Part shown: piece by piece, positions 1-64,000 of the stretch
Layout of the letters: every line of letters begins with the position of its first letter
Numbering within the stretch: position 1 is the stretch's first letter
Virus record (IMG/VR): IMGVR_UViG_3300034072_000758
Span: 186,001 to 250,000 of that record
Direction: 5' to 3' (one strand)
DNA: 64,000 nucleotides
The notes under the pieces: generated by a model
Told to the model about the DNA's origin: nothing
The model's input: the letters and a program-made list of their open reading frames with translations, nothing else
Database searches by the model: none
Made by a program: the position numbers and the translations under genes

Positions 1-224
1 AAAATATCGATATTTGCCCGGTACAGTTTTTCATTAACGAACTTCTTATAATCAAGCTCCTTTTTAGTAATATACTCATGCAGCCAGACAGCCGTATCCC
101 GATCAAGCTCCTTGAACATAAATCACCCGATCAACATAAAGCGCATGGAAAGCATTAGCAGATGGTCCCGCGATGACGGCGCAACCGCTGATCTTCTTAT
201 AACCATCAACCCAACGTGTATCGA

Positions 225-530
225 TCATGCTGTCAGCGATAAGATCATCACCGCTTCCTCTTCGTCTGTGTTTATGTCAACGCGAGAAATAAACATCTTA
301 CCACTACCAAAATGAATGATCAATGTGGGTGTGGTGACTTTTATTATCTCATAATTACCTTTACCCTTTAAGCCAATAATGGTCGCAGTACAGAGATCGT
401 CGCCTATACGAAAATCGATAACTTCTCGTGTTTCTGGTGTCAGCATAATAAGTCCGTACCGTTCGCTCACGCGCCGAACAATTCCATTAGCAATAGGCCA
501 GTAAGCTGGGTTCGAGCGTTCAAGGATCAT
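225..530 (-). CDS. CT-motif family small protein (shared C-terminal acidic-hydrophobic helix)
   Basis: Ends INTDEEEAVMILSLTA; overlaps the upstream ORF. Confidence 0.8.
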   Translation of the reverse strand: MILERSNPAYWPIANGIVRRVSERYGLIMLTPETREVIDFRIGDDLCTATIIGLKGKGNYEIIKVTTPTLIIHFGSGKMFISRVDINTDEEEAVMILSLTA

Positions 531-885
531 GGCGAGTAATTACCGGCACAGCCTTATCGTCGGGCATATGAAGAGTGAATATCATCAGAGCTTCATCAAG
601 AGTATATTGCGAGTCACTAAAGTTCACTAAAAAATCGTTAGAAGATATTTCTTCCAGCAAAGAATACACCGAGATCGCTTCGCATTGTAACTCACGGAAA
701 CGAAGCTTGTTTTCCTTGATGGATACCCGCTCACAAACATAAATTATTTTATATTTACCAATGGTAAAATGAATTTGTGTGCCGGGATGCCAGCCCAATC
801 CAGTCAATGACAGATGGCTGATAGCGTTCGAAATGGTGTCGATGATTCGCGCACCAAGCTCTCTTGGGACTTCAATACCAATCAT
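520..885 (-). CDS. CT-motif family small protein
   Basis: SQYTLDEALMIFTLHMP near the C-terminus; start/stop overlap. Confidence 0.75.
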   Translation of the reverse strand: MIGIEVPRELGARIIDTISNAISHLSLTGLGWHPGTQIHFTIGKYKIIYVCERVSIKENKLRFRELQCEAISVYSLLEEISSNDFLVNFSDSQYTLDEALMIFTLHMPDDKAVPVITRHDP

Positions 886-1247
886 TCGACCACCATCAGT
901 ATAAGCATCATAGCATCATCCCCGTCATCATACGTGGGATGCCTCATTATAAAATATTCTGTAAAGGGGTCGATTCCAGCCGCTTTATTGATCACTCGTA
1001 TCAAGTGAATGTCACCATATTTTATTTCACGCAGAACCCAGCGACCGCGTATTGGTTCTTCTTTAAAGGGGTTATCATCTGGGAAAAATTGAAATGTCGA
1101 AATAAAACGTCCGGTTTCAAGCGTGACTTGCTGGCCATGTTCTTTCGAGCGCATCATGTCCATGCGCGCCTTACCCTCAATCGTAATGTTCTTCCGAACA
1201 TACGAAAGCACCATATCATGATATTCTTCTTCGATGTAGTAGGTCAT
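882..1247 (-). CDS. CT-motif family small protein
   Basis: Ends DDGDDAMMLILMVVE; ATGA overlaps. Confidence 0.8.
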   Translation of the reverse strand: MTYYIEEEYHDMVLSYVRKNITIEGKARMDMMRSKEHGQQVTLETGRFISTFQFFPDDNPFKEEPIRGRWVLREIKYGDIHLIRVINKAAGIDPFTEYFIMRHPTYDDGDDAMMLILMVVE

Positions 1248-1573
1248 TTATATTTCAAAAGGAATGTCGTAAACTCGGTATCAATTTCAGTGGTACGGTC
1301 TTTAGGGTTTCGATGACTCACCTTAACCGAACTGACCTTACTCTTATCCCACTCAAATTCGAAACGCAGGGCCTCATAGAGAACTTCTTTAATGAAACTA
1401 CCAACCGAAGTATTGATCATTGTGATTTCGATGTCGGGGTCAAAATATAGCGTCTCTTCCCCGCGATTCCACTTAGTAGCAACTTCGCTGTCATAATACA
1501 TTTTGTGGAAATAATTGTATATTTCTGCGCTCTTAGGCGAGTTATAACAAAGGGAAACGATAAACTCATTCAT
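1244..1573 (-). CDS. CT-motif family small protein
   Basis: Ends TTEIDTEFTTFLLKYK. Confidence 0.7.
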   Translation of the reverse strand: MNEFIVSLCYNSPKSAEIYNYFHKMYYDSEVATKWNRGEETLYFDPDIEITMINTSVGSFIKEVLYEALRFEFEWDKSKVSSVKVSHRNPKDRTTEIDTEFTTFLLKYK

Positions 1574-1905
1574 CGATAGTCACTCTCTATTTTATCACGC
1601 TTCGTCATTGGTTCTTTTTTCAAACTTACAGAGAAACCCAGATGTGGAAGAATGCTTGCGAAATTTCGGATGGTATCACCGTGAATGGTTACGCGACACT
1701 CATATTCCCCGGAGGCCAGCAAGGATGATGCCACCTTGGGAATAATAAAGGGGGGACATCCAAAACTAAACACCACACCAGCCGCATAGTCGGCCTGTTG
1801 CTTGGTTGGGTATCCTTCACCTATCCACTTAATGCGGATCGGAGTGCCATCTGGATAGCCGTAAGGTTTGGGTAAGCTTAACATGGTAAATTTCGTATCA
1901 CACAT
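1570..1905 (-). CDS. hypothetical protein
   Basis: First gene after the promoter at 1925-1952; ATGA-coupled to the next gene. Confidence 0.7.
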   Translation of the reverse strand: MCDTKFTMLSLPKPYGYPDGTPIRIKWIGEGYPTKQQADYAAGVVFSFGCPPFIIPKVASSLLASGEYECRVTIHGDTIRNFASILPHLGFSVSLKKEPMTKRDKIESDYR

Positions 1906-1924
1906 TTAAGCCATTTAGAAGCCC

Positions 1925-1952
1925 CTACAGCGATATAAATGAATTTAGTCAA
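1925..1952 (-). promoter_or_regulatory. sigma70-like early promoter
   Basis: TTGACT followed about 16 nt later by CTGTAG on the minus strand, upstream of 1905. Confidence 0.5.
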
Positions 1953-2024
1953 CACTTATCGATTATCTTATTAACGCCCGTCCTGAGCCTTGTCTGGGGC
2001 GTAATGACGTGATATGGAAGAGTT

Positions 2025-2396
2025 ATGCCAGACTTATCTTACGACACCATTACATCGTTGCTTGGAAGCGCACAAGGAATGCGCTGGAAGAACGGAGCGT
2101 ATCGCGGCAAGCTTACAAATGGACTCAAAGTCCTAGTGAATACTCTCAATGGTTTTGGCGCGGATACCTCAGCAATGACCTACCATATTACTGATGGGAG
2201 TGGAAGGATTCATATTTGGGGATGCGTCGATAACTATGAAGCAGACATCGAAGGCAAACGCATTTGCTTAGATGAAAAGCTACAGATCACCAAAACGGTT
2301 TTCGAAAGTCCGAAGTTTCAATGTATTGTTAGGTCTGACTTATCACCTGAAAAAACCGATGAGTTTCTGATGAGAGTGATCCTGACATGCGCATAG
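2025..2396 (+). CDS. CT-motif family small protein
   Basis: Ends SPEKTDEFLMRVILTCA. Confidence 0.8.
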   Translation: MPDLSYDTITSLLGSAQGMRWKNGAYRGKLTNGLKVLVNTLNGFGADTSAMTYHITDGSGRIHIWGCVDNYEADIEGKRICLDEKLQITKTVFESPKFQCIVRSDLSPEKTDEFLMRVILTCA

Positions 2397-2716
2397 CTTC
2401 TGATAAACTTCCGCCGATGGAGTTCTTCAAAAACCAAATCGACTACAACCGCGCCTCATTTATCAGGCACACAGACGGGAAGGCATTTGGTTTTTGGGTA
2501 AATGTCTGTGGAGACCACTATGATGTTTGGTGGAAGGAATGGGATCACAATACGGAAATGATGGTGGTAAAAGGTAAACACTTCACTATCACTTACAAAG
2601 CACGTCCCAAAATACGTAGTAAAGATTTGGAAACGCTCGCTGAACTTAAGGTGAAGTATTTCCACCAGAACCGCGCCGAAGACGCCATGACAAATCTTCT
2701 GGTAGCCAGCACTTAA
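2387..2716 (+). CDS. CT-motif family small protein
   Basis: Ends NRAEDAMTNLLVAST. Confidence 0.8.
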   Translation: MRIASDKLPPMEFFKNQIDYNRASFIRHTDGKAFGFWVNVCGDHYDVWWKEWDHNTEMMVVKGKHFTITYKARPKIRSKDLETLAELKVKYFHQNRAEDAMTNLLVAST

Positions 2717-2719
2717 TTG

Positions 2720-2748
2720 TTGACAGCATGTCAATATAGTGACATATC
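2720..2748 (+). promoter_or_regulatory. sigma70-like promoter containing inverted repeat TTGACA-gca-TGTCAA
   Basis: TTGACA 2720-2725, N17, CATATC 2743-2748; ATG 6 nt later. Confidence 0.55.
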
Positions 2749-2754
2749 AGGTTC

Positions 2755-3084
2755 ATGAAGTTTTTCAAAAACGATCACGAAAAGATTATGAGTATCTTGA
2801 ACGGACTTACGGCCAAGTACGAGCCGCAAGACGGTCATATCGTGATGAACGATAACTGGACCCTTTCAACGAAGACCTACGCGGACGGAACGGTCATTAT
2901 CTGGAAAAGACCAAAACCAAGCCGAAGACTCACATCATATACTCTAGCAATCCACCAAATTACGGTGGATGGTGTAAAGTTTCGCTTTGTCGGTAAAGCT
3001 GATCGTTTTCACTATATTGAAGGTCTGGGTCCGATGGTTAGTGATCGGATGATGGATTTGGTGTTATCCTCATGGTCCCAATAA
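2755..3084 (+). CDS. CT-motif family small protein
   Basis: Ends VSDRMMDLVLSSWSQ. Confidence 0.75.
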   Translation: MKFFKNDHEKIMSILNGLTAKYEPQDGHIVMNDNWTLSTKTYADGTVIIWKRPKPSRRLTSYTLAIHQITVDGVKFRFVGKADRFHYIEGLGPMVSDRMMDLVLSSWSQ

Positions 3085-3416
3085 GACCCTTCCTGAATTT
3101 TCTGGCTGCGATCCCCGAATGGAAGTCGGATGGAATCAATATCGGCTATTCGGATGACCGAGTGTATGCCAGCTTAAACTTTACGGCTGGTCTTATGGTG
3201 TTCACCATTAAAGACCGAAACATCGGCCTCGAATATCGAGGCGTATATGAAGGTCATCGTCTCTCCGGGTCTACCGAAACGCCAAGTGGGTCGGTCCTCC
3301 GTCTACGAGATCGACAGGCTTACTTAATAAGAGAAGATAGCCTTGACGACGAACGTATGCGTACCGAGGGTTCGAGCGAAGACGCCATCATGGCTTTTGT
3401 GTTGAAGTATAGCTGA
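3072..3416 (+). CDS. CT-motif family small protein
   Basis: Ends SSEDAIMAFVLKYS. Confidence 0.8.
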   Translation: MVPIRPFLNFLAAIPEWKSDGINIGYSDDRVYASLNFTAGLMVFTIKDRNIGLEYRGVYEGHRLSGSTETPSGSVLRLRDRQAYLIREDSLDDERMRTEGSSEDAIMAFVLKYS

Positions 3417-3964
3417 TGCGCGAACTTTCCAATAAAGAAATTGCGGCATACATTATCCATTGCGTCACCAGCGGCGTTTTGGTTGTTACCGATCTCAACG
3501 ACATGTTCAAGAAATCGTATCATCCCGAAGATGATCCAGAGCAATTCCTGTTGCTCATGGGTATTCGAGTCGCGCCACCCATCGCAAAACACTTCCCAGA
3601 GACGCCCGCAATCCGCGAGACATTCAATGAATCGACCATCGCGTTATTGAAACTAATGTGGGATCGTGACCAGAAATATTTAGACACACGGGATTTCTCA
3701 CAATGGTGGAATGTTCGAGCAAAGGTACTCGGCCTAATATTTGCGTGTGTGCTTGTTAAACATCTGATCGACCCCACAACCAAAGAAGCAATTGAAGAAT
3801 ATCTTTTGACTTTCGCCGCTCCTAAGAATACACTTAATAGCTATGCCACCCGCAAGTCGATAATGGAAGAGATTGATTCGGTTTGGGCTGACGACGATGA
3901 TTTCCGCGTCCGCTACAAGTTGGCTGCGCTGCCATTAGAAGATGATTATGACGACAACGACTAA
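3416..3964 (+). CDS. hypothetical helical protein with CT-motif-like tail
   Basis: TGATG coupling; DDDDFRVRYKLAAL near the C-terminus. Confidence 0.7.
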   Translation: MRELSNKEIAAYIIHCVTSGVLVVTDLNDMFKKSYHPEDDPEQFLLLMGIRVAPPIAKHFPETPAIRETFNESTIALLKLMWDRDQKYLDTRDFSQWWNVRAKVLGLIFACVLVKHLIDPTTKEAIEEYLLTFAAPKNTLNSYATRKSIMEEIDSVWADDDDFRVRYKLAALPLEDDYDDND

Positions 3965-4008
3965 ACTACTTTCCGACGAAGACCGATCAAATTTAAGCTC
4001 CTACACGC

Positions 4009-4416
4009 ATGAACGCCCCCTCATTTGAACAGTTGCTTGCGCTTTACAATCAACTTCGGGAAGATCAATCTTTCACGAGACATAAGCAGCATTGGTTGTT
4101 CAATGAAAAGGGTCATGTTCGATCCAATCTCGCGGGTATTCCTTTCAAGCTTTCGTATCACATCTGTAGACTGGATGCTTACAATACCGATGTGACATTC
4201 ATCCTTGAAAGCCGCGCTCTCAAAATCGTATATAAGGCCGAACAAACTATCCTCACAATCTTGGAGAAATACGACCTCGGTACAAAAGGCTATCCGGTCG
4301 TCGTGGGGAGCGCGGAATACATTCTCAGGCTTCACCATCACCACGTTCGTCTAAAGCGTCGAAACGAGGGTGAAGACGAACTAATGCGACTTATTTTGTC
4401 TTGGCCAGAGGCGTAA
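4009..4416 (+). CDS. CT-motif family small protein
   Basis: Ends EGEDELMRLILSWPEA. Confidence 0.8.
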   Translation: MNAPSFEQLLALYNQLREDQSFTRHKQHWLFNEKGHVRSNLAGIPFKLSYHICRLDAYNTDVTFILESRALKIVYKAEQTILTILEKYDLGTKGYPVVVGSAEYILRLHHHHVRLKRRNEGEDELMRLILSWPEA

Positions 4417-4417
4417 A

Positions 4418-4822
4418 ATGTTTTGGAATGTTTCTGATTTACGTCGCCCAGAAGTATCAAGAATGATGGATCGTATCAACGATCTCATGATGGGTCAGTC
4501 TGCGGTGAAATCGCATAACATATGGACTAGGATCGAGACCTTGCGCGTCGATCTAAGTTTCGGCACCAAAACGAAACTTAAGATCACCGCGTGGCACCTG
4601 TCGCCAATATCCAGCCGGGTACGAGTGGATATTATCGGCCAGAACTTCAAGCTACGCTATGAAGGCTACGATGACCCAATCCTTATTCAAAAAATCGCTA
4701 AGACCGATTTCTATGAGATCAAAATAAAATTCAAGCATACTGTACTGTTTATAGAAGATTTTCTTTGGCTTCGTGGAACAAAAGGCGAAGACGAATATAT
4801 GACGTTCTTGTTGTCTCTATGA
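4418..4822 (+). CDS. CT-motif family small protein
   Basis: Ends KGEDEYMTFLLSL. Confidence 0.8.
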   Translation: MFWNVSDLRRPEVSRMMDRINDLMMGQSAVKSHNIWTRIETLRVDLSFGTKTKLKITAWHLSPISSRVRVDIIGQNFKLRYEGYDDPILIQKIAKTDFYEIKIKFKHTVLFIEDFLWLRGTKGEDEYMTFLLSL

Positions 4823-5134
4823 TAGAGCCAGAAGAAGCATCATGACTGCCTCTTCATGATCGTTATAACCATGATTTTCATCTATAAAGTATTTTAGTTT
4901 TACCCTCTCGACCACGATGTCTTTATATTGAATCCGATCAAGCTCCCAAATATAATCTTCCTCGCCGGGAACGAACCACACCATTTCCCGTGAGGCGACT
5001 ATGTGTCCACCATCTATTTCTTTATAGAAACGACGCACACGATAGTCCAGATTGGGTAAATGTCGCAGTATTGCGGACTGAACCTGTATACCTAAGATGC
5101 TGGGAAGGAGGAGCATCAGACAGACATCAGCCAC
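4817..5134 (-). CDS. CT-motif family small protein
   Basis: Ends NDHEEAVMMLLLALS. Confidence 0.75.
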   Translation of the reverse strand: MADVCLMLLLPSILGIQVQSAILRHLPNLDYRVRRFYKEIDGGHIVASREMVWFVPGEEDYIWELDRIQYKDIVVERVKLKYFIDENHGYNDHEEAVMMLLLALS

Positions 5135-5730
5135 AAACCATCATGGGCGATGTTCGAATCAAACACGGCGAACTCGGTGTCGGGCTTACCCACTTCGAAC
5201 CGGCTACCCAGATCGGCGATCAAATCCGCACACTCATCCAAGAAATCTTCATAGGTTCCTGTCGTAGCCCGCTGAGTGACCATGATCACGAATTTACCAT
5301 TGTCGTATTGCTTGTTGAGGTTCTGAGACAGATGTGCGTAATTCCGCTTGGCGATCTCTTTGATGACCTCAAAATCGGCTTCGTCTGCCAAGACATTGAT
5401 GTGAGTCTCGAAATATTGCCCTGAGAACATCATGAGGCCGTTTTCAGCGCTGGGGGCGCTCTCATACCAAGGAACCGTCTCGATCTTCTCCCTGACCACT
5501 CTGAGGCCCGCTGCGGCCAATGTGTCGGCAATCTCCTTCATGCGAGCGACCACTTGGTTGTAATCGCATGTCATCTTGGAAGAAGTCATCAAGTCCAGCA
5601 TCTTGAGACGACCGGAGATATTGATCAATTCGAGCGGCTTCACCCCAAGAGAATTAGACACGCTCTTGAACACTTCCAAGTCACTATGCGGATCGACGGT
5701 TACGTGAATTTCAAAAGGGTAGTCGGTCAT
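5116..5730 (-). CDS. hypothetical protein with duplicated FExHxxV motif
   Basis: FEIHVTV and FETHINV in the two halves; ends DTEFAVFDSNIAHDGLWL; function unknown. Confidence 0.75.
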   Translation of the reverse strand: MTDYPFEIHVTVDPHSDLEVFKSVSNSLGVKPLELINISGRLKMLDLMTSSKMTCDYNQVVARMKEIADTLAAAGLRVVREKIETVPWYESAPSAENGLMMFSGQYFETHINVLADEADFEVIKEIAKRNYAHLSQNLNKQYDNGKFVIMVTQRATTGTYEDFLDECADLIADLGSRFEVGKPDTEFAVFDSNIAHDGLWLMSV

Positions 5731-6203
5731 GTGGAAAGCCTTAAGCGAATCATGAAGTCATCATATTTCTTTTGATCAGTGGTGAGATAATCAAAAGAAC
5801 TGTAGTTCTCGGCAACGTGAACGAAATGTTCATCGTTATGAACAACGACAGTCTCGTGAAAATCACAATACTCATCTTCGAAATCCGCCGCAAGAACCTT
5901 ATTACCAATCCACCCGTTTAACAGTCCGGGGATTTTGATACCCAAGACAAACGCGCCATAATAATTTGGTATAGTATTTTTGATACGATGATCGATATAG
6001 GCTAAGAAGTAAATCTTCTTGTTACCAAACGCCAGTCGTCTACGTTCAAACTTGGTGTAGGAACTCGACGGTATATTAAAGAGTTTCTTATGACATGCGC
6101 GCGCTGCCAGTCCGTCACTACTGTAAACTGTTCTAAAGTTGACCCGTTCAGCTTGTTCATAAAGCTTGAGCCAGAAGCGCATGTCTAATAATACATGGGT
6201 CAT
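5727..6203 (-). CDS. CT-motif family protein, DxKFW-type N-terminus
   Basis: Starts LLDMRFWLKLY; ends KKYDDFMIRLRLST. Confidence 0.8.
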   Translation of the reverse strand: MTHVLLDMRFWLKLYEQAERVNFRTVYSSDGLAARACHKKLFNIPSSSYTKFERRRLAFGNKKIYFLAYIDHRIKNTIPNYYGAFVLGIKIPGLLNGWIGNKVLAADFEDEYCDFHETVVVHNDEHFVHVAENYSSFDYLTTDQKKYDDFMIRLRLST

Positions 6204-6601
6204 GGTAAATCCAACATAAGTTTCATCAGAAAGTCGTCAGCGTCTTCTTCGCAACGGACGCGCATCTGAATGATGGTGGGGAGCTTGCCTTCTTGCGGTT
6301 CTTCATAATCAAATACAATACTGAACGTATCGCACTTGACCCACTCTGGATAGAAAATCCACTGGTCGCGGACTAACCGACGATGGCGGATGCGAACTTG
6401 AATAGTCTCGTAATGGTAAGACGGAAGCTCGTAAGAAATGTGGAATGGAGCCGCACTAGCCAATCCCGCATTGAGTTGATTTAAGTCGTCATCTATCTTG
6501 ATCGTTCGGGTTACTCCCGCGCGCACCGCCTCAATCGCCTCTTTATCCGAGACGATCTCCCCTTGGGGTTTTGTGAGTTTTTTCCGAAAAAGGTCTATCA
6601 A
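6200..6601 (-). CDS. CT-motif family small protein
   Basis: Ends EEDADDFLMKLMLDLP. Confidence 0.8.
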   Translation of the reverse strand: MIDLFRKKLTKPQGEIVSDKEAIEAVRAGVTRTIKIDDDLNQLNAGLASAAPFHISYELPSYHYETIQVRIRHRRLVRDQWIFYPEWVKCDTFSIVFDYEEPQEGKLPTIIQMRVRCEEDADDFLMKLMLDLP

Positions 6602-6918
6602 GATGTAGCCAGTACAATTCTCATGAGAAAGTCGTCAAAGTCCGCGCGGGTTGACTTACCATGATACATGAAAGACTTGAGCTTGGCACGAATATTTTTC
6701 GCATCGGTTGCGCCACAGACAGCAAAGTTTACCGATACCGATAAATCCATTTTGAAGATACCGGGGGCATGAAAGCTAACGGTATTTGAACGCGAGATAA
6801 TATTAAGAACGATACCGTTCTTTCTAACTACCCTACGTTCTAAATCTCTAATAGAATCAATCTGTTCAGACTTATGAAACAAGTCATACCAGAATTTAGG
6901 ATCGATCTCTTTTTTCAT
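6598..6918 (-). CDS. CT-motif family protein, DPKFW-type N-terminus
   Basis: Starts EIDPKFWYDLF; ends RADFDDFLMRIVLATS. Confidence 0.85.
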   Translation of the reverse strand: MKKEIDPKFWYDLFHKSEQIDSIRDLERRVVRKNGIVLNIISRSNTVSFHAPGIFKMDLSVSVNFAVCGATDAKNIRAKLKSFMYHGKSTRADFDDFLMRIVLATS

Positions 6919-6990
6919 AGGTCCAGAGCATATTTCAACATGTAGTCTTCAAACTTTTCGGTCGTCGCCATACAAATCGTCTGTAATCGA

Positions 6991-7338
6991 TCATTTGGCC
7001 ACCATCATAAGAAAAAGCATCAGATGCTTCTCAACATCAACCATCTTGGTTGGACCAATGAGTTTGATCGCAAACTTGTCCATCGAATCTGGTTGACCGT
7101 CCCGAACATAGAACGAGACCTTCATTTTCGTTGGGAAGTGGAAAACACGCTTCCCCGTCTTCTTGGAATGAAAAACGTTCACCCATTCCGTATTTTGTTT
7201 GAACTTTAAACGGATCAGCGATTTCGATTCTGGCACACCATTCGTATAGAACTGCCAACGACCAGCATATTGCGGTCTTGTTGTAGGACGCGAATTGTCA
7301 AACACCATCCGCCAGAATTTTGGGTCGTGTAAGATCAT
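6991..7338 (-). CDS. CT-motif family protein, DPKFW-type N-terminus
   Basis: Starts LHDPKFWRMVF; ends VEKHLMLFLMMVAK. Confidence 0.8.
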   Translation of the reverse strand: MILHDPKFWRMVFDNSRPTTRPQYAGRWQFYTNGVPESKSLIRLKFKQNTEWVNVFHSKKTGKRVFHFPTKMKVSFYVRDGQPDSMDKFAIKLIGPTKMVDVEKHLMLFLMMVAK

Positions 7339-8309
7339 TGGGACCAGACGACCAAATACCCATCTTGGCGATACACAACCACCATGTTCCGATAGCGTCC
7401 GATCAAATCAAGCAAGCCATCGTCGGACAGAGCGGTAATATCAACATCGGCGAAGCGACGAATATTCTGACCCGCAACGTTCAGGGTAGTAATATCGGGG
7501 ACAGGATTACCCGAAGATACCAAATTGAATTTCTTTGGCGTAAGCTCAATAATATGTTCGCCATTAGCGAACATGTTCTTAGAACCGCGTTTGAATTTGT
7601 AGACGGTGTAATTGATGTAATTAAACAACCCACTGGCAAAATTCTTAGGACGGTTACGAATGAGTTTCGCCAGTTCAGGCGGAACTTTATCTAAGTTCTC
7701 ATGTGAATCGCGGTGGCCGTAATAATACGCACTACCAATAGCATCCAACCAGTTCATATCAAGCTCACCAACACAGGTGTAGCGATTCTTCTGGTAGGAA
7801 ACGATGTCCCCTGCCACAACCTTGGTGACCACCTTGAGCTTGGCGCGTTCCACGATACGAGGATCGTTTTCCTTCACCAGATAGATATTGTTGTTCTGTT
7901 TGGTCAGTATGTATTCACCCAACAGAACACCACCGACAATACCATCATTCAGAAGAATTTCTGCCAGATTGTCGGCATAGATTTCGAATTGAAAGCCTTG
8001 CGGGTGCGTGACCCGGAACGCCTTGTTCGAGGTCATATAGCGCGACACGCTCTTGGTGATCTTATACCCGGCGACGGGCTTATCATTATCAAACTCAAAC
8101 TGTTTGATTTCAGGCTTTTCGTTTTCTTTTTTGTATTGCCAACCCCAACCTTGCGCCCAATTTAATCCGGTATCCTTACGCTTCTCGAAAGCCGCATCAG
8201 TACCAAATGGCGTAATATACGCCAGCGGCACGTCTTCATCAGCATCGCGTTGTTCTTCGGATTGAAGAATCGCATACCACTTCGGATCGTAAGTTAAATC
8301 GACCATCAC
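7335..8309 (-). CDS. hypothetical phage protein
   Basis: 324 aa ORF coupled at both ends; motifs PLAYITPFGTDAAFEKRK and HPQGFQFEI recall conserved large-phage hypotheticals. Confidence 0.75.
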   Translation of the reverse strand: MMVDLTYDPKWYAILQSEEQRDADEDVPLAYITPFGTDAAFEKRKDTGLNWAQGWGWQYKKENEKPEIKQFEFDNDKPVAGYKITKSVSRYMTSNKAFRVTHPQGFQFEIYADNLAEILLNDGIVGGVLLGEYILTKQNNNIYLVKENDPRIVERAKLKVVTKVVAGDIVSYQKNRYTCVGELDMNWLDAIGSAYYYGHRDSHENLDKVPPELAKLIRNRPKNFASGLFNYINYTVYKFKRGSKNMFANGEHIIELTPKKFNLVSSGNPVPDITTLNVAGQNIRRFADVDITALSDDGLLDLIGRYRNMVVVYRQDGYLVVWSQ

Positions 8310-8680
8310 AGACCAGCCTTAGCACCAGCATTCAAAAAATCTCTGAGTAATTTAGAGATCGGTTCATTTCGTGGGACATCCCACACTATACCATCATCCC
8401 AAAGCCAACGGGACATCTTCAACACAAGAGCGTCTACGTTCGACAAATAAGGATATAGGTCAACTCTAAAGTCGCGTGGGACTTGGAAGCTTGATGGATT
8501 CAATTGTACGAAATCGTCAACGATTTTCATCACCTCGGATTTCTTTTCTGTGCTCAAATCATTTACGAATTGAACCTCACGGTCGATCACGATTCTCGCA
8601 AGCCAAAAGAACGGATGGCGATCCACCTCCGTCTTTGAGAGTAATGCGTCTATATCGGCGTCCGTGAGGGTCTGGGTCAT
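8306..8680 (-). CDS. hypothetical protein
   Basis: ATGA-coupled ORF. Confidence 0.7.
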   Translation of the reverse strand: MTQTLTDADIDALLSKTEVDRHPFFWLARIVIDREVQFVNDLSTEKKSEVMKIVDDFVQLNPSSFQVPRDFRVDLYPYLSNVDALVLKMSRWLWDDGIVWDVPRNEPISKLLRDFLNAGAKAGL

Positions 8681-9039
8681 AGGAGTTGATGCGCGATTTC
8701 GGTGAGCGGGAGAGTTCCTTCGAACTGGACCTTCTTCCCGGCCTTTGTGTGAGTCACGGTAACGATATTGTCACCCAGACCCTTGAGCAACACGTCGAGA
8801 ATGGTGTTCTCACCATTCTCGACATCGCTCTGGTATGGGCGGACATGGGCTTCACCCACATGAATCATTTCTTGTTCCCATACAAAAAGGAGAAACATAC
8901 GATACGCACCAAGCTTCTGACCGTCCCACTTACGCAGAATAGCGAACTGTACGTCATCTTCATCGAAGACTTCGGTGCTGATCAACGCATAGACCGTATC
9001 GTCCGTCTCGCTGCGTTTATATGCCTGATAGACTTTCAT
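8677..9039 (-). CDS. hypothetical protein
   Basis: Start moved to MKVYQAY (ATGA overlap with the kptA stop). Confidence 0.65.
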   Translation of the reverse strand: MKVYQAYKRSETDDTVYALISTEVFDEDDVQFAILRKWDGQKLGAYRMFLLFVWEQEMIHVGEAHVRPYQSDVENGENTILDVLLKGLGDNIVTVTHTKAGKKVQFEGTLPLTEIAHQLL

Positions 9040-9608
9040 TGGGGCCTCCCGAACAGAAAATACTTTGTCGGTACGGTGTCTGTCAACCAAACACCATTCT
9101 CGGACAAATAAAATTTATACCCATCCTTGGACATGTGGTAGGCGTCCACGATGATGATATGAAGATTGCCGCCTTGACGCTTACCGACTTTCTCCGCCGT
9201 TTCACGATCCTTGGACAGGTGAACGTGCTGACGAGACATCTTGGAGATCGCCCCGGATGCCAGTATCTTACTTAAATTGTCCGTGGACGTTCCGTGGTAA
9301 AGATAGGCCGGGGGTTCTTTCTCTTCAAGCTTGAGATCGACTTCGATGGAATGCCCTTGGTTGGCGCGCACTCGAATACCTTGCTCGACCCGTTCATAAG
9401 CGAACCTTTGCTTATCGTTCGTTTCTATCACAGAAAGAATATCGTTCACCGTGATACTAGTATCGACTTTAGAGCGCACGGCCTTGAGAAGGTCTGACAT
9501 ACTGACCCAACCGTTTTCATCCAAGGTGATGCCACCCGCCGCCGGATCGTGGCGCAGGATCAGTGACATGAACTTGGAGACTTTTGTTTTTTGTTTTTCG
9601 GTCATCAT
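9036..9608 (-). CDS. kptA: RNA 2'-phosphotransferase (KptA/Tpt1)
   Basis: SLILRH, DKQRF, IRANQGHS, LYHGT, RQHVHLS and SENGVWLT signature motifs. Confidence 0.95.
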   Translation of the reverse strand: MMTEKQKTKVSKFMSLILRHDPAAGGITLDENGWVSMSDLLKAVRSKVDTSITVNDILSVIETNDKQRFAYERVEQGIRVRANQGHSIEVDLKLEEKEPPAYLYHGTSTDNLSKILASGAISKMSRQHVHLSKDRETAEKVGKRQGGNLHIIIVDAYHMSKDGYKFYLSENGVWLTDTVPTKYFLFGRPQ

Positions 9609-9612
9609 GGTC

Positions 9613-10164
9613 TTATATTATTACGGTTGGAGTATTGTTGGATAACGAAGCTATAACTTCGTCATTGATTTTGTGGGCGTGGTGGTCGGCATGTTCCTTT
9701 TTACCGAAGCCACAGGCACTAGACAGTCGAATCCATTTATTATTGGTAGTATTCCACTTCCAACAATCATATGAGAAATCCCAATACTTACGATCCAGCA
9801 TAATACCATCAATCGATATGGTATTATACGTTTCTTTGACAGCCGCATATTGAAGTTGTGTAACCACCATCGGCTTAGACGATTTGTGGTGTGTTACAGA
9901 GAAGGGTGGGGGCGCTTCCCAAGCTTCTCCTTGAATGCGGAAATATGGCTTACCCCACGGCGACATACCATTGATCCACTCGCGCGCTTCTTCCACAGTA
10001 TCAAAGACCAAAAGCCCACCTTCGGGTGACTTGTAGAGGTTAGAAACATCAACCCATCGACCGGGAGCGCTCAAGTCAACAATCTCCGTGTAATCCACGT
10101 TGTTAGGAATTGGTTTCCATGAGGGATTGTCAGACGGAAAGTATCTCTCAACGATAACGGTCAT
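9613..10164 (-). CDS. hypothetical protein
   Basis: 183 aa ORF in the operon. Confidence 0.7.
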   Translation of the reverse strand: MTVIVERYFPSDNPSWKPIPNNVDYTEIVDLSAPGRWVDVSNLYKSPEGGLLVFDTVEEAREWINGMSPWGKPYFRIQGEAWEAPPPFSVTHHKSSKPMVVTQLQYAAVKETYNTISIDGIMLDRKYWDFSYDCWKWNTTNNKWIRLSSACGFGKKEHADHHAHKINDEVIASLSNNTPTVII

Positions 10165-10487
10165 TTAATGCTCCTTGGGCCGAACTTAGCACCAATATTG
10201 TCAACATCAGCATCTAGTAAGACCTTCTCACCGGCTTTACTGATCTTATATACAGAAACATGGCGACTACCTTTTCCAGTTCCGAAACGAACCTTCAAAG
10301 GATTTTCTTCGACCATATCTTTATTTTGGAGACGTTTGATAGCCACGACCACTTGAGCAATAGAAACTTTGCGGCCTTCGACTTCGCTGATGATCTTAGC
10401 AATGTTCGCCGCATACGCTTTATCTTCCAGTGTCTTCACCAGAGCCAACGTGGCGCGCTCAAACTTTTGTAGTTTATCACCGAACAA
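10161..10487 (-). CDS. PadR-like winged-helix regulator
   Basis: AYAANIAKII...QVVVAIKRLQNKDMV...VYKISKAGEKVL; paralogue of 10900-11214; TTG start with AGGAG RBS. Confidence 0.7.
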   Translation of the reverse strand: MFGDKLQKFERATLALVKTLEDKAYAANIAKIISEVEGRKVSIAQVVVAIKRLQNKDMVEENPLKVRFGTGKGSRHVSVYKISKAGEKVLLDADVDNIGAKFGPRSIK

Positions 10488-10488
10488 T

Positions 10489-10521
10489 GAAAAAAATGCT
10501 CCTAAACTTTGTTAGGAGCAT
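10489..10521 (-). terminator. intrinsic terminator whose 3' arm carries the downstream RBS
   Basis: Arms 10496-10505/10512-10521 (ATGCTCCTAA/TTAGGAGCAT), then a T tract on the minus strand. Confidence 0.7.
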
Positions 10522-10549
10522 TCTTATATATTAAGTTAGCGGCTGTCAA
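10521..10549 (-). promoter_or_regulatory. sigma70-like early promoter
   Basis: TTGACA 10549-10544, N17, TAAGAA. Confidence 0.55.
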
Positions 10550-10551
10550 CT

Positions 10552-10890
10552 TTAAAAAACCAACATTCCGTTTACAATTTGAACAGGTATGTATGTAAAC
10601 TCGGTGGCATTGACTGGTTTGATAGCAACATCAACCCATAGTTCATTTGCGGCGATCCGCGCAGGAGTGTTGTTTGTTTCGTCACAGACAACTACATAAT
10701 CTTCGGGAGCGGGAAGACCCGCTTCTTTGACAAAAAGATCGATGAACTCACCGGTAACTTTCGTATTGGATGTGTTCATAAAAATCCGAGAAAGAATATC
10801 GAAACGATCCGGCGCAGGAGTAGCGAACGCCACCGAGGGAACAATAGCGGTCAGTGCGGCAGCACCTATAAAGAATTGACGACGTTTCAT
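10552..10890 (-). CDS. twin-arginine-like signal fused to a tail-sheath C-terminal-like fragment
   Basis: N-term MKRRQFFIGAAALTAIVPSVAFA; C-term DYVVVCDETNNTPARIAANELWVDVAIKP resembles the T4-like sheath C-terminus; AGGAG RBS. Confidence 0.75.
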   Translation of the reverse strand: MKRRQFFIGAAALTAIVPSVAFATPAPDRFDILSRIFMNTSNTKVTGEFIDLFVKEAGLPAPEDYVVVCDETNNTPARIAANELWVDVAIKPVNATEFTYIPVQIVNGMLVF

Positions 10891-10899
10891 AACATACTC

Positions 10900-11214
10900 C
10901 TATTTGGTTGCTAATTTATCCGATTGGATAACCAGACCTTGCCACATACGCAGGGTTTCATCGAAGGATTTACCGCCTTCTTTGGTGACCTTGTAGAATT
11001 TCACCGGGCGACGGCGTGTGTCGATCTGATGAAGCATATGATCGGAGGCTATATACCCCTTCTTCACAAGACGCTGGATTACCACGACCACTTGATCCAA
11101 GCCGACTTCGCGTCCAAGGAACTCCGTCATGAGTCGGGTAATCTGCGCAGGATATGCTTCTCCGTCAAGGAGTGTTATGGTACGCATCACCGCGCATTCA
11201 AAATATTGCATCAT
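10900..11214 (-). CDS. PadR-family transcriptional regulator
   Basis: FECAVMRTI..DGEAYPAQI..QVVVVIQRLVKKGYI..KFYKVTKEG; start moved to the ATG after the AGGAG RBS. Confidence 0.8.
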   Translation of the reverse strand: MMQYFECAVMRTITLLDGEAYPAQITRLMTEFLGREVGLDQVVVVIQRLVKKGYIASDHMLHQIDTRRRPVKFYKVTKEGGKSFDETLRMWQGLVIQSDKLATK

Positions 11215-11224
11215 GGGGTGGCTC

Positions 11225-12079
11225 CTATATGGATCGCATGACGGCGACCATAGCCGCGTCGTCATCTTCTGTAGTCTGAACAAACAACCGAGCAAGTATC
11301 GGGTCTGTCACGTAATGGACGTTCTCTCGAATGATAGATTCGTCGTAACCGTACCCGTGCATGGTGCTGTTATTCCAACAAAACAATTCAACCTTTTGTT
11401 CTCTGCTGAGGACATCGGATAAATGACTCATCATATACAGGCTTTGCCAGCCTATTTCCCGACTACCTGCGACTATCCCCGCCTCGAAGCCTACTTTCAA
11501 AGCATCCATGCTGATATTTGTGAAGTAGCGCAGATTTTGGAAAATATGCGGGGCAAGCGCAATTTGCCCTTCTTCACCGAGTAAATCTTCATACTTCCTG
11601 ATAGTCGGCTCGATGAATTGCTTCTGATAATCCAACATACCCCGAATAGCGAAAATAACCTGATCCCTTGTTGGGTTCTTCACCATCAGAATATAAGAAG
11701 CACTACGCCGCAAATATTCATCATTGACAGCCTCGGTCGGATTTTTAATAAAGGCGTAGCTCTCGGCTTTCTTCTTGACCGCACGAAGCTGTAAATCTTC
11801 CGGCTGATCCTTCATATACCGAATAGCATCCACATCATTGGAAAACGCTGTGCGCTTAACCTGATCGGACGGATTATTGATGTGAGCCAGCATCAACCCA
11901 TTGATGCGGACCAGAGCCAGTCGAATTTTTTCCGCCATAGGCGTGTCGTTATGAAGATCGGCCCAGATTGACCAAATCATTGCGTTAAGGTGATTATCCC
12001 CATACTTATGGATGGGATAGTTGACCTTGAGAATATCCGCTGACATCTTCCTAAGTTCTTCGGTATTAAACATCAACAA
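11225..12079 (-). CDS. helical repeat protein (DUF4116-like I-x-N-P-S/T repeats) with CT-motif tail
   Basis: HINNPSDQV, DQPEDLQLRAV, FIKNPTEAV; ends DDDAAMVAVMRSI. Confidence 0.75.
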   Translation of the reverse strand: MLMFNTEELRKMSADILKVNYPIHKYGDNHLNAMIWSIWADLHNDTPMAEKIRLALVRINGLMLAHINNPSDQVKRTAFSNDVDAIRYMKDQPEDLQLRAVKKKAESYAFIKNPTEAVNDEYLRRSASYILMVKNPTRDQVIFAIRGMLDYQKQFIEPTIRKYEDLLGEEGQIALAPHIFQNLRYFTNISMDALKVGFEAGIVAGSREIGWQSLYMMSHLSDVLSREQKVELFCWNNSTMHGYGYDESIIRENVHYVTDPILARLFVQTTEDDDAAMVAVMRSI

Positions 12080-12951
12080 TTCCTCAGTACAGCAACAAGG
12101 GCTTCGTCCGATTGCGACAGGCCCGCGAATAATTTTGTCAGAGTGACATCCCGAATATAATCCGAGTTTTCGATCAGAATATTCGAGTCATAACCGAAGC
12201 CGAACATGGAGCGATCATATATCTTGAAAAGGTCTACCTTTTGCTCATATGTCAGCTTCGGGGAAACATGCTTGAGATATTCAAAGAACTCTCGCAGATG
12301 AACATAGCTTTCATTCTCGTGAGTTACATGGCGGACATATCGCGTATACGCCAGCGTTAGATCGAACGGCGGATCAACCAGCTTGTCGAAATACCGATAC
12401 CATCTGTTCATGTTCGCCACGAACATCCAAGTCGGAATCAAATGACCAAAGTGCGTAAAGAACCAATCAGTATTTTGGCTGAAACGCTCAATTGCAAGTT
12501 CGATTAATTCCGGCTGAGGATCATCGATGTCCGCCAGATTCTTATAATAGTTTTGTACATGGGCGATCTTCACATCTTCGGACGGATTTATGAAATATCG
12601 ATATAGACCGCGCTTGCGTTGTCTCAGCAACCACAGTTGCTCGTCTTCGTCCTCAACATTCATATACTTCACCAGCCACGGCGTCTTGCGCATGGCGGCA
12701 CGAACAACCGTGCGGGACGGGTTCTTGATATGAAGAAGATTGAAACCGTTGTCGTTGACCAACTTCATTCGAGCTTTAGTGGCAAGAGCTTTACTTGTTT
12801 GGAGGTCAGCCCAGATCGCCCAAATCACAGGAGCATACGGTGTTATACCCAAGGGCCAACCGCGATCCAGTTCCTCATAGGTGAGGGTTTTGATTTGTTC
12901 GAGCTTATACATTAGACCAATTATAGACAGAAAACCAATATATACAAGCAC
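12073..12951 (-). CDS. helical repeat protein (DUF4116-like), paralogue of 11225-12079
   Basis: Shares IWxIWADL; HIKNPSRTV and FINPSEDV repeats; ends SDEALVAVLRNC. Confidence 0.75.
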   Translation of the reverse strand: MLVYIGFLSIIGLMYKLEQIKTLTYEELDRGWPLGITPYAPVIWAIWADLQTSKALATKARMKLVNDNGFNLLHIKNPSRTVVRAAMRKTPWLVKYMNVEDEDEQLWLLRQRKRGLYRYFINPSEDVKIAHVQNYYKNLADIDDPQPELIELAIERFSQNTDWFFTHFGHLIPTWMFVANMNRWYRYFDKLVDPPFDLTLAYTRYVRHVTHENESYVHLREFFEYLKHVSPKLTYEQKVDLFKIYDRSMFGFGYDSNILIENSDYIRDVTLTKLFAGLSQSDEALVAVLRNC

Positions 12952-13346
12952 TAAATGATAGATAATGTCAACAGCATCATTTCTTCATCTAGGTCGGTGT
13001 CTTTGTCAGCTATTTCCAAATGCTGAATATTGATCATGTCTGGACAAATAGAAACAGCGCTCAAAGCTGTGTTTTCTTTTAGAGCGAATGAAACGTAATT
13101 TTTTGGTGTGGGTGTACCATACACCGTCAAAAACAAAATACCACGAATACGGAATTTATCATGACGTATATCAAAATACATTTCACCTTCTTTGTGAAAT
13201 ACACTAACGATATGCTGAACATTTACCTTTTCGTCAACAAATTGCCACGAATGATTAACACGATATGGCTGTTGGTGAGGATTTAATATTTCGTATTTCC
13301 CCTCACCACGCCTGATCATATCTATGATCCAAGAGGGTGAAATCAT
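12951..13346 (-). CDS. CT-motif family small protein
   Basis: Ends DTDLDEEMMLLTLSII. Confidence 0.8.
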   Translation of the reverse strand: MISPSWIIDMIRRGEGKYEILNPHQQPYRVNHSWQFVDEKVNVQHIVSVFHKEGEMYFDIRHDKFRIRGILFLTVYGTPTPKNYVSFALKENTALSAVSICPDMINIQHLEIADKDTDLDEEMMLLTLSII

Positions 13347-13747
13347 TTCGGGGAACTCAACGAAGCAACGATGGTGGGATCAGCCGGGTTCACTGGCTGG
13401 CCTTGGAAGTCCCATACACGCTCACCGTCGCGTTCTGCCATAAGCTCTTGGTCCTTGATACGATCTACGTTGACTATCTCGCTGTTGGACAGTTCGACCA
13501 GATAAGTGTAGGACGGATCGAAAGGCTTGCGCTGATAGTGATGCGTCATGAGAATGATCCGTTCATCAATAAGACGTTGGATCACTTCATGGGGATACAT
13601 TTCCTCGGAGAGAAATCCAGCGATTGCCGCGACATCTGGATCGCTCCCGAAATGTTTCAGGAACGCTTGGCCGAAGCGCAAACCGAGATACAATCCATTT
13701 TGGGTGTAATCCCGGTAAAAGTTTTGGTAATCGCTGGGGTCAATCAT
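13343..13747 (-). CDS. hypothetical protein
   Basis: Coupled ORF containing LRFGQAF. Confidence 0.7.
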   Translation of the reverse strand: MIDPSDYQNFYRDYTQNGLYLGLRFGQAFLKHFGSDPDVAAIAGFLSEEMYPHEVIQRLIDERIILMTHHYQRKPFDPSYTYLVELSNSEIVNVDRIKDQELMAERDGERVWDFQGQPVNPADPTIVASLSSPK

Positions 13748-13748
13748 A

Positions 13749-14684
13749 TCAGGGCTTCCACGATGGGTCGATCATGAGGGTAAGGATGGTATGCGCCTTC
13801 TTCCTCGGCACAGCAAGGGTGTCGGAGGACGATACCAATCCACTCATATAACGGTTGCGGTAAGTGCTGCGTTGCTCGTGAATCGCCTTTGCGGTCGCAA
13901 CGAACTTTTCCTTGATTTGCTTTTCAAGCGTATCGAACGCCTGTTGAACCTTACGGATTTCGCCGCGAAGGTGACTGACATGCTGATTCGCAGCCATATA
14001 GGCATCCGAACCCATCACGACTTCACGTTGACTGGACGCGGTGTCTTGAACCTTCTGTGCGGCGACTTCCAGAGCCTTCTTCTTCTTGAGGAAGTCCCGG
14101 TAATCATTAACCGCATCGAAAAATTCAGAGAAGGACAAGGTGAGTATGGATTGCTTGGCCTTGGCTTGATATTCTGCCACGAAGTCCGCGATCTTTTGCC
14201 GCGCCTCTTCCTCAGTCTTAGCGATTGCTGCGAACTCGTCCTTGCGGATTTCCTGACAGCGCGCCTCAGCAGCAGCCAGCATCCGATGAAGTTTTTCGAG
14301 TTCGACGCTTCGAAAATCCTTCGCTTGGCGGTATTCATCGGTTTGCTGGTAGTACGATGGGTCCAGCAGTTCCATATATTCGTCCAGTTCCTTGCGGATG
14401 ATAGCTTCCCCGGACTCGCGCTGGCGCTTCTGGGTATCCTGATAGACGACGATGGACTTGATCACTTGCTGATAGGTCGGCAAAGCGTATGGCGGAAGAA
14501 GCTGTTCCAGTATCGTCCCATCGACTTGCGAGAAGATAAACGAGAACATGCGAACATTCGTTTCATCCACCTTCAAGGTGAGTGAAGTCATGTTGCGTTG
14601 ATCTCCCACGATGCGCAGGAGGTTGGCCAGAGATCGACCATCCCTGAATGTGATGGCTTCGGCGTTAATGGTAATGCTGGTCAT
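13749..14684 (-). CDS. coiled-coil protein
   Basis: Long E/K/A/Q/R-rich heptad-like stretch. Confidence 0.75.
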   Translation of the reverse strand: MTSITINAEAITFRDGRSLANLLRIVGDQRNMTSLTLKVDETNVRMFSFIFSQVDGTILEQLLPPYALPTYQQVIKSIVVYQDTQKRQRESGEAIIRKELDEYMELLDPSYYQQTDEYRQAKDFRSVELEKLHRMLAAAEARCQEIRKDEFAAIAKTEEEARQKIADFVAEYQAKAKQSILTLSFSEFFDAVNDYRDFLKKKKALEVAAQKVQDTASSQREVVMGSDAYMAANQHVSHLRGEIRKVQQAFDTLEKQIKEKFVATAKAIHEQRSTYRNRYMSGLVSSSDTLAVPRKKAHTILTLMIDPSWKP

Positions 14685-15676
14685 CAGGCTTCCTCAGCTT
14701 CGTATTCCCACGGGTCCATTTTGAAGAAATCGTCGGAGGTAGGGGTATGGTTTGGATTGTGGAACAGGTCGATCAGAAGTTCAGCCATTTTGATTTCCCA
14801 ATCCTGAACAGGATCGACCTTAATGGTTTTTTGATAGCGGGTGATGAAACCTTCCAGTTTCTTTTCACGCGCCGCCGTGTCGATGCGCCACTGAGCTTCG
14901 ATGCGCTTCCCTTCTTCTTGAAGGGCCGCGATCTTTTGCTCGGTATCCTTCTTGAGCAAGGCGCGGGTGCGCTGAATAGAGTTGAGAAGATCGTCGCTCT
15001 TTTCCAGAGCTTCGAGTTCAGCCTTGCGCTGGAAGTACCACTTCTCAGGCGGGCGGCGGATTTGCTCGTAATGGTCCTGATGACCATAATACGTATCAAC
15101 CAGCGCCATAAAGGCTTTGTAGTCAAGGCCGTCGAAATCCACGTCCTTACCGAAATCGTTCATGTTATTGGTGAGGTGGGAGTGAACGTCTTGATATTGC
15201 TTCTTTTGATCACCTTCGAAGTCGCCCCAGATTTCACTCTTGCGAGTGTTGAATTGCTCGTAGAGCGCTTGCTGTTCCTTCGAATGCTCCGAATTGGCGG
15301 CATCAATCTTCGCCTGATGTGCCTTATATTCAGACGAATTGGTCCAGTAAACCGGGAATGTCCGGTACGCGACCTTGGATAGACGAGAAGCGGCATCCTT
15401 GAAGACGCGCTGGCGATCTGCGATCTGCCGTTCAGCACGGCGCATGACGCGCAGCCAGATCGCATTAAAACGCGCTTGCGCATCGTTCGATAGTATACGA
15501 ATGGATTGCTGTCGATCATCGTTCATGGCGAACTTGAGGAAGTTGATGGTCACTTCATCATCTTTCGCCAGAGAGATCAGGCCATTATCGGGGATGTTGT
15601 GCTTCGCACGAAACGTTGGATCATCATACCCATAATATTCCATGTCGAGAAACGTTTGATAGTGTACGAGGGCCAT
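14684..15676 (-). CDS. coiled-coil protein
   Basis: 330 aa, charged and helical; first gene after the promoter at 15709-15737. Confidence 0.75.
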   Translation of the reverse strand: MALVHYQTFLDMEYYGYDDPTFRAKHNIPDNGLISLAKDDEVTINFLKFAMNDDRQQSIRILSNDAQARFNAIWLRVMRRAERQIADRQRVFKDAASRLSKVAYRTFPVYWTNSSEYKAHQAKIDAANSEHSKEQQALYEQFNTRKSEIWGDFEGDQKKQYQDVHSHLTNNMNDFGKDVDFDGLDYKAFMALVDTYYGHQDHYEQIRRPPEKWYFQRKAELEALEKSDDLLNSIQRTRALLKKDTEQKIAALQEEGKRIEAQWRIDTAAREKKLEGFITRYQKTIKVDPVQDWEIKMAELLIDLFHNPNHTPTSDDFFKMDPWEYEAEEA

Positions 15677-15708
15677 ATTTTATCTCCCAAATATATTGAT
15701 ACACTATC

Positions 15709-15737
15709 AACATAACACGCAACAATTATATTGTCAA
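15709..15737 (-). promoter_or_regulatory. sigma70-like early promoter
   Basis: TTGACA-N17-TATGTT. Confidence 0.7.
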
Positions 15738-15742
15738 CGTAT

Positions 15743-16108
15743 CTACTTACTATCCCAATCAACATCTGACGAAAGAAGTTCGCGGACACGACCGAAAACC
15801 TGACCGGAAATCAGGCCGATGTCAGAGGCTTCATAGCGACCCACGAAACGTTCAGCACTCGTCCAGAAGCCTTCCCTGTCGCCACGGGTGCGCTCATGGG
15901 GGTTCTCGTCCCCAAGGCTGGCTCTGAGTTCCCAATGAGCCTTGAAACCATGATGGGTTTCGCCGTCACGCTGAATGGCTACCGCCACGAGGCGTTCGAC
16001 GTTCTTGGGGACAGTCTTAAACTTTACCGGGGTGCGTCCAGCAAGATCATTGAGTCCCTTGGGGCGGCGTTGAAGTTTCACGCTTGTTCTCCGTTTTCTT
16101 GATGTCAA
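15743..16108 (-). CDS. hypothetical phage protein
   Basis: EGFWTSAERFVGRYEA-type motif; function unknown. Confidence 0.65.
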   Translation of the reverse strand: MTSRKRRTSVKLQRRPKGLNDLAGRTPVKFKTVPKNVERLVAVAIQRDGETHHGFKAHWELRASLGDENPHERTRGDREGFWTSAERFVGRYEASDIGLISGQVFGRVRELLSSDVDWDSK

Positions 16109-16538
16109 TCAGGATACACTTCATCTGCCAAGTCAGGGGCAAGAGAAGCTTGGTGTTTTCCGAAAATGGGCGAATTTCGTCAGCCAGTTCGTTGATGTAG
16201 GTTCTGAGCTTTTTCGAATGCGCGTAGCGGATAAGTTCTTGGTTGATCAGTGGCCAGTTTGGTGTGAGGAAGTCTCGGTCGAGGGATTTGATACTGATGG
16301 CCCATTCCAGAGCCGCCATCCCGCCGCGCATGGCTTCATTTAACAAATATTCATGCCAGTCTAGCAGTTTACGTTGGCTTGACTTGCGGAACAAACCCTT
16401 GACCGTGATCGTGTGATCCATGAGTGTCTTGGTCGTAGTTTCCAGTTCGGCAATGTCGAGTTCAACTCTCGCCAAAGTCACAGTCAGTGCGGCACGAAGG
16501 TTCTTGACGCGGAAAGAAACTTGAGTGGTGTCAGCCAT
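16047..16538 (-). CDS. hypothetical protein
   Basis: Likely start MADTTQV. Confidence 0.65.
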   Translation of the reverse strand: MADTTQVSFRVKNLRAALTVTLARVELDIAELETTTKTLMDHTITVKGLFRKSSQRKLLDWHEYLLNEAMRGGMAALEWAISIKSLDRDFLTPNWPLINQELIRYAHSKKLRTYINELADEIRPFSENTKLLLPLTWQMKCILIDIKKTENKRETSTPPQGTQ

Positions 16539-16543
16539 GATGA

Positions 16544-16807
16544 TTACTTTCTGAAAATCCATTTAGCGCCGAATAGCATGGTCGCGCACATGATCGGCAT
16601 AAGGAGGGCGGAGGTATTTTGAGTGAATAGGCCCACCGCTAAAGCGAGCCACAAGACTATCAGTGCCATTATGGCAGCGAAATCAATCTTGTTTTTCCAC
16701 ATTGAAGCGAAGCCGACATCTAACACATGATAGGTCAGGGCAAGCGTTGAAATGCAGGAAAACACCGACAAGAAAACTTGCCCCAGAATGATCCAGTTAA
16801 TTCCCAT
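16544..16807 (-). CDS. small membrane protein
   Basis: Three hydrophobic segments. Confidence 0.7.
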   Translation of the reverse strand: MGINWIILGQVFLSVFSCISTLALTYHVLDVGFASMWKNKIDFAAIMALIVLWLALAVGLFTQNTSALLMPIMCATMLFGAKWIFRK

Positions 16808-17045
16808 CGATCTTCCTCTTTAACTCATTGTATGCGATGTATTGACGAACAAGCATGGCGATGGCCTGAGCCTTCACATCAAAGAGACTGGTAGATTGTG
16901 AATGAAGCGCTTGGATCAGGCTTTCGAAGGCTTCATCTTCGGGCATCGTCCCAGACAACGCACCATCCACGTCGAATTGGATATAATGAGCGATCAATCG
17001 TTCGAACTCGGTGGGTTCTTTCTTATCCACGATTTTCGTCCCCAT
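16797..17045 (-). CDS. hypothetical protein
   Basis: Likely start MGTKIVD. Confidence 0.6.
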   Translation of the reverse strand: MGTKIVDKKEPTEFERLIAHYIQFDVDGALSGTMPEDEAFESLIQALHSQSTSLFDVKAQAIAMLVRQYIAYNELKRKIDGN

Positions 17046-17052
17046 AATGATG

Positions 17053-17412
17053 CTATTCCGAATACTTGAGGATATAGGCCAGCAAGTTGGCTTCCGCTGC
17101 CTTGCGGCCACCAAACCAAGGCAGTTTGATTTTGGGTTTGATACTATTCATTTCCTCGGAAGACATGGTGACGTGTTGGCCACCCTCTTCATGCTTTTTG
17201 CGCTGGATACGATAGTCCAGAACGAACCCATCCCCGACGATCTCGAAGCCGTAGAACCAAGTATCGAACATCTTTTGTGACCAATAGATCAGCAGAAGAC
17301 CGTCCCAACGCAGTTCTTCGCCCTTGACGCCGAAGCCGAAATCAACCTCGTCGGCAACACCTTTTATGCCGAAATTACGAAGCATCTTTTCGAGAGAAGG
17401 TAAATTTTCCAT
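17053..17412 (-). CDS. hypothetical protein
   Basis: Abuts the HD gene. Confidence 0.7.
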   Translation of the reverse strand: MENLPSLEKMLRNFGIKGVADEVDFGFGVKGEELRWDGLLLIYWSQKMFDTWFYGFEIVGDGFVLDYRIQRKKHEEGGQHVTMSSEEMNSIKPKIKLPWFGGRKAAEANLLAYILKYSE

Positions 17413-18033
17413 TTACTTCTCCGATGCTTTGATGAACAGGGTGATCAATTCATGTTGATCCTTGAGGATGCTTTCAAGCGAATAGAACGCATCCATAAAG
17501 ACCGGGTGAAGCCGTCGAGCTTCCTTGAGCATCGGGAGGAAATATACCTGAACTTCTTCGGCATACTTCTTTTGTTTTTCAATAGAGAACTTACCACGGT
17601 TCATGGACTGAAAGTTGTTCTTCCGATCACAACCCTTCACCAGAGCCGTCACCGGGTCGGTGGCAAGCTGGCCGAAGTATGTGGGATAGTCCTTCCAGAG
17701 GTTTTTGTTGAGCCACTGAGCACGACGCCAGTTGTCTTCGCCGAAATTCTGAATGTACCACGATGGAGGCAGAGCTTCGGGATAGTCTTCCGGGGTATCA
17801 TGAAGCAGGGCGCAAATGATCACGTCTTCGAGGATCGAGTCAATCCCCTTGACGGTCATGAGGTGAAGGGCGATTTCGATCTGGTGTTGAAACTCAGGGG
17901 TTTCACCATCCTTACGAAAATCCTTGTGGATTTTGCGGGCCGTTTCCAGAGCTACCAGTGCGCGCGTATAGTTCGCACCGAGAAGGCGGAACTTGAGAGC
18001 GATGTAGAGCTTGGAAAACTTGGTGGCCGACAT
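17413..18033 (-). CDS. HD-domain hydrolase, SpoT/Mesh1-like (p)ppGpp hydrolase family
   Basis: ARKIH..RKDGETPEFQH..ALLHDTPED..VKGCDRKNN. Confidence 0.85.
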   Translation of the reverse strand: MSATKFSKLYIALKFRLLGANYTRALVALETARKIHKDFRKDGETPEFQHQIEIALHLMTVKGIDSILEDVIICALLHDTPEDYPEALPPSWYIQNFGEDNWRRAQWLNKNLWKDYPTYFGQLATDPVTALVKGCDRKNNFQSMNRGKFSIEKQKKYAEEVQVYFLPMLKEARRLHPVFMDAFYSLESILKDQHELITLFIKASEK

Positions 18034-18064
18034 ATTTTATCCCTTCACATGATCTAAGAATACA

Positions 18065-18093
18065 TGTGTAACAGGATTATCCAATATTGTCAA
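18065..18093 (-). promoter_or_regulatory. sigma70-like early promoter
   Basis: TTGACA-N17-TACACA. Confidence 0.55.
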
Positions 18094-18103
18094 CCTATCA
18101 ATA

Positions 18104-18481
18104 TCATTTGGTCAGCAGTATATTACTGATGAACTCTTCGACTTCTTCGACAGACAATGAAGACTTGATGTTCACAAAATGGGACCGAAAAACTGGATAA
18201 CCATTATTATCGTTCGCAAAATAATGTGTATAAAGAATACGTATCCCATCGGCTATTATTAGTGCGGAGAAATGTATTCCACTGTAATTAGGAATCATTG
18301 TTCCTATAACGGTGGATCGCCACTTAAGTCTTATGTCTCGATAGCTGTCTCTAAACTCTACACTTCTACCCGCATATCCTCGCTTGATACTTCCTGTATA
18401 GACACACGAACTTTTGTGGCGAATAACAGCAACGAGGTCATCCCACACACTTTCCGGTAAGGTGTTTTTAATTCTACGCAT
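18104..18481 (-). CDS. CT-motif family small protein
   Basis: Ends SVEEVEEFISNILLTK. Confidence 0.75.
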   Translation of the reverse strand: MRRIKNTLPESVWDDLVAVIRHKSSCVYTGSIKRGYAGRSVEFRDSYRDIRLKWRSTVIGTMIPNYSGIHFSALIIADGIRILYTHYFANDNNGYPVFRSHFVNIKSSLSVEEVEEFISNILLTK

Positions 18482-18938
18482 CTTGAAGCAACGTAGTCAT
18501 GAGAAGTTCTTCAAGTTCTTCGAGAGGAAGGCTCGTTTTAATACTGGCGCGGGGAGGTAAACTCTTAACACGAAAAGACATGAATGGTGTTACGGTTGCA
18601 TTTGGGTAAGACGGATCAGTACCTACTGACCAAATTTTCTCAATTACATATGGTTCATAAACATAAATTTTATATTCTTTAGCCAATATCAAGTGAGTAT
18701 ATCGTAAACCAGTATCCCGACCATCTTGATGCGTTTTCTTATTAGCTCTTGTGCGGACTATTATGCCGTCCAACTCCAATCGCATAATCCGCATACTGCG
18801 CCTCTGATACAGCGAATTTGACCAACTATCTTTCTCGGAATCGGTCATTTGGTTATAAATGCGACGGCTCATGAAGCAGCAAAAATTTTGCCATTTTTGT
18901 GGATCGATGGTACTTAGGGCACGACGCATCACAGACAC
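18474..18938 (-). CDS. CT-motif family small protein
   Basis: Ends LPLEELEELLMTTLLQDA. Confidence 0.8.
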   Translation of the reverse strand: MSVMRRALSTIDPQKWQNFCCFMSRRIYNQMTDSEKDSWSNSLYQRRSMRIMRLELDGIIVRTRANKKTHQDGRDTGLRYTHLILAKEYKIYVYEPYVIEKIWSVGTDPSYPNATVTPFMSFRVKSLPPRASIKTSLPLEELEELLMTTLLQDA

Positions 18939-19282
18939 TCTATCGCCAGATAATCTTCAAGTTCTTCACAGGAGCATCGGAGGCGCAGTCTACCCTTTGG
19001 TATATAATCTTCGCTCGTGAGACGGTGAAGCGGCACAGTCCTGCGACCATGTGGTATGTCACTCAAATCGATATGTATCATCAACGTAAACTTGGCGCAG
19101 ACGATCACAACCCTTCGCGTATCATAGCCGGTAGATTCACGATCCATCACAACCGTGTCTCGGATAGTTATATCCCCTCGTTGCGCCGTGAAATAGGCGC
19201 TGAACTTATGGAACTCAACTTTATCGCGGTCGAACCGTCGCGTTAAAGCTTGGAGCACTTTGAAGGGGATGAAATTCTTCAT
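18929..19282 (-). CDS. CT-motif family small protein
   Basis: Ends CSCEELEDYLAIECL. Confidence 0.7.
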   Translation of the reverse strand: MKNFIPFKVLQALTRRFDRDKVEFHKFSAYFTAQRGDITIRDTVVMDRESTGYDTRRVVIVCAKFTLMIHIDLSDIPHGRRTVPLHRLTSEDYIPKGRLRLRCSCEELEDYLAIECL

Positions 19283-19710
19283 TAGGTAAATATGTAATAC
19301 TTAATAGCACTCGAAAATGTCTTGAAGCCATTAGTATTCTCCACACCATAAACACGGCCACGAATGATGCCAAAGAAAAACAATACACAAAGAGACGTAT
19401 CACTGAGCGTATTCAGCAACGCGGCGTCATTTATGTCGGCTTTGTTTTCATCGTCAGGATTCAACCGTCCACCCTTTTCGATGATTACTCTCACCTGAGC
19501 GCGATCTTCATCATTAAGTGGGGCAACCGGGAAATCCGTGACGACGCCCGTACAGAACTCTTCGAGCGCGGCGGGGTCCGGCGAATATGCAGGGGGCTTC
19601 GGACCCACGCAAAGTCGGTCAACGCCGCTTTCAGGCGACGACTTCGGATTCACGAACAAAGCATTGTAGCGAACGATGGTCTCTTGAATTTTGGTTAGAC
19701 GGTCGGTCAT
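19282..19710 (-). CDS. hypothetical protein
   Basis: Coupled ORF. Confidence 0.7.
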   Translation of the reverse strand: MTDRLTKIQETIVRYNALFVNPKSSPESGVDRLCVGPKPPAYSPDPAALEEFCTGVVTDFPVAPLNDEDRAQVRVIIEKGGRLNPDDENKADINDAALLNTLSDTSLCVLFFFGIIRGRVYGVENTNGFKTFSSAIKYYIFT

Positions 19711-20153
19711 ATGTGATTCCTTCTAAGAAGAGTTGACTTTATCATAAGTTCTTCCAGATCGTCAACGGTATATCTTGGATGAAATTTAATCCAACCGGGG
19801 TGTACTATATCATCTACTTTGAAAAAAATACCCGCGCCAAATACAAAAGGAAATGTAATATTTTCTTCGGGCGTCACATAAAGATGATCAATAAAAAGCG
19901 TCATCGCAAACTTATATGGAATGACCATAGTTAGATGATAGCGCATAGACGAATAGTCATATCGATAATGATCAGCATTATCGAAACCTGAAAATATTTC
20001 TCGAACACGCGGAGCATCAGGCGGGGAACCCGGATGTCTCCCAAAGGTATAGATTCTGGTATTCGGAGTATTGCGGGTTATTTCTGGCCGAATATTATCA
20101 GCCAGCTTATTATATAAATCCACCCAAGCCGATGTTTTATATACGTTCTTCAT
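19707..20153 (-). CDS. CT-motif family small protein
   Basis: Ends YTVDDLEELMIKSTLLRRNHI. Confidence 0.75.
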   Translation of the reverse strand: MKNVYKTSAWVDLYNKLADNIRPEITRNTPNTRIYTFGRHPGSPPDAPRVREIFSGFDNADHYRYDYSSMRYHLTMVIPYKFAMTLFIDHLYVTPEENITFPFVFGAGIFFKVDDIVHPGWIKFHPRYTVDDLEELMIKSTLLRRNHI

Positions 20154-20695
20154 GTGAATGTCAGCTTACGCATCATGAACATATCTTCGATTTGTTCATC
20201 GGTTAGCTCAATACGCGGTTCTTCATAGTTGAGAAAAAGGAAATTATTATCGGGAAGGTCTGATGCTCTACTGACTTCAAAAGTATCGAAACATTTTGGT
20301 AGATATTTGGCCGCGAACTCCCGATCTATCTTGCCATTATGTATTATGGATCGGGGTTTATCCACATTAAACGTTGTCCCGTCCGGTCTGAGGATATTCA
20401 TTACTCCTCGCACTGAAAACAATTTCCCATTGCGCCGAAAGGCTTTGAAACACACCCGTTTCAAATAGATATGCGTTTTATTAAACATAACCAAATGCTT
20501 GACCATGTATACGGACGAGACGCTGAACATCAAGCGATCATCGCCATATTCATCATCCATCCGCATACTAAGCGTATCATTCACGAAATGCGTTTCGATG
20601 TTATCTCGAAAAGGGTGTTGCTGAACAACAACCTCGTTATGGACACCATCAGCGTTGTTGATGAACCACAGCCATGTCTCTACGTCACGAAGCAT
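20150..20695 (-). CDS. CT-motif family protein
   Basis: Ends LTDEQIEDMFMMRKLTFT. Confidence 0.75.
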   Translation of the reverse strand: MLRDVETWLWFINNADGVHNEVVVQQHPFRDNIETHFVNDTLSMRMDDEYGDDRLMFSVSSVYMVKHLVMFNKTHIYLKRVCFKAFRRNGKLFSVRGVMNILRPDGTTFNVDKPRSIIHNGKIDREFAAKYLPKCFDTFEVSRASDLPDNNFLFLNYEEPRIELTDEQIEDMFMMRKLTFT

Positions 20696-20882
20696 TGACC
20701 ACCGGGATTTTATTGGCCTCAGCCATCCCGATTGAATCGTACAGCGAGCGTTGGGCGTCGAGCGCCGTATCCCAGCGCTGAAATTTCAGGTCGTTTTCTT
20801 TTTCGCGGACAGTGTGCCACATAAACACGAAAGAACGCTTTTGAAGCTCGACGTAACCATTGTGCTGAACGATGCGATACAT
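20685..20882 (-). CDS. hypothetical protein
   Basis: Short ORF with a GGGAAA RBS-like leader. Confidence 0.6.
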   Translation of the reverse strand: MYRIVQHNGYVELQKRSFVFMWHTVREKENDLKFQRWDTALDAQRSLYDSIGMAEANKIPVVNAS

Positions 20883-20937
20883 GGTGTTTTCCCTAATGAT
20901 GATTAACCGAATATAAGCGATATAGTTGATAGAGTAA

Positions 20938-20971
20938 ATAAAAAAATACCCGGCTCAAATCAGGCCGGGTA
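20938..20971 (-). terminator. intrinsic terminator after gltX
   Basis: TACCCGGC/GCCGGGTA stem with a T tract on the minus strand. Confidence 0.75.
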
Positions 20972-20975
20972 TATC

Positions 20976-22646
20976 TTATGGCAGCAGCCTACGGAGTGTT
21001 TCATCCCGGCCCAAAATGTACATGACATTGTGGTTTTCCGGCGAGGACTTAGCTCCTGTCAGGGCCACACGTAATGCTGGACCGAAATCCTTCATCTTGA
21101 GGCCCTTCGCTTCAATGAACCCCTTGATAGCAAATTGAAGCGCATCTGGTTCCCAGATGACAAGGCTCAGGGCGTCAGAGAAGCCCGCCAGAGGCGAACT
21201 ATCCGCCACTTCGATACCACGGCTCCAAATGAACTCCATGTCGTTCTTGAGGCTCAGAAGCGTCGAATGCTTACCCTTGAGAACCGACACAGCGCGAACA
21301 ATGCGATCCATGATCTCATTAGTTACACCGGTTGAGCGTTGATCGATCCATTCCACGATCCGTGACTCATCAACCATCTTCATCCACTCAGCATTGATGC
21401 TGTCCAGCTTCTTGAAGTCGAAACGAGCCGGGGAAGATTTCACATCGGTGATGTTGAACTTGGCGATAGCTTCATCCAACGGGAAGACATCTTGTTCACC
21501 GAACGACCAGCTAAGATGGCACAGGTAATTGACCAGACCTTCGGTCAAGTAACCCATTTCGAGATAGTGTGAGACATCCGTAGCGTCACGACGCTTGGAC
21601 ATCTTCTTGCCGTCCGGCCCGTTGATCAGCGGCATGTGAGCGAAGGTGGGGATAGCCCAACCCATGAGCTTGTAGATCATGTATTGCTTGGGAGTATTCC
21701 CCAAGTGATCGTCGCCCCGGATAACATGTGTGACACCCATGTCATGATCGTCCACCGCAACCGCCAGATTGTAGGTCGGGGTTCCATCGGTGCGCAGGAG
21801 AACGATGTCATCCACATGGGATGAATTGAAGGTCACGTCACCTTTGATTTGATCATGGATGATGATCGTTTCATCGTTGGGGACTTTCAGGCGCACGACA
21901 TGCGGAGAACCAACCGGCTCAGGAACGTTGTATTCGTATTCCATGTCGCGGTAGAAAGAGCGGAAACCGGTCCCGGCGTTCTTGGACTTGAGCTTGTCTT
22001 CATCCGTTTCGTCCGGGGTGCTGTAGTCACGATACGCATGACCATTCGCCAGCAGGGTCGCAACAACCGACGCATGACGCTTGGCGTTATCGCTTTGAAG
22101 AACCGGGTCGGCATCGTCGTTGATCCCAAGTCGGGAAAGACCGGAAAAGATCGAGCGAATGGAGTCTTTGGTCGAACGTTCCTTGTCGGTGTCTTCGATA
22201 CGCAGCAGGAACTTACCACCCGTGGCGCGAGCGTACATATAGTTGAACAGCGCCGTTCGCGCCGAACCGATATGAAGATCACCGGTTGGCGATGGTGCGA
22301 AACGAGTCACGACCGGACGGTTATATGGTAGGATGCGAGGCGTCTTGTCCGTATAGCCCAGATCAAGAAGCTTGTTGACGAAATCATCCGGGGATGTGTC
22401 TTCGTCATGAAGACGAGACATAAGATCGAACAGTTCGGGCATTCGCCCGATCATACCCCAGCAATCGTTGAAGATTTGGAACGATGGGGTTATCGAGCCA
22501 CCGATACGCGCCCAATTGACTTCGAACGAACCAGTCAACTCGTCATCCGTATATTCGATAAAAACTTTATCGATTTCATGCTCGGACACGGGCGCACCAG
22601 CGGCCCAATCACAAGCACGATAATGGGTGAACGATTTGACGGCCAT
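20976..22646 (-). CDS. gltX: glutamate-tRNA ligase with an extra N-terminal domain of about 110 aa
   Basis: TRFAPSPTGDLHIG, LRIEDTD, VIRGDDH, KMSKR; C-terminal anticodon domain ALRVALTG..LGRDETLRRL; AGGAG RBS precedes the extension. Confidence 0.95.
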   Translation of the reverse strand: MAVKSFTHYRACDWAAGAPVSEHEIDKVFIEYTDDELTGSFEVNWARIGGSITPSFQIFNDCWGMIGRMPELFDLMSRLHDEDTSPDDFVNKLLDLGYTDKTPRILPYNRPVVTRFAPSPTGDLHIGSARTALFNYMYARATGGKFLLRIEDTDKERSTKDSIRSIFSGLSRLGINDDADPVLQSDNAKRHASVVATLLANGHAYRDYSTPDETDEDKLKSKNAGTGFRSFYRDMEYEYNVPEPVGSPHVVRLKVPNDETIIIHDQIKGDVTFNSSHVDDIVLLRTDGTPTYNLAVAVDDHDMGVTHVIRGDDHLGNTPKQYMIYKLMGWAIPTFAHMPLINGPDGKKMSKRRDATDVSHYLEMGYLTEGLVNYLCHLSWSFGEQDVFPLDEAIAKFNITDVKSSPARFDFKKLDSINAEWMKMVDESRIVEWIDQRSTGVTNEIMDRIVRAVSVLKGKHSTLLSLKNDMEFIWSRGIEVADSSPLAGFSDALSLVIWEPDALQFAIKGFIEAKGLKMKDFGPALRVALTGAKSSPENHNVMYILGRDETLRRLLP

Positions 22647-22673
22647 AAAATATCTCCTAGAGCAATTTTCGGC

Positions 22674-22702
22674 ATTCTAGGATAATATTGTTAGACTGTC
22701 AA
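22674..22702 (-). promoter_or_regulatory. sigma70-like early promoter for gltX
   Basis: TTGACA-N17-TAGAAT. Confidence 0.75.
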
Positions 22703-23412
22703 GTCAATTGCCACGATCCTTTTGAGGTTTGTATCCAATTACCTCTCGCCCTAAATGATTTTACAATCTTATGTAAGTAAAATACATCATTAGCTGAGTT
22801 ATGAAGACGCTTCTTCTTAAACGGTATGTCAAATCGTTTCAACAGAGTAGCCAGCGAGGGGGTGTTTATAACCGGAAACTTCTGATTAGGTAACCGAATA
22901 GAGTATTCAAATCCGTCTTCGATGTCGATCAATTCTTTGATAGGAATATTGTTGTCGGTCAAATATTTCGATTCGATCATCTGGTTAAACACCATAACCA
23001 CTTGGTCTTTCATGATCATCTTGAGAATATGCTTCATAAACTCCAAGGAAGAGTTCTTAAAGATGATAGTGTTATGGAACTCGTTCGTTTTGGATACACC
23101 GGGCTTTTCACGCTCATCGAATATGAAACGATAGACTTTGTTTATTTTGTTTCTACGAACAACACAAACCGAAGCCTCGTGAAACTCGACGTATTCGCCA
23201 TAAATGAAATACTCAGTGTCAAATGTCACGTAGTTATTGATGGCTTCGAGCTTCTTACGGAAGCTTAATTGGCGCTGGGGTAGCTGTTCTATGCGACGTT
23301 CGCGTCGGCGTTGTAGCAGCGCTCTACGGCGATCTTGTAGCTTTCTGATCCGCGCTACCAGAACCGGGTCTTTGCTTTGAGAAAGATCATGAAGTTTTTT
23401 ACCGATATTCAT
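22699..23412 (-). CDS. DEDDh-family 3'-5' exonuclease-like protein
   Basis: VTFDTEY (ExoI) and RLHNSAND (ExoIII) motifs; basic N-terminal helix. Confidence 0.7.
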   Translation of the reverse strand: MNIGKKLHDLSQSKDPVLVARIRKLQDRRRALLQRRRERRIEQLPQRQLSFRKKLEAINNYVTFDTEYFIYGEYVEFHEASVCVVRRNKINKVYRFIFDEREKPGVSKTNEFHNTIIFKNSSLEFMKHILKMIMKDQVVMVFNQMIESKYLTDNNIPIKELIDIEDGFEYSIRLPNQKFPVINTPSLATLLKRFDIPFKKKRLHNSANDVFYLHKIVKSFRARGNWIQTSKGSWQLT

Positions 23413-23840
23413 TTGCTTGCCTGTAATATAATTAGGGCCAAAGCATCATCGGCCTGTTCTCGATTACTATATCGCTTGAGTTCAAACCCATTCCATAGCG
23501 GTTGAGCATTCAATTCCAGCGTATTCTTATCGTTCAAATTCAATGTCACGGACTTATCATTGAATTTGTCAGTGACCCGACGAAACTTCGCACTGATCTT
23601 GAAGTGTTTGGAGACGCGCAGCGTAACAATCGTACCGAAAAAGTATCCATAATGATCTTCACTATTCGGCGTCGTCTCAATGATGATACGAAGCTTCCCT
23701 GCGCAAGTCTCCAACGAACGATGATAAATTATTTTTTGTCGGTAATTGGCGCGGGATATGATCTCTTTCTCGAAGGTTGATTTCGAGATAATGTCAAACC
23801 AGAACTCAACATTTTTCAAAATATTATGGATATGCGTCAT
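23409..23840 (-). CDS. CT-motif family protein, NxxFW N-terminus
   Basis: ILKNVEFWFDII; ends SNREQADDALALIILQASK. Confidence 0.8.
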   Translation of the reverse strand: MTHIHNILKNVEFWFDIISKSTFEKEIISRANYRQKIIYHRSLETCAGKLRIIIETTPNSEDHYGYFFGTIVTLRVSKHFKISAKFRRVTDKFNDKSVTLNLNDKNTLELNAQPLWNGFELKRYSNREQADDALALIILQASK

Positions 23841-24337
23841 GCCGATAACTTTAGTTTTAGCATAAGCAATATATCACCAAAGCTCGTAGCATCAAAATTA
23901 TTTTCGACGTGTTGTACCCAAATAGATGATCCTCGAATATGAACCTTGCTACCAGTCCAAGCAACAAAATGATGCTCAACCGTAGAATTATTAGATTGAT
24001 ATGTACAAAAGCCATCAGCTTCCCATCTAATCAAACATTGATCTGGAACTTTGAAGTCTACTACTATGCTTTGAAGATTAGCATCCTGATATTTTACTTT
24101 ACTGTCTGGATATTTTACTTTACTGTCTGGGAATCTTTTACTATAGTGAATGCAATTTACTTCTATATCAATATCATCATACTTATAAGTATCAGTAACA
24201 AGTAATCCATTTGGTATAGGGGGTTTGGTACGCTCTACAAACTCAGCAGCTTTCAACACGGTTTCCCATAGGCGGATGTCGCGCGCAGCAGCAAGCACGT
24301 TCTCGACCGTATCCCGTGTTTCTTCTTCCTTGGTCAT
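23837..24337 (-). CDS. CT-motif family protein with an internal 7-aa duplication
   Basis: PDSKVKY twice; ends TSFGDILLMLKLKLSA. Confidence 0.75.
   Translation of the reverse strand: MTKEEETRDTVENVLAAARDIRLWETVLKAAEFVERTKPPIPNGLLVTDTYKYDDIDIEVNCIHYSKRFPDSKVKYPDSKVKYQDANLQSIVVDFKVPDQCLIRWEADGFCTYQSNNSTVEHHFVAWTGSKVHIRGSSIWVQHVENNFDATSFGDILLMLKLKLSA
24089..24130. repeat. perfect 21-bp tandem duplication
   Basis: ATATTTTACTTTACTGTCTGG x2. Confidence 0.95.
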
Positions 24338-24729
24338 GATGACAGCAACCCACGCATAAAAATCTCAGAGACATCATCATCACTATATCGTTTGTATTTT
24401 TTAATCTTAAGCGTGGCACATCCTTCCCGAAAAGAATGGGTTAGCTTGTCACCCCTGTCCGTATACTTCAACACGACCAAATGATCTGGTGAGAACGCCA
24501 TGTTGGAGTTGACAAAAACATCCACACGAAAAGAATGATGCTTCTCCATGATCAAATCAAGGATAGCAAACTGCCCGAACGACAAGTAGAACTTTATCCC
24601 TTCATACTTCTTATACACCTCATAAATCATAATACCGGAAAGATTGTTTGACACCATCCTCTCGGTCTCCGCCCGATTGAACAGTGTCTCGAATTGCTTA
24701 ATAGTGAGAAGGTCTATAGCATCAGGCAT
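24334..24729 (-). CDS. CT-motif family small protein
   Basis: Starts MPDAID; ends IKKYKRYSDDDVSEIFMRGLLSS. Confidence 0.8.
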   Translation of the reverse strand: MPDAIDLLTIKQFETLFNRAETERMVSNNLSGIMIYEVYKKYEGIKFYLSFGQFAILDLIMEKHHSFRVDVFVNSNMAFSPDHLVVLKYTDRGDKLTHSFREGCATLKIKKYKRYSDDDVSEIFMRGLLSS

Positions 24730-25111
24730 GGGTCAGCATCACTTTGGTGATAAATTCTAGGAAACGTTCATCGTTATAGTATTTGTATTTCTTTATATCA
24801 ATGGTGTATTCGTTCTTCCAATAAGGCATGATCATTCCACCCACATCCAAAAACCCTCGATTATTCACGAGGTCTGTTGAACTTTCGTATACACGCTGCC
24901 TAAATCGAAGCGTTATCCTAAAAGACTTGGGGCCATAGATAAACGCCTCGTATATCCTGTCTGTCTTACTGTAAGACACATAGAGCTTGATGTTTTCGAT
25001 TTGCTTCCAGCTTTGGATAAACCCCGCGTCATTGTATGTGCGAAGTGGTTCAGCTATCTTGAAAAGGATTTGAAATATTCGATGATCGACCGAATCAATC
25101 GCATCAGCCAT
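24722..25111 (-). CDS. CT-motif family protein, tandem paralogue of 24334-24729
   Basis: Start moved to MADAIDSV; ends IKKYKYYNDERFLEFITKVMLTHA. Confidence 0.8.
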   Translation of the reverse strand: MADAIDSVDHRIFQILFKIAEPLRTYNDAGFIQSWKQIENIKLYVSYSKTDRIYEAFIYGPKSFRITLRFRQRVYESSTDLVNNRGFLDVGGMIMPYWKNEYTIDIKKYKYYNDERFLEFITKVMLTHA

Positions 25112-25499
25112 GACGTAATACCTGTTCCAAAATGTGATCTTCGATGTTGAAATCGTCCACACAAAATTCCAATGTAAAAGACAAGAACGACATTTCATCA
25201 TAGCGAGAAGAGAAAATGGTTTCACCTTTATATGTTAGACTAAACCATTCATTGTCCGCGCGCAAATCAACGTCACTTATGAACCACCTATATTCTATTA
25301 CGTATCTGAAATGAAGGGGTGTCGATACTTCAAACGTTATTACTTCATCCCTCAAAACAAAATCGACATGTAATGAACCTAAGTGTTTCCGTAGACGATA
25401 TAAGCTATTGCGGCCACCTATAGGACCGATTTGAGTGCCATCAATATCGTTTGCGTGAGTAAGAAAGTTGACCAGTTCTTTTAACGAGAGGGGCTTCAT
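25104..25499 (-). CDS. CT-motif family small protein
   Basis: Ends FNIEDHILEQVLRHG. Confidence 0.75.
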   Translation of the reverse strand: MKPLSLKELVNFLTHANDIDGTQIGPIGGRNSLYRLRKHLGSLHVDFVLRDEVITFEVSTPLHFRYVIEYRWFISDVDLRADNEWFSLTYKGETIFSSRYDEMSFLSFTLEFCVDDFNIEDHILEQVLRHG

Positions 25500-25900
25500 G
25501 AGGTTATCAACACCAATCGCATCAAATACTCGTCAATCGCTTCGGGTTTGGCGGTCTTGGGATACTTGACCTTATATTCGACCTTCGACATATCTTCGTC
25601 GTGAATAAAAAAGCCGATCATGTCGTCAACCTGTATGCCGTGCCAGCAATGCGCTTCGTCGCTCTTATGCTTGCGAGTAGTCAGGTGTATACAGAACTCG
25701 ACGGAGAATAGACCGTTGCGCGCAAAAGTGAAGCTACAGTCAATGGCTCCATTTACGTCACCCAAAACATTTAGTGTGATCTTAAGATCGTCCAACTGTC
25801 GGGTATGAATGACGCGATAATCATTCACTCTCCGATGCTTGATGTAGGTGGAGTTTCTGATCAGTTCGGCTACTATACCGGCGTTGTTGAAGACTTGCAT
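25496..25900 (-). CDS. CT-motif family small protein
   Basis: Ends AKPEAIDEYLMRLVLITS. Confidence 0.85.
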   Translation of the reverse strand: MQVFNNAGIVAELIRNSTYIKHRRVNDYRVIHTRQLDDLKITLNVLGDVNGAIDCSFTFARNGLFSVEFCIHLTTRKHKSDEAHCWHGIQVDDMIGFFIHDEDMSKVEYKVKYPKTAKPEAIDEYLMRLVLITS

Positions 25901-26277
25901 TAGAGAACCGTCAGGATAAACGTCATCAAAATTGAATCGGCGTCCTTCACAGGATAATACATTTTATCCCAAACTACCAGTTCCGTTTCAATAAGATTTT
26001 CAGGAATGAATACGCGATCATCTATCTTGATCTCGTCCGCAAAAACATTGTCTAAACCCTTGAAACGTCGATAAGACTCATATGTCATCCGATAAGACTC
26101 ATATGTCATCCGGTACTTGATATAATAACCATTGAACTTAGGCACGGTCAACGTAATGCTGAATTTATCGTTTACTACTGGAACGATCAATAGAGTGAAG
26201 CCATGACCCTCCATCAGCATTTTATTTCTGCGGGTCGTCTTAAGAAGCAATTTCTGTATTGTGGAAATGTTCATCAC
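25900..26277 (-). CDS. CT-motif family protein with an internal 7-aa duplication
   Basis: YRMTYES twice; ends KDADSILMTFILTVL. Confidence 0.8.
   Translation of the reverse strand: MMNISTIQKLLLKTTRRNKMLMEGHGFTLLIVPVVNDKFSITLTVPKFNGYYIKYRMTYESYRMTYESYRRFKGLDNVFADEIKIDDRVFIPENLIETELVVWDKMYYPVKDADSILMTFILTVL
26069..26110. repeat. perfect 21-bp tandem duplication
   Basis: CGATAAGACTCATATGTCATC x2. Confidence 0.95.
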
Positions 26278-26600
26278 GCCATCTTCAATATAAAGTTCAT
26301 GATCGCTTCATCGGTGTTCTTGCCTCGAATTTTACATTCGAGCGGCTTTGAAAAAACACGGACATAACCATCATTCCCATATGGCAAGTCTACAGAATCA
26401 TCATCCAATAATGACGCCCATTCAAATAACATGACGACTTTTGAGCTACCAACCGTCAGAGTTACCGAGTAACACGCTCCATTCTCAGATATGGAGATTT
26501 TATAGCCATCAAAACCCATGACCCACGTGCCAGCGCGGATCGCCGTACAAGAAATAAACTGGCGTTTCAATAGCTTTCGGATGAAGTGTGCGTCGATCAT
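26274..26600 (-). CDS. CT-motif family small protein
   Basis: Ends KNTDEAIMNFILKMA. Confidence 0.85.
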   Translation of the reverse strand: MIDAHFIRKLLKRQFISCTAIRAGTWVMGFDGYKISISENGACYSVTLTVGSSKVVMLFEWASLLDDDSVDLPYGNDGYVRVFSKPLECKIRGKNTDEAIMNFILKMA

Positions 26601-27604
26601 ACCTTGTACAGATCGACGCCGACGCTGGCCAGTTCGCGCACGGCGCTACTGGAAATGTGCTGGAACTCAGCGTCACAAAGAATGTGCTGGACCGGAATGT
26701 CCACACCCATGTCCTTGAGGATGCGCATGTAGGTTTGTTCCGCTGCCAAATCAGCGTTGTTACGGATACCCCGGATCAGAACGAAATCGCAGTCCGGGTC
26801 TTCGGACTTGATGCCGTCGATGATCTCTTTCGCCGATTTGTAGCCCGTCGAACGAACTGTTTGATAGTACCTTTGATACCATACCGGCAAAGGCGCTTGG
26901 TTGGCGTTCTTACCCGGATTAAGAGCCTGAACGATGATCACCTTATCGAGGATCGTTTCAGCCTTCTTGACGATGTGAGCATGACCTTGGTGGAAAGGAT
27001 TGAACGAACCCATGTAGATGCCGATTTTCGGGCGGAAGCCCAACGAAAGTTCTTTGGACAGGCGGATACCTTCGATCAGCTTGTCAGCCATTTCTTGAGT
27101 GACATAATCACCCACAAGCTTGGGAGGAACGCTGGTGGCCGTCTCGAAGAAGGCATCACGCCCGATGACATACTGACTGTATGGGTATTTCTGAAACTCT
27201 CGGAAGATCGAGTGATTGACTGCGTTAAGCTTCTGGCGATCATCGGAGGCAAAGTGCGACCAGTCGATATAGACCATCAGCTTCTGAAGCTCGGTCTTAG
27301 GCTCAAAGGGAGCCTTCGTCGCCATGATCAAACCTTTAATGGTTTCGACCATAAATTCTGGCATACCCCGGATAGGATCGCGGTCACGATGCGCACGATG
27401 GTCCGCGAGCATGACTTCGATGCTGCGTTCCTCATTGTCGCCCGCGCCGGGTTCGTACACGATGTCATGGTATTTGATAGCCAGTTCGAGGCACGAACAG
27501 TCAACAATCGTTAACACCTTCTCGAACGGCTTGGCCATAGCCAGCATATGATCAATGTGTGACTGATTATGATAGTAACGGTGCGGCTCAGAATACTGGT
27601 CCAT
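26597..27604 (-). CDS. HD-like phosphohydrolase fused to a CoaD-like adenylyltransferase
   Basis: N-half YSEPHRYYH..YHDIVY..NEERS; C-half IGIYMGSFNPFHQGH..LIRGIR..HISSSAVREL. Confidence 0.85.
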   Translation of the reverse strand: MDQYSEPHRYYHNQSHIDHMLAMAKPFEKVLTIVDCSCLELAIKYHDIVYEPGAGDNEERSIEVMLADHRAHRDRDPIRGMPEFMVETIKGLIMATKAPFEPKTELQKLMVYIDWSHFASDDRQKLNAVNHSIFREFQKYPYSQYVIGRDAFFETATSVPPKLVGDYVTQEMADKLIEGIRLSKELSLGFRPKIGIYMGSFNPFHQGHAHIVKKAETILDKVIIVQALNPGKNANQAPLPVWYQRYYQTVRSTGYKSAKEIIDGIKSEDPDCDFVLIRGIRNNADLAAEQTYMRILKDMGVDIPVQHILCDAEFQHISSSAVRELASVGVDLYKV

Positions 27605-27623
27605 GAAATCCTCCTGAGAGAGG

Positions 27624-27652
27624 ACAATAATTCACTATCGTCAGCAAGTCAA
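27624..27652 (-). promoter_or_regulatory. sigma70-like early promoter
   Basis: TTGACT-N17-TATTGT followed by a CAGGAGG RBS. Confidence 0.7.
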
Positions 27653-28009
27653 TATTTTAAGGACGGCAATCACGTCCTCAATATCACTCTTCTTTTTGTA
27701 TGTTTTAAAGTAATTTACTTCTGCTGGAAAGTCATAAAGTTGATAGTAAGTTACTTCGTCTATGTGTAATTTAAATAGAGGTTGGTCGGGTTCATGCGAT
27801 TTGAAAGTCCCGGTTATAGATATATTGAAATGACGAGGTAAACGAACGTTTATAAAAACAAAAACACCAACAGTCATAAACGAACATTTAATATCACCAT
27901 ATGGTGTACACAGTGTTTTCACACCGTAACCCTCTCTGATTTTAGTTATAAGTTGGGCGCGCGAAACTACACTTACCCAGAAACCAAAATCTATCGGGAA
28001 CTTAGCCAT
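27641..28009 (-). CDS. CT-motif family protein, DxxFW N-terminus
   Basis: IDFGFWVSVV; ends KSDIEDVIAVLKILTC. Confidence 0.75.
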   Translation of the reverse strand: MAKFPIDFGFWVSVVSRAQLITKIREGYGVKTLCTPYGDIKCSFMTVGVFVFINVRLPRHFNISITGTFKSHEPDQPLFKLHIDEVTYYQLYDFPAEVNYFKTYKKKSDIEDVIAVLKILTC

Positions 28010-28337
28010 TTTTCGTGGTGGCGCTCAACGTAAGGATCGTCAAAATTTCTTCTAGTTCGGCTTCGCTGGAATCCCGGTGAATGCGAGAATATATAACCGT
28101 CATGTCATCGTTATCAAAGGTCACATCGAAGACATTCTTCATCGAGAATGAAGAGGTTTTCTTTTCCTCGGTCAACACCAAAATTCTTTCCGAACGCTCA
28201 TCCGTAGCTGCGATGGTCGTAGAATAAATTTCGGTGGCATTGTTTATAGGATATAATACGGTCTCTATCTCAATCCGGCGCAGATGAAACATACCGAAGA
28301 CGCTTTGCCATAATTCTTTGTTCGAGAAAATATTCAT
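28002..28337 (-). CDS. CT-motif family small protein
   Basis: Ends SSEAELEEILTILTLSATTKNG. Confidence 0.8.
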   Translation of the reverse strand: MNIFSNKELWQSVFGMFHLRRIEIETVLYPINNATEIYSTTIAATDERSERILVLTEEKKTSSFSMKNVFDVTFDNDDMTVIYSRIHRDSSEAELEEILTILTLSATTKNG

Positions 28338-28354
28338 ACAATGTCTCTACCAGA

Positions 28355-28747
28355 TCATTTACAGCGTGTCAAAAGGTATCGAGTGATGAAATCTTCAACT
28401 TCTTCTTCCGGTCGATACAAAATCGGAGAAGGTTTACCTTTGGCGAAAACTGTATAAGTACCGGTAATAATGGCACCAACATCATGGATAAGAAACGGTA
28501 GCTCATATTCTGTTTCTTCGCCGTTATTACTTCTACCTCTAAATCCATTTATGGTTAAGAATGCGTAATCATGAATTAACAAATTAAACGAACGCATTTC
28601 GAGACTAATAGCTATGAACGTAGACGATATTATTGTACCTTCAAACATCGTTGATCCGTTGATAATACCTTTTCCGCGATCTTCGATTTTCTTGGAAGGA
28701 TAAAATACCAAGGTGCTTACTATGGATTTAATCAGTTGTGGTGTCAT
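28355..28747 (-). CDS. CT-motif family small protein
   Basis: Ends RPEEEVEDFITRYLLTRCK. Confidence 0.8.
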   Translation of the reverse strand: MTPQLIKSIVSTLVFYPSKKIEDRGKGIINGSTMFEGTIISSTFIAISLEMRSFNLLIHDYAFLTINGFRGRSNNGEETEYELPFLIHDVGAIITGTYTVFAKGKPSPILYRPEEEVEDFITRYLLTRCK

Positions 28748-29109
28748 GAAAGTTCCAATACGAGAAGGGTCAGTAATTGCTCAAATTCGTCATCAGTTAT
28801 ACCCTTACTGATAACTAATTTCTCAGGAAGCTGATAACCCAAAGTCGCGCCAGTTCCAATGTCCAAATAATTATCGAACACGAAATCTTGAGGAAAAGCA
28901 TGATGCGCAAATATTTCAAATTTGTTAGGAAGCCATAACTCTATGGTCTGTAAATTACCATCTTTCTCTGTATGTATAGCTATTTGTATAGTCCCAGCAC
29001 TAAATTGAAAATGCTTATATGCCACAGACCATTTGGTTGAAGGCACATACGACATCTTGGCTTTGTTGATTAGATTCACCCAAAATTTTGCGTTTTTGAG
29101 GATTTTCAA
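28744..29109 (-). CDS. CT-motif family protein, NxKFW N-terminus
   Basis: ILKNAKFWVNLI; ends ITDDEFEQLLTLLVLELS. Confidence 0.85.
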   Translation of the reverse strand: MKILKNAKFWVNLINKAKMSYVPSTKWSVAYKHFQFSAGTIQIAIHTEKDGNLQTIELWLPNKFEIFAHHAFPQDFVFDNYLDIGTGATLGYQLPEKLVISKGITDDEFEQLLTLLVLELS

Positions 29110-29144
29110 AGGGTGTCTCTAAATATTGATTTCCTGACATTGTA

Positions 29145-29173
29145 ATGTTATCATCCACACCAAGAGGTGTCAA
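29145..29173 (-). promoter_or_regulatory. sigma70-like early promoter
   Basis: TTGACA-N17-TAACAT. Confidence 0.7.
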
Positions 29174-29895
29174 TCATGCGAATTATTTCAAATTATAGAG
29201 ACTACTACGATTTTCCGAACTTCGGCTACGACACCGATAATCGTATAGTTTATGAGCGTACAATCTCGGAAGAGTATATACCAAATGATCAACGCTTCTA
29301 TCCGCCCGAAACCTACAACACCGGCCCGCAGTGGCGTCAACAAGGTCTGAAAAGAAAAGACTTTCATTATGTTGGGGAAGATGAATCCACCGCTCCTAAG
29401 TTTGGCTTCCGTCATTATCTGAGACCACACTTCTTATTCATCTGCGACAAGTGTTATGTCGTATATATATACGATAAAAGCCAGATCGTTGAAGCTTACG
29501 ATCATAACAAGGCTACGGTTATGCGTCCGGTCAAGATACCCACTACCTTCAATGCGTTTGAAGCGACTATCGCTTATCATAAGCAAAGTCATTGGCATTC
29601 ATCCGACATTAGTGCTCGGTTAATCGAAAATATGCCGCCGCTGAACAGCGAGCTTGGCTCCCCGGTCATTTTGGTGAAGGGCGGGCAAAAAGATGATGAC
29701 ACCATGACGATTATCAAGAATCCATCCTTGATGGCGCTGGGTTTCAATCTTATGTCTATCGAAGAGATTTATCAGGAGATCGAAACATTTGTCGGAAAGT
29801 CCAAGGATATTCCGGCTCCGGTTGTTCCAGATAAGGAAAAGGTTGAGGCCAAGGGTTTCGATAAGAAGACCAGCTTTAGGAACCCGGTGAAATGA
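29167..29895 (+). CDS. hypothetical phage protein
   Basis: MRIISNYRDYYD start (ATG probably at 29176); C-term DKEKVEAKGFDKKTSFR. Confidence 0.75.
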   Translation: MSIMRIISNYRDYYDFPNFGYDTDNRIVYERTISEEYIPNDQRFYPPETYNTGPQWRQQGLKRKDFHYVGEDESTAPKFGFRHYLRPHFLFICDKCYVVYIYDKSQIVEAYDHNKATVMRPVKIPTTFNAFEATIAYHKQSHWHSSDISARLIENMPPLNSELGSPVILVKGGQKDDDTMTIIKNPSLMALGFNLMSIEEIYQEIETFVGKSKDIPAPVVPDKEKVEAKGFDKKTSFRNPVK

Positions 29896-29925
29896 TAAAG
29901 GCGGGATTTCTCCCGCCTTCGTTTA
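29896..29925. terminator. bidirectional terminator hairpin
   Basis: AAGGCGGGA/TCCCGCCTT between convergent genes. Confidence 0.75.
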
Positions 29926-30675
29926 TTACATTTTCAGGTTCTTACCGTACTCACGAAGCGTTTTCAAAATGTGAGCACGTGTGCGCTCATTGTCCGGCCA
30001 GTCATGATCTTTCAATTGTTGATCGATCTTCGTGGTTTCTTCCGCCGTCTCTGGATAGACGCGGCGTGTCGCCAAATCGAACTCCATGATCAGTTCTGGA
30101 TTGGTGTGTGGTGCCAGAGCCTTATTGGCTTCTTCCATTACCTTCTCAGATACTTCGGCGCGATCCCCAGCGTGATTTACTGCTACCAAGATGTTCTTCA
30201 TCTTCTTGGCTTCTTCGGACATTTTGTCTTCTTTAGTTTCAACCTTGACCGGCTTATCAGTTTTCTGGAAGAAGTAGTCATCATCAATTGTCAGATCATC
30301 ATCGGAGCCGCGTACCTGCTTCTTGATTTTTTCCAAGTATTCCTCTGCCTTGTCCGGTGGTAAATTCCCAACGTCAACATGATATACTCTTCTTTCCGGG
30401 GCTTTCTTGATACGGTCGATAACGGTTGCGTCATCAGACTTCTTCCCGTGACCGCTCACGAAACGATTAAGTTCATCGGCTTGCTCTACAATTTGTGCGA
30501 TTGTTGGGTATACCGGGGCTTCCTTTAGACCATAATCATATATTCGATCAGTATCGGTCATGAAACAGCCATTTTGGCGGAGGAAGCGATTGTTTAATTC
30601 GTGGTAGTTGCCTTCCAACGATCTTTGCGCCACTGAGATCAACTCAAGACGGATTTCGAATGGTGATTTACTCAT
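29926..30675 (-). CDS. T4-like late hypothetical protein fused to a portal-like fragment
   Basis: N-term SKSPFEIRLEL..YPTIAQIVEQADELNRFVS; internal KAPERRVYHVDVGNLPPDKAEEYL resembles T4-like gp20. Confidence 0.7.
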   Translation of the reverse strand: MSKSPFEIRLELISVAQRSLEGNYHELNNRFLRQNGCFMTDTDRIYDYGLKEAPVYPTIAQIVEQADELNRFVSGHGKKSDDATVIDRIKKAPERRVYHVDVGNLPPDKAEEYLEKIKKQVRGSDDDLTIDDDYFFQKTDKPVKVETKEDKMSEEAKKMKNILVAVNHAGDRAEVSEKVMEEANKALAPHTNPELIMEFDLATRRVYPETAEETTKIDQQLKDHDWPDNERTRAHILKTLREYGKNLKM

Positions 30676-30730
30676 TCTCTTATTTCCTTTTTTTAATAGT
30701 GTGTTTTGTGTGTTGGGTTAAAACCCACTA

Positions 30731-30738
30731 TTATTTAG
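30731..30738 (-). promoter_or_regulatory. T4-like late promoter core
   Basis: TAAATA on the minus strand upstream of 30675. Confidence 0.5.
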
Positions 30739-30748
30739 TATTGATATG

Positions 30749-30776
30749 TTGACAGGCCGATTTATTATGATAATTT
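30749..30776 (+). promoter_or_regulatory. sigma70-like early promoter
   Basis: TTGACA then a TGATAAT-type -10; AGGAG RBS before 30805. Confidence 0.6.
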
Positions 30777-30804
30777 AAAACAAACACTATATAGGAGATA
30801 TAAT

Positions 30805-31125
30805 ATGAGCCGCCAATATTATCCCAAGGGTTCTGTTCAAACCATCGAAGAATTTCTGAACAGCTTTGATGAATACGCAGCGAACGGCGAAGCAGTTCTG
30901 TTTATCGCCAATGGATCGACCGGGGAAATATCCACACTCTTCATTGACAGTTCTATGATCGTAGTTCATGATGACGGCGAATACATTCTCGGTAATTTCT
31001 TGTTCCCGATCCTGAATCTGGCGGAATACAACATCGGTCGCTTCACCGACGAAAGCACTTTCATGTTCCACAACATGCTTCACGCCAAGCAATTTCTGAC
31101 CCAGAAAGTGTCGGGTGTCTATTGA
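30805..31125 (+). CDS. hypothetical protein
   Basis: AGGAG RBS. Confidence 0.75.
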   Translation: MSRQYYPKGSVQTIEEFLNSFDEYAANGEAVLFIANGSTGEISTLFIDSSMIVVHDDGEYILGNFLFPILNLAEYNIGRFTDESTFMFHNMLHAKQFLTQKVSGVY

Positions 31126-31421
31126 TCACCTTCTCCCCTCAGTATCGTCACGACTGTAACCGATGCCGGTTCCTTGGCCATGTCAAGACGCTGTATTGTG
31201 AGTTTGACATGTACATCTGTAACCCGTCTCTGATCGCCCGTCTGAGTGACGAAGAGGGTGATTATCATTCGGGTGATCCCGCAATACTGGCGTCTAACTA
31301 TGACCGCCAGAAGCCGTCTTTTGACCAGAAAAACCCTTTGACCATCGCCTACCATCTTCACAAACAGATGGAAACCGTACTTCCATTATTCGTGCCGGGG
31401 TTCAATGGCTCTCTTCAATAA
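31122..31421 (+). CDS. hypothetical protein with an HDCxxC motif
   Basis: YRHDCNRCRFLG. Confidence 0.7.
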   Translation: MITFSPQYRHDCNRCRFLGHVKTLYCEFDMYICNPSLIARLSDEEGDYHSGDPAILASNYDRQKPSFDQKNPLTIAYHLHKQMETVLPLFVPGFNGSLQ

Positions 31422-31941
31422 CACCAAGGACATCGCCGCATTTCTGAATAAGAGCATCATTCCCGATGTGTCACAGGCGCGCATCACGCAGTTATATAAG
31501 GATGAGATCACGTGGAAATCGGCGGGTTACACAAATATATATCGGCATCTACCGTATAAGGTAGAAGCTTTGTATGGTGGTAAATTTGTGTTCACCCTCA
31601 CTATGCAAAAATCCAACCTGAGACAGGTCGGTAATCTCGGCCACAGTCGAAAAGTTTCCTATGGTATGGCAGCTTTGTCGGCGGAAGTTTTCATTTCTAC
31701 CATCATTATCGAAACCCCTGAATTTAAGGAAACGGTTGAGTTCCTGATCTCCGGGGATTATGATTACGATGTGCCACAGAAAGCTAAAAAGCATCTGATC
31801 AAGATTACACCAATGTACAGCCCCATTATCGGCGCGTGGTGTGTTAGTGGTAATGCTCACCTAATGTCTCACGAGTTCATCCCTCTCGCCAGTGAGCAAG
31901 AGATCGATGAAAAACTTATCATAATGAAGTTGGCCGTATGA
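31405..31941 (+). CDS. CT-motif family protein
   Basis: Ends ASEQEIDEKLIIMKLAV. Confidence 0.8.
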   Translation: MALFNNTKDIAAFLNKSIIPDVSQARITQLYKDEITWKSAGYTNIYRHLPYKVEALYGGKFVFTLTMQKSNLRQVGNLGHSRKVSYGMAALSAEVFISTIIIETPEFKETVEFLISGDYDYDVPQKAKKHLIKITPMYSPIIGAWCVSGNAHLMSHEFIPLASEQEIDEKLIIMKLAV

Positions 31942-32453
31942 AAAAGCTCCCAGCAGACAGTCTCGTTTTCCTGTTCGATAACTGGAAATGGTTTCTCGAA
32001 AACAGCACTCAGCTTTGCGCCGCACCCGACTACGGGCGTCATACGCGCACAGTGGGCTACACCTATAGAACCAAGACACACAGCCTTCTCAGTACGCTGG
32101 TAATCACCCATCAAAACGTCATAGAGAACATCAACGACATTCTGGGTAACCCGGTCGTCAAAGTTACGATCCTGTTCCAACTGTCCGAGGCTGGTCTTAA
32201 GCGCCATCCTGATAAAGGCTATCTGTATTCAGAAGAGTTCATAGTGTTCCGTTACGATCTGTCTGGATGCTTCGACACATCCAAGCCAATGATCGATGTT
32301 ATTGGTGCTCTCAATGACGGCGGGACATACGCAATCCCCATGAACCACCCTTCGCCCGAATATCTTCATAAGACAACCGATGTCTTTGAAATGAAATGGA
32401 GCGAGGATGTTCTGGTCGATTTCATCATGAACCAAAAGTTAACTAAAAATTGA
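31938..32453 (+). CDS. CT-motif family protein
   Basis: Ends WSEDVLVDFIMNQKLTKN. Confidence 0.8.
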   Translation: MKKLPADSLVFLFDNWKWFLENSTQLCAAPDYGRHTRTVGYTYRTKTHSLLSTLVITHQNVIENINDILGNPVVKVTILFQLSEAGLKRHPDKGYLYSEEFIVFRYDLSGCFDTSKPMIDVIGALNDGGTYAIPMNHPSPEYLHKTTDVFEMKWSEDVLVDFIMNQKLTKN

Positions 32454-32485
32454 TTGCTGAGATACCAGTGTGATATACTTTCTGT

Positions 32486-32794
32486 ATGTCATACTTTCAT
32501 TTCAACAATCTCACCCCGGCTGAAAACGAACGCTTGTCCATGCTCATAGAAGAGTTCTGTGAGGCCGGTCAGATTATCGGTAAGATCGGGCGGCACGGAT
32601 ACGAAAGCTATAATCCGTATGATGCTGAACCGGAAACTAATCGCCAGCTTCTTCGCAAAGAAGTTCTTGACGCTTTAGGCGTAATCGCTTTAATGGTCGA
32701 GCGTGGTGATATGGCTGCGTTTTCCGATGAAGAAATCCAAGCCTCCAAGGTCAAACGCGCCTCAAGGTTCACTCACCACCAAAACGAAGAATAA
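32486..32794 (+). CDS. MazG-like nucleotide pyrophosphohydrolase
   Basis: ERLSMLIEEFCEAGQIIGK..RKEVLD (EExxE...EvxD pattern). Confidence 0.7.
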   Translation: MSYFHFNNLTPAENERLSMLIEEFCEAGQIIGKIGRHGYESYNPYDAEPETNRQLLRKEVLDALGVIALMVERGDMAAFSDEEIQASKVKRASRFTHHQNEE

Positions 32795-33195
32795 TGCTCA
32801 CCTACGAAAATGTCATAGACTTACTCGATCATCTTCCGCTTACGAAGCACGAAGGCGAACATGGGTTGTTCTATTATGATTTTATTGATGACGATCTGGC
32901 ATTCGAATCGCATTTCCTCTTTACTAACAAGTCACGAACCGGAATGCAACTCACTTTCGCTTATAGAGGGTTAATGATCCACGGGCGCATAAGTATTTTA
33001 GGCACCGTGAATATAATTAACGTTTCGGCTGAAACCCTGAGCGCGTTCCCAAACAAGTTAATATCGGTCGGTGGGAACGACTATATAGTCAGTCATCCCA
33101 AGAATTTCTGGATCAACATTCAACGTGAGAATGTTCAAGAGGATGAAGTAGACGAACGTTTGATCTCTCTGATGATAAAGTATGGCTCGTGCTAG
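32794..33195 (+). CDS. CT-motif family small protein
   Basis: Ends VQEDEVDERLISLMIKYGSC. Confidence 0.85.
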   Translation: MLTYENVIDLLDHLPLTKHEGEHGLFYYDFIDDDLAFESHFLFTNKSRTGMQLTFAYRGLMIHGRISILGTVNIINVSAETLSAFPNKLISVGGNDYIVSHPKNFWINIQRENVQEDEVDERLISLMIKYGSC

Positions 33196-33572
33196 ACTTC
33201 CAGACCGTATGTAAAATTCTTCATGGCAAACCATACAAGACAAGTATGTCGAGGGACGACGAAATGACATTTCGTCACGATGACCTGAGCATACATGTTA
33301 CCTATCGCGTTTCGATTGGTGGAATGGAAACGATAGGTATTTTCTACGATATAAAATTCCGCGATGTATTTTTCCACGGGCTGATCGCCGAAGCTCCGCT
33401 ATTTCACGAAACCGATGTTCGATATAAAAAAACTAAAGTGACCAAGCTCGCTATAGGTAATCATGACGCATACCCGGTAATAGAAAAAGGATTCTGGTGC
33501 GAAGTCAATCCAGCACTTACACAGGAAGAGGTTGACGAACTGGCGACGGTCATGCTACTTCTGTATTCATGA
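33189..33572 (+). CDS. CT-motif family small protein
   Basis: Ends LTQEEVDELATVMLLLYS. Confidence 0.85.
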   Translation: MLDFQTVCKILHGKPYKTSMSRDDEMTFRHDDLSIHVTYRVSIGGMETIGIFYDIKFRDVFFHGLIAEAPLFHETDVRYKKTKVTKLAIGNHDAYPVIEKGFWCEVNPALTQEEVDELATVMLLLYS

Positions 33573-33904
33573 CATTATCATTTGATACCATTTGTTCTAT
33601 TTTAGACCGAACCGAATTTCATAATAAGAAGTCGAGTATAGGTGGGTTTTTAGTTTCATATGATTGTAAAAGTCTTAACGATCTCTATGTAAAAATCTCA
33701 ACACCTAACACCATCATAAAAATAGAAATGACGTATTCTAAGATTTCACTATATACAGGTGTATGGCGCAAAATAACTTTAGATTATGTGCCAATTATTT
33801 TATATAATCACGATGATTGTGAAGCAAAAGTCCACATAGAAAGTGATCTTCCGCAAGATGAACTTGAGGAAGAAATTTTACTGCTAATTATGAATTATGT
33901 GTAA
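33569..33904 (+). CDS. CT-motif family small protein
   Basis: Ends LPQDELEEEILLLIMNYV. Confidence 0.85.
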   Translation: MTLSFDTICSILDRTEFHNKKSSIGGFLVSYDCKSLNDLYVKISTPNTIIKIEMTYSKISLYTGVWRKITLDYVPIILYNHDDCEAKVHIESDLPQDELEEEILLLIMNYV

Positions 33905-34826
33905 ACAGCGGACCTTGGATGAAAATCTTGCTGTCTTCCTTGTACAACCCTTTATTCATCTGAGCCATCACATCCGGGGTCATATGGCGTCCTCGAACTT
34001 CACGCTTCTGACCATGACCGATGATGTGAACCTCTACAGGAATATCCCCGTAAAGCCTCTTGATGGCGCGCATACGGTTGCGACCTTCATGACCGACAAC
34101 ATGACCTTGTTTTGAGTAATCACCATCAGACCATTCGTCTGGGAATGCTACGAGAAGGAACGGTGCGCCAATAGCTTCACCATCCTCAAGCTTCTTCTCG
34201 ATCTCATAGCTCGTATCGAAACCCCCGGAGAGAGCCAATTCGAGAAAGACACTAGGCTTCATCTTTACACGAATGCCTCGATAATCGATATTGGCATTAT
34301 AGCCGGTTGCGCCAAGTCCATAAACATTATCGTATGTGAGGTCTTCTTCGAGCATATTGACAACTTTGACTTGACGAGCGGGATAGAATGGAACGTACAC
34401 AGTCCCCGGATTATGATTTGTATCATCATAAACCGAAAGCCCATCAAAACCTTTACTGATCAGTAATTTCTTGAATTGGTCGTTATCCGAGACGTAATCA
34501 GCCAAAGATGTGTAGGCATCTTCACTAGCTTCATAATAATCATCAAAGTCTTTTCCGGTCAATTCATTGTATGCCGAAACCAAATCATCTTCTTCGGCTG
34601 GGCGTTCTATTTTCAAATAAGCACAATATATTTTATCGCCAAATTCCTGAGCGGTTCTCTTATTCCCGGTCCACCAACCAGATGCGAATTGATCTATGTT
34701 TTTTCCTGTACCATGATAGCAGAGAAGAGGTTCTTCATTATGATCTACTATTTGACTATTTCCAAACCATGACTTGATGTCATTACCTATGATCTCATCC
34801 AGTTTCATATGATTTTCCAATAGCAT
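33888..34826 (-). CDS. ADP-ribosyltransferase-like (polyvalent-protein type) domain plus ParB-like domain; putative head-internal protein
   Basis: WFGNSQIVD..PLLCYHGT..AYLKIERP..FDGL; linker MLEED; GHEGRNRMRAI; late promoter upstream. Confidence 0.7.
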   Translation of the reverse strand: MLLENHMKLDEIIGNDIKSWFGNSQIVDHNEEPLLCYHGTGKNIDQFASGWWTGNKRTAQEFGDKIYCAYLKIERPAEEDDLVSAYNELTGKDFDDYYEASEDAYTSLADYVSDNDQFKKLLISKGFDGLSVYDDTNHNPGTVYVPFYPARQVKVVNMLEEDLTYDNVYGLGATGYNANIDYRGIRVKMKPSVFLELALSGGFDTSYEIEKKLEDGEAIGAPFLLVAFPDEWSDGDYSKQGHVVGHEGRNRMRAIKRLYGDIPVEVHIIGHGQKREVRGRHMTPDVMAQMNKGLYKEDSKIFIQGPLFTHNS

Positions 34827-34844
34827 TTCAGACAGTTGATAAAC

Positions 34845-34852
34845 TATTTATA
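34845..34852 (-). promoter_or_regulatory. T4-type late promoter
   Basis: Exact TATAAATA on the minus strand. Confidence 0.7.
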
Positions 34853-34869
34853 GTTTATTACCATGAATA

Positions 34870-35440
34870 GTCTTTATCCCCCCACAGTAAGAATACCAGA
34901 ATTTAGGCGCAATTCGCCTATTGTCCGTTTTCTCACTGTAGGGGGATTAGATTACCACTCGGTATAACAATTACGAGGCTGACATGAGGCTTACATGTCG
35001 GATCAAGCGGACTCCCGGTCTCTTGATCGCAACCATCGCTAATCCATGAACATCTGAGAGTAATACACATTGAAGTGAGAAAGGGTTGTTCGACGCAGTG
35101 AGGATAGCTTTCGCCAGTGTCTTTTTCGTCAAGTCCCAATCCTTACAATCAGCGCAGAAGTCGGTTAGGAAGTTAATTTCCAGCAACGCCATCAAATCTT
35201 GTTATTTCGTCTGACCAGATAGCGTTCGGCCATTACGCAATTACTCAGCGCTGGCCGTCTTTTTATGATCCGTTCATATTCTTTCGAATATCGGTGGAAC
35301 CGTGTCAGGGTGGGGTCTTCCCTGTCGATAGCCGTTCGACTGATCTGTCTCATGCGGTGGGTCATGTTCCCCACACAACGTTTCGCCCCGATGTCAAGGG
35401 CATATACATCTGATCAATGGTCACTTGCCACAGTGATACC
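34870..35440 (-). ncRNA. candidate structured non-coding RNA
   Basis: Stem 34877-34893/34930-34946 with an inner hairpin; hairpins 34981-34999, 35001-35028 and 35227-35257; ATATTC-GAAA-GAATAT tetraloop on the minus strand at 35276-35291. Confidence 0.4.
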
Positions 35441-35455
35441 CAAGTATATTTTGAA

Positions 35456-36181
35456 TCAAATTAAAGAGTCAATTTTTAGATTCCTATATTCGGATAGGTT
35501 ATTATACGCTCGTTGTTTCTTTGTTCGTCCATAATTTCTCCAATATTCGAGAAATTCCTCTTCATTTTTGAATATAGGTGTTCCTGATCGAAAATCATTT
35601 ATTGATCCTGTTATACTACCTATATTGGTGGTGTTACCACTACCGGCCTTATCACCGGATATTTCCCATTTTTCTCTGACAAATATTTCTATATTATTGT
35701 ATGGTAGTTCTATATAAGATATATCGTCGGTGCGCCAGCAACATTCGGTATTTACATCGACTCGATTATAAACAAATCCTACTACCAAATGAGATACATA
35801 CTCATTAAAAGGATACAATATATTTTTATTTGGAGTTTTTTCATTCATAAAGCTAGTATAGCTACCTAATGTATATGAAAATTTATCCTTGTTATTTCGT
35901 CTATAGGTAGTCTTTATATCGATTGCTATATGTTTTTTATCTTTGTGGAAGAATGTGAAATCTGGATATTGATTTTGTGTTTCGGCATCTTTGAATATGT
36001 AGTTATAGTCACCTGCTATTTCTTTCAACGTTTCTCGCGTTACCAATTCAAATACAGTTGAAAGCACTTTAGTATCTGTGCCAAGAGGTATTACTGTTCC
36101 ATTTTTTGCGACGAAGCCGCAAATGTTGTAATCGCTTAATCGTTCATTTATGCGGATGGTCAAGTCATGTATTAATGTCAT
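35456..36181 (-). CDS. type II restriction endonuclease, EcoRV family
   Basis: Collinear with EcoRV: PLGTDTKVLSTVFEL, QNQYPDFT, IAIDIKTTY, TLGSYTSF, AGSGNTTNIGSI, EFLEYWRNY. Confidence 0.95.
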   Translation of the reverse strand: MTLIHDLTIRINERLSDYNICGFVAKNGTVIPLGTDTKVLSTVFELVTRETLKEIAGDYNYIFKDAETQNQYPDFTFFHKDKKHIAIDIKTTYRRNNKDKFSYTLGSYTSFMNEKTPNKNILYPFNEYVSHLVVGFVYNRVDVNTECCWRTDDISYIELPYNNIEIFVREKWEISGDKAGSGNTTNIGSITGSINDFRSGTPIFKNEEEFLEYWRNYGRTKKQRAYNNLSEYRNLKIDSLI

Positions 36182-36224
36182 TACTAATATTAATACATGA
36201 TTAAGTATTTTATCAATTTAATAT

Positions 36225-36839
36225 TTAATGAGCCTCGAAATAGCTCTTTATTTGTTCCTTGCTCCAAACAATGTAGAAATTGTGTTCAGGAACAATTACA
36301 CCATCGTAAGCAGTGAACTTCAAACAATTCTTCAAAAACAAAGCTGTATCGTCTCTGTAGAAATCATTACCCAACATATTCAGACCACGCAAATAGCTTT
36401 GACCAACATAACCTTTGATAGCGGCAGTAATGACCTTTTGCTTACCCTCGTATTCCCAATCACCAAAGTTCCAGAGAGTATCTTCCAAGTCCGGCGCATT
36501 CATGATCAGCTTGGTGATAACTGCGACCGGAAGGTTTTTATTGGTATCGCCTCGATCATCAACAATAAGGGGTTTCTTTATAGACAAGAAAGACGGACGA
36601 ACGTTGCCGCTATCATTTTCACCCCCGGTGTACCCACCAGCAGCATCGGGGTCACCCGCGAAATAAATCCCCGCACCATACATGTCGTTACCGGTCCCCA
36701 GCTTATTGTCATCGAAGTCGTGGAACGAATGAGGGGTGCCGTGGAAAACCATCAACGGTGCGCCGTTCTTATCTACGACCTTCGATCCTTTAAACCAAGT
36801 ATCAAACTCATTGGAATATAATTCAAACAATCTCATCAA
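36225..36839 (-). CDS. ADP-ribosyltransferase-like (polyvalent-protein type) protein
   Basis: MRLFEL start; WFKGSKVVDKNGAPLMVFHGT..YGAGIYF..FLSIKKP..YDGVI. Confidence 0.75.
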   Translation of the reverse strand: MMRLFELYSNEFDTWFKGSKVVDKNGAPLMVFHGTPHSFHDFDDNKLGTGNDMYGAGIYFAGDPDAAGGYTGGENDSGNVRPSFLSIKKPLIVDDRGDTNKNLPVAVITKLIMNAPDLEDTLWNFGDWEYEGKQKVITAAIKGYVGQSYLRGLNMLGNDFYRDDTALFLKNCLKFTAYDGVIVPEHNFYIVWSKEQIKSYFEAH

Positions 36840-37528
36840 TCTATCCAGTGATCGTGCTTTGGCATGTTAGGTAATTTTGGGTTGATTTCGTCCGCCTTCT
36901 TTATAGCGATCTCTTTGGATGTGTAAACACCCACGACCACACCTTTGTCCAGCACATACCAATCTCTACCGATATTGACGATACGTGTTCTATTCCATCC
37001 GCTCGGAGAAGAATACGAGCGATCCAATTCATTTTCTTTTTCGAGAGCCTTCTTTTCAGCTTCTTCTCTCGTTTTATACGAATTGAAGTGTATGCCATAG
37101 ATGAACATGGCATACGGAAGATCGCGCCCCGGAAAATGGACGACTTCGATTAAGTGGCGAAGGAAGCGCTTTTTAGGCTTGAATTGAATAACCTGAGCAT
37201 CTTCGTTGAACAGGTCCAGTTGTGTGTCTGGACCACGATGTTTCTTGTAGGCGTCTAAACGTTCCTGAGCATTAACACGTCTTACCCATCGATCTTGTGT
37301 GTTTCGCGCGGCATCCGATTTGGCATCAAGCTCATCTTGAAGCTCGCGCATCTTAGCCAGCGCAGCTTTTTTCTGAGAAGGTGTGCCACGATCTCTCTGA
37401 TGAACCAGTGGCTTCCAATGACTATCATACCAAGAATCCCATTCATCTTGGGCTTGGTCGGCAGCTTTCTTCAAGTCCTCAACAGACGGCTTAGTGGATT
37501 CAAGTAATGGAATAATTCTGAAACGCAT
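36836..37528 (-). CDS. putative head-internal late protein
   Basis: MRFRIIPLLES start; ATAAATA 4 nt upstream of the ATG. Confidence 0.7.
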   Translation of the reverse strand: MRFRIIPLLESTKPSVEDLKKAADQAQDEWDSWYDSHWKPLVHQRDRGTPSQKKAALAKMRELQDELDAKSDAARNTQDRWVRRVNAQERLDAYKKHRGPDTQLDLFNEDAQVIQFKPKKRFLRHLIEVVHFPGRDLPYAMFIYGIHFNSYKTREEAEKKALEKENELDRSYSSPSGWNRTRIVNIGRDWYVLDKGVVVGVYTSKEIAIKKADEINPKLPNMPKHDHWID

Positions 37529-37532
37529 GATG

Positions 37533-37540
37533 TATTTATT
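37533..37540 (-). promoter_or_regulatory. T4-type late promoter
   Basis: AATAAATA-catc-ATG. Confidence 0.65.
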
Positions 37541-39596
37541 TCGCTAAAGACTTAAGGGTGGCCGCATATCCATCGAGCGCCGGGTCAACTTCTTCCTCGT
37601 CTTCCTGCCGATCTCTATCAATATTTTTCATTAACTCTGAAAGGAACTTTGGATCAATATAGAATGGTATATTGAATTTATCGGCATAGGCTTTTGTGTC
37701 AATGATGATTTCGATGACTTTCTTATATGAAATAATTTGACGCCATTGATCACCACGAATTTCGATCTTTTTCACGTAACGATTGAAATTTTTTATGTCG
37801 CCTATGACGAACTCTTCGGACCACGTGAATGATCGTCCGTGTCGATCACCGCGTATGTCTGGGACCATAGCACCCTCTGGGCGGTCTCGATTAGCAAAGA
37901 CACGTTCTCCATCGACCGGGATTATTTTGTGTCTCTGGGCCAACTTGGTGTGATCCATAGTCAAGAGGATAATTGAACCATGATCCAGACGTGGATTTCT
38001 AGTGAAGCTGTTCCCTTTCACGTTTCCTAAACCGGGAATGTTGTGAACCCAACGTGCTTCCATTGTGTTGTTGGAAAAGGTCGCTTCGCCTTTGTGGCTG
38101 TCCATAAAATGATAGAGAGGATAGTCACGACCTTCGGTCAGGGATTCGGTTACAGGCTCGTTCAGGTACATATGAACGGCTTTCACGAACTCCCGCGCGG
38201 CCTTTTTGAAATTGAACATCCCAACTTTGTTGCGTATTTTTTCGAAGAATACCGCTGGGCTGAATTTAAGGTCGAATGCCCCCCATTCGATGATCGTTGG
38301 CTTACCGATACCCAGATATGCTTTGATGGCCGCTGAGAACTCTTCCTTGCGCCTTGTTGCGATCCTCTTGGCAGCTTTTTCATCACCAAACTTCGAAAGG
38401 AAGATATGAGCGTGGGAAATAATCATCGGATAGAACTCTACGTTCTGATTATGGTACTCGTCATCTGTGTCAATTTGTCTAGCATCCTTATCGGCATACT
38501 GTAAATATTGAACAGCGTGAGCCAACTCGTGTTCAATCGTACCACGGAGATTTCTTATTCCTCTGTTGAATACACTCGTAATGTAGTTCGTAATATGACC
38601 CGGCTTATAAAGAATAGAGTCAGTATCGATTGCCCCTTCGTTGAGATCGAATATGTTACTCAGAACAAGATGTATTGTTTTAGTTTTAATGATGTATTGT
38701 CCGCGATAAGTATTCTTCTTTTCTCGATCAACAGTCATCACTAACGTAATTGGATGACCGTTTATTTCTCCGATGTCAGAGTTCTCCCAAAAACCATATG
38801 CGGGTGGGGTGTGGGACAGATCGACATTGGTAATTTTGTATAAGTTGAGAATTTTAGAAAGCTCTTGACGGAAATTGTCGGTTGTCCCTTTGGCTTTATA
38901 CGCTTTGGCGGTCAATATTGAATTGACGTATTCGATATATGATCTAACAGCATAAAGCTCAATGTTCTTCATCAAGTTCTTTGGAACCTTGATGACACCT
39001 TCCGATACGTATTTCTTTGGACGATAAACATAAGACATTCCCCCGGTCTTCTCTAACCAAGGGAACTTACCGAAGAATTTGTCGTTGACAACCTTGTAGA
39101 CTTCGATGCCGATACCTTTTTCGTCGGCAATTTCTTTCAGGAGGTTCATGATCTTTGAACCAAGTCCTGACCCAGCATCCTTTACAAGGATTTCAGATAG
39201 GCCGATCTTATCTTTCAAAAAGGTAGCGTCTAGGAATACGCGCCAGCCATCCCCGCCTAGAATATACCCATCGCCTGAGAAGATCATTTGCGACGTTTCC
39301 CAATCTGGCTCTTTAGCCTGTTTGGAAAAAGTCGCCCCCAATTTATCACGCAAAATCGACGCCAGATACGGTACTAAAAAATGTTGTGGTGGTTTTCCAT
39401 CTTTCTCTTTCCACATATTCCAGATGCGCTCAACACGCTGATAAGTGGCTGTCCCCGGCGTTGATACATGATCAGCAAAGTCCTGTGCGGAAGAGAAACG
39501 CGGGGCCATATCAAAAAGATCATGAGCATCGATACCCGATCTCTTGTAACGAGGCAAAAGGTCTTCTAAGGATTCGGTAAGCTCACTATAACGCAT
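37536..39596 (-). CDS. multidomain polyvalent protein (GNAT-like, zincin HExxH, C-terminal ART-like module)
   Basis: MRYSELTES start; GSGLGSKIM; EHELAHAVQ; YVSEG and LTESLTEG junctions; GRDYPLYH module shared with 39618-40277. Confidence 0.75.
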   Translation of the reverse strand: MRYSELTESLEDLLPRYKRSGIDAHDLFDMAPRFSSAQDFADHVSTPGTATYQRVERIWNMWKEKDGKPPQHFLVPYLASILRDKLGATFSKQAKEPDWETSQMIFSGDGYILGGDGWRVFLDATFLKDKIGLSEILVKDAGSGLGSKIMNLLKEIADEKGIGIEVYKVVNDKFFGKFPWLEKTGGMSYVYRPKKYVSEGVIKVPKNLMKNIELYAVRSYIEYVNSILTAKAYKAKGTTDNFRQELSKILNLYKITNVDLSHTPPAYGFWENSDIGEINGHPITLVMTVDREKKNTYRGQYIIKTKTIHLVLSNIFDLNEGAIDTDSILYKPGHITNYITSVFNRGIRNLRGTIEHELAHAVQYLQYADKDARQIDTDDEYHNQNVEFYPMIISHAHIFLSKFGDEKAAKRIATRRKEEFSAAIKAYLGIGKPTIIEWGAFDLKFSPAVFFEKIRNKVGMFNFKKAAREFVKAVHMYLNEPVTESLTEGRDYPLYHFMDSHKGEATFSNNTMEARWVHNIPGLGNVKGNSFTRNPRLDHGSIILLTMDHTKLAQRHKIIPVDGERVFANRDRPEGAMVPDIRGDRHGRSFTWSEEFVIGDIKNFNRYVKKIEIRGDQWRQIISYKKVIEIIIDTKAYADKFNIPFYIDPKFLSELMKNIDRDRQEDEEEVDPALDGYAATLKSLAK

Positions 39597-39600
39597 CCTT

Positions 39601-39612
39601 TATTTATAAATA
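39601..39612. promoter_or_regulatory. palindromic bidirectional T4-type late promoter
   Basis: TATTTATAAATA gives TATAAATA on both strands, 4-5 nt from the divergent ATGs. Confidence 0.8.
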
Positions 39613-39617
39613 TTGAA

Positions 39618-40277
39618 ATGGATACTTGGGATGAAAGACTTAAAGCTCTGAACGAAGCATTGCTGAACGAAGGACGTGATGCGCCTTTGTTCCATTGGAC
39701 AAGGGAACAATCGTTATTCAATATAATATCAAGTGATTATTTGACGGCTAATCCTAGTAATGTTCCGATGGGCGTTAGCACTTCACGAAATCTGAATACT
39801 ATATTTTTTAACAATAGATTCGCGGTTCTTATTCTTAACCAGTCAAAGTTGGCTCAACGATATAAAATAGTACCTTTATACGGTGATAGCCCGGTTCAGA
39901 TGCGCGCCAATGAGCAAGAGGAACGCATCATTACCGCAAAATTGGATGATGTTCATAAGTACATCACCGCAATTGGTATTGACAGCAGCGTCTTAGCCTA
40001 TGGTTCTAAAGAATTAAGTGATGTTGTGAGTGATAGCTGGCAACTGGTCGGTGTGATGCTTCTGGCAGCATACGCGACCAAGCACCATATCCCCATCGTA
40101 GACAAGAAGTCTATCAGCAAGAATGGCGCTTGGTCTAAAGACATAACGGCAGAAATCAAAGCAGTAGCTAAGAAAATCAAAGCCGTGTGGGACGCAGAAG
40201 AACCGGAAGATCGCACGAGCAATCTTCTGTCAAACTTTAATTATCAGAAGGATATTCTTAGTCCTTCGGATAAGTAA
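39618..40277 (+). CDS. putative head-internal protein, paralogue of the C-terminal module of 37536-39596
   Basis: LLNEGRDAPLFH..STSRN..LNQSKLAQRYKIVP..EQEERI. Confidence 0.75.
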   Translation: MDTWDERLKALNEALLNEGRDAPLFHWTREQSLFNIISSDYLTANPSNVPMGVSTSRNLNTIFFNNRFAVLILNQSKLAQRYKIVPLYGDSPVQMRANEQEERIITAKLDDVHKYITAIGIDSSVLAYGSKELSDVVSDSWQLVGVMLLAAYATKHHIPIVDKKSISKNGAWSKDITAEIKAVAKKIKAVWDAEEPEDRTSNLLSNFNYQKDILSPSDK

Positions 40278-40563
40278 ATCCGAAACCATCGTCGCCCCAG
40301 AACTTCGCATAGAAGTCCCACTGAGCCTTGTCAGTCGTGTCAAGAACCACGACCTTTTCGGTTTCGGCACGAAGAGTCGTGTTGGTCGAAATCATGGCCA
40401 TGTTGCTGGCCTTGTCGCCGCGAATCTCAGCGTAACGATGATTGCCGCCGCGTTCAGCCATACCACGCAGCGCTGCTTGCGCGTCACAGGACGCCCTATC
40501 CAGAATGATGATGTTAAGACCCGGTTTGTTCAGGTCAACGGTAAGATAGTGAAAACCGCTCAT
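40258..40563 (-). CDS. hypothetical protein
   Basis: AGGAG RBS and a promoter upstream. Confidence 0.75.
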   Translation of the reverse strand: MSGFHYLTVDLNKPGLNIIILDRASCDAQAALRGMAERGGNHRYAEIRGDKASNMAMISTNTTLRAETEKVVVLDTTDKAQWDFYAKFWGDDGFGFTYPKD

Positions 40564-40590
40564 ATTTTGTCTCCTATACAGTTTGAGACA

Positions 40591-40618
40591 AGAGTACCAC
40601 GAACAAAGTAATTGTCAA
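40591..40618 (-). promoter_or_regulatory. sigma70-like early promoter
   Basis: TTGACA-N16-TACTCT. Confidence 0.65.
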
Positions 40619-40619
40619 G

Positions 40620-41102
40620 CTACTTTGCGATATACATTTTAAGCCACATCAATTCATCTTCAATATCTGTGAACCGGCCAGTAACACGGAAATCATCTTC
40701 GTCGGCAATGACGCACAATATATGATCTTCACCCGTGGCATCCTTACAAATGAGTAGGTGTTTAATCCGCTCATGGCGTGAATACCATGAATGAAAAGTT
40801 AAGAATATCTTATATTCAAAAGACTTGCTTTTGAAAAGCAATATGGCCTTACTGGTATAGGAAGCATCCTGAACCAGTTTGAACTTATATGTTGTGCCGA
40901 AAATTTCCAACACTCGTTCGCTATGCTGAACACGAACCTTACCATGCTTGGTATCATGGCGGTAAAATTGAGTGTACTTCACTTCCCCGGCGCGCTGATA
41001 CAAATCGAGAATGACATCCATCTTGATGCCATGCTTTTCCAACTTATCTTTGATTTGAAAGTTGTGAGCGTTTGGATTCTTGATCTTCTTTGGCTTTTTC
41101 AT
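40620..41102 (-). CDS. CT-motif family protein
   Basis: Ends RFTDIEDELMWLKMYIAK. Confidence 0.8.
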   Translation of the reverse strand: MKKPKKIKNPNAHNFQIKDKLEKHGIKMDVILDLYQRAGEVKYTQFYRHDTKHGKVRVQHSERVLEIFGTTYKFKLVQDASYTSKAILLFKSKSFEYKIFLTFHSWYSRHERIKHLLICKDATGEDHILCVIADEDDFRVTGRFTDIEDELMWLKMYIAK

Positions 41103-41476
41103 AGGATAGCCATTTTGATAAGTAACTCGTCCTTGATCTGTTCTTCTAAATCATCTTCGACCGTGACTAACAAAGATTCGTAAGGCATGAACTCCGCATC
41201 ACGATCAACATTATCACCAACCACGTCATAGAAGACACGATAAGCATAGCTTGTGTGCTCTGTCTTATACCATACGAAGACGGACAGGTATACTATCCTA
41301 CTGTTTTCTGCGGGTTCATCCGCTATGGTATATTCGATGTCGAAATTAGGCGTAGTGACCGTGAACCCAAAAAGATTTAATTCATCTTTCTTGGTGAATG
41401 TTGGGCTATTCGATAAGGAATTAAACCAACGCCGTTTCCGAAACACTTCATTATAAAGATATTCTTCGAACGTCAT
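41099..41476 (-). CDS. CT-motif family small protein
   Basis: Ends DLEEQIKDELLIKMAIL. Confidence 0.8.
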   Translation of the reverse strand: MTFEEYLYNEVFRKRRWFNSLSNSPTFTKKDELNLFGFTVTTPNFDIEYTIADEPAENSRIVYLSVFVWYKTEHTSYAYRVFYDVVGDNVDRDAEFMPYESLLVTVEDDLEEQIKDELLIKMAIL

Positions 41477-41856
41477 GCCACATACAACGTAAGAATCATC
41501 TTCGCATCCGAAAGCGCTTCGCTATTAAAAGTGTTCTCTACCGCCATGTAATCGATGTAACCAAGACAATCTTGGATGAAGGCGGTATCTTTGGTGAAAT
41601 AGTATTTGGACCGATAGACCATATTCTCTTTGAACAGAGAGATTTCAAAGTGAATGATCTTAAACCCGCGCCGTTTGATAGTCACGATCATAGACAGATC
41701 GGCGTCTGAGAATTTAGAGGTGCTGGACCATTCCGCACCGGGGCCTCGGCTTCGTGCTGCGTCATTCACATCAGACGAGTTTTCCATCTTCTTCGCCATA
41801 TCTAAAGCGATGAAGGTATCGAGCAAAAAATAAGAAAAGGTTGATGAATAATTCAT
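41473..41856 (-). CDS. CT-motif family small protein
   Basis: Ends FNSEALSDAKMILTLYVA. Confidence 0.8.
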   Translation of the reverse strand: MNYSSTFSYFLLDTFIALDMAKKMENSSDVNDAARSRGPGAEWSSTSKFSDADLSMIVTIKRRGFKIIHFEISLFKENMVYRSKYYFTKDTAFIQDCLGYIDYMAVENTFNSEALSDAKMILTLYVA

Positions 41857-42173
41857 TGCCCGAATATGACGATGTTCGTGATAAGGTCTTCCAGAATGTC
41901 TATATCATACTCATAATGAAAATCAACCGCTTTACCACGTAAACCCATGAACATTGTCGGTGGAGAAATTTCATAGGTAATGTAGGCTTTACCATGTGAC
42001 GAATGTATAATCACACAAGTGTATCCATGACCTTTGCTTCTGAGTTCAAGACTAGCGTTTATCTGCGGGAGTTCTAACGTTCCTATTGGATCGGTTATTG
42101 GCCCTGATCTATCAATTGTAAACAGATCAAGATTTTCTCTCACATATTCATAAAGGACTTCTGGGATTGCCAT
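41853..42173 (-). CDS. CT-motif family small protein
   Basis: Ends YDIDILEDLITNIVIFGQ. Confidence 0.8.
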   Translation of the reverse strand: MAIPEVLYEYVRENLDLFTIDRSGPITDPIGTLELPQINASLELRSKGHGYTCVIIHSSHGKAYITYEISPPTMFMGLRGKAVDFHYEYDIDILEDLITNIVIFGQ

Positions 42174-42271
42174 GACTAATAGTTAAACATAGTCCACATA
42201 ATTATGTCAAATACCATCTTGCGTCCCCTCAGACTTTGTTGTAGGGTCGTCAACTAAACCCATGAGGAACC

Positions 42272-43378
42272 ATGACTCCCGAATATCCCGAAGGCTTGAT
42301 TGAAGAGGCTATCGTCCACTTGCTGAACCGCAAGGGCGACAAGCTGTATGGTATCAAAAACCCTACGGACAAGATGATCATGGTCTCCCTGAATGGTAGC
42401 AAGGGGGCGTCGATCAAGCATGTCGAAACTCCGAAGCCGGAACATGCGGTCGAGGCTGTCAGACTCAATTTCGATAACATCAAGCTGATTTACAATTTCT
42501 CAGAAGAGACCAAAGAGGCGTTGCTTTATGAATGGCCGTCGAAGGTCATTCAAGAGCTTGGTGAGCGCGCGTTTACGACAGCGCAATTGGAACGTGCCAT
42601 CAAAATCAATCACGAATGTATCGAGCACATCCATGATGCTTCGGAAGAACTTCAACTGCTGGCACTTAAGTGTAGCCAATATGCTTGGACGAAGTTCCGC
42701 CCTAAAAATGTGACGATCAACGTGAAGCTGGAAATCTTTGCGCGCAATCGCTATGATGCGCTCGAAGAAACTCTTCAAAGACTGCGCACGAACAACGATC
42801 ATTACATCAGCCGTCGCCAGATGCTCGATGTTGATTGTCAGTACGGCGAGCAAATTATGCGTGGCGATAGCCAGTATAAGATGATTCGCTTCATCACGAA
42901 CCCGACTGTTAAACAACAATTGGCGTTCGCTGAACGTTTCTTGAAATACTTGAAGCATGAGCGTCACGACATTTCGAATGTTCGTAAGTTCATTAAAGCT
43001 CGTGCTCTGTGTCTGGAAGTCGCTCAAATGGTCCTTGCTGATTTTCCGCGCGCCTTTGATGATACCGAGTATCTTTCGGCCACCGCCGAAGATATACAAA
43101 TAGCCCGTATTCGAATTTCGCCCTCCGTGATTTCGTATGTGAAGTCACCATCTGAGAAGCTGGTGCGCATCGCGGCTGAGGTCGGTGGTATTAATGCTCT
43201 GATCAGCGTTAATCCAAAATGTATCCCAAGTGATCTTGTGGAAAAGTATTATCTTGATGTTGACGCAAAACTTGCTAGAAAGTTCTATCTAGCGACGGAT
43301 GACGATGACATCAAAATGCATTTGGCTGTCAAGTACAGCATCAAACCTCCCAAAGCGCGCAAAGGAGTCCCAGCGTGA
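42272..43378 (+). CDS. helical repeat protein (DUF4116-like) with CT-motif tail
   Basis: IKNPTDKM, IHDASEELQLLAL, ITNPTVKQQLA, VKSPSEKL; TDDDDIKMHLAVKYS near the end. Confidence 0.75.
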   Translation: MTPEYPEGLIEEAIVHLLNRKGDKLYGIKNPTDKMIMVSLNGSKGASIKHVETPKPEHAVEAVRLNFDNIKLIYNFSEETKEALLYEWPSKVIQELGERAFTTAQLERAIKINHECIEHIHDASEELQLLALKCSQYAWTKFRPKNVTINVKLEIFARNRYDALEETLQRLRTNNDHYISRRQMLDVDCQYGEQIMRGDSQYKMIRFITNPTVKQQLAFAERFLKYLKHERHDISNVRKFIKARALCLEVAQMVLADFPRAFDDTEYLSATAEDIQIARIRISPSVISYVKSPSEKLVRIAAEVGGINALISVNPKCIPSDLVEKYYLDVDAKLARKFYLATDDDDIKMHLAVKYSIKPPKARKGVPA

Positions 43379-45723
43379 GTTCAGCCGACATCAAGGACAT
43401 TCTGCCTGATTATTTCGAAGGCACCAAAGCTTCGGAATGGAAGCGCATGTCCAAGAAAAAAATCGATGGAAATGAAGTGCGCATCTTTGCGAACTCCGTT
43501 CACAATATCGAAGCACTGGTTATCGGCGACGGTGATGAAGTCCGCGAAGTCGGGCCGCTGTCGTTCACGATCATCAATGGGTCTTTGTGCTTCGCCCCCC
43601 TTCGTTCGCGCATCGCCTGTTCAGGCCCCGAAGGCGACAAGCATTACGAGTGGTTGCTTCGCAATCATTATAACATTGACATCGATAGCTTGGGTCTGGA
43701 AGAGAATCAAGAGAACGATTTTTCATTCGATGACGAAGATTTGGTCATTGAATCTCTTGAGGCGGCTGGCGCTGTCTTTACGCCGCATGAAGGCGAAGAG
43801 GACGAAGACGGGGATTTCGATCTTTCGTTCAAATACGACAAAAACGATCCGATCTATTTCTTCATCGGCCTGTATGAAGATGCCCTCGGTATGGTCGAAG
43901 ACGAAGACGGTATGGCGGCTACTCTGTCGATCTGCCCCAAGAGCTATTGGGATGCCAACAAGGCGATCCCTTCCGACCATGTGGTCGATTTCCTCGAAAC
44001 GACACTGAACGTTGATGTCACCGGCTTCGATGAAGTCTGTGAAAACATGATCATCGTCCCACGTCCAGCGGCGGCGGTCAAGCGTCACCTTGAAGCTCGT
44101 GGTCTTGTCTGGTTCCCCGATCTAGCCAAGGCTGGAAGTGGTCGAGAACCCGAAAACCTCGTTCATATCGACGTGAACGAAGAGGGCTATCATGGTCCCG
44201 AAGATGAAGCCCCCAAGGTTCTGGGGCCGTGGGAATCGATGTTGGCCTTTGTGTCGCCCATGACCCGCGAGCAAGTCCTCATGGACGATTACGGCCTTCC
44301 TGTCGAAGACATCGACTACGGCTTCAATGGTTCGACTGACAATGACGCCCGTTCTCAATGGAGCGGATTCGGCCTCCAATTCTATTTGGGTCGGCCAAAC
44401 CGTTCTATGCTGAAAGCGGTCGAGCAACTGTTCTATGACCTGATCGTGGAATACAAGGTCTTGTACCACTACAAGGACGATCTCTACATTTTCGATCACA
44501 ATGAAGCCGCGAAGGTTCTGTCGGATTTCCCGCGCATTGGTCCTCTCCCCCTGCGTGATCTGCTGGTCGAAATGATTACCAAGCGCACCAAAGCGGTTAT
44601 TGAGCCGCGTCTTTGGGCTGACGTGTTGTCGTCTGACATCAAGGTCGAAGGGTTGTTCGAAATTTCGGTCGCGGAAGGTGAACCCGAAACCGCTGATGGT
44701 CTGTTTGCCTTGAAAGAAACAACCGACAAAATGTCGTCGGCTGAACGCGCTGAGTTCTCGAAAGAGTTCCCGGTAGTGATCGGCCCCAAAGATGGCTGGA
44801 AGACCAAGTGTAATGGCGACAAGCTGAAAGAGCTTTTTGCGGACCTTGATGGTATTCTGACTATCAATCATCGGGATTACGCTTCGTATCACATGTTCAG
44901 TGTGAAGCAAGCGAACATCATCTTCACTGATTTCCCGTCCGACCCTGAAACCATCGTCAATCAGGTGTGGGAACTGGTGAATAAGCGTCTGACCGGATCA
45001 TCAGCCTATACCTCCGGGGATATTCAGGGCTTTGCTGAGTTCCTTCGTGAGACCCCGGCTGCTGACTATAAGACCGAACCACAATATCTGGTTCAGCCCC
45101 CAGCCAAAGAACCGGAAATCGATACACAAGGTATCGATGATACCGACGACAATGACGAAGACGAGGACGAAACCCCGATCCCGGCCCCACGCCGCCCATT
45201 CTCGAATGAAGCGCTTGAGCACTTCTGTGAGCATACAGGCACCAAAGAAGTTGACTGGCGGGTTCGTTTCTTGGAAGTCGAAGAAAACCCACGATGGGAT
45301 TCCAAGACTTATCTGTTCCTGTACACATGGATTTGCCCGAACTTCAAACGTCCGAGCATCGAAATCCTGTATTCAGAAACGATTGACGCCAACGGCAACG
45401 TTGATTTCGATTGGCACGAAGTCGGCCCCATGTGCTATGGTGTGATTGAAGTTCCACCGGAGCACCGTAAGAGAGAGAATGCTAAGACGGTCGTAATGTT
45501 TATCACGGCGCGCCAAGTGGCCGAGAATGAACCACCATCGGATCAACACCTCAGTGGTGCTCTCAAGTGGTATTACGGTTTGGATACCGATGGTATCTTC
45601 AAAAATGAGTCTATGGAAAATAGCTTCTGGGTCAACCATCATATCGATGATGTCCGTGAATATTTGGACAGCTTGGGTATGCGCGAGAAACCCGATTTTC
45701 TCAAGGCCGATATGTACTTCTAA
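43375..45723 (+). CDS. large acidic protein with two types of internal repeat
   Basis: 782 aa, D/E-rich; repeats described in findings. Confidence 0.8.
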   Translation: MSSADIKDILPDYFEGTKASEWKRMSKKKIDGNEVRIFANSVHNIEALVIGDGDEVREVGPLSFTIINGSLCFAPLRSRIACSGPEGDKHYEWLLRNHYNIDIDSLGLEENQENDFSFDDEDLVIESLEAAGAVFTPHEGEEDEDGDFDLSFKYDKNDPIYFFIGLYEDALGMVEDEDGMAATLSICPKSYWDANKAIPSDHVVDFLETTLNVDVTGFDEVCENMIIVPRPAAAVKRHLEARGLVWFPDLAKAGSGREPENLVHIDVNEEGYHGPEDEAPKVLGPWESMLAFVSPMTREQVLMDDYGLPVEDIDYGFNGSTDNDARSQWSGFGLQFYLGRPNRSMLKAVEQLFYDLIVEYKVLYHYKDDLYIFDHNEAAKVLSDFPRIGPLPLRDLLVEMITKRTKAVIEPRLWADVLSSDIKVEGLFEISVAEGEPETADGLFALKETTDKMSSAERAEFSKEFPVVIGPKDGWKTKCNGDKLKELFADLDGILTINHRDYASYHMFSVKQANIIFTDFPSDPETIVNQVWELVNKRLTGSSAYTSGDIQGFAEFLRETPAADYKTEPQYLVQPPAKEPEIDTQGIDDTDDNDEDEDETPIPAPRRPFSNEALEHFCEHTGTKEVDWRVRFLEVEENPRWDSKTYLFLYTWICPNFKRPSIEILYSETIDANGNVDFDWHEVGPMCYGVIEVPPEHRKRENAKTVVMFITARQVAENEPPSDQHLSGALKWYYGLDTDGIFKNESMENSFWVNHHIDDVREYLDSLGMREKPDFLKADMYF

Positions 45724-45727
45724 GAAT

Positions 45728-45756
45728 GAAGGCCGGGAATACCCCGGCCTTCTTTT
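45728..45756 (+). terminator. intrinsic terminator
   Basis: GAAGGCCGGG/CCCGGCCTTC followed by TTTT. Confidence 0.8.
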
Positions 45757-45765
45757 GGGTTTATT

Positions 45766-46275
45766 ATGCATATGCTTCTCAACGCCCTGTTTTACGTGCC
45801 GATGACGATTGTAACGATTCTGATTTTGGTATGTGTCGTTTTGTGTGTTGTGCGGATACGATACGTTGAGAACTTTGCTTATATCCACCGCGAGGCATGG
45901 CGACGTAATCAGGAAGACACTAATTTAGACTGGTATAGAGGCGCAGCCAAGCATCTGTGGCTCTTACTCTTTGCTAAGAAGGTTGACGTAGATGTTAGCT
46001 TTCTGAACAAGTATATAACCACCGGGTCGTTGACTAATCTGCGTGAAACGAACGTGGTTTATTTTAAGCACTATTTCGTAAACAGCACAGCTTGTGACTA
46101 TGTGGAAATTCGGACTAACGAATGGTTCCTGACCAAAAGCCCGGTCCTACCCCACATGAGTATGCGGTCTATGCCGCCCGGTGAATGGCATAAGACGGTC
46201 ACTAAAGACTATTTTGTCTATGGTGATGTTGAGCAATTTGAAGAAGACATCATGAAGATGGCTCTGTTCATATGA
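45766..46275 (+). CDS. membrane-anchored CT-motif family protein
   Basis: N-terminal TM helix; ends GDVEQFEEDIMKMALFI. Confidence 0.8.
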   Translation: MHMLLNALFYVPMTIVTILILVCVVLCVVRIRYVENFAYIHREAWRRNQEDTNLDWYRGAAKHLWLLLFAKKVDVDVSFLNKYITTGSLTNLRETNVVYFKHYFVNSTACDYVEIRTNEWFLTKSPVLPHMSMRSMPPGEWHKTVTKDYFVYGDVEQFEEDIMKMALFI

Positions 46276-46796
46276 ACCTGATTGATAAAATTCAAGACGG
46301 TTGGTTCGCTTGGTTTCATGCGAATGATCGCTTCGCTCAATACATGGCTGCGAAGGCGCTCTACGTCACCAATTTCAATCACCCTCGTTTTACATACCCA
46401 CCCTTCCATCGCTGGAAAAATTTCAAAGATCGCCGGGACGAGATCACTTTTGAAAAAGTTTATACAGCGATAAATAAGCGCCCCAAGCGCCCACAATCGA
46501 TTGTGTGTAGAGAAGGTGACACTAAGTCTCTCGGTATCTCTCGGTTTGATGTAACGGATACCGATATAGTCATGGTGACTAATCTTGTAATGATCAAATC
46601 TGAGCTAAAGAAATACGATAAAGGCGACGAAGTACATCTTGCTATGTATTTTGAAAACAATGACTGGAAGTGCTCAATCACCCACACGACGATTGACTAT
46701 CATCGTCCAGTTACTATGTATGATGATCTCATGTTTGTTCAAGGAAATATAGACAAGTTCGAACAGGATATGATAACATTACTCCTTACTACTTGA
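46272..46796 (+). CDS. CT-motif family protein
   Basis: Ends GNIDKFEQDMITLLLTT, similar to its upstream neighbour. Confidence 0.8.
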   Translation: MNLIDKIQDGWFAWFHANDRFAQYMAAKALYVTNFNHPRFTYPPFHRWKNFKDRRDEITFEKVYTAINKRPKRPQSIVCREGDTKSLGISRFDVTDTDIVMVTNLVMIKSELKKYDKGDEVHLAMYFENNDWKCSITHTTIDYHRPVTMYDDLMFVQGNIDKFEQDMITLLLTT

Positions 46797-46807
46797 GGAA
46801 TAAAGTA

Positions 46808-46963
46808 ATGAATATGATCGTGCCTGTTTGCTATAAAATCGATTGGGATAAAGTAGAAACCCTAGAAGACTTGAAGAATATTGTCAAAGCACTTGAAATG
46901 CAGGTCTGGGACAACCATCCTAAGTTCGAAACTCTTAAAGAATATTTGGTTCCTAAGAATTAA
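46808..46963 (+). CDS. small hypothetical protein (51 aa, not in the ORF track)
   Basis: Translated by hand: MNMIVPVCYKIDWDKVETLEDLKNIVKALE...; GAGGA RBS. Confidence 0.6.
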   Translation: MNMIVPVCYKIDWDKVETLEDLKNIVKALEMQVWDNHPKFETLKEYLVPKN

Positions 46964-46965
46964 AA

Positions 46966-46995
46966 TTGACTTAGATACTTGTCATTTTCTATAAT
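46966..46995 (+). promoter_or_regulatory. sigma70-like promoter, probably giving a leaderless mRNA
   Basis: TTGACT-N18-TATAAT; ATG 6 nt later. Confidence 0.7.
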
Positions 46996-47001
46996 AGGCG
47001 A

Positions 47002-47856
47002 ATGACTTCTTCTAAAGACCTTGATAAGTATTACACTAAAGCCCCGGTCGCGCAACAGTGCTACGAATGGATGAAACCCTTCGTATCAGATAACACACTG
47101 TATATTGAGCCTTCGGCTGGGGCTGGTGCTTTTCTTAGCGTGGTCAAACCCGAAGCTGAGATAATTGGTTTCGATCTTGTTCCCGAAGGGTCGGGCATCA
47201 TTCAGTGCGACTACACGCTTACGGACGTTAGATCGTACCTGACGCCAGAACAAAACGCCAAGAACATAGTTTGTATAGGCAACCCACCCTTCGGGAAAAA
47301 GGCGAAGCTGGCTATTAATTTCGTCAATAAGTCTTTGAATGACTTCGGCTTAGTTGGGTTCATCTTACCAATTCAATTTAGAAAATGGTCGGCCCAAAAG
47401 CACATCATCCCAGACGGTCGCCTTATCCTCGATAACACTCTCCCAGAGGATTCGTTCGAGCTTGACGGGAAGACCTATAAGGTTCGATGTTCGTTTCAGC
47501 TATGGTCTTTGGCTCACCCTGAGTACGCCGATCTGCGCATGAGGGGGAAGCCGGAAACGACACACCCGGACTTTGACATGTGGCAATTCAATAGAACCCT
47601 CGAAGCTGAGAAGTTCTTTGATTACGATTGGGACTTCGCTGTCCCTCGTCAAGGGTATCAAGACTATACTTTCAAGGCGACTGATAAGAGTCAGTGCGAC
47701 CGTAAGAAACAATGGATTTTCTTCAAGGCAAAAACAGAAGAGGCTTTGGAGAATTTGCGGAACTTGGATTTCGTTGCTTTGTCATTGAAGAACACCGGCA
47801 TACCGGGCTTCGGTAAGGCTGATGTCGTGGAAATGTATCAAAGTAAATACGAATAA
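47002..47856 (+). CDS. N6-adenine DNA methyltransferase-like protein
   Basis: DKYYT, IEPSAGAGAF (motif I), IGNPPFG (motif IV). Confidence 0.85.
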   Translation: MTSSKDLDKYYTKAPVAQQCYEWMKPFVSDNTLYIEPSAGAGAFLSVVKPEAEIIGFDLVPEGSGIIQCDYTLTDVRSYLTPEQNAKNIVCIGNPPFGKKAKLAINFVNKSLNDFGLVGFILPIQFRKWSAQKHIIPDGRLILDNTLPEDSFELDGKTYKVRCSFQLWSLAHPEYADLRMRGKPETTHPDFDMWQFNRTLEAEKFFDYDWDFAVPRQGYQDYTFKATDKSQCDRKKQWIFFKAKTEEALENLRNLDFVALSLKNTGIPGFGKADVVEMYQSKYE

Positions 47857-47913
47857 AATTGATTCAATCCATTTTGTTGGGATATGGTTAATGAAAGATA
47901 AAGGATCATCTTC

Positions 47914-48564
47914 ATGTTTAACCTAACCTACAAAAAATCCAGAATCCAAGTGTTCTTCTCTCTCGCCAGAGAAATTCGCCTTCCGGTAGGAAGCGGCTCG
48001 AACAGCACCAAGCATGAAGCTATGGTTCATGACTGTCTTAAGAAGGCTGGATATATTGAAAGTAAGAGCACCCTCACCACCAAGCAAAAGAAGGACTACA
48101 AGGCCGGTCTGAGGATTGATTGTCCCGTGGCGGTCGGTGAGTTCGTAGCGCAGCCCTATGGCCCTCAGAACAACCCGGATTTCATTGTCAATGATCCTAC
48201 CCTTGGTCTGATCAGCATCGAAGCCAAAAGCTCTCAGCAAAAGTATCCGACATACAATTCTGGTTACCCGTCCCCGGAAGTTATTTACGTTTTCACATCG
48301 ACACACAAGAGTATCGGCCCAAATCAAACTGTCCTGTTCCTTGGGGCCGACGCCCTAACCCCGGAACAGCGCGAGATCATCAAGATTGCCAATGAAGAAA
48401 TGAAGGAATACGTGGCGAACGTGAATAGCCAACTTCGCGGATTGGGCGATATGCTGATCTACCCCCGCGTTCAGTTACAGGCGTCCAAAAGCAACTACTT
48501 CCGATCTGACTTTGGATCGATTTTCGCTTCGCAATACGGCACTGAAACACGAGCAATCGCCTAA
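47914..48564 (+). CDS. PD-(D/E)xK nuclease, putative restriction endonuclease
   Basis: QPYGPQNNPDFIV..IEAKS..PTYNSG; directly downstream of the MTase. Confidence 0.7.
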   Translation: MFNLTYKKSRIQVFFSLAREIRLPVGSGSNSTKHEAMVHDCLKKAGYIESKSTLTTKQKKDYKAGLRIDCPVAVGEFVAQPYGPQNNPDFIVNDPTLGLISIEAKSSQQKYPTYNSGYPSPEVIYVFTSTHKSIGPNQTVLFLGADALTPEQREIIKIANEEMKEYVANVNSQLRGLGDMLIYPRVQLQASKSNYFRSDFGSIFASQYGTETRAIA

Positions 48565-49019
48565 TGGACCAAGTGGCCTTCGAGAAAATCTTGAATAAAG
48601 TGTTCAACGAAGCTGAGTTCACATACGTCGAGTATGACGATGAACTTGAAGGTCACGGCTTCCACCATCTTATCTTGATGTCGGTAACTAAACCCCTCGT
48701 TCAGAACGCCTACTATAAGCGATTCAAGTACGGCGGCAAACTCATTGAAATAAGGGCGCTCGTGGACGTAAAGAACTCCACGGTCCCCAATCGCACAACT
48801 AAGCTGGCTGAGTTTGTTTTCAAGTTCAACGATCAATACGTCATCACGATGTCGATGACACAAGATTATAAATGGATCGGCGCTGGCTCAGTAACGCCCC
48901 TTAGATACAATCTAGGCGGCGGCGAAATGATCACATACATGGTTCCTAGCGGAATAGTGCTATCGGACGACCGGGTGTTGGACGAGCTTACAGAGGCCGT
49001 TCTATACCTTACTACGTAA
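48564..49019 (+). CDS. CT-motif family protein
   Basis: Ends LSDDRVLDELTEAVLYLTT. Confidence 0.75.
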   Translation: MDQVAFEKILNKVFNEAEFTYVEYDDELEGHGFHHLILMSVTKPLVQNAYYKRFKYGGKLIEIRALVDVKNSTVPNRTTKLAEFVFKFNDQYVITMSMTQDYKWIGAGSVTPLRYNLGGGEMITYMVPSGIVLSDDRVLDELTEAVLYLTT

Positions 49020-49550
49020 TATCTCTGTGGTGAGCATCTGTTCGATCTCTTCGTCGGTATATTCCTGAGAATAGAACACTAGCGTAGATGTTTCTGGTGT
49101 AGGATCGCAATGATAACGACCCGAATTGATCACGAATAGGTCGGCGAGAAGATAATCCAGACGCAGCCGGATAAGAACAGAAAACTCATTTCTGAGCTTG
49201 AGTTGTATTTCGAATGTGTCGGGGTCTTCGTTCTCGTCATAATGAATTATGCCTTTAACAAAAGCATCCCCCACATACATGGTGTAGGATCGCCCTATCA
49301 CGTCCCATCCACCCTCTATATTGTTATCGAGAATGGAGGTGGAGTTTGGTTTAAAGATGGCATAGACCTGATTATAAAAATCTACCCAGAATTTCGGGCG
49401 GACTTCTTTTCGAATAAAGGTCATAGGATAATCCTCATCGGGGATGCTATCGGTATCTAGCGTATCAAGAGATTTACTGTGCGCCAAGTAAATTTGAGCA
49501 CAATTTGTAATTCTTAGAGCCAACAATGGGTCAAAAAATTTTGTCATCAC
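49002..49550 (-). CDS. CT-motif family protein
   Basis: Internal RPKFWVDFY; ends YTDEEIEQMLTTEILRSKV. Confidence 0.8.
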   Translation of the reverse strand: MMTKFFDPLLALRITNCAQIYLAHSKSLDTLDTDSIPDEDYPMTFIRKEVRPKFWVDFYNQVYAIFKPNSTSILDNNIEGGWDVIGRSYTMYVGDAFVKGIIHYDENEDPDTFEIQLKLRNEFSVLIRLRLDYLLADLFVINSGRYHCDPTPETSTLVFYSQEYTDEEIEQMLTTEILRSKV

Positions 49551-49554
49551 ACAC

Positions 49555-49582
49555 CAGATACATTGTTACAAAGAATTGTCAA
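49555..49582 (-). promoter_or_regulatory. sigma70-like early promoter
   Basis: TTGACA-N16-TATCTG. Confidence 0.55.
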
Positions 49583-49644
49583 CAGGTTAATTGAAATGAC
49601 ATGAAAATTATAGTAAATAATGTTGCAACACAACATAGGAAAAA

Positions 49645-49836
49645 ATGAAAATGTCTAAAGCACTAATATTTGCGGTTATCGCAGCAGTCATGGCTTTTAT
49701 TGCCATCGTGTTGACTGGAAAGATTTCTATAGCCTTCATGATCGGCGCACTGTTCTTCTCTGGTCTTTCTCTGGTCTGTCGCTTCCATGACGATGTGACC
49801 AAATCTTATATCCCCGGAATGGATCGTCATTACTAA
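49645..49836 (+). CDS. small membrane protein
   Basis: Two hydrophobic helices. Confidence 0.65.
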   Translation: MKMSKALIFAVIAAVMAFIAIVLTGKISIAFMIGALFFSGLSLVCRFHDDVTKSYIPGMDRHY

Positions 49837-49864
49837 AAAAAGCCGCTTATCTAGCGGCCTTTTT
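49835..49864. terminator. bidirectional terminator
   Basis: A6-GCCGCT/AGCGGC-T tract between convergent genes. Confidence 0.75.
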
Positions 49865-49870
49865 CTTTAC

Positions 49871-50068
49871 CTAATCATCGTGCCTTAGTAAAACAGACAT
49901 GGCGTCATCATGTGTGATACGCTCACCTCGTAACGCTTTTTGTCGAACTCGTTCATAACGAGCATCACTACAGCGCCATAGCCTTGTCATATAATGAAAT
50001 GCGATTATAATACTAGCAATACTGGCCATAAGCAAAATGGCTAGGATGATTTTAATAAAAACAATCAT
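49871..50068 (-). CDS. small membrane protein
   Basis: N-terminal TM helix. Confidence 0.6.
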   Translation of the reverse strand: MIVFIKIILAILLMASIASIIIAFHYMTRLWRCSDARYERVRQKALRGERITHDDAMSVLLRHDD

Positions 50069-50595
50069 GGCTTCACAAATAACCTAAGTGGGTTCAGTAG
50101 ACCGTATGGTCTTTCTGTATTTACTCTCCATTCGACCGGTTCGTAATATCCATGCTCATATAATTCTAAATGAAGCATGGACATCGGACGACCCTTATCC
50201 GTTGTAAGTACCTTGGCAACGTGACCTAATAACTCACCTTCTTCAATCAGTTGTCCGACTTTCTTATCGCTTTGACATAAGAGTTCGCCGTAATTTATGA
50301 CGCCACTATCACCCTGAACCATAATGAACTGCGTGGAACCCCACCAAGGACTATCGGCTTCCGGCCCGGTGAACCAACCCATGTTGACAATCATCCCCGG
50401 CTCAATAGCGTAAACTGGATCGCCTTCTTGAGCGTACAGGTCGATACCTTCGTGAGTATGGAATTTGCGGATGGTTCCGAACGCGCCTACGTGATCACCA
50501 GTCGGTATCTCGACTTCGGTGGCGATGTCGATCTCTTTGAAGCTATCGCTATCAAAGGTGAAGCCGATGAAGATTTTGTCCAGAGGTAAAATCAT
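50065..50595 (-). CDS. M23 (LytM-type) metallopeptidase
   Basis: HEGIDL (HxxxD), VYAIEPG, MLHLEL. Confidence 0.8.
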   Translation of the reverse strand: MILPLDKIFIGFTFDSDSFKEIDIATEVEIPTGDHVGAFGTIRKFHTHEGIDLYAQEGDPVYAIEPGMIVNMGWFTGPEADSPWWGSTQFIMVQGDSGVINYGELLCQSDKKVGQLIEEGELLGHVAKVLTTDKGRPMSMLHLELYEHGYYEPVEWRVNTERPYGLLNPLRLFVKP

Positions 50596-50900
50596 ATCAC
50601 TTGTAGATATATGGCCATCAGATAATTGTCCAGAGTTTCCTCAGACAATCCGGGGTAAGTCGCATATACAAAATCTAAGACACTCCCATTAGCATGGACG
50701 GACAAACCAATATGGAAAACCCCCGGCACCATAAAATCGTATCGGACGGAATTTGGGAAACTTGAAGTGGCTCCACAAATACCAATTTTCTTTGATTCTT
50801 CATTAACAACGAACGGATAATACACCAGATTGAAGCCGTTACCTTTGGACTTAAAAAGGTTTACCCATATTTCTGGTTTGAACTTGCTTTCGAAATTCAT
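50592..50900 (-). CDS. CT-motif family small protein
   Basis: FKPEIWVNLF; ends LSEETLDNYLMAIYLQVI. Confidence 0.85.
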   Translation of the reverse strand: MNFESKFKPEIWVNLFKSKGNGFNLVYYPFVVNEESKKIGICGATSSFPNSVRYDFMVPGVFHIGLSVHANGSVLDFVYATYPGLSEETLDNYLMAIYLQVI

Positions 50901-51244
50901 GGTATCCGATTAGCTAATGCTTTAATGTTCTCGAACTTCGAACCATAATACTCGCGGCATCGCTCATCGGCGCATAGCTTTATATAGTCAACGATCTTGT
51001 CTTTTTTGATCTTGGTGATACCACAATGTCTGATGCTACAGGAGCCAACCCCAGCCGCCCCTTCAACAAAGGGTGTTTGTCGAGCATTAGAAAATAAGCT
51101 GATGCCGTCAATAACGCCTTCTTCATAACTTACGTGTACGGCGACGTTGAGGTCATACGAGCAATCCTCGTAGTAATCTCCCACCTTGATGCGACCGTTA
51201 CCCCAACAAGCCTCGAAGGCTGCTTTAAATTCTTCATCGGTCAT
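50897..51244 (-). CDS. hypothetical protein
   Basis: Coupled ORF with GDYYEDC and CSIRHCG. Confidence 0.7.
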   Translation of the reverse strand: MTDEEFKAAFEACWGNGRIKVGDYYEDCSYDLNVAVHVSYEEGVIDGISLFSNARQTPFVEGAAGVGSCSIRHCGITKIKKDKIVDYIKLCADERCREYYGSKFENIKALANRIP

Positions 51245-51540
51245 AGCTTCAATTTCAATTCGGCAATCGTCTCTTCGTATTCAGCAATACGCTTACGAAT
51301 GGCTTCTTTTGCCAGACGTTCTTCGTCTTTGCGTTTATGCTCGACATACCATTGACGTATATCATCACAAGTAATACCGGCTGAGGCGTCGTCAATCTCG
51401 TCAATTACGCTGACATCAACGCCAATCACAGCGCAGAGCATCGCTTCAAGCTTATTGATTTCATCGGCGTGTTGAGCCTTGAGCTTCGATGTCTCGTCTC
51501 TATGATAATCAGCCGGATCGTAATCGTTTCTACAGCCCAT
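51241..51540 (-). CDS. hypothetical phage protein
   Basis: MGCRND start; LEAMLCAV; C-terminal coiled coil. Confidence 0.7.
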   Translation of the reverse strand: MGCRNDYDPADYHRDETSKLKAQHADEINKLEAMLCAVIGVDVSVIDEIDDASAGITCDDIRQWYVEHKRKDEERLAKEAIRKRIAEYEETIAELKLKL

Positions 51541-51631
51541 GATACATTCTCCAATTTACGGAAAGGTATCATTAACCACGATTTAGGTCAATATATTAGT
51601 GACAGTGTTACGACCATCATCATTAAAATAA

Positions 51632-51656
51632 TAAAGCCGCCTCATGGGCGGCTTTA
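51632..51656. terminator. terminator hairpin downstream of the tRNA
   Basis: TAAAGCCGCC/GGCGGCTTTA. Confidence 0.75.
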
Positions 51657-51659
51657 TAT

Positions 51660-51742
51660 TGGTGGGCTTGGTCGGACTCGAACCGACACTCCGAAGAAAC
51701 AGATTTTGAGTCTGTCGCGTATACCAATTTCGCCACAAGCCC
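51660..51742 (-). tRNA. tRNA-Leu(CAA)
   Basis: GGGCTTG acceptor stem, D loop TTGGTAT, ACAGA-CTCAAAA-TCTGT anticodon arm, variable arm, GGTTCGAGTCC, encoded CCA. Confidence 0.95.
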
Positions 51743-51809
51743 GTAGAAACAATATAAACGAGCCGTCATCCCAACGTCAATTTTAATTTTATCTTTTCCA
51801 CAGTCAGGA

Positions 51810-51837
51810 TTGACAAATAAAATTGTTCGTGTATTGA
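51810..51837 (+). promoter_or_regulatory. sigma70-like early promoter
   Basis: TTGACA-N16-TATTGA followed by a GGAGGG RBS. Confidence 0.65.
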
Positions 51838-51863
51838 TAAAGATTAAATTTGGAGGGATTAAC

Positions 51864-52241
51864 ATGTTTAGAAAAGCGTCACCTGAATTTCCGAAGCTTC
51901 TGGTCTTCAACGAGAAGCATGGCGACCGCCGCTACCTGATCAACTCTAAGGAAGACGCACTGAAAGCCTTCCGTGAGGTGTTCAATCAGCGTCTCAATGA
52001 AGGTTATTGGTATGATGATCAGGACATGATCAAGATCAATACGTATTTCCAGAACGCGCAGAAGAAAGTCGATGCTGGTACTATGCCAGCGGACAACATC
52101 GAATACGCCGTTCTTCAAACCTTTATGAAGTACAGGTCCAGCGGCGAATACGAGAACTTCGAGTTCATCGATTTCGATGTTCCCGAAGAAACCAAGCCTC
52201 TGGAAAATCCGAAGGTCGGACGCGACATCATCACACTCTGA
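51864..52241 (+). CDS. hypothetical protein
   Basis: Start moved to MFRKASPEF after the RBS. Confidence 0.75.
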   Translation: MFRKASPEFPKLLVFNEKHGDRRYLINSKEDALKAFREVFNQRLNEGYWYDDQDMIKINTYFQNAQKKVDAGTMPADNIEYAVLQTFMKYRSSGEYENFEFIDFDVPEETKPLENPKVGRDIITL

Positions 52242-52299
52242 TATTTCTTGAGTTGGGATTAATTTTGTGTTAAAGTTAATCCCTGTTCAGGAGTATGTA

Positions 52300-52689
52300 A
52301 TGATAAGTCGTGATTTTGTGTATTGGCTTCAAGGATTCTTCGAGATTTCAGAAGCCACAGGTGATGTCGATGCCGTCACCCTAACTGCCGCTCAAGCAGA
52401 CATGGTGCGTAAGCATCTGTCGCTGGTTGTGGAATATGAAACCAACCCCACCCTACCATTCGTTCAGTGGTTGATCGGTTTCATGGACGCCGCAAAAACC
52501 CCCGACAAGGCACAGGTCGAGACAATCCGAGCGAAGCTCAACGATGTTTTCAAGCATGTGATCGACCCGCCGATGGGCGATGCCAAGAAGCAAAAGAAGC
52601 TGAATGAAATTCATTCGCCGCATCCATTCCAAGGCCCACAAAAGGGTCAGATCGATACCAATCCGGGGGATTTTGTAGTACGCTGCTGA
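52300..52689 (+). CDS. hypothetical phage protein with an internal duplication
   Basis: FVYWLQGFFE / FVQWLIGFMD; CAGGAG RBS. Confidence 0.8.
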   Translation: MISRDFVYWLQGFFEISEATGDVDAVTLTAAQADMVRKHLSLVVEYETNPTLPFVQWLIGFMDAAKTPDKAQVETIRAKLNDVFKHVIDPPMGDAKKQKKLNEIHSPHPFQGPQKGQIDTNPGDFVVRC

Positions 52690-53048
52690 TGATTGTTCCT
52701 GTCGAAATGATTGTTAAGGCGCTTCTCACTTTGAAGCCGTATATACAGGTGGCGGATTTTCCGCCGCCGAATATGCGTTTTAATAATGCTGGCTTACTGG
52801 AAATCGATCCGACTTGTACTACTATGCGAACAGAGTTAGGTAAGATAGAGGTCGGGTTACGCTATAGTAGCGTCCAAAGCTTTTGGTTCATAGAAGAGAT
52901 AATCTTTTCTGACTATCGTATAAAGCAATCATCGCCATCCCATCATTTTTCTGGTACGGATTTTGTTATTGAATGTGAAACGGGTGAACCCGATCTCGAA
53001 GAAGCATTCTTAAAACTGTATCTTCTATTACCAGCATTGGAACAATAA
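52689..53048 (+). CDS. CT-motif family small protein
   Basis: Ends GEPDLEEAFLKLYLLLPALEQ. Confidence 0.8.
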   Translation: MIVPVEMIVKALLTLKPYIQVADFPPPNMRFNNAGLLEIDPTCTTMRTELGKIEVGLRYSSVQSFWFIEEIIFSDYRIKQSSPSHHFSGTDFVIECETGEPDLEEAFLKLYLLLPALEQ

Positions 53049-53281
53049 TGTTCTCTATTCAAGTCTCCAAATTCGATTACACCAAGGGTCGTTACGCTCC
53101 CGAAAAAACTGTCGCTAAAGACATCAAGACCTATGAAGCCGCTGTAAAACGTGCTAAAAGATATACGGTTGTTCAAGATCATCCGTCGCATGTTCTTATA
53201 ACAGAAGAGGGTACGAGCAATCGCACACGGGTTCCCGTTCATGGCGAACCTACACGCAATTTCTGGCTTCTGGGTGGCTAA
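53048..53281 (+). CDS. hypothetical protein
   Basis: TAATG coupling at both ends. Confidence 0.7.
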   Translation: MFSIQVSKFDYTKGRYAPEKTVAKDIKTYEAAVKRAKRYTVVQDHPSHVLITEEGTSNRTRVPVHGEPTRNFWLLGG

Positions 53282-53598
53282 TGGGTTCCCGCTACAATTA
53301 CGAGAAACAGTCCGGTGCCATTGCTCAAAAATGGAAAGATACCGTCGCTAAATTCACGAATGGTGAGACCGTAAAAGGTATCATCACCGGCATCTATACC
53401 GGTAAATTCGGCGGTAAGAACAACCTGATGCTTCTCGTGTCCGTGGACAATACCTTTTCCGCAATCCTCCAAACTAATGAGCCGTATGATTCTCGCCCTG
53501 ACCTAGCTATGTTTCGAGGTCGGGAGTTTGATTTCACCATCAAAAAAGTTCGTGGGCCGTCCTGCGAATCTCGTCTCGTCCTAGACTTCCCATCATAA
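53281..53598 (+). CDS. S1/OB-fold-like protein
   Basis: GETVKGIITGI..LLVSVD..SAILQ..GREFDFTIKKV pattern. Confidence 0.5.
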   Translation: MGSRYNYEKQSGAIAQKWKDTVAKFTNGETVKGIITGIYTGKFGGKNNLMLLVSVDNTFSAILQTNEPYDSRPDLAMFRGREFDFTIKKVRGPSCESRLVLDFPS

Positions 53599-53607
53599 GG
53601 AACGCAC

Positions 53608-54660
53608 ATGCTCGTAGAACTCAGCCCTGAGCTTAAAGAAGCTCCCATTCGCCAGTCTAGCTTTCACGGCTTGACCAATGATCTGAAACACGCCCTTGGT
53701 GTGAATTACAACGCTTCGATCCATGTTCTCCATACACCTTCGGAAGAAGGCGTAATGTCGGTGTCCGAAGGTTTCCTCAACATCATGAGCAAATCATATT
53801 CGTCGCATTATGCGCTGCGCATTTCTCCGCACGATGTCTGGTTTATCGTTCTGACCGAGATCGCCGCCCTGATCAACAAGAACGCAGAAGCCTGTCGCTC
53901 ACTCTTCACCAAGTCGGCGGAAAATATCGTCATCGCTGTCGAAACGAATGACATCACCAAGATCGATCTGAACAAAGTCGAAGCCCAGCTTCGTGAACTG
54001 GTTCCGGTGGACATCGATCAATTTCTGCCTGAGTTTTCAACCATCACCCCAGCGGCTCGCTACGCCTGTCTCGCAGCCTTCTGTGACGGCGTGAGCCAAT
54101 ACTACAGCTACATGACCTTCTGCTGCGGCCTCAAGGCCATCCACATCGACGGTACGGTCAATGATTGGGCTTTGCTCAACGAACGGGCCGAAGACATGGC
54201 AGTCCTGTTCCAAGGCGTTGGTATCGACATCACGGAATGGATGGGTCGCGTCCAAGCCGTCGCCCTGCGCTTCATTAAGGCGCTCAACGGTGATTCTACT
54301 GATATGATCGACATCTTCTCACAAAAGAATGTCGGTTCCGGTGGTCAGAAAGAAATCAGCGGATGGTTCAAAGACATCTTCCAAAAGCCAGCTTCGCAAC
54401 TCGACCATTTCCCGAATGCTTGGGCGAAGGTCACGTACAAGAACATTGAAACCCAGATGGAGTTTACCGGCATCCACGGTTGCTTCCTGATGAAGCAAGA
54501 CGAAGCTGGGACGGTCTATGGTGATTACGGCGAGATCGTGTGCTACGCTGAACAACTCTCCGACGAAGACCTCAAAGGGTTGGAGTGGAACGAGCGTCAC
54601 CGCAAGACAGGCTTGCTTCAAGGCTACACCCCTGCCCCTGCGCCGGACGACAACGTATAA
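53608..54660 (+). CDS. DUF4419-family protein
   Basis: SYSSHYALRISPHDVWF..FSTIT..MTFCCGLKAIHIDGTVNDW. Confidence 0.75.
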   Translation: MLVELSPELKEAPIRQSSFHGLTNDLKHALGVNYNASIHVLHTPSEEGVMSVSEGFLNIMSKSYSSHYALRISPHDVWFIVLTEIAALINKNAEACRSLFTKSAENIVIAVETNDITKIDLNKVEAQLRELVPVDIDQFLPEFSTITPAARYACLAAFCDGVSQYYSYMTFCCGLKAIHIDGTVNDWALLNERAEDMAVLFQGVGIDITEWMGRVQAVALRFIKALNGDSTDMIDIFSQKNVGSGGQKEISGWFKDIFQKPASQLDHFPNAWAKVTYKNIETQMEFTGIHGCFLMKQDEAGTVYGDYGEIVCYAEQLSDEDLKGLEWNERHRKTGLLQGYTPAPAPDDNV

Positions 54661-55013
54661 TGCTCGAAGGAGTCGAAATATCCGCGCGATTTGCTACCCT
54701 TCTTGATCGTCATTTTCAAGAACGGGATCGGGCAGGGGAAGACCTTCCGTATTGGTCGATCCCCTTGAAGTTCGGATGTTTCGACTTCACCATTGAATAT
54801 TTTCGAAACGAGGGTCGTTTCTATCTCGATAGAGCAACGGACGGCGATCTGATTATCTATTTCGATTATGCTCACGGAATAAATCATCCGATCTATAAAC
54901 AGGTTCCCGACGAAAAGGAACTGATGGTCACGTGCCGTTTCTATACGGATGACAACGACGAAATACTGATCAAGATGGCTTTGGGGATGAGTGAGACTCC
55001 TATGTTCGCCTAA
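54660..55013 (+). CDS. CT-motif family small protein
   Basis: Start moved to MLEGVEI (TAATG overlap); DDNDEILIKMALGM near the end. Confidence 0.75.
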   Translation: MLEGVEISARFATLLDRHFQERDRAGEDLPYWSIPLKFGCFDFTIEYFRNEGRFYLDRATDGDLIIYFDYAHGINHPIYKQVPDEKELMVTCRFYTDDNDEILIKMALGMSETPMFA

Positions 55014-55016
55014 ATA
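55011..55016 (+). promoter_or_regulatory. T4-like late promoter core
   Basis: TAAATA-gggt-ATG. Confidence 0.45.
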
Positions 55017-55020
55017 GGGT

Positions 55021-55368
55021 ATGGACAAAAAGCCTTCCCGAATGAGAATAGAGAAGTGTCGGCGTCTAGCCACACTTATCAATCGAGTGCGTCATCCAGA
55101 ATTTGACATATTTGAGTATTGGGAAACTCCCGATAAAGAACGACAAATCATATACAAAGACTATCTCGAACAGGTAGCTGAACTCCAAACATATTATGAT
55201 GCCAACTTTGTTAAAAGCGAGCTTTGGGATCGAATGTCAGATGAAAAGCGTAAAGCCGAATGGCTTAAAGTCGATGATGTGCTCGACGCCGAACAAATCA
55301 CCTACAAGCATATATTAGGCTTATCTTCGTTTGCTATCAACGCGCTAGTTAATACGGTATTTTACTGA
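55021..55368 (+). CDS. hypothetical protein
   Basis: 115 aa ORF after TAAATA. Confidence 0.65.
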   Translation: MDKKPSRMRIEKCRRLATLINRVRHPEFDIFEYWETPDKERQIIYKDYLEQVAELQTYYDANFVKSELWDRMSDEKRKAEWLKVDDVLDAEQITYKHILGLSSFAINALVNTVFY

Positions 55369-55621
55369 GATATTCTTTCAAATCATCGGGGAACTTTGTT
55401 ACCGGGCATTCCATGTCCTTCCCCATAACATATATACCGTCTACTTTGTAAGCATAACCCACGAAACCGTCACCTTCGACCGACGCTAAAGCTGAGTAAT
55501 CATTATATTTCCAATAATAGGAAACCTCGTTCTCGGCCACGTTCGGGCTAATGTGTGGGCGCAACTTCAATCCCCGCATCGTGCGTTCGAACAAAAAAGC
55601 ATCCATTTCAACCGGGGTCAT
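55349..55621 (-). CDS. hypothetical protein
   Basis: ATGA-coupled ORF. Confidence 0.7.
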   Translation of the reverse strand: MTPVEMDAFLFERTMRGLKLRPHISPNVAENEVSYYWKYNDYSALASVEGDGFVGYAYKVDGIYVMGKDMECPVTKFPDDLKEYLSKIPY

Positions 55622-55959
55622 CTTGCCTTACCTTCGGCTATCAAGGTGGCAATCATCAAGAACTCTTCCAATGACCCCGGTTCTTGCAAAGGACTTTCCG
55701 GGTTAGACCATCTTTGATCGAGGATAGTATATGTAGGATTCGGATTGGTGGTTTCAAAGATACGCATGCATACCTTCAAATGTAGATTACGATCACAAAA
55801 GAAATCCACGACATTATCTTCGATTCTTTGCCCCATACTTTGACAAAAGAATTTGATTAACCATTCATGTCCGGCGTATTCAAGAGTGAAATCCGCATTT
55901 ATAGATGCGAGCTTCCAATATCGTTGAAAGATGCCATTTAACAAATCTGGATTTATCAT
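55618..55959 (-). CDS. CT-motif family small protein
   Basis: Ends PGSLEEFLMIATLIAEGKAR. Confidence 0.8.
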   Translation of the reverse strand: MINPDLLNGIFQRYWKLASINADFTLEYAGHEWLIKFFCQSMGQRIEDNVVDFFCDRNLHLKVCMRIFETTNPNPTYTILDQRWSNPESPLQEPGSLEEFLMIATLIAEGKAR

Positions 55960-56426
55960 TGGAGTAATGCCAGTTTAAATATATAGTCTTCGGCTTTTTC
56001 TTGATCATATATAGCGTAAATATTATTATTGCCGCCCGCCGCCCGTATATCTTCGTTGAAGTGCGTGTGATCATAATCGTCATGTCTCAAAATAAATTTG
56101 TCCTCGGTCGATATTCTGTTTTTCAATCTGAATATGCGTATATGTAAAGCAAATATACCGGGTACATAGAAGCTAAGTCCGGTTCCGCTACCTTTTTCTG
56201 GACAAGAGATATAGGACACTCGTATCCTTAACGCTTTCAAAGGATCATCTTCGTTCTCTATTACAAAATGAAGTTCGGCTCCGCGTCCATACTTATCTCC
56301 CCCGGTACGATGGGAAAATTTGGCGCTTTTAACCAATCGCATCCAGAACATCGCATCATGGAAAATAGGAAGGGTCATATTGACAGCTTGACAACATATG
56401 GATTTATGGTAGATTGATCCTATCAC
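55956..56426 (-). CDS. CT-motif family protein, DxxFW N-terminus
   Basis: FHDAMFWMRLVKSA; ends YDQEKAEDYIFKLALLQ. Confidence 0.8.
   Translation of the reverse strand: MIGSIYHKSICCQAVNMTLPIFHDAMFWMRLVKSAKFSHRTGGDKYGRGAELHFVIENEDDPLKALRIRVSYISCPEKGSGTGLSFYVPGIFALHIRIFRLKNRISTEDKFILRHDDYDHTHFNEDIRAAGGNNNIYAIYDQEKAEDYIFKLALLQ
56388..56415 (+). promoter_or_regulatory. sigma70-like early promoter
   Basis: TTGACA-N16-TAGATT, with a second TTGACA 8 nt upstream. Confidence 0.65.
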
Positions 56427-56451
56427 AAAATATCACGGAAGGTAAATTGAA

Positions 56452-56913
56452 ATGTCTCACTTTATGTCTGCTGAAATCGCTCTGGCTTATATGACTGCTG
56501 GTCGTTCGATTACCACGTTCAAGAGCAACAAGACCGAAAAGCATTTCACTTTCCGCCTGTACGAAAAGAAGATCAAGGGCCTCAAGAAGGGCGACCCCAA
56601 GCCGGACAATCTTCCGATCTTTGTTTCCGCTATGACCGGGCCGAACAACGAAGGCGATTACAGCTACTTCGGTTTCATCGACCCACGTTCGGGTAAGTTC
56701 ACCTTCTCGCACAAATCTTCGAAGCTTTCCAAAGACGAACTGTCCGTCAAGGCGTTTATGTGGGCTTATGAGCGCCTGACCGCTGGACTGCTACCCGCTG
56801 ACATGGCAATCTATCACAATGGCCGTTGTGGTCGTTGCCAACGCCTCCTGACCGTCCCGCACAGCATCGAGACGGGTATCGGCCCTGAATGCCAACGCCA
56901 AATGGGGATATAA
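56452..56913 (+). CDS. DUF6011-family Zn-finger protein
   Basis: GRCGRCQRLLTVPHSIETGIGPEC. Confidence 0.8.
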   Translation: MSHFMSAEIALAYMTAGRSITTFKSNKTEKHFTFRLYEKKIKGLKKGDPKPDNLPIFVSAMTGPNNEGDYSYFGFIDPRSGKFTFSHKSSKLSKDELSVKAFMWAYERLTAGLLPADMAIYHNGRCGRCQRLLTVPHSIETGIGPECQRQMGI

Positions 56914-57746
56914 TGTCTCTCTACATACAATTCATCGAAGCAATCCGTAAGGGGGAGGTCATCAACCGTGTGAAGACCTACCCCGAAGCTTTGCGTAAAG
57001 GGAACTTTGCTGTCCCCAGCTTTGACTTCGGCGATCTTCTGAATATTCGTTCCCCGGAATACGTTCTCGACAAAGACGGGTTGAACTGGTGTGATGCTCT
57101 CGGTGATCCTGCCCGCCCACTGTTACCGAAGCCAACCGAACCGCGCGCCTATATTGCGCACTTCAATGATACCAATTCGCTCGATCAAAAAATGAGCTTC
57201 CACACCGGCCAGTTCGGGGAGGTACTTGAAGTCGCAGACGTGACTTGGATTGTTGTCACCAGTGGTCACTACGCCGAGGGTACGCCATACTGCGATACTT
57301 ACTATTTCATGAACGGTGACTTCTATCAGGTCGAAACCAACTCCGATTTCCCAATGTCGGCTCAGATGGTTCATGGCGCGGCAATGGCAATCCAATGTGA
57401 ATGGCTTCTCCAAAACCGCCAAACAGAATATGTTATGGCAGGATCGCAAGACGACATCACCAAGATCAATCAACGCCAACGCCTTCGTCAGAAACCTCTC
57501 CTACCCCAACCCAAGGTCATCCACCTTAAGCAAACCGTCTATGTCGGCGAAACAGCGGGCAATCGCAAAGGTCAGGGCCTTGGATCGGAACGTTGCCCCC
57601 ATGAGCGCGAGGGACATTGGCGCACGATCAAGAACAAGGATGGCTCGACCCGGCAAGTTCGAGTTCGCAAAACAGTTATTCACGCTGACAGGTTCTCTCA
57701 GGAGGCTCAGGACGTGCTTGCGCATCGTCACCTTGTTCGTCCCTAA
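56889..57746 (+). CDS. hypothetical phage protein with an HxRxGHWR motif
   Basis: RCPHEREGHWRT. Confidence 0.75.
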   Translation: MPTPNGDIMSLYIQFIEAIRKGEVINRVKTYPEALRKGNFAVPSFDFGDLLNIRSPEYVLDKDGLNWCDALGDPARPLLPKPTEPRAYIAHFNDTNSLDQKMSFHTGQFGEVLEVADVTWIVVTSGHYAEGTPYCDTYYFMNGDFYQVETNSDFPMSAQMVHGAAMAIQCEWLLQNRQTEYVMAGSQDDITKINQRQRLRQKPLLPQPKVIHLKQTVYVGETAGNRKGQGLGSERCPHEREGHWRTIKNKDGSTRQVRVRKTVIHADRFSQEAQDVLAHRHLVRP

Positions 57747-57765
57747 GAAATAACAAGGTGCCTCT

Positions 57766-58107
57766 GTGGAGGCTCTGGAAGGCGATATGAGCTATACCTA
57801 TCCAACTCTCAAGCGCATGTTCGAGCTATATACTGACAATAAGGCTGGTTTAGCTTACCAACGCCTTAGTCCAAACATTCACATCTTGCGTTTGATAACT
57901 GATGATTTCTTGCTGACCTATACCGGTCACTACTTCAATAATGTCAAGATGATGGTCACTGCCGAATGTGTTATTCAGCGGGCGGAATGTATACACATCG
58001 ATAACGAACAGATTTATCTTTTTTACGATCCGCCAACCTTCCGAGTGCTCACTACCCAAGAAGAAGCTGAACACACTCTTGTAGAATGGATTATGAAGAA
58101 CCTATGA
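57766..58107 (+). CDS. CT-motif family small protein
   Basis: PTLKRMFELY; ends TTQEEAEHTLVEWIMKNL. Confidence 0.8.
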   Translation: MEALEGDMSYTYPTLKRMFELYTDNKAGLAYQRLSPNIHILRLITDDFLLTYTGHYFNNVKMMVTAECVIQRAECIHIDNEQIYLFYDPPTFRVLTTQEEAEHTLVEWIMKNL

Positions 58108-58472
58108 CTATGAGACCCGAAGACTATCTGGCGAACAAGTGTAATCTTCCCACCATACAAAAAATGTTCGAGCTATACGCTACAGACAAGCGCATGTTTG
58201 ACTTCGAGCATCATGGGGATGATGACAGTGGGTTTTTCAAATTGGTGTTCTCTGTCAATGGAACGTGTTCTCTGATCTATACGGCTCACAGAATCCGTCT
58301 GATCCAGTATATGCAATCCGTATTCGGTAAGAAAACCGAAGGGGTTTCTATAGTAATCGGTAAAAACGTTCATTACGTTTTTCCAGCGCCGCCAAAAATA
58401 GAAATAGATTCTCTTCACACTATCGAACAGGCCGAAGAAGCACTAATGCTTTGGTTATTGACCCTCAACTAG
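58086..58472 (+). CDS. CT-motif family protein, tandem paralogue of 57766-58107
   Basis: PTIQKMFELY; ends HTIEQAEEALMLWLLTLN. Confidence 0.85.
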   Translation: MDYEEPMTMRPEDYLANKCNLPTIQKMFELYATDKRMFDFEHHGDDDSGFFKLVFSVNGTCSLIYTAHRIRLIQYMQSVFGKKTEGVSIVIGKNVHYVFPAPPKIEIDSLHTIEQAEEALMLWLLTLN

Positions 58473-58827
58473 ATTGAAGGGTTAATAACATGATTTCTTC
58501 GTCTATTTTTTCCCGGTCGGCGTCATCTAAGTAAGTGATATAAACCAAGACTTCTTTTTCCAAATCTTGTTTGAAAAAATATTCATTGTTTTTACCAACA
58601 AATAAGCAACAATGCTCAATATACTTAAGAGTATTAGTATTCTTTAGTCTGGCCATGTAGTGTTGATTATCGGACAGTCTTGGGATTTTATATAGTAGAG
58701 TATAGCCATTACCCATATATATCATTCGTACAACTTTTTCATCTATGGTGGGTTCATATATTCGACTATTTTTATTCGCCATAACCCAAGCGACAGACGG
58801 ATACCCTTTGATACGCTTCTTCATCAA
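58465..58827 (-). CDS. CT-motif family small protein
   Basis: Ends DREKIDEEIMLLTLQSS. Confidence 0.85.
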   Translation of the reverse strand: MMKKRIKGYPSVAWVMANKNSRIYEPTIDEKVVRMIYMGNGYTLLYKIPRLSDNQHYMARLKNTNTLKYIEHCCLFVGKNNEYFFKQDLEKEVLVYITYLDDADREKIDEEIMLLTLQSS

Positions 58828-59225
58828 TACAGACCTAAGCCGCCCGTGAATTGATCAACCTTCTCACGGGTATCGGGACCGATGGCGATGGCCGTGTTGG
58901 TAGGAACCCCACCGAACTCAGTAAGGCCCTTGTCGGTGATCAGAGAGGCCAGCAAGCCAGCTTCTTTGGCCCGACGATAGATGTCCAGCATTTCCTCTTC
59001 GGAATTGACGGTCACCGTGATCTTAGTGAAGGCTCCCAAGAGCCAATCTTTCATGCGCTCGTCTAATTCCAAATGAAAATACACCGAGCCGTCCTCACGA
59101 GTGATATACTCACCAGCGCCGAGGATCGCGCCCATAGAAGCGTGAGCACCTTGAGAAATTTCTTTACCCCGGCGCATTTTGAGGTCTTTGCGGATAACGA
59201 TGACTTGTTTAAGCGGCGACGACAT
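58824..59225 (-). CDS. pth2: peptidyl-tRNA hydrolase, Pth2 (archaeal/eukaryal type)
   Basis: KQVIVIRKDLKMRRGKEISQGAHAS, KITV, ITDKGLTE..TAIAIGP. Confidence 0.95.
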   Translation of the reverse strand: MSSPLKQVIVIRKDLKMRRGKEISQGAHASMGAILGAGEYITREDGSVYFHLELDERMKDWLLGAFTKITVTVNSEEEMLDIYRRAKEAGLLASLITDKGLTEFGGVPTNTAIAIGPDTREKVDQFTGGLGLY

Positions 59226-59435
59226 AATCGACCTCGACTGGAATTTGAACCAATAGGTAGGCTTTTAGGATTGTATTGTATGCTAACTCAGCATCTTCCT
59301 TGAGAGTGCTACTGTGGATCAGGTTATCATTCACGAATGTCTCATAGACTTTCGATTCGATACCCGTGATACAATAGAAATCTGTGTTGACCACGGAGCG
59401 GACAACGCGCTTTATCTTGGCAATCATAATGGTAC

Positions 59436-60110
59436 TCAATGGATCGTTAGATCGCCCGACCCGGAGCTTTTCGTGTCGGTCTTGAGCGGCCCACCGTACA
59501 CATCAACGTCACCGGAACCTGACGTGGTGCCACTGAATGACATAGAAGCGTAGCAAGAAATGTCGCCAGAGCCGTGAGACTTAAGAAGAACATGTGCCGC
59601 CTTTAATTCTGAGAGTGATAAATCGCCCGAACCGGACTTTTCGACGTAGAGGGAATTGGTCACACCTTTCAGGGAAATATCCCCCGAACCATCGGCGCGA
59701 ATAGTCAGGTCTTCGTTAGCTACATAGCCGCGAATGTCCCCGGAACCACTTCTAGTGATCTTGCTGAGCGTGTTGCTTTTGATGACAACTTTGATGCCAC
59801 GGTTGGACGTGAACGAACCGTTAATCGACAGAGTGAGAACGCCCATGCTGTTGTATTTTACTTCGATCAGTTCCGCCAAATTCTCTTCAACAGAAAGGAC
59901 CAAAGAGTTTTTAACCGAATGATCGATTTCCAACTGAACGTCGATAATACCTTGAACGTTGATTTCTTTAAGCTTGACGGTGATGATATGTGTCAGGTCT
60001 TTGGAAATAACGTTTCCATTTCCAACAATCCCGAAGCCGTTTCCTACGCCGCCACCAACGAAGTTTCCATTTATGAAAACCCCCGACCCGCTGAAAAACT
60101 TGCTGAACAT
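59436..60110 (-). CDS. DUF2807 (GIN-domain) beta-helical adhesin-like protein
   Basis: Repeated GSGDI/SGSGDV motifs; SVEENLAELIEV. Confidence 0.8.
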   Translation of the reverse strand: MFSKFFSGSGVFINGNFVGGGVGNGFGIVGNGNVISKDLTHIITVKLKEINVQGIIDVQLEIDHSVKNSLVLSVEENLAELIEVKYNSMGVLTLSINGSFTSNRGIKVVIKSNTLSKITRSGSGDIRGYVANEDLTIRADGSGDISLKGVTNSLYVEKSGSGDLSLSELKAAHVLLKSHGSGDISCYASMSFSGTTSGSGDVDVYGGPLKTDTKSSGSGDLTIH

Positions 60111-60132
60111 ATCACGCTCCTGATGAATAAGT

Positions 60133-60196
60133 AACCTACAGTCTCATTGAGGTTATGTCAATTAAAATTGATTAAGAATGTTCTTTATAGTATTGT
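60133..60196. promoter_or_regulatory. divergent sigma70-like promoter pair
   Basis: Minus strand TTGACA-N17-TAGGTT; plus strand TTGATT-N17-TATTGT, with ATG 5 nt later. Confidence 0.65.
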
Positions 60197-60201
60197 TAAG
60201 C

Positions 60202-60717
60202 ATGATTACTAAAAAACGCATGAGTGAAATGTATGAATTGAACCGAACACTGGCTACGTCAATAATGTTCGGTGTTAATGATTTAGAAGATTACTTAGAA
60301 AAGACCGAATTGAGCCTCGAAGCTCAACTATCTATTGTCACTTTCGAGCTTCAATATGTAACGAATTTAAAAAACGTTCATGAAGATGTATTGCGTTATG
60401 TAAACTATGCTTTCCAACGCATGTGTAAAGATGACGTTAAAGCCGGAAATATTAAAAATATTTGGGACTGCGCCTGTTCAATGTTTTGTTACACGGGCAA
60501 CTTTATGGAGGTTCTTTATCCAGATACGCAAAAAATATTACGGGATCACCTCATGAATAATATTGAGCATTTTAAGGAAGAGGAAAAGGCATATACAAAT
60601 AGCTTCGGTACAGTGGGCCTCGATCCCAGCCGCAAATCGGTGATACAAAAAATAGCGAACAATATCTTCGACAATGATGAAGATCGTGTCAAATTCGTGT
60701 TGCTGGTTTCTTCTTAA
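60202..60717 (+). CDS. helical protein with CT-motif tail
   Basis: LSLEAQLSIV..LKNVHEDV repeat-like segment; ends DNDEDRVKFVLLVSS; start moved to MITKK. Confidence 0.7.
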   Translation: MITKKRMSEMYELNRTLATSIMFGVNDLEDYLEKTELSLEAQLSIVTFELQYVTNLKNVHEDVLRYVNYAFQRMCKDDVKAGNIKNIWDCACSMFCYTGNFMEVLYPDTQKILRDHLMNNIEHFKEEEKAYTNSFGTVGLDPSRKSVIQKIANNIFDNDEDRVKFVLLVSS

Positions 60718-61421
60718 TAACGCTTCTTCAATAGCTTGGCAACTTCAAAGAAATTCGAGCCGTCTTTGACAAGCTTCTGTGAATATTTGGCCGGGATCGC
60801 CCACATTTCACGTGGGATAAGATTTCCCCCACCGTGAGCCACATGTGCTCCCAGATCGATGAATGCCAGCTTTTCGCGGTCGTTCATATCTTTGAGGATG
60901 GCTTTACCGGCTCTGGCCCAAGATGAATATTCCCCGTCCCTGACTTTACGAAGTGTACTGGCCGACAGGTTATATCCCGCACGTCGCGTTACTTCTTTGA
61001 CATCCGGGGAGTTGATGATTTCAGGATACTTCTCCTGAACATATTTCTGATCACGATTGAGACAATGGGCGACAAACTCACCTACGCTGTCTTCATCTGG
61101 TTGTATGTCTTGAAGGTCCGAACCGTCGAATACAAAGACATAGCCGATATTCTTTTCCCAGCCCTTTGGAACGGTTGAGCCGAGGAAATCCCCACCAATG
61201 GCGTAGACCGTAGCGTAGCCTACGTTTTGGGCCAGATAGACGCGCCCCGCAACCGGACGCATGTGGGGCTTACTTTCACCGTACTTGACTTCGGTAGCCG
61301 CAGGATCAAGACCCTTCTTCCAGATGGCAAGGGCGGCTTCTTTCGATCCTGTTCCGTGATAATAGCGGACGCCCTTGTGAATATCTAAAGGGGCGGCTTC
61401 CAAGAGTTCTTCATAACGCAT
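60714..61421 (-). CDS. ADP-ribosyltransferase-fold late protein
   Basis: MRYEELLE start; YYHGT..IWKKGL..RVYLA..YATVYA; ATAAATA 5 nt upstream. Confidence 0.7.
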   Translation of the reverse strand: MRYEELLEAAPLDIHKGVRYYHGTGSKEAALAIWKKGLDPAATEVKYGESKPHMRPVAGRVYLAQNVGYATVYAIGGDFLGSTVPKGWEKNIGYVFVFDGSDLQDIQPDEDSVGEFVAHCLNRDQKYVQEKYPEIINSPDVKEVTRRAGYNLSASTLRKVRDGEYSSWARAGKAILKDMNDREKLAFIDLGAHVAHGGGNLIPREMWAIPAKYSQKLVKDGSNFFEVAKLLKKRY

Positions 61422-61426
61422 AAGCG

Positions 61427-61434
61427 TATTTATT
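61427..61434 (-). promoter_or_regulatory. T4-type late promoter
   Basis: AATAAATA-cgctt-ATG. Confidence 0.65.
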
Positions 61435-61756
61435 TACAGGTGTTGGGAACCTGTTCGGTGTTGGTCCCGCTGCCCGATACCATTGAGAGATATTGACAGT
61501 TGGTCACATTGTCAGTAGTCAGGTAAACCACAAAGGGTCCATTGCCGGTTAGTTGCTTCACGGTGACCCGCGTTGTTTCCTGCGATGTGAATACGGCATC
61601 GGCCATAACTTCGGTCTTTTCTTCCGCCGTCATTTCGCGGGCGGGTTCTTCGATGCGTTTACACCCAACCAGCACTGTGCCAACCGCTACCAAAATAGCG
61701 ATTACTGGAAGCGAATGTATCACGCCGATCAGAACGTTTTCTTGAAGCTTGGACAT
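61430..61756 (-). CDS. putative lipoprotein
   Basis: LVGC lipobox; C-term TDNVTNCQY...VPNTCK. Confidence 0.7.
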   Translation of the reverse strand: MSKLQENVLIGVIHSLPVIAILVAVGTVLVGCKRIEEPAREMTAEEKTEVMADAVFTSQETTRVTVKQLTGNGPFVVYLTTDNVTNCQYLSMVSGSGTNTEQVPNTCK

Positions 61757-61761
61757 GCGCG

Positions 61762-62049
61762 TTACTCCTTACAAGTGCCGGGAACAGGCTGGGACGTGAT
61801 GCCTTCTCCCCGCACGAAAAGATAGGTCTGGCAACCGTTGGTCTTATCGGTGGAGATAAAGGCGCGGATTGTGAAACCGTCCTCATACTCGCCGATTTGT
61901 GCGATGACGGCTCGATTGCTGACCGGGGTGGATGCCGCTTCGGCGACGGCGACGTTCCCAACACGGGCCGAGTGAACTGGTGCTTCGGCGGGCTTCGAAC
62001 AACCGATTAGACCGATAGCGAGAATGAGTAGTGCGGTGGTACGAAACAT
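61762..62049 (-). CDS. putative lipoprotein, paralogue of 61430-61756
   Basis: LIGC lipobox; TDKTNGCQTY...VPGTCKE. Confidence 0.8.
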   Translation of the reverse strand: MFRTTALLILAIGLIGCSKPAEAPVHSARVGNVAVAEAASTPVSNRAVIAQIGEYEDGFTIRAFISTDKTNGCQTYLFVRGEGITSQPVPGTCKE

Positions 62050-62068
62050 GATGTGGTCTCCTTTTAAA

Positions 62069-62098
62069 TTGACTGTTCAGTAACAAAGCAAGTATCGT
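62069..62098 (+). promoter_or_regulatory. sigma70-like promoter, probably giving a leaderless mRNA
   Basis: TTGACT-N18-TATCGT; ATG 5 nt later. Confidence 0.6.
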
Positions 62099-62103
62099 GC
62101 CGT

Positions 62104-62481
62104 ATGGAAACTTTTACGCTTGACCTTCTTATCAAACTTATAACGAATGCTCCGAAGAAGTATCGCCGTTCACAACACAATGCTTACACGGCGGAGTTTG
62201 TTTGCGGGACAAAAATTTCCTTTGAGTACAAAGCAAGCTTAAAGTACATGGACTTTCGTTGCTACAAAGCGAGATCATTCAGTATACGTGGTTCCGTGAG
62301 CGCCAACACTAACCCACCACATTCAAATTATTCACAGTCTTTGAGCTTGGTTGGCTACCGCACATTTCCACTTACCCTACATTTTAGACCCTCTTCGTAT
62401 TACTGTCACCTGATCGTCAATGGCAATCAAGAGAAATCCGAAGAAGACTTAGTTAAGTTCCTGTTGGTCAACTGTGGGTAG
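62104..62481 (+). CDS. CT-motif family small protein
   Basis: Ends NQEKSEEDLVKFLLVNCG. Confidence 0.8.
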   Translation: METFTLDLLIKLITNAPKKYRRSQHNAYTAEFVCGTKISFEYKASLKYMDFRCYKARSFSIRGSVSANTNPPHSNYSQSLSLVGYRTFPLTLHFRPSSYYCHLIVNGNQEKSEEDLVKFLLVNCG

Positions 62482-62517
62482 CTTTGTAGAACTTGGGGGC
62501 GATGCTCATGACCCCGA

Positions 62518-62751
62518 TCAGTCCAGAAAGTTGTCGTTGCCATCGCCGATCCAGTCTGGGAGAACCCATTCCAGATGATGCTTGTTGGCGAGTTCGTACA
62601 TGTATTCCAGAGCCGTAGGAATGGTCTCGAAGCCACGACGCGAAGCGACTGAATAATCATTCAGTTCATACGACGAACTGTCATATATTTTACAGATCGA
62701 AAGCTTGGTGTGGTCCCCACCCGGAAAAATGATGTGATACATGACGGACAT
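62518..62751 (-). CDS. hypothetical protein
   Basis: 77 aa ORF in the operon. Confidence 0.7.
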   Translation of the reverse strand: MSVMYHIIFPGGDHTKLSICKIYDSSSYELNDYSVASRRGFETIPTALEYMYELANKHHLEWVLPDWIGDGNDNFLD

Positions 62752-62753
62752 GG

Positions 62754-63053
62754 TTAGGGTTCCTCCACTTCATATTGGCCACGAATGACCTCTCGACTGA
62801 TTTCATTCCAATGGCCACCAAAAAGCCAAGTGCTTGGCTTGGTCAATGACCGTGGGACTTTCACCCATTCGCGCACAATTTTGGTGACGACGACTTGATC
62901 GTCCGAGTGTCTATACAGGGTCCGAGCACAGCCGGGGCAATGCTCGAAACGACTGGCGATGAAGAATCCTGTCAGGAACGTAGACTTGTCTGCCGAATCA
63001 AAACAGTGGCGACATACCGAACAGCGAGCGGTGTAATAGACGTTTAGGCTCAT
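62754..63053 (-). CDS. CxxC...CxxC zinc-ribbon protein
   Basis: CSVC and HCPGC. Confidence 0.7.
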   Translation of the reverse strand: MSLNVYYTARCSVCRHCFDSADKSTFLTGFFIASRFEHCPGCARTLYRHSDDQVVVTKIVREWVKVPRSLTKPSTWLFGGHWNEISREVIRGQYEVEEP

Positions 63054-63370
63054 TGGTTCGGATACTTCGCTGCCAGAATTGCCAGTTGGGCGCGCTCATG
63101 CTTTTCCCGATCAGCAGCGATCTTTTCTTCACGAGCGATGCGTTGCGCCATCTGTTCGTCCGTTTCGGGGACGTAGTGATATATGGACAGCCCGTAACAC
63201 TCGTTAGGGTCATAGCTCCCAGCGATGTCTTCATAGGAGATCATGGCGTTCGGATAGTCGGACTGATACTTTTGGAGATACTTGATCGCATCACCGATGC
63301 TACCGTCAAGATCGCCGGTAATCGTGGTGATGACTTCCTTGACCTTGCCGCGCACACGATTAACAGTCAT
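63050..63370 (-). CDS. hypothetical protein
   Basis: AGGAG RBS and a promoter upstream. Confidence 0.8.
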   Translation of the reverse strand: MTVNRVRGKVKEVITTITGDLDGSIGDAIKYLQKYQSDYPNAMISYEDIAGSYDPNECYGLSIYHYVPETDEQMAQRIAREEKIAADREKHERAQLAILAAKYPNQ

Positions 63371-63401
63371 AATATATCTCCTAGAATATTGATATGCTCA
63401 C

Positions 63402-63429
63402 AACATAACATGAAGCGTGATATTGTCAA
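63402..63429 (-). promoter_or_regulatory. sigma70-like early promoter
   Basis: TTGACA-N16-TATGTT. Confidence 0.7.
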
Positions 63430-63440
63430 GTCATGCCAAG

Positions 63441-63473
63441 AAAAAAGCCCCGGTTATCCGGGGCTTTTATTTT
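63441..63473. terminator. intrinsic terminator hairpin
   Basis: AAAAGCCCCGG/CCGGGGCTTTT. Confidence 0.8.
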
Positions 63474-64000
63474 AGAGTTCGTTTTCGTATTTCGAGAACA
63501 TCTTTTTCGAAATACCGTCGAAGACGACCGCGAGACGATGATACAGCATGTTGTAGAGACGAGTGAGTGGATCATTCAGAACCCACCACAGAGCCGACAC
63601 CGGCCAATAGGCCATCCAAAAAACAACACGACCCTTGTGTTCTTTGATGTTGGGTGGGAAGTCGCCTTCATTGTATTGATAACCAGCCAGACGCTTGAAA
63701 GTTTCCTTGTTGAAAGGCTTACCTTCTTCGGTATAAAGCTTGCGCAAAGCTTCGTACTTGTCACGTTGCTTGAGGCAGTAGAAGAACCACTTGACGATAC
63801 CCCAGAGGATGCCGACGCCGATATAACCGGCGACATAGTAGAGGATGGTCAGTGGATTGTGTGTCACCCATGTGAGCCACTGTTTGTCACCGAAAGCCGC
63901 GAACGCAGCGAAAGTGGCGACCAAAGTAAACAGGGCCATTCCGCTCTTTTCGTTCTCAACGAACGCAATAAGAAGAAGGAAAGGAATGACGGTCGCGGCC
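63472..64000 (-). CDS. multi-pass membrane protein (5' end truncated by the window edge)
   Basis: Frame stays open to 64000; several TM helices, WMAYWP. Confidence 0.7.
   Translation of the reverse strand, partial: AATVIPFLLLIAFVENEKSGMALFTLVATFAAFAAFGDKQWLTWVTHNPLTILYYVAGYIGVGILWGIVKWFFYCLKQRDKYEALRKLYTEEGKPFNKETFKRLAGYQYNEGDFPPNIKEHKGRVVFWMAYWPVSALWWVLNDPLTRLYNMLYHRLAVVFDGISKKMFSKYENEL

What the first reader, a model, noticed from the sequence alone, without database searches (positions are those of the whole stretch)
225..62481. About 55-60 divergent small proteins share one C-terminal acidic-hydrophobic helix: candidate phage adaptor/targeting library
Seen: roughly a third to a half of the real genes end in [S/T]-x-[DE]-[DE]-x-[DE]-[DE]-x-[LIMF]-[MLT]-x-[LIF]-x-L, followed by usually 1-5 residues and the stop. 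Examples: SPEKTDEFLMRVILTCA (2396), RADFDDFLMRIVLATS (6598), DLDEEMMLLTLSII (12951), PEAIDEYLMRLVLITS (25496), ITDDEFEQLLTLLVLELS (28744), LTQEEVDELATVMLLLYS (33572), LSEETLDNYLMAIYLQVI (50592), EKIDEEIMLLTLQSS (58465). The upstream 80-160 aa are beta-rich and mostly not alignable by eye, and members lie on both strands in many separate operons. Established analogy: poxvirus ankyrin/PRANC (F-box-like) and SOCS-box proteins pair a variable binding domain with a constant C-terminal helix that docks on one hub. Inference: variable N-terminal sensors or inhibitors of host defence or metabolic proteins use one shared tail, either to dock on a common partner (a host Clp/Lon-type protease or chaperone, a phage hub, a membrane or the capsid) or to hetero-oligomerise. 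I know of no named family for this tail.
Basis: partly seen in the sequence, partly recalled or inferred. Interest (0 to 1): 0.95.

Follow-up and report, generated by a model that had tools for sequence, protein, structure and literature searches.

The report
Huge-phage family with conserved end helices
An uncultured 517-kb phage carries some 60-90 fast-diverging copies of one small protein type whose two end helices stay constant while the beta-rich middle varies; this is most likely a home-grown library of binders, not unrelated proteins sharing a bolt-on tail, and its function is unknown.

Summary
A 12-residue C-terminal motif (h-[DE]-[DE]-x-[LMI]-[MTI]-x-h-h-L-x-x, then 0-2 residues and the stop) scores above 10 bits in 37 of about 127 window genes and above 4 bits in 50. 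Shuffled proteins give about 0.35 per 125 at 10 bits, and T4, two other large phages and the contig's own downstream flank give none. The family runs on upstream of the window: 57 strict and 87 relaxed copies in about 97 kb of a 516,805-bp metagenomic phage contig.

Codons at conserved positions differ, so the constraint is on the protein. No Pfam, PHROG, PDB, BFVD or database relative was found outside this contig.

The tail is not an isolated module. The N-terminal 20 residues are as conserved as the tail, a Trp-containing N-terminal helix co-occurs with the tail (p=5e-7), and strict members are 84-214 residues long and beta-periodic in the middle. The better AlphaFold model (pLDDT 72) gives helix, four-strand meander, short strand, helix.

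My best reading is one tandemly amplified alpha-beta-alpha family with a constant helical scaffold and a hypervariable face. A docking or targeting role for the tail is not excluded, because the distance to the stop is fixed and the last residues are enriched in small amino acids. Function is inferred only.

The parts
225..1573 (-). Array of four members: 225-530, 520-885, 882-1247, 1244-1573
   Evidence: Tail scores 15.1, 23.1, 11.5 and 7.5 bits. The last two were hidden by a shadow ORF in my first gene set and were recovered from the JGI calls.
2025..5134 (.). Eight consecutive ORFs. Seven are on the plus strand (2025-2396, 2387-2716, 2755-3084, 3072-3416, 3416-3964 weak, 4009-4416, 4418-4822), followed by convergent 4817-5134 on the minus strand.
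   Evidence: Scores 14.6-24.1 bits. The exception is 3416-3964 (5.5 bits, helical, motif not terminal), a doubtful member.
5727..7338 (-). 5727-6203, 6200-6601 and 6598-6918 (strict), plus 6991-7338 (degenerate tail, Trp N-helix)
   Evidence: 18.3, 20.3 and 22.4 bits, with 4-nt start/stop overlaps. 6598-6918 was the target of the first AlphaFold run.
12951..13346 (-). Single member, the highest-scoring tail in the window
   Evidence: 24.5 bits. It lies just downstream of the 284- and 292-aa paralogues 11225-12951, whose ends are only faintly tail-like.
18104..18938 (-). Pair 18104-18481 and 18474-18938, both with the Trp N-helix
   Evidence: 16.6 and 20.8 bits; N-helix.
19707..20695 (-). 19707-20153 (strict) and 20150-20695 (weak tail, Trp N-helix)
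   Evidence: 15.7 and 4.8 bits.
23409..25499 (-). 23409-23840, 23837-24337, 24334-24729 and 24722-25111; 25104-25499 is a possible degenerate copy
   Evidence: 17.8, 11.4, 18.1 and 6.5 bits. 24334 and 24722 align over their whole length by BLASTP (E=7e-7).
25496..26600 (-). Three members: 25496-25900, 25900-26277, 26274-26600
   Evidence: 20.9, 18.1 and 19.5 bits. A database search with the first found only itself.
27641..29109 (-). 27641-28009 (weak tail, Trp helix), 28002-28337, 28355-28747, 28744-29109
   Evidence: 2.6, 20.8, 17.9 and 15.4 bits. 28744-29109 was the target of the better AlphaFold model.
31405..32453 (+). Two long members of 178 and 171 aa
   Evidence: 14.6 and 15.7 bits; no Pfam domain in the longer bodies.
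32794..33904 (+). 32794-33195 (possible), 33189-33572 (strict), 33569-33904 (weak)
   Evidence: 2.8, 13.7 and 5.5 bits.
40620..42173 (-). 40620-41102, 41099-41476 (by eye), 41473-41856, 41853-42173
   Evidence: 7.5, 2.4, 17.2 and 4.9 bits. All four aligned end to end in A1.
45766..46796 (+). Pair of the 'G-[DN]-x-x-x-F-E-x-D' subfamily; 45766-46275 has an N-terminal hydrophobic segment
   Evidence: 15.2 and 17.5 bits. The conserved block extends about 55 residues upstream of the stop in this subfamily.
48564..49550 (.). Convergent weak members 48564-49019 (+) and 49002-49550 (-)
   Evidence: 5.3 and 4.4 bits. 49002-49550 aligns with 28744-29109 over 114-129 residues (E=5e-5) and has the Trp helix at residue 54.
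49871..50068 (-). 65-aa ORF with a membrane-like N-terminus and a tail-like end; doubtful
   Evidence: 7.5 bits, a level at which roughly 0.5-1.5 chance hits are expected per 125 ORFs.
50592..50900 (-). Single strict member with the Trp N-helix
   Evidence: 16.2 bits; nearest paralogue is 6598-6918.
52689..53048 (+). Member with five residues after the motif
   Evidence: 15.3 bits.
54660..55013 (+). Member seen only after adopting the JGI start
   Evidence: 8.0 bits.
55618..56426 (-). 55618-55959 (strict) and 55956-56426 (weaker tail, Trp helix)
   Evidence: 20.5 and 6.5 bits.
57766..58827 (.). 57766-58107 (+, by eye), 58086-58472 (+) and convergent 58465-58827 (-)
   Evidence: -2.7, 24.2 and 23.3 bits. 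57766 and 58086 are full-length paralogues (E=4e-6).
60178..60717 (+). 179-aa helical-looking protein with a tail-like end; doubtful
   Evidence: 5.0 bits.
62104..62481 (+). Possible last member at the right-hand edge of the family
   Evidence: 1.9 bits, but it aligns end to end in A1 (40 bits as a training row). Nothing tail-like in the next 9 kb.

Best explanation
This is one lineage-specific, tandemly amplified family of small cytoplasmic proteins in an uncultured 517-kb phage. In the roughly 111 kb surveyed, about 57 copies have a strong tail (84-214 aa, median about 130) and up to about 87 have a tail of any strength.

Each copy is a single alpha-beta-alpha domain: an N-terminal amphipathic helix, an antiparallel beta-meander of variable length, and a C-terminal helix of 16-17 residues. 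That last helix is the 'tail'. Its acidic start reads as a helix N-cap, and its L/M/h/h/L positions form a hydrophobic arc covering about two thirds of the helix.

Inferred: the two end helices form the constant scaffold, while the strands and loops between them, which change in sequence and length from copy to copy, form the specificity surface. Duplication followed by fast divergence then gives the phage a repertoire of binders, probably aimed at host proteins (takeover or counter-defence).

Shown: the motif, its enrichment, the two conserved ends, the copy number, the arrangement in arrays, and the predicted topology. Inferred: burial of the tail, the binder role and the targets.
For: Motif enrichment.

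Protein-level, not DNA-level, constraint: the conserved Leu uses TTG, CTT, CTG and TTA, and the acidic pair uses all four codons.

Both ends are conserved. In the 75-sequence alignment A2, target residues 1-20 carry 1.05 bits per column and residues 101-121 carry 1.10, against 0.31-0.49 in between. The Trp N-helix (W-x-x-h-h within the first 45 residues) is present in 30 of 62 tail-bearing ORFs and 9 of 83 others (Fisher p=5e-7). Most of those 9 have degenerate tails.

Shared architecture. With tails removed, held-out members score higher than non-member ORFs against a profile of the other members (p=1e-7 to 1e-9). Both Trp-type and non-Trp members show beta periodicity in the middle; non-members do not (p=4e-5 and 1e-3).

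Where full-length pairwise similarity is detectable, it is usually between adjacent genes.

AlphaFold2 with A2: pLDDT 72.1, pTM 0.56; H2-16, E31-38, E41-48, E53-60, E64-71, E97-100, H106-120. The first, poorer model had the same order of elements.

In the G-[DN]-x-x-x-F-E-x-D subfamily the conserved block runs through two strands before the helix. A 259-aa copy keeps both the FW helix and the tail around a long insert.

Strong tails never sit on a protein with a recognisable other domain.
Against: Profile-profile comparison of tail-less bodies between subgroups finds nothing. A cross-validated N-terminal motif fails. Homology of all bodies is therefore not demonstrated, and the cross-validation signal could come from a few close pairs.

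Both AlphaFold targets are Trp-type members; no non-Trp member was folded. The tool gives no coordinates, so packing of the tail against the sheet and the N-helix is assumed, not seen.

The tail is conserved in identity (Met in about half, Leu in over 90%, acidic pair in about 90%), and equally so whether or not the Trp helix is present.

The invariant Leu is 2-4 residues from the stop in 47 of 57 copies. The last two residues are S/A/T in 46-47% of copies against 18% of controls. A purely structural helix does not obviously require these features.

There is no evidence on expression, partners or function.
Confidence: 0.55

Rival explanations
1. The tail is a shared C-terminal signal read by one hub. 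Variable bodies are delivered to, or regulated by, a common partner: a Clp/Lon-type protease or adaptor, a chaperone, a phage assembly or the capsid interior.
For: The tail is by far the best-conserved segment, with specific residues kept across bodies of about 10% identity. Conservation is independent of the N-helix type. The distance to the free C-terminus is fixed and the final two residues are enriched in small amino acids. Bodies are not detectably homologous by hhalign. A few tail-like ends sit on atypical proteins: 49871-50068, 60178-60717, and the 284- and 292-aa pair at 11225-12951.
Against: The atypical carriers all score in the range expected by chance. The N-terminus is equally conserved and linked to the tail. 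There is no flexible linker before the tail: it follows a strand and a capping box directly. The hydrophobic arc is too wide for a free soluble peptide. The model places the tail inside a compact domain at pLDDT about 80. No candidate hub was identified.
Confidence: 0.25
2. The end helices are oligomerisation elements. Members form homo- or hetero-oligomers through a helical bundle, giving combinatorial assemblies.
For: There are two amphipathic helices at the two chain ends with a broad hydrophobic face. Many co-encoded paralogues have interchangeable helices. Weak, non-significant fold matches to p32/gC1qBP-type oligomeric alpha-beta-alpha proteins recur.
Against: The fold matches are far from significant (best E=0.24, TM 0.34 or lower). 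The monomer model is already compact (pTM 0.56).
Confidence: 0.15
3. The pattern is not a protein feature at all. It would be chance, a repeated DNA element at gene ends, or a by-product of ribosome-binding sites of overlapping downstream genes.
For: Sixteen of 36 strict window members overlap the next start by 4 nt.
Against: Enrichment is about 100-fold over shuffles, and controls give none. Codons are diverse at conserved positions. The acidic pair lies 36-39 nt before the stop, too far for a Shine-Dalgarno effect. Members without a downstream gene keep the tail.
Confidence: 0.01

Closest known systems
Lineage-specific expansions of small domains in jumbo phages, e.g. the roughly 35-copy zinc-ribbon family of Bacillus phage G (Iyer et al. 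2021, PMC7824862, read)
   Same: Many paralogues of one small domain within a single very large phage genome, with no assigned function; conflict or regulatory roles have been proposed.
   Different: This is a different, unannotated fold class. The copy number is higher (57 strict, up to about 87). Conservation is confined to the two chain ends, with a hypervariable middle of variable length.
Poxvirus ankyrin/PRANC (F-box-like) and SOCS-box adaptor families
   Same: As a working analogy: a variable recognition part plus a constant C-terminal helical element, in many copies per viral genome.
   Different: Those boxes are multi-helix modules of about 40-50 residues that bind Skp1 or Elongin B/C, and they sit on repeat domains. 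Here there is a single helix of 16-17 residues within a domain of about 120 residues, no box signature in Pfam, and the host is a bacterium without cullin-RING ligases.
C-terminal cargo-loading peptides of encapsulin cargo, and the N-terminal capsid-targeting sequence of T4 internal proteins (from general knowledge)
   Same: A short conserved terminal peptide on otherwise diverse proteins that directs them into an HK97-type shell. T4 also packages an ADP-ribosyltransferase, and two ADP-ribosyltransferases lie in this region.
   Different: Encapsulin peptides follow a flexible linker and are not amphipathic core-like helices. The T4 signal is N-terminal and is cleaved. The ART-PolyVal proteins here lack the tail. 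No virion data exist.
Arrays of immunity proteins of polymorphic toxin systems (SUKH, Imm families; Zhang et al. 2012, PMC3482391, listed but not read)
   Same: Tandem arrays of small, fast-diverging alpha+beta proteins that act as specific binders or inhibitors.
   Different: No sequence match to any such Pfam family. Fold matches to the immunity proteins 7zhm_C and 4qlp_A are insignificant. No toxin partners are encoded beside them.
ssrA-type C-terminal degrons read by ClpXP or Tsp (from general knowledge)
   Same: A hydrophobic residue followed by small residues at the free C-terminus; position relative to the carboxylate matters.
   Different: The last three residues are only loosely constrained. 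The conserved part is a helix further upstream. No degradation data exist.

Membership tests
Lineage-specific paralogue expansion in a jumbo phage | Many copies of one protein type in one genome, largely in tandem arrays | tested here: met
   57 strict and 87 relaxed copies among 221 ORFs surveyed. Runs of up to 8. Detectable closest pairs are mostly adjacent.
Lineage-specific paralogue expansion in a jumbo phage | Copies are homologous over the whole domain | tested here: inconclusive
   Both ends are conserved, there is a weak cross-validated body signal and a shared beta periodicity. But hhalign between subgroups is negative and only two members were folded.
PRANC / F-box-like / SOCS-box adaptors | Multi-helix box of about 40-50 residues matching the family profile | tested here: not met
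   No Pfam hit at E<=0.01 for any of 75 members and none at E<=1 for the 20 members scanned at that threshold. The conserved element is one helix of 16-17 residues.
PRANC / F-box-like / SOCS-box adaptors | Box binds a shared hub (Skp1, Elongin B/C) | not testable with these tools
   No complex prediction or interaction data were available. Bacterial hosts lack these hubs (general knowledge).
Encapsulin-type cargo-loading peptide or capsid-targeting signal | Terminal peptide separated from the folded cargo by a flexible linker | tested here: not met
   The tail is preceded directly by a strand and an S/T/D-x-E-x cap, not by Gly/Pro/Ser-rich linker sequence.
Encapsulin-type cargo-loading peptide or capsid-targeting signal | Carriers are found inside the particle | not testable with these tools
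   The genome is metagenomic only, so there is no virion proteome.
Polymorphic-toxin immunity families (SUKH / Imm) | Match to the family profiles or fold | tested here: not met
   No Pfam match. Foldseek against PDB has no hit at E<=0.001.
ssrA-like C-terminal degron | Conserved non-polar tripeptide at the free carboxyl end | tested here: inconclusive
   The last two residues are S/A/T in 46-47% of members against 18% of controls, and Leu is usually at -3 or -4 (residues counted back from the C-terminus), but there is no fixed tripeptide.
Any described protein family | Significant sequence or structure match | tested here: not met
   Pfam and PHROGs for 75 members. PDB sequence profile, best E=2. 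Foldseek against PDB and BFVD, best E 0.24 and 0.13.

The most novel reading that the evidence does not exclude
The conserved C-terminal helix, possibly together with the N-terminal helix, is a docking surface for one hub. The hub could be a host or phage protease or unfoldase, or the capsid interior. The phage would then encode 60-90 interchangeable adaptors, each bringing a different host target to the same machine: a bacterial-virus counterpart of the F-box/PRANC or SOCS-box strategy, arrived at with an unrelated fold.
Probability: 0.2. Interest if true: 0.85.

Novelty: new variant of a known kind. Interest (0 to 1): 0.6.

Why it matters
Paralogue expansions in very large phages are known, but their purpose is not. 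This one is unusually large: 57 strict copies, against about 35 in the phage G zinc-ribbon family that Iyer et al. called unprecedented. It also has a clear design, with constant ends and a variable middle, which makes a simple hypothesis testable: a phage-made repertoire of binders on one scaffold. If the constant helices turn out to dock on a hub, it would be a new adaptor system. If they are only structural, the family is still a natural small scaffold that tolerates inserts of roughly 60 to 200 residues. Either way the family is absent from Pfam and PHROGs and would merit a new entry.

Tried and rejected
**Similarity within the family**
- Pairwise BLASTP and phmmer of whole proteins and of tail-less bodies gave only small clusters.
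- A cross-validated PSSM for the N-terminal motif was not significant. The Trp helix is a subfamily trait.
- hhalign of tail-less bodies, Trp group against non-Trp group and in random halves, gave no signal.

**Known families and structures**
- Pfam and PHROGs on members gave nothing.
- A PDB sequence profile gave nothing.
- Foldseek of both models against PDB and BFVD gave no hit at E<=0.001.

**Relatives elsewhere**
- Megablast and tblastn against GenBank phages found no relative of the region.
- The methyltransferase at 47002-47856 is 52% identical to those of Mimasvirus XbC2 and Erwinia phage Kaldavass, but 41 kb of XbC2 has no tails.
- An exhaustive HMMER profile search of 1.84 billion representatives returned only its own training sequences plus one spurious repeat protein. 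It also missed the same-genome paralogues upstream, so its silence is weak evidence.
- Word-indexed searches with one member, a 782-aa neighbour and a subfamily profile found only this contig.
- Pattern scans of IMG/VR (two tail subtypes), JGI metagenomes and GTDB genomes also found only this contig.

**Other rejected ideas**
- The Logan contig SRR10854512_3123 is identical to the JGI contig over the compared stretches, so it offers no strain variation for dN/dS.
- A DNA repeat or a Shine-Dalgarno artefact is rejected.
- DNA-mimic-like acidity is rejected: member pI is mixed, median 6.4.
- The promoter and terminator scan was uninformative.

Full report
**Source.** The window is positions 186,001-250,000 of a 516,805-bp JGI metagenome contig (3300034072, Ga0310127_000012; IMG/VR UViG 3300034072_000758). 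A Logan assembly contig is identical over the stretches compared. The window has no near relative in GenBank phages. It encodes a glutamyl-tRNA synthetase, Tpt1/KptA, two ART-PolyVal ADP-ribosyltransferases, an EcoRV-like nuclease, an HD protein, an M23 peptidase, a tRNA-Leu and a short Portal_T4-like fragment. More tRNA synthetases, NADAR, NUDIX and PTH2 lie nearby. It looks like the accessory arm of a very large phage.

I refined a 12-column PSSM from them on the last 26 residues of a greedy non-overlapping ORF set.
- It converged on h-[DE]-[DE]-x-[LMI]-[MTI]-x-h-h-L-x-x.
- 36 of 125 ORFs scored above 10 bits.
- Controls at 10 bits: 0.35 per 125 for shuffled proteins, 1 of 218 shadow ORFs, 2 of 1121 internal windows, and no N-termini.
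- With gene calls corrected against JGI's, the window has 37 strict and 13 weaker members among 127 genes. They lie on both strands in 22 runs of one to eight genes.
- Outside controls are clean: T4 (0 of 86), a 735-kb uncultured phage (0 of 46), Xanthomonas phage XbC2 (0 of 60), and the contig's own next 9 kb downstream (0 of 17).
- Conserved positions use many different codons, so this is selection on the protein and not a DNA repeat.

**Extent.** Walking upstream with exact-protein look-ups shows the family continuing to about record position 151 kb. It stops at about 248 kb on the other side. Among 221 ORFs in the surveyed 147.7-259 kb stretch, 57 are strict and 87 are relaxed members. The rest of the contig was not surveyed.

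**What the tail looks like.** Four residues before the motif there is usually S, T, D or N, followed by acidic residues. This is the pattern of a helix N-cap. Hydrophobic residues occupy motif positions 0, 3, 4, 5, 7, 8 and 9, and polar ones 2, 6 and 10. On a helical wheel that is a hydrophobic arc of roughly two thirds of the circumference (my inference). The near-invariant Leu lies 2-4 residues from the stop in 47 of 57 strict members. The last two residues are S/A/T in 46-47% of members against 18% of non-members.

**Is it a bolt-on tail or part of a domain?** Several results point to a domain.
- In the 75-sequence alignment A2, the first 20 residues of the target are as conserved (1.05 bits per column) as the last 21 (1.10). 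The middle carries 0.31-0.49 bits and is full of insertions and deletions.
- About half the members share an N-terminal helix containing Trp (for example x-F-W-x-x-L-h). It is present in 30 of 62 tail-bearing ORFs and 9 of 83 others (p=5e-7), and most of those nine have decayed tails.
- Strict tails occur only on proteins of 84-214 residues (median about 130) and never on a protein with a recognisable other domain.
- Members of both subgroups show beta-type hydrophobic periodicity in the middle and helical periodicity at the ends; non-members do not.
- With tails removed, held-out members still score above non-members against a profile of the others.
- In one subfamily the conserved block extends about 55 residues back through two strands and a G-[DN] turn. 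Its N-terminal parts vary widely in length, giving proteins of 98 to 259 residues.
- Where full-length similarity is detectable, the partners are usually neighbours, as expected for tandem duplication.

**Structure prediction.** The 43-sequence alignment gave a poor model (pLDDT 57) with the order helix, strands, helix. The 75-sequence alignment, with 28744-29109 as target, gave pLDDT 72.1 and pTM 0.56. Its elements are H2-16, four strands of eight residues (31-71), a poorly defined stretch, E97-100 and H106-120; the helices are at about 78-84. Foldseek found nothing significant in PDB or BFVD. The recurring weak matches to p32/gC1qBP, frataxin and small immunity proteins share only the general alpha-beta-alpha layout. 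The tool returns no coordinates, so I could not measure burial of the tail. Both targets are Trp-type members.

**What argues the other way.** Profile-profile comparison of tail-less bodies is blank, and a cross-validated N-terminal motif fails outside the Trp subgroup. The tail keeps specific residues (Met, Leu, the acidic pair) just as well in members without the Trp helix. The fixed distance to the stop and the small terminal residues are not obviously needed by a structural helix.

**Relatives.** None were found outside this contig by any route: Pfam, PHROGs, PDB sequence profile, exhaustive HMMER, word-indexed searches, and pattern scans of IMG/VR, JGI metagenomes and GTDB genomes. There is one caveat. 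The exhaustive search did not recover even the upstream paralogues of the same genome, so very divergent relatives elsewhere would have been missed.

**Verdict.** The most likely reading (0.55) is a new, very large, tandemly amplified family with a constant two-helix scaffold and a hypervariable beta face. Its probable role as a repertoire of binders for host proteins is inferred from design and setting only. It remains the most interesting possibility that is still open.

Noticed in passing
window 20976-22646 (-), 51660-51742 (-); also L006:6019-7734, L007:10650-11882, L012:6514-7929: The phage encodes at least four aminoacyl-tRNA synthetases within about 110 kb: GluRS in the window, and ArgRS, a class-II enzyme and a class-I Ile/Val/Leu/Met-type enzyme outside it. 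It also encodes a tRNA-Leu(CAA).
   Followed up: partly
window 33888-34826 (-) and 36225-36839 (-): Two ART-PolyVal ADP-ribosyltransferase paralogues whose N-termini are 39% identical. Between them lies an EcoRV-like nuclease (35456-36181). Neither carries the tail.
   Followed up: partly
window 29926-30675 (-): A 249-aa ORF matches only 42 positions of the T4 portal (gp20) profile. It may be a remnant or a domain fragment, far from any structural module seen here.
   Followed up: no
window 11225-12079 (-), 12073-12951 (-), 42272-43378 (+): Three larger paralogues share an N-terminal domain (phrog_5925 / phrog_17056, function unknown). The first two end in faintly tail-like helices that score at chance level.
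   Followed up: partly
window 28744-29109 (-); 24722-25225 (-); 864-1316 (+): Gene-call issues. The JGI 103-aa call for 28744-29109 removes the conserved N-terminal helix, and the TTG start at 29109 fits the family. The longest-ORF rule over-extends 24722-25225. It also yields a shadow ORF at 864-1316 that hides two real members on the other strand.
   Followed up: yes
window 47002-47856 (+): A SAM-dependent methyltransferase-like protein is 52% identical to those of Xanthomonas phage XbC2 (Mimasvirus) and Erwinia phage Kaldavass. This is the only hint of kinship with cultured jumbo phages.
   Followed up: partly
window 61430-61756 (-) and 61762-62049 (-); 37536-39596 (-) and 39618-40277 (+): Further small paralogue sets unrelated to the tail family: two adjacent proteins of about 100 aa ending in a Cys-containing motif, and a 219-aa protein resembling the C-terminal part of the 686-aa protein.
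   Followed up: no
window 45766-46275 (+); L007:18935-19486; L012:8535-9179: Some members of the G-[DN]-x-x-x-F-E-x-D subfamily begin with a hydrophobic, membrane-like segment, so part of the family may be membrane-anchored.
   Followed up: no

What the first reader, a model, noticed from the sequence alone, without database searches (positions are those of the whole stretch)
10552..10890. Tat-type signal peptide fused to a tail-sheath C-terminal fragment
Seen: a 112-aa gene with a good RBS, N-terminus MKRRQFFIGAAALTAIVPSVAFA, and C-terminal DYVVVCDETNNTPARIAANELWVDVAIKPVNATEFTYIPV. Established: RRxF(L/F) plus an h-region and AxA is a twin-arginine export signal, and the C-terminal sequence matches the conserved end of T4-like contractile sheath proteins (CDETNNTP..NE..D..I.P). 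Inference: a structural-gene fragment repurposed as an exported periplasmic protein, for example a decoy for structural-protein-sensing defences or a superinfection-exclusion factor.
Basis: partly seen in the sequence, partly recalled or inferred. Interest (0 to 1): 0.68.

Follow-up and report, generated by a model that had tools for sequence, protein, structure and literature searches.

The report
Exported copy of tail-sheath end domain
A 517-kb soil phage has a small extra gene made from the end of its own tail-sheath gene joined to a secretion signal, and another phage lineage has the same design under clear selection, so some phages seem to send a piece of their injection machine into the host cell envelope for a purpose still unknown.

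Summary
Window 10552..10890 (minus strand) encodes a 112-aa protein with a K-R-R-Q-F-F signal peptide ending A-F-A, followed by a real homologue of the last ~85 residues of contractile-tail sheaths (phrog_10581 E=1e-18; 53-58% identity to this phage's own 961-aa sheath, which lies 142 kb away). It is not debris. Synonymous sites are saturated while dN/dS is about 0.17, all 14 invariant sheath columns are kept, and the gene has its own ribosome-binding site and terminator. The retained piece is the alpha9/alpha10 plus three-stranded-sheet half of sheath domain I, which is the tube-attachment helix and the handshake acceptor platform, without either donor arm. An exhaustive search of 1.84 billion proteins found no orthologue. 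It did find a second lineage (P0119 and P0159, 139 aa) with a textbook T-R-R-G-F-I-K signal on a complete sheath C-terminal domain. That gene recurs in at least six samples, with dN/dS 0.15 overall and 0.07 over the signal codons. It groups with a different sheath clade, so two origins are favoured but not proven. Export is strongly inferred. The Tat route is plausible but untested. The function, possibly binding of incoming tails in the periplasm, is speculation. The cytoplasmic-decoy idea is unlikely.

The parts
10552..10890 (-). Gene for the 112-aa pre-protein (P0001), stop codon included
   Evidence: the only ORF of this frame; intact
10822..10890 (-). Codons 1-23: predicted cleavable signal peptide (n-region M-K-R-R, 17 uncharged residues, A-F-A, then T-P-A-P)
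   Evidence: read from the sequence; feature scan of all ORFs of the genome; composition
10879..10884 (-). Twin-arginine codons (R3 R4) of the K-R-R-Q-F-F motif
   Evidence: consensus Z-R-R-x-Phi-Phi from PMC13673990
10567..10806 (-). Codons 29-108: sheath-derived part, aligned to residues 866-950 of the phage's own 961-aa sheath
10897..10901 (-). Shine-Dalgarno AGGAG, 6 nt before the ATG; overlaps the TAG stop (10900..10902) of the upstream gene
10492..10525 (-). Intrinsic-terminator-like hairpin (14 pairs) followed by a T-run, directly after the stop
10900..11295 (-). Upstream neighbour on the same strand: PadR-like winged-helix gene (start uncertain), apparently co-transcribed
   Evidence: weak PadR match; paralogue of the downstream neighbour
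10161..10487 (-). Downstream neighbour: second winged-helix gene, 35% identical to the upstream one, lying after the terminator
   Evidence: E=7e-15

Best explanation
P0001 is a working accessory gene of a 517-kb phage. SHOWN: an old duplicate of the last ~85 codons of a sheath gene, most likely the phage's own, now follows a signal peptide. The retained piece is the C-terminal half of sheath domain I: two helices (the alpha9/alpha10 equivalents, alpha10 being the tube-attachment helix) and the three-stranded sheet that accepts the handshake strands of neighbouring subunits. Both strand-donating arms are missing. STRONGLY INFERRED (about 0.8): the protein is exported across the inner membrane and cleaved after A-F-A, giving an 89-aa acidic periplasmic domain. 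INFERRED (about 0.55): export uses the host Tat pathway, which carries folded proteins; the alternative is Sec. SPECULATIVE (about 0.25): in the periplasm the domain uses an inherited binding surface to hold a tail component of an incoming contractile device, such as the tube that contraction has just bared on a related superinfecting phage or a tailocin. It would then either block entry or report it, in the way T4 Spackle and RI act in the periplasm. The overall confidence of 0.4 is for the layered statement as a whole: the paralogue and export layers are much firmer than the function layer.
For: Homology. Own sheath, tube and gp25 genes lie elsewhere, so this copy is extra. Old and selected: nucleotide identity 76/74/45% at codon positions 1/2/3, dN 0.30, dS 1.79; all 14 invariant columns kept. 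Own RBS and terminator. Grouping with the phage's own sheath costs 0.8 lnL, p-AU 0.52, and gave a better likelihood than the free search. Second lineage with the same design: P0119 on 5 separately assembled contigs, orthologue P0159 with the same gene order, dN/dS 0.15 overall and 0.07 over the signal codons. Fold: mature P0119 pLDDT 82, pTM 0.74; the top ~40 PDB hits are sheaths with TM 0.55-0.71, then gp25 initiators. Anatomy of domain I: PMC6088184 and PMC10457771. Signal motif: with PMC13673990. A second RR-signal ORF in the same phage. Precedents for small periplasmic phage proteins that act on superinfecting phages: Spackle, PMC7677548; RI, PMC8385771.
Against: No experiment and no RNA data. 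The gene is a singleton: no orthologue among 1.84 billion representatives, and it is absent from the nearest complete relative. Its own model is only moderate (pLDDT 66), and its fold matches are weak. The attachment-helix equivalent is the most changed part: a 5-residue deletion and net charge -2 against a mean of +1.6 in 35 sheaths. Six nearly invariant, mostly charged sheath positions are replaced. So sheath-like binding of its own tube is doubtful. The Tat HMMs are silent. The signal is short for a Tat signal (23 residues; my own knowledge) and its hydrophobicity is Sec-like. The tube-binding prediction gave no verdict. The host is unknown, so the presence of a Tat system in it is assumed.
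Confidence: 0.4

Rival explanations
1. Same exported protein, but carried by the Sec pathway; the two arginines are just the positive n-region of an ordinary signal peptide.
For: The signal is 23 residues with RR at positions 3-4 and no basic residue in the c-region. H-region mean hydrophobicity is 2.05, within the range of Sec-type signals of this genome, 1.8-2.3. The Tat-signal HMMs give no hit.
Against: K-R-R-Q-F-F fits Z-R-R-x-Phi-Phi. The analogous P0119 has the full T-R-R-G-F-I-K motif, conserved in P0159. The same phage has another RR-signal ORF. The HMMs also miss P0119, so their silence carries no weight.
Confidence: 0.3
2. An exported protein whose job has nothing to do with tails: the sheath fragment was only a handy small stable fold, now binding a host envelope component or a phage lysis protein (for example an antiholin-like regulator).
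For: The helical face that touches the tube in sheaths is the most altered part. The gene sits among regulators and RNA-repair genes, not tail genes. T4 RI shows that small periplasmic phage proteins can regulate lysis (PMC8385771).
Against: The strand core and the N-N-T-P loop, the sheath-specific conserved elements, are kept intact over a saturated synonymous distance. P0119 keeps the whole domain, including the F-E-P-N-D..T-R motif. This suggests the ancestral surfaces still matter.
Confidence: 0.25
3. A cytoplasmic or membrane-tethered modulator of sheath assembly: an acceptor-only platform like the gp25 initiator, or a chain cap, with the N-terminus acting as an uncleaved anchor.
For: The fold resembles gp25-type initiators (TM 0.53-0.55 for P0119; Z 3.6-3.7 for P0001). 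It has the acceptor sheet but no donor arms.
Against: The phage has its own gp25 gene above the Pfam cut-off. The gene lies 142 kb from the tail module. An A-x-A site with a helix-breaking proline predicts cleavage. The signal codons are under purifying selection in the sister design. P0001 gives no PF04965 hit.
Confidence: 0.07
4. A non-functional leftover of a partial duplication that happens to remain open.
For: Singleton with no orthologue. Below the Pfam cut-off. Very long branch in every tree. Modest fold confidence.
Against: Third codon positions are saturated while first and second are about 75% identical. No stop in 112 codons. Well-placed RBS and terminator. All invariant columns kept. 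The same design is selected elsewhere.
Confidence: 0.08
5. One reading: the fragment soaks up host defence sensors that recognise phage structural proteins.
For: It is a piece of a structural protein made separately from the virion gene.
Against: From my own knowledge, the known sensors of phage structural proteins act in the cytoplasm, whereas a conserved export signal removes this protein from there. No defence or anti-defence family matched, but the PADLOC library was not scanned.
Confidence: 0.03

Closest known systems
Contractile tail sheath proteins (T4 gp18 type; Pfam PF17482 Phage_sheath_1C; phrog_10581)
   Same: True homologue of the last ~85 residues. All 14 invariant columns are kept, including the V-V-C-D-E-T-N-N-T-P core. 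Same alpha9/alpha10 plus three-strand arrangement.
   Different: 112 aa instead of 650-1,550. No N-terminal arm, no outer domains, no C-terminal arm. It has a signal peptide. It is encoded far from the tail module. Six nearly invariant positions are changed and the second helix has a deletion.
gp25 / TssE-type sheath initiators (PF04965)
   Same: A small free-standing protein with the sheath C-terminal-domain fold that offers a platform for the arm strands of sheath subunits (PMC10457771; fold hits).
   Different: No sequence match to PF04965. The phage has its own gp25. Initiators are cytoplasmic baseplate parts without signal peptides.
T4 Spackle (gp61.3) and T4 RI
   Same: Small phage-encoded proteins with cleavable signals that act in the periplasm against, or in response to, superinfecting phages. 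Spackle binds a tail-tip component (PMC7677548; PMC8385771).
   Different: No sequence or fold relation. Neither derives from a virion protein. Their function is demonstrated, whereas here it is only proposed.
P0119 / P0159 (uncharacterised metagenomic phage genes found here)
   Same: Same design: a twin-arginine signal directly followed by a sheath C-terminal domain, standalone, in an accessory region.
   Different: 139 aa with the complete Pfam domain (60.6 bits). Only 45% identical to P0001. Closest to a different sheath clade (P0097, 53%). Different junction point and unrelated neighbours.

Membership tests
Tail sheath C-terminal domain (PF17482 / phrog_10581) | Significant sequence homology to the C-terminal domain of sheath proteins | tested here: met
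   phrog_10581 E=1e-18; own sheath E=4e-24; 363 hits in the exhaustive search, and the long ones listed all match at their extreme C-terminus
Tail sheath C-terminal domain (PF17482 / phrog_10581) | Pfam gathering score reached over the whole domain | tested here: not met
   23.6 bits against 26.9; only profile positions 47-103 of 104. P0119 meets it with 60.6 bits over positions 5-103
Functional tail sheath subunit | N- and C-terminal arms that donate strands, plus the outer domains | tested here: not met
   The alignment begins at sheath residue 866 and ends before the terminal tail. The real sheath is a separate 961-aa gene
Tat (twin-arginine) substrates | Z-R-R-x-Phi-Phi motif, then an uncharged h-region and an A-x-A site | tested here: met
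   K-R-R-Q-F-F, 17 uncharged residues, A-F-A; consensus from PMC13673990
Tat (twin-arginine) substrates | Match to the curated Tat-signal profiles (PF10518, TIGR01409) | tested here: inconclusive
   No hit for P0001, but also none for the textbook signal of P0119; P0009 scores 11.3 bits against a cut-off of 22.7
Tat (twin-arginine) substrates | Export depends on TatABC and on the RR pair; the host has a Tat system | not testable with these tools
   The host is unknown. The phage encodes no TatA or TatC
gp25 / TssE sheath initiators (PF04965) | Profile match and a place in the baseplate module | tested here: not met
   No PF04965 hit at E<=10. A separate gp25 gene lies at genome 102721-102912. 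The neighbours are regulators and Tpt1
Periplasmic superinfection-exclusion proteins (Spackle type) | Binds a tail component of the incoming phage and lowers its plating | not testable with these tools
   Only an in-silico pair test with the tube was possible, and it gave no verdict

The most novel reading that the evidence does not exclude
Phages have at least twice independently taken the innermost domain of their own sheath, the part that grips the tube and the neighbouring subunits, and sent it folded into the periplasm by the Tat route. There it recognises the bared tube or tip of an incoming contractile device of its own kind (a superinfecting phage, a tailocin, perhaps a type VI tube) and blocks or reports the attack. 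This would be a new class of envelope-level immunity built from a copy of the phage's own structural protein.
Probability: 0.2. Interest if true: 0.8.

Novelty: new variant of a known kind. Interest (0 to 1): 0.6.

Why it matters
Sheath proteins are treated purely as cytoplasm-assembled virion parts. A secreted stand-alone copy of the sheath's core domain, maintained by selection and apparently arisen more than once, means that domain has a second job in the cell envelope. If that job is recognition of incoming tails, it would add a mechanism of superinfection exclusion or sensing to the few known, such as Spackle, Imm and RI, and it would supply a natural tube-binding module. It would also be a rare predicted phage-encoded Tat substrate. 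The practical lesson for annotation is that short sheath hits in phage genomes are not all fragments.

Tried and rejected
1. Tat-signal HMMs (Pfam, NCBIfam) gave no hit for P0001, but they also miss the textbook signal of P0119, so the test is uninformative.
2. Complex prediction of the phage's tube protein with mature P0001 scored 0.00 with no verdict and an uncertain partner fold. It counts neither for nor against binding.
3. The short hits P0003-P0008 are pieces of full sheath genes on sub-kilobase contigs or on frameshift-ridden polished long-read contigs.
4. P0092 (ModA-like N-terminus plus sheath end) lies on one 918-bp contig next to a bacterial LysR gene and is treated as an assembly chimera. 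P0031 and P0158 are on single contigs under 1 kb and stay unresolved. Neither group was counted.
5. Scans of viral contigs with P0001 and with the upstream winged-helix gene found no relative of the locus.
6. The nearest complete relative (523.8 kb, sheath 51% identical) has one sheath match and none of the neighbourhood.
7. Quick tree searches could not place P0001's long branch. Both constraints, with its own sheath and with P0119, beat the short free search, so I ran a fuller search with an explicit AU test. Two earlier attempts failed on thread count and time.
8. The fold searches with P0001's own model were weak (best sheath E=0.008, Z<=4.0). Fold conclusions rest on the P0119 model.
9. 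Reads: only contigs from the source study, identical sequence, no RNA, no variants.
10. P0009 is not a diverged sheath domain (hhalign probability 0.1%).
11. The ESM Atlas added nothing.
12. The literature searches found no paper linking a Tat signal to a sheath domain.

Full report
OBSERVATION. The reported ORF exists at window 10552..10890 on the minus strand: 112 codons plus TAA. AGGAG lies 6 nt before the ATG and overlaps the TAG stop of the upstream gene, so the two genes are packed as one transcription unit. A 14-pair hairpin with a T-run follows the stop directly on the same strand; the region holds 14 terminator-like sites against 3.6 expected, and this is the strongest. Only table 11 was used throughout.

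IT IS A REAL SHEATH HOMOLOGUE. PHROGs places residues 43-107 on positions 850-911 of the 915-position tail-sheath family phrog_10581 (E=1e-18). Pfam PF17482 matches below its cut-off, on the second half of the domain only (23.6 against 26.9 bits). The PDB sequence search finds T4-type gp18 residues 598-638. tblastn against 50,697 phage records gives 271 hits. Every listed hit that carries a functional annotation is a tail sheath, from RaK2-, PA5oct- and Phosso-type jumbo phages, and none covers 80% of the query.

THE GENOME. The window is bases 186001-250000 of a 516,805-bp virus record with direct terminal repeats, rated complete. Its source is a subsurface metagenome, and identical fragments occur in a soil sample of the same study.
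- The phage's real sheath is a 961-aa gene about 142 kb away, followed at once by the tube gene (phrog_4542, E=9e-60).
- A gp25-type initiator is also present elsewhere (PF04965 above its cut-off). The small gene is therefore an extra copy and not a displaced piece of the tail module.
- It lies between two paralogous PadR-like winged-helix genes (35% identity, E=7e-15), near a Tpt1/KptA RNA 2'-phosphotransferase (E=6e-52).
- The nearest complete relative (523.8 kb, sheath 51% identical) has one sheath match only and none of this neighbourhood.

AGE AND SELECTION. Residues 29-108 align to sheath residues 866-950 with 53% identity (E=4e-24), or 58% over 78 gap-free codons. At those codons nucleotide identity is 76%, 74% and 45% at positions 1, 2 and 3. 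NG86 gives dN=0.30 and dS=1.79, a ratio of about 0.17 with synonymous sites near saturation. The duplication is therefore old, and the protein sequence has been conserved since.
- Against 35 sheath C-termini, the small protein keeps all 14 invariant columns.
- It departs at six nearly invariant positions (F to N, E to T, D to T, R to G, I to T, R to Q).
- It has a 5-residue deletion in the second helix and lacks the sheath's terminal tail.
- Its branch is very long in every tree (2.4-3.5 changes per site).

IS IT UNIQUE? The word-indexed search found no genuine short relative. Its hits are pieces of full sheath genes on short contigs or on frameshifted long-read contigs. The exhaustive search of 1.84 billion representatives gave 363 hits. 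Only the query itself scored below 1e-30, and nearly all hits match only query residues from about 26 to 108.

Reading the 42 short hits showed many chimeras with N-termini of bacterial housekeeping proteins, and one striking exception. P0119 (139 aa) begins M-S-M-T-R-R-G-F-I-K, continues through a hydrophobic stretch to A-I-A, and then runs into a complete sheath C-terminal domain (PF17482 positions 5-103, 60.6 bits).
- The identical protein is a complete ORF on five separately assembled contigs. A 252-aa gene always ends 22 nt upstream, and tRNA genes, a 103-aa gene and a thioredoxin follow.
- An 89%-identical orthologue, P0159, has the same length and gene order in another run.
- Between the two, dN/dS is 0.054/0.365, or 0.15. 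Over the 25 signal codons it is 0.046/0.69.

A gene of exactly this design is therefore under purifying selection, export signal included. A profile search with the standalone forms returned 872 short proteins. P0048 (96 aa, no signal) is a further genuine standalone sheath-domain gene seen in two sources.

ONE ORIGIN OR TWO?
- P0001 and P0119 are 45% identical in the sheath part only.
- P0001 is 58% identical to its own sheath. P0119 is 53% identical to the ~800-aa sheath P0097 and 42% to this phage's sheath.
- P0119 and P0159 group with P0097 and P0105 at 95-97% SH-aLRT support.
- None of P0119's neighbours has a homologue in this genome.
- The junction with the signal differs by about 14 residues.
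- In an explicit test (43 rows, LG+G4), the best tree has lnL -5168.97. P0001 with its own sheath gives -5169.75 (p-AU 0.52). All Tat forms together give -5179.68 (bootstrap proportion 0.047, p-AU 0.115).

Two independent fusions are favoured but not proven.

THE SIGNAL. K-R-R-Q-F-F fits the general Tat motif Z-R-R-x-Phi-Phi, and P0119 fits the stricter S/T-R-R-x-F-L-K (PMC13673990). Seventeen uncharged residues, a proline six positions before the predicted cleavage site, and A-F-A follow. The curated Tat HMMs are silent, but they are silent for P0119 too. Hydrophobicity does not separate P0001 from the Sec-type signals of the same genome. The phage encodes no TatA or TatC. A second ORF of this phage, P0009 (157 aa), has a classic S-R-R-S-L-L-G signal. 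Export is well supported; the route is not settled.

WHAT PIECE OF THE SHEATH IS IT? In sheath proteins only domain I builds the sheath. It consists of the N-terminal helix or arm, helices alpha9 and alpha10, and a C-terminal three-stranded sheet. Alpha10 is the helix that attaches to the tube, and the sheet accepts one strand from the N-terminus and one from the C-terminus of neighbouring subunits (PMC6088184; PMC10457771). The gp25 initiator is a free copy of this platform.
- The model of mature P0001 (pLDDT 66) has two helices and then three strands. It maps, weakly, to CD1363 263-354, pyocin R2 sheath 303-364, KP1 sheath 571-632 and gp25 60-129 (Z 3.3-4.0).
- Mature P0119 models well on its own (pLDDT 82.3, pTM 0.74). 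Its top ~40 PDB matches are all sheaths (TM 0.55-0.71), followed by gp25.

Both proteins are therefore acceptor platform plus attachment helix without the donor arms. In P0001 the attachment-helix equivalent is the most changed element, with net charge -2 against a mean of +1.6 (range -1 to +4) in sheaths. Overall pI is like that of the sheath domain (4.3 against 4.4-4.5).

MECHANISM. Shown: a selected, separately expressed paralogue of the sheath core domain with an export signal. Inferred: it works in the periplasm. After contraction, the only natural ligand of this domain that reaches the periplasm is the bared tube, with its tip, of an incoming contractile device. Small periplasmic phage proteins that act on superinfecting phages are known: Spackle binds the gp5 lysozyme (PMC7677548), and RI is the periplasmic antiholin thought to sense periplasmic DNA from superinfecting phages and so trigger lysis inhibition (PMC8385771). 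I therefore rank tail recognition in the envelope first, at about 0.25. The altered attachment helix and the empty complex prediction (no verdict) leave it open. A cytoplasmic initiator or cap role is made unlikely by the phage's own gp25 and by the conserved signal. A dead relic is made unlikely by the codon pattern.

LIMITS. There is no experimental or expression evidence. The host is unknown. P0001 is a singleton. The independent-origin claim rests on about 100 alignment columns.

Noticed in passing
outside the window: G000:C1:498180-498653 (+) = L094:6181-6651: A second ORF with a twin-arginine signal in the same phage (P0009, 157 aa, S-R-R-S-L-L-G...A-I-A). It matches no known family, gives a weak TAT_signal hit (11.3 bits), and is not sheath-like.
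   Followed up: partly
window 10792-10815 (-) and G000:C1:498282: The motif A-P-D-R-[FY]-D-x-L occurs only twice in the six-frame translation of the 517-kb genome: in P0001 and in P0009, each just after the predicted signal cleavage site (16 of 24 nt identical). The N-terminal module of P0001 may derive from a P0009-like gene. This was noticed post hoc and its significance was not established.
   Followed up: partly
window 10161-10487 (-) and 10900-11295 (-): The small gene sits between two paralogous PadR-like winged-helix genes (35% identity, E=7e-15). The terminator and a promoter-like site (10549->10520) lie between the small gene and the second of them.
   Followed up: partly
window 11225-12079 (-) and 12073-12951 (-): A tandem pair of paralogous genes of unknown function (284 and 292 aa, 28% identity, E=8e-31), overlapping by 7 nt, with no Pfam family.
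   Followed up: partly
window 9036-9608 (-): A Tpt1/KptA-family RNA 2'-phosphotransferase (PF01885, E=6e-52) encoded by the phage.
   Followed up: no
L095:136-555, L096:1200-1619, L103:346-765: P0119 and P0159 carry C-V-V-C where sheaths have only the second cysteine. A thioredoxin gene lies two genes downstream, and tRNA-Arg(CCG) overlaps the 3' end of the gene, with tRNA-Thr and tRNA-Arg(CCT) after it.
   Followed up: no
L101:425-715 and L102:30-320: P0048, a 96-aa standalone sheath C-terminal-domain gene without a signal peptide, in which the conserved cysteine is replaced by valine. It is present in two independent sources, so free-standing sheath-domain genes are a small mixed class.
   Followed up: partly
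proteins P0016, P0017, P0020, P0092, P0094, P0156: Public protein collections hold many short 'proteins' that join the N-terminus of a bacterial housekeeping protein (S1-, ABC ATPase-, ModA-, FtsW- or ClpA-like) to the last 60-100 residues of a phage sheath. They are probably assembly chimeras and a trap when hunting for short sheath-domain genes.
   Followed up: partly
window 61762-62049 (-) and G000:C1:360635-360985 (+): Two small ORFs with lipoprotein-type signals (L-I-G-C and L-T-A-C lipoboxes). They are candidates for a spanin or another envelope function.
   Followed up: no
L104:7106-7900 (-): An endolysin-like gene (phrog_894, E=6e-20) lies just upstream of the sheath gene, on the opposite strand.
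   Followed up: no

What the first reader, a model, noticed from the sequence alone, without database searches (positions are those of the whole stretch)
11225..60717. The same tail is grafted onto unrelated scaffolds, arguing it is a portable module
Seen: the tail ends the helical I-x-N-P-S/T (DUF4116-like) repeat proteins 11225-12079 (DDDAAMVAVMRSI), 12073-12951 (SDEALVAVLRNC) and 42272-43378 (TDDDDIKMHLAVKYS). It also ends the helical protein 60202-60717 (DEDRVKFVLLVSS), a TM-anchored protein 45766-46275 (QFEEDIMKMALFI) and, more loosely, 3416-3964. Inference: a tail shared by all-alpha solenoids, beta-rich small domains and a membrane protein behaves like a domain-shuffled docking tag (repeat protein plus box architecture), not a remnant of a single paralogous fold.
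Basis: partly seen in the sequence, partly recalled or inferred. Interest (0 to 1): 0.72.

Follow-up and report, generated by a model that had tools for sequence, protein, structure and literature searches.

The report
Shared C-terminal helix tag in giant phage
About one in seven proteins of an uncultivated 517-kb soil/subsurface phage, otherwise unrelated to each other or to anything known, end in the same 17-residue acidic-plus-hydrophobic helix; it looks like a common docking or addressing tag, but the six examples given represent about three kinds of scaffold, not six.

Summary
The tail is real. A motif model trained only on small ORFs (S/T-x-E-E, then Phi-[DE]-[DE]-x-L-M-x-L-x-L-x-Phi-S, then stop) is found at the C-terminus of 118-125 of 788 ORFs of this phage. 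It occurs in 0.1-0.5% of internal, N-terminal, shuffled or shadow-frame controls. Third codon positions are random and the invariant Leu uses all six codons, so selection acts on the protein.

Of the six cited proteins:
- 45766, 60178 and 42272 score far above background.
- 11225 and 3416 score moderately.
- 12073 scores near background on its own, but it is a clear paralogue of 11225.

"Unrelated scaffolds" is only partly right:
- 11225, 12073 and 42272 are one DUF4116-like repeat family that shares a longer C-terminal module.
- 60178 belongs to a second small helical family and has one similar repeat unit.
- 45766 is a member of a small domain-plus-tail family with an added N-terminal membrane helix.

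Still, 145 DUF4116 relatives elsewhere lack the tail. The tail sits on predicted all-alpha and beta-rich bodies, and 119 of 125 bodies have no detectable mutual similarity.

There is no DNA sign of recent shuffling. The partner is unknown. The phage's own ClpX/ClpA/ClpP are candidates, but the one docking prediction gave no answer.

The parts
11225..12079 (-). DUF4116-like repeat protein, 284 aa; tail DDDAAMVAVMRSI coded at 11228-11266
   Evidence: PSSM 8.7; HMM window 6.7 bits, p=0.0015
12073..12951 (-). Paralogue of 11225 (28% identity, E 4e-28), 292 aa; weak tail SDEALVAVLRNC at 12076-12111
   Evidence: PSSM 3.3; HMM 1.7 bits, p=0.03
42272..43378 (+). DUF4116-like repeat protein, 368 aa; tail DDDIKMHLAVKYS at 43301-43339, followed by 12 more residues
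   Evidence: PSSM 13.2; HMM 8.7 bits, p=0.0005; AF2 model all-alpha, tail helix 345-354
60178..60717 (+). Helical protein, 179 aa, of a 3-member family; tail NDEDRVKFVLLVS at 60673-60711
   Evidence: PSSM 15.4; HMM 10.4 bits
45766..46275 (+). N-terminal membrane helix plus small domain plus tail FEEDIMKMALFI at 46237-46272; 169 aa
   Evidence: PSSM 16.3; HMM 14.8 bits; AF2: helix 2-48, strands 98-153, tail helix 155-168
3416..3964 (+). Helical ORFan, 182 aa; loose tail DDDFRVRYKLAAL at 3893-3931, followed by 10 acidic residues
   Evidence: PSSM 8.0; HMM 4.7 bits, p=0.007
46272..46796 (+). Member of the 45766 family without a membrane helix, 174 aa; tail FEQDMITLLLTT
   Evidence: PSSM 16.1
225..530 (-). 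small tail-bearing ORF, 101 aa; EEEAVMILSLTA
   Evidence: PSSM 18.1
520..885 (-). small tail-bearing ORF, 121 aa; LDEALMIFTLHMP, 13 aa before the stop
   Evidence: PSSM 22.9
882..1247 (-). small tail-bearing ORF, 121 aa, missed by the greedy gene picker; DGDDAMMLILMVVE
   Evidence: PSSM 13.5
2025..2396 (+). small tail-bearing ORF, 123 aa; TDEFLMRVILTCA
   Evidence: PSSM 19.2
2387..2716 (+). small tail-bearing ORF, 109 aa; AEDAMTNLLVAST
   Evidence: PSSM 13.9
3072..3416 (+). small tail-bearing ORF, 114 aa; SEDAIMAFVLKYS
   Evidence: PSSM 22.0
4009..4416 (+). small tail-bearing ORF, 135 aa; GEDELMRLILSWP
   Evidence: PSSM 20.6
4418..4822 (+). small tail-bearing ORF, 134 aa; GEDEYMTFLLSL
   Evidence: PSSM 17.5
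4817..5134 (-). small tail-bearing ORF, 105 aa; HEEAVMMLLLALS
   Evidence: PSSM 22.3
5727..6203 (-). small tail-bearing ORF, 158 aa; YDDFMIRLRLST
   Evidence: PSSM 17.8
6200..6601 (-). small tail-bearing ORF, 133 aa; ADDFLMKLMLDLP
   Evidence: PSSM 22.8
6598..6918 (-). small tail-bearing ORF, 106 aa; FDDFLMRIVLATS
   Evidence: PSSM 23.4
6991..7338 (-). small tail-bearing ORF, 115 aa; VEKHLMLFLMMVA
   Evidence: PSSM 16.8
12951..13346 (-). small tail-bearing ORF, 131 aa; LDEEMMLLTLSII
   Evidence: PSSM 19.0
17053..17412 (-). small tail-bearing ORF, 119 aa; AEANLLAYILKYS
   Evidence: PSSM 11.1
18104..18481 (-). small tail-bearing ORF, 125 aa; VEEFISNILLTK
   Evidence: PSSM 13.5
18474..18938 (-). 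small tail-bearing ORF, 154 aa; LEELLMTTLLQDA
   Evidence: PSSM 17.7
20150..20695 (-). tail-bearing ORF, 181 aa, weak; IEDMFMMRKLTFT
   Evidence: PSSM 8.1
23409..23840 (-). small tail-bearing ORF, 143 aa; ADDALALIILQAS
   Evidence: PSSM 19.1
23837..24337 (-). tail-bearing ORF, 166 aa; FGDILLMLKLKLS
   Evidence: PSSM 15.5
24334..24729 (-). tail-bearing ORF, 131 aa, weak; VSEIFMRGLLSS; paralogue of 24722-25225
   Evidence: PSSM 8.2
24722..25225 (-). tail-bearing ORF, 167 aa, weak; FLEFITKVMLTHA
   Evidence: PSSM 8.1
25496..25900 (-). small tail-bearing ORF, 134 aa; IDEYLMRLVLITS; no homologue in 5.8 billion proteins
   Evidence: PSSM 22.4
25900..26277 (-). small tail-bearing ORF, 125 aa; ADSILMTFILTVL
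   Evidence: PSSM 17.3
26274..26600 (-). small tail-bearing ORF, 108 aa; TDEAIMNFILKMA
   Evidence: PSSM 21.2
27641..28009 (-). small tail-bearing ORF, 122 aa; IEDVIAVLKILTC
   Evidence: PSSM 12.0
28002..28337 (-). small tail-bearing ORF, 111 aa; LEEILTILTLSAT
   Evidence: PSSM 20.1
28355..28747 (-). small tail-bearing ORF, 130 aa; VEDFITRYLLTRC
   Evidence: PSSM 16.6
28744..29109 (-). small tail-bearing ORF, 121 aa; FEQLLTLLVLELS
   Evidence: PSSM 15.5
31405..31941 (+). tail-bearing ORF, 178 aa; IDEKLIIMKLAV
   Evidence: PSSM 10.4
32794..33195 (+). small tail-bearing ORF, 133 aa; VDERLISLMIKYG
   Evidence: PSSM 13.4
33189..33572 (+). small tail-bearing ORF, 127 aa; VDELATVMLLLYS
   Evidence: PSSM 15.4
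33569..33904 (+). small tail-bearing ORF, 111 aa; LEEEILLLIMNYV
   Evidence: PSSM 11.8
40620..41102 (-). small tail-bearing ORF, 160 aa; IEDELMWLKMYIA
   Evidence: PSSM 18.1
41473..41856 (-). small tail-bearing ORF, 127 aa; LSDAKMILTLYVA
   Evidence: PSSM 14.1
50592..50900 (-). small tail-bearing ORF, 102 aa; LDNYLMAIYLQVI
   Evidence: PSSM 14.1
52689..53048 (+). small tail-bearing ORF, 119 aa; LEEAFLKLYLLLP
   Evidence: PSSM 17.8
54585..55013 (+). tail-bearing ORF, 142 aa, missed by the greedy gene picker; NDEILIKMALGMS
   Evidence: PSSM 14.8
55618..55959 (-). small tail-bearing ORF, 113 aa; LEEFLMIATLIAE
   Evidence: PSSM 17.6
55956..56426 (-). small tail-bearing ORF, 156 aa; AEDYIFKLALLQ
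   Evidence: PSSM 16.4
58086..58472 (+). small tail-bearing ORF, 128 aa; AEEALMLWLLTLN
   Evidence: PSSM 23.2
58465..58827 (-). small tail-bearing ORF, 120 aa; IDEEIMLLTLQSS
   Evidence: PSSM 21.2
62104..62481 (+). small tail-bearing ORF, 125 aa; SEEDLVKFLLVNC
   Evidence: PSSM 17.6

Best explanation
The tail is a self-contained C-terminal alpha-helix of about 17 residues: an N-cap S/T-x-E-E, then Phi0-[DE]1-[DE]2-x-L4-M5-x-L7-x-L9-x-Phi11-S12, then usually the stop codon. It is the only conserved element of a lineage-specific set of about 120-125 otherwise unrelated, mostly 100-165-aa ORFan proteins. That is about 15% of the ORFs of a 517-kb T4-superfamily phage.

Most likely it is a common interaction (docking or recognition) helix. 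Plotted as an ideal helix:
- The interchangeable hydrophobic positions 0, 4, 7, 8 and 11 form one face, which would pack on each protein's own body.
- The residue-specifically conserved positions 1, 2, 5, 9 and 12 (D/E, D/E, Met, Leu, Ser/Ala) form an adjacent face, which would be offered to one shared partner.
- Positions 3, 6 and 10 are free.

The variable bodies would then bring different activities or targets to one hub. Membrane-anchored members would do so at the inner face of the membrane.

For the six proteins in the finding, the tail was acquired or retained by about three scaffold lineages: the DUF4116-like repeat family, the 60178 helical family, and the small-domain family that includes 45766. 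3416 is a doubtful fourth. It was then inherited vertically.

Shown:
- the motif, its strict C-terminal position, and selection at protein level
- the lack of body similarity
- its absence from repeat-family relatives elsewhere

Inferred:
- the helix faces
- the existence of a single partner
- the identity of that partner. The phage's own ClpX/ClpA-ClpP machinery is the only concrete candidate seen, and it is untested.
For: - 15% of real C-termini match the motif, against 0.1-0.5% of four kinds of control.
- All 92 HMM hits of 6 bits or more are C-terminal, and the reversed proteome reaches at most 4.5 bits.
- Information content is 1.8-3.0 bits at positions 1, 2, 4, 5, 7 and 9, and background from position -5 upstream.
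- Third codon positions carry no information and the invariant Leu uses all six codons. Pairwise third-position identity is 0.28.
- With tails removed, BLASTP finds 1 related pair among 125, and iterative HMM searches leave 119 singletons.
- Among proteins of 165 aa or more, 19 tails are seen against 1.1 expected.
- A profile of the repeat proteins finds 3,759 relatives. Among the 150 best, only the genome's own four paralogues match full length; of these, 42272 carries the tail, 11225 is the only one that scores (PSSM 8.7), 12073 scores at background, and the fourth paralogue has no tail. None of the other 145 carries it, and four sampled ones are Pfam DUF4116.
- The tail is predicted helical in both AF2 models, at pLDDT about 70-83.
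- Body composition is beta/aromatic-rich in small carriers and alpha-type in the repeat proteins.
- Carrier genes form tightly coupled tandem arrays.
- The same DNA is seen in independent metagenomes.
Against: - No partner was found. The single docking prediction (ClpX zinc-finger dimer plus tail peptide) gave 'no answer'.
- Both AF2 models are of low overall confidence (pLDDT 63 and 52). No coordinates were available to see whether the conserved face is exposed.
- The narrow size range of carriers (75 of 125 are 100-140 aa) and a 2-3-fold excess of very weak body-body hits are compatible with one very divergent fold, in which the helix is simply the best-kept element.
- The helical proteins carry a distinct subtype (triple acid, K/R at positions 4-6) with lower scores.
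- Acidic residues in a first helical turn are also structurally favoured.
Confidence: 0.45

Rival explanations
1. One hyper-divergent paralogous small fold. The helix is merely its best-conserved structural element: last strand, acidic turn, then a C-terminal helix packing on a sheet. The tails on the helical or repeat proteins are look-alikes, because an acidic N-cap plus an amphipathic helix is common. On this reading there is no portable module and no shared partner.
For: - Carrier sizes are narrow, mostly 100-165 aa.
- Hydrophobic residues at -9/-8 suggest a preceding strand.
- Weak body-body hits are 2-3-fold enriched.
- A nine-member subfamily shares W...G[DN]...FE.D upstream of the tail.
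- In the relative G001, a similar tail ends a small domain that aligns over its whole length.
- In whole-protein scans, the repeat-protein tails (3.1, 1.9 and -3.1 bits) fall inside the reversed-proteome range.
Against: - 119 of 125 bodies remain singletons in iterative HMM searches.
- Information falls to background immediately upstream of the tail.
- Residue-specific conservation (95% D/E, Met, 88% Leu) exceeds what packing needs.
- C-terminal windows of large proteins are 17-fold enriched.
- 42272, 60178 and g266979 reach p of 0.0007 or less on predicted or compositionally alpha bodies.
Confidence: 0.27
2. The tail is a C-terminal recognition tag (degron or docking peptide) for the phage's own Clp machinery, giving about 120 accessory proteins a programmed lifetime or delivering them to ClpXP/ClpAP.
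For: - The genome encodes ClpP (255 bits), a ClpX with its zinc finger, and a ClpA-like Clp_N plus double-AAA protein. It also has a separate T4-type prohead protease, so ClpP is not needed for head maturation.
- Clp recognition of extreme C-terminal tags and of the SspB C-terminal docking peptide is established knowledge.
- The tail is placed strictly at the C-terminus, within 2 residues of the stop in 108 of 125 carriers (86%).
- Tail genes lack the late-promoter motif.
Against: - Atu_ph07 has ClpX, ClpA and ClpP homologues but no tail expansion.
- The last three residues are not conserved, unlike ssrA-type tags.
- Some tails lie 10-13 residues from the end.
- The docking prediction gave no answer.
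Confidence: 0.12
3. The tail is a capsid-targeting (packaging and ejection) signal, a C-terminal counterpart of the T4 internal-protein targeting sequence. It would load a diversified arsenal into the head.
For: - The phage has T4-type head genes: gp23, gp21-type protease and gp17.
- T-even internal-protein loci combine a conserved short tag with hypervariable bodies (established knowledge).
- Phi0-x-[E/D]2 resembles the L/I-x-E cleavage context of the T4 head protease.
Against: - At least 6-7 carriers are membrane-anchored, which is incompatible with packaging.
- None of the 22 genes preceded by the T4-type late motif TATAAATA is a carrier (3.3 expected).
- Asp is as frequent as Glu at the would-be P1 position.
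- 120 different cargo proteins would be unprecedented.
Confidence: 0.05
4. Chance, or a nucleic-acid-level element. The similarity would be a by-product of a DNA/RNA signal at gene ends (promoter, terminator, coupling signal), of recent cassette recombination, or of composition.
For: 51% of carrier genes overlap the next start by 1 or 4 nt, against 25% of other genes.
Against: - Third codon positions carry 0.02-0.36 bits, and all six Leu codons are used.
- The maximum nucleotide identity between any two tail segments is 67%.
- Shuffled, shadow-frame, internal and N-terminal controls reach the threshold in 0.1-0.5% of cases, against 15% of real C-termini.
Confidence: 0.02

Closest known systems
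T4 internal-protein capsid targeting sequence (CTS)
   Same: A short conserved terminal peptide on otherwise unrelated, fast-evolving small proteins of a T4-type phage. The peptide is portable and the genes lie in variable arrays.
   Different: The CTS is N-terminal, about 10 residues long, cleaved at L/I-x-E, and expressed late. Here the tag is C-terminal and helical, some carriers are membrane-anchored, and no late-promoter motif is present.
Encapsulation peptides of bacterial microcompartments and cargo-loading peptides of encapsulins
   Same: An amphipathic helix or peptide of about 10-20 residues at a protein terminus, found on unrelated cargo and binding one shell protein.
   Different: No BMC or encapsulin shell gene is in this genome. 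The number of carriers is far larger. The acidic pair and Met signature is not described for those peptides.
Clp recognition tags (ssrA tag; SspB C-terminal ClpX-binding peptide)
   Same: Extreme C-terminal position and an acidic-plus-hydrophobic character. The phage encodes ClpX, ClpA and ClpP.
   Different: There is no conserved terminal LAA-like tripeptide. The tag is helical and longer. Presence of Clp genes in Atu_ph07 does not go with a tail expansion.
Repeat-plus-box proteins (poxvirus ankyrin-PRANC, F-box and SOCS-box adaptors)
   Same: A helical repeat scaffold with a short conserved C-terminal helical element.
   Different: Boxes are 25-50-residue, multi-helix modules that bind Skp1 or Elongin in eukaryotes. 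Nothing here matches them. Most carriers here are not repeat proteins.
DUF4116 (PF13475) repeat proteins
   Same: A profile of the three window repeat proteins and their paralogue retrieves thousands of proteins through the repeat region. Sampled ones are PF13475 at 49-95 bits.
   Different: The window proteins themselves do not reach PF13475 in hmmscan, even at E=10. Their C-terminal module and tail have no counterpart in 145 relatives.
Small-protein family of the IMG/VR relative G001 (ends ...WF.REEDA.LF.LTW)
   Same: Tandem arrays of 60-108-aa ORFans ending in strand, acidic pair, amphipathic helix and stop. 8 of 417 ORFs reach the G000 PSSM threshold.
   Different: Members align over their whole length as one domain, and Trp/Phe replace Leu/Met. 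Profile-profile comparison aligns only the tails (P=0.03) and not the bodies. Only 18 relatives were found, all unnamed.

Membership tests
DUF4116 (PF13475) repeat family | Match to the Pfam repeat model above the gathering score | tested here: not met
   hmmscan of 11225, 12073, 42272 and 60178 gave no PF13475 hit, even at E=10
DUF4116 (PF13475) repeat family | Homology of the repeat units to bona fide members (transitive) | tested here: met
   Profile A2 finds 3,759 proteins at E of 0.001 or less through profile positions about 55-136. P0027, P0031, P0033 and P0047 are PF13475 at 49-95 bits
F-box / PRANC / SOCS-box adaptors | A box domain of 25-50 residues recognisable by a profile | tested here: not met
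   No Pfam hit of that kind in any of the six. The conserved element is 17 residues and one helix
F-box / PRANC / SOCS-box adaptors | Binding to Skp1 or Elongin of a eukaryotic host | not testable with these tools
   This is a T4-type bacteriophage, so no such partner is expected
T4 capsid targeting sequence | N-terminal location with L/I-x-E cleavage by the head protease | tested here: not met
   N-termini match the motif at the control rate (0.38% reach 9 or more). The motif is C-terminal
T4 capsid targeting sequence | Late expression and presence in virions | tested here: inconclusive
   0 of 22 TATAAATA-preceded genes are carriers. No proteomic or transcript data exist
BMC encapsulation peptide / encapsulin cargo-loading peptide | A cognate shell protein encoded with the cargo | tested here: not met
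   PF00936 and PF04454 are absent from the genome
ssrA-like ClpX degron | Conserved terminal tripeptide (LAA-like) at the free C-terminus | tested here: not met
   Positions after L9 carry 0.5-0.9 bits, and the distance to the stop varies from -2 to 13
ssrA-like ClpX degron | Recognition by ClpX or ClpA | tested here: inconclusive
   Complex prediction of the ClpX zinc-finger dimer with a tail peptide gave no answer
The genome's own tail family (defined here) | C-terminal match to the small-member-only motif model above control levels | tested here: met
   Met for 45766, 60178 and 42272 (p of 0.0005 or less), moderate for 11225 and 3416 (p 0.0015-0.007), and not met on its own for 12073 (p 0.03)

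The most novel reading that the evidence does not exclude
A virus-encoded, proteome-wide address code. One 17-residue C-terminal helix would direct about 15% of the proteins of a 517-kb phage, on several unrelated folds, to a single phage-encoded machine. For example, the phage's own ClpX/ClpA-ClpP could act as a timed-turnover or delivery system. On this reading the variable bodies are a rapidly evolving arsenal of host-takeover or anti-defence effectors.
Probability: 0.15. Interest if true: 0.85.

Novelty: new variant of a known kind. Interest (0 to 1): 0.62.

Why it matters
If the tail is a docking or addressing helix, it gives a handle on about 120 ORFans at once. One peptide could be used to fish for the hub, to predict which proteins of such phages work together, and possibly as a portable tag.

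It would also be the largest lineage-specific expansion defined by a terminal peptide yet noted in a phage. For comparison, the jumbo-phage survey PMC7824862 calls a ~35-copy zinc-ribbon expansion in phage G unprecedented. And it would show how giant phages build large accessory repertoires.

If it is only the last helix of one hyper-divergent fold, it is still an extreme example of paralogue diversification. In that case the 'graft' reading is wrong.

Tried and rejected
- **Nucleic-acid-level explanation.** Rejected by codon-position information and Leu codon usage and by pairwise nucleotide identity.
- **Recent shuffling or gene conversion.** Rejected: no tail pair exceeds 67% nucleotide identity.
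- **Known families.** Pfam and PHROGs on 30 or more carriers, including all long ones, gave nothing except PHROG hits to the repeat region.
- **Homologue searches.** Small member 25496 and repeat protein 42272 found only themselves in 5.8 billion proteins.
- **Phage collection.** There was no DNA match. tblastn of a G001 family member also found nothing.
- **ESM Atlas.** No useful lead.
- **Terminase-neighbourhood loci of 25 IMG/VR relatives.** 0 tails in 431 ORFs.
- **Atu_ph07 whole genome.** No expansion: 2 of 820 ORFs match, which equals the control rate. Two of its four repeat proteins end in ...EY[IV]KM[RK][LI]GL[KR], which fits the M5/L7/L9 register. This looks like the last repeat helix and was not seen in 145 other relatives.
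- **AF2 models.** Low confidence, so no fold searches were run on them.
- **Sigma-70-type promoter scan.** At chance level. k-mer enrichment upstream of carrier genes found nothing.
- **PDB sequence searches.** The two large neighbouring ORFs (782 aa and 686 aa) gave nothing.
- **Membrane-targeting amphipathic helix.** Rejected because the tail is net acidic.
- **ClpX zinc-finger docking.** No answer.
- **hhalign of the 60178 family against the repeat family.** One repeat unit aligns, P=0.003, probability 10%, which is only suggestive.

Full report
**Context.** The window is bases 186,001-250,000 of a single 516,805-bp IMG/VR virus record with direct terminal repeats, rated complete, at 45% G+C.
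- It is a T4-superfamily phage. It has a gp17-type terminase, a gp23-type major capsid protein at 304 bits and a gp21-type prohead protease.
- The nearest cultured relatives by terminase are Agrobacterium phage Atu_ph07 and Sinorhizobium phage Phosso (52% identity), then the Pseudomonas PA5oct group.
- The same DNA, at 99% identity or more, is present in contigs of four further public runs, including subsurface and soil metagenomes. The region is therefore not an assembly artefact.

**Observation check.** All six ORFs and their quoted endings are as described. In 42272-43378 and 3416-3964 the tail is followed by 12 and 10 further residues.

I built a 13-column PSSM and, separately, a 19-column HMMER profile. 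Both were trained only on ORFs of 160 aa or less, and the six targets were excluded.
- *PSSM controls.* 15.0% of the 788 real C-termini score 9 or more. The same threshold is reached by 0.12% of internal windows, 0.48% of shadow-ORF C-termini, 0.51% of shuffled tails and 0.38% of N-termini.
- *PSSM scores of the targets.* 45766 scores 16.3, 60178 scores 15.4, 42272 scores 13.2, 11225 scores 8.7, 3416 scores 8.0 and 12073 scores 3.3.
- *HMMER on 30-aa C-terminal windows.* The scores are 14.8, 10.4, 8.7, 6.7, 4.7 and 1.7 bits in the same order. Empirical p values are <0.0002, <0.0002, 0.0005, 0.0015, 0.007 and 0.03.
- *Whole-protein scans.* All 92 hits of 6 bits or more are C-terminal, and the reversed proteome never exceeds 4.5 bits. 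In that stricter setting only 45766 and 60178 stand clear of background.
- *Large proteins.* Among the 319 proteins of 165 aa or more, 19 C-termini reach 6 bits against 1.1 expected. None of the 73 proteins of 400 aa or more carries a tail.

The refutation criterion given in the finding (scores at background) is therefore met only for 12073 taken alone.

**The family at genome scale.**
- 118-125 ORFs carry the tail. About 50 of them are in this window.
- Most carriers are 100-165 aa. In 108 of 125, the 13-residue core ends within two residues of the stop.
- The genes sit in co-directional tandem arrays, mainly between 150 and 300 kb. 51% overlap the next start by 1 or 4 nt, against 25% for other genes.
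- Aligned on the motif, information content is 2.6, 2.2, 1.8, 2.0, 1.8 and 3.0 bits at positions 1, 2, 4, 5, 7 and 9. It is 0.4-0.9 bits at positions -4 to -1 (S/T-x-E-E, a helix N-cap pattern). It is at background further upstream.

**Protein-level selection, not DNA-level.**
- Third codon positions in the tail carry 0.02-0.36 bits. The invariant Leu9 is coded by TTG, CTT, TTA, CTG, CTA and CTC.
- Mean pairwise identity is 0.46 at codon positions 1 and 2, and 0.28 at position 3.
- No two tail-coding segments are more than 67% identical.

This excludes a promoter, terminator or coupling element. It also excludes recent cassette exchange.

**Are the scaffolds unrelated?** With tails removed, BLASTP finds one related pair among 125 bodies. 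Three rounds of HMM iteration leave 119 singletons. Very weak body-body hits are 2-3-fold enriched among carriers.

With tails left on, sub-families appear:
- *(i) The repeat family.* It comprises 11225, 12073, 42272 and a tail-less paralogue at genome position 131,291. 11225 and 12073 are 28% identical over their whole length. All three window members share Y-[VL]-x-D-x-x-L-A/T-[RK]-x-F...T/S-x-D-[DE]... before the tail.
- *(ii) The 60178 family.* It has two paralogues at genome positions 265,961 and 266,440, which share N/T-D-E-[DE]-x-[IV]-K-F-x-L. One unit resembles the I-x-N-P repeat (hhalign P=0.003, probability 10%, so only suggestive).
- *(iii) A nine-member family including 45766 and 46272.* Members share W...G[DN]-x-x-x-[FL]-E-x-D. 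Five or six have an N-terminal membrane helix, and one 98-aa member is just the domain.

3416 has no relative.

The six examples therefore represent about three independent lineages plus one doubtful case. In the 45766 family the novelty is the added membrane helix, not a tail grafted onto a membrane protein.

**Structure.**
- The AF2 model of 45766 used 9 alignment rows (pLDDT 63). It gives a helix at 2-48, strands between 98 and 153, and the tail helix at 155-168.
- The AF2 model of 42272 used 4 rows (pLDDT 52). It is all-alpha, with the tail helix at 345-354 at pLDDT about 73.
- Small carrier bodies are enriched in Tyr, Phe, Trp and Ile and depleted in Ala and Gln relative to other small proteins (p=1e-6). 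42272, 11225 and 3416 have alpha-type composition.

These are low-resolution data. They agree with at least two architectural classes.

**Relatives.**
- A profile of the four repeat paralogues finds 3,759 proteins among 1.84 billion representatives, all through the repeat units. Only the genome's own four match full length.
- None of the other 145 best hits has a tail. Four sampled ones are Pfam DUF4116. 'DUF4116-like' is therefore right by transitive homology, and the C-terminal module plus tail is specific to this phage.
- Atu_ph07 (820 ORFs) shows no expansion.
- A 328-kb IMG/VR relative (G001, 45% terminase identity) has about 12 small tandem ORFans ending ...WF.REEDA.LF.LTW. Eight of its 417 ORFs pass the PSSM threshold. 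Profile-profile comparison with the 45766 family aligns only the tails (P=0.03), so homology is unproven.

**Anatomy and likely mechanism (inference).** On an ideal helix the positions fall into three groups:
- Positions 0, 4, 7, 8 and 11 hold interchangeable hydrophobic residues and span 340-80 degrees.
- Positions 1, 2, 5, 9 and 12 are conserved in residue identity (D/E, D/E, Met, Leu, Ser/Ala) and span 100-200 degrees.
- Positions 3, 6 and 10 are variable and polar.

This is the pattern expected of a helix that packs on its own body with one face and offers a constant face to a common partner. The partner is unknown.

The genome encodes ClpP, a ClpX with its zinc finger, and a ClpA-like protein, in addition to the head protease. 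Jumbo-phage Clp genes have been noted before (PMC7824862). That makes a Clp recognition tag the most concrete sub-hypothesis. However, Atu_ph07 has the same Clp genes without the tails, and the one docking prediction gave no answer.

A capsid-cargo tag is disfavoured. Some carriers are membrane-anchored. Also, none of the 22 genes preceded by the T4-type late motif TATAAATA is a carrier.

**Verdict.**
The tail is a genuine, strongly selected, strictly C-terminal module.
The tail does occur on more than one architecture and is absent from the repeat family elsewhere. But the number of independent scaffolds is about three, inheritance within them is vertical, there is no trace of recent shuffling, and no receptor is known.
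- The main rival cannot be excluded without real structures: a single hyper-divergent fold, with convergent look-alikes on the helical proteins.

Noticed in passing
genome G000:C1 28960-29496 (+), 501248-502495 (-), 362089-364362 (+); outside the window: The phage encodes a complete Clp set: ClpP (255 bits), ClpX with its C4 zinc finger, and a ClpA-like Clp_N plus double-AAA protein. It also has a T4-type prohead protease. ClpX and ClpA have 44-51% identical homologues in Atu_ph07.
   Followed up: partly
window 39597-39617 (between 37536-39596 on the minus strand and 39618-40277 on the plus strand), and 20 other sites in the genome: The T4 late-promoter motif TATAAATA occurs 34 times in the genome. 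22 of these lie within 120 nt upstream of a gene start (about 3 expected). Ten have the form TATAAATA-N5-ATG with no Shine-Dalgarno sequence, which suggests leaderless late mRNAs. One site is near the capsid module.
   Followed up: partly
window 20976-22646 (-): A class I Glu/Gln-tRNA synthetase (tRNA-synt_1c, 292 bits, plus an anticodon-binding domain) is encoded amid the tail-gene arrays. tRNA-Leu(CAA) lies at 51660-51742 (-).
   Followed up: no
window 33888-34826 (-) and 35456-36181 (-): An ART-PolyVal ADP-ribosyltransferase, preceded by TATAAATA, and an EcoRV-family restriction endonuclease homologue (172 bits). No adjacent methylase was looked for.
   Followed up: no
window 29926-30675 (-): A 249-aa ORF has a 42-residue match to the T4 portal (gp20) model at 51 bits. 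It may be a portal fragment or a domain reused in another protein.
   Followed up: no
window 53608-54660 (+) and 26597-27604 (-): A DUF4419 protein (117 bits) and a cytidylyltransferase-like protein are embedded among the ORFan arrays.
   Followed up: no
G001 (IMG/VR relative, 328,603 bp): 121414-122125, 126497-127277, 143622-143873, 204032-280; loci L033, L034, L037: A separate family of 60-108-aa tandem ORFans ends ...WF.REEDA.LF.LTW[CSTG], with conserved W, P and W upstream. Only 18 relatives were found in 5.8 billion proteins, all unnamed.
   Followed up: partly
genome G000:C1 25260-28168 (+): An AAA ATPase (477 aa) is followed by a DUF2201 metallopeptidase/VWA-like protein (468 aa). The pair is conserved in Atu_ph07 and G001 and lies just upstream of ClpP.
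   Followed up: no
window 45769: The only variant seen in other public runs over 42000-47000 is C>G in codon 2 of ORF 45766 (His to Asp), in two runs with identical statistics that may be one data set filed twice.
   Followed up: no
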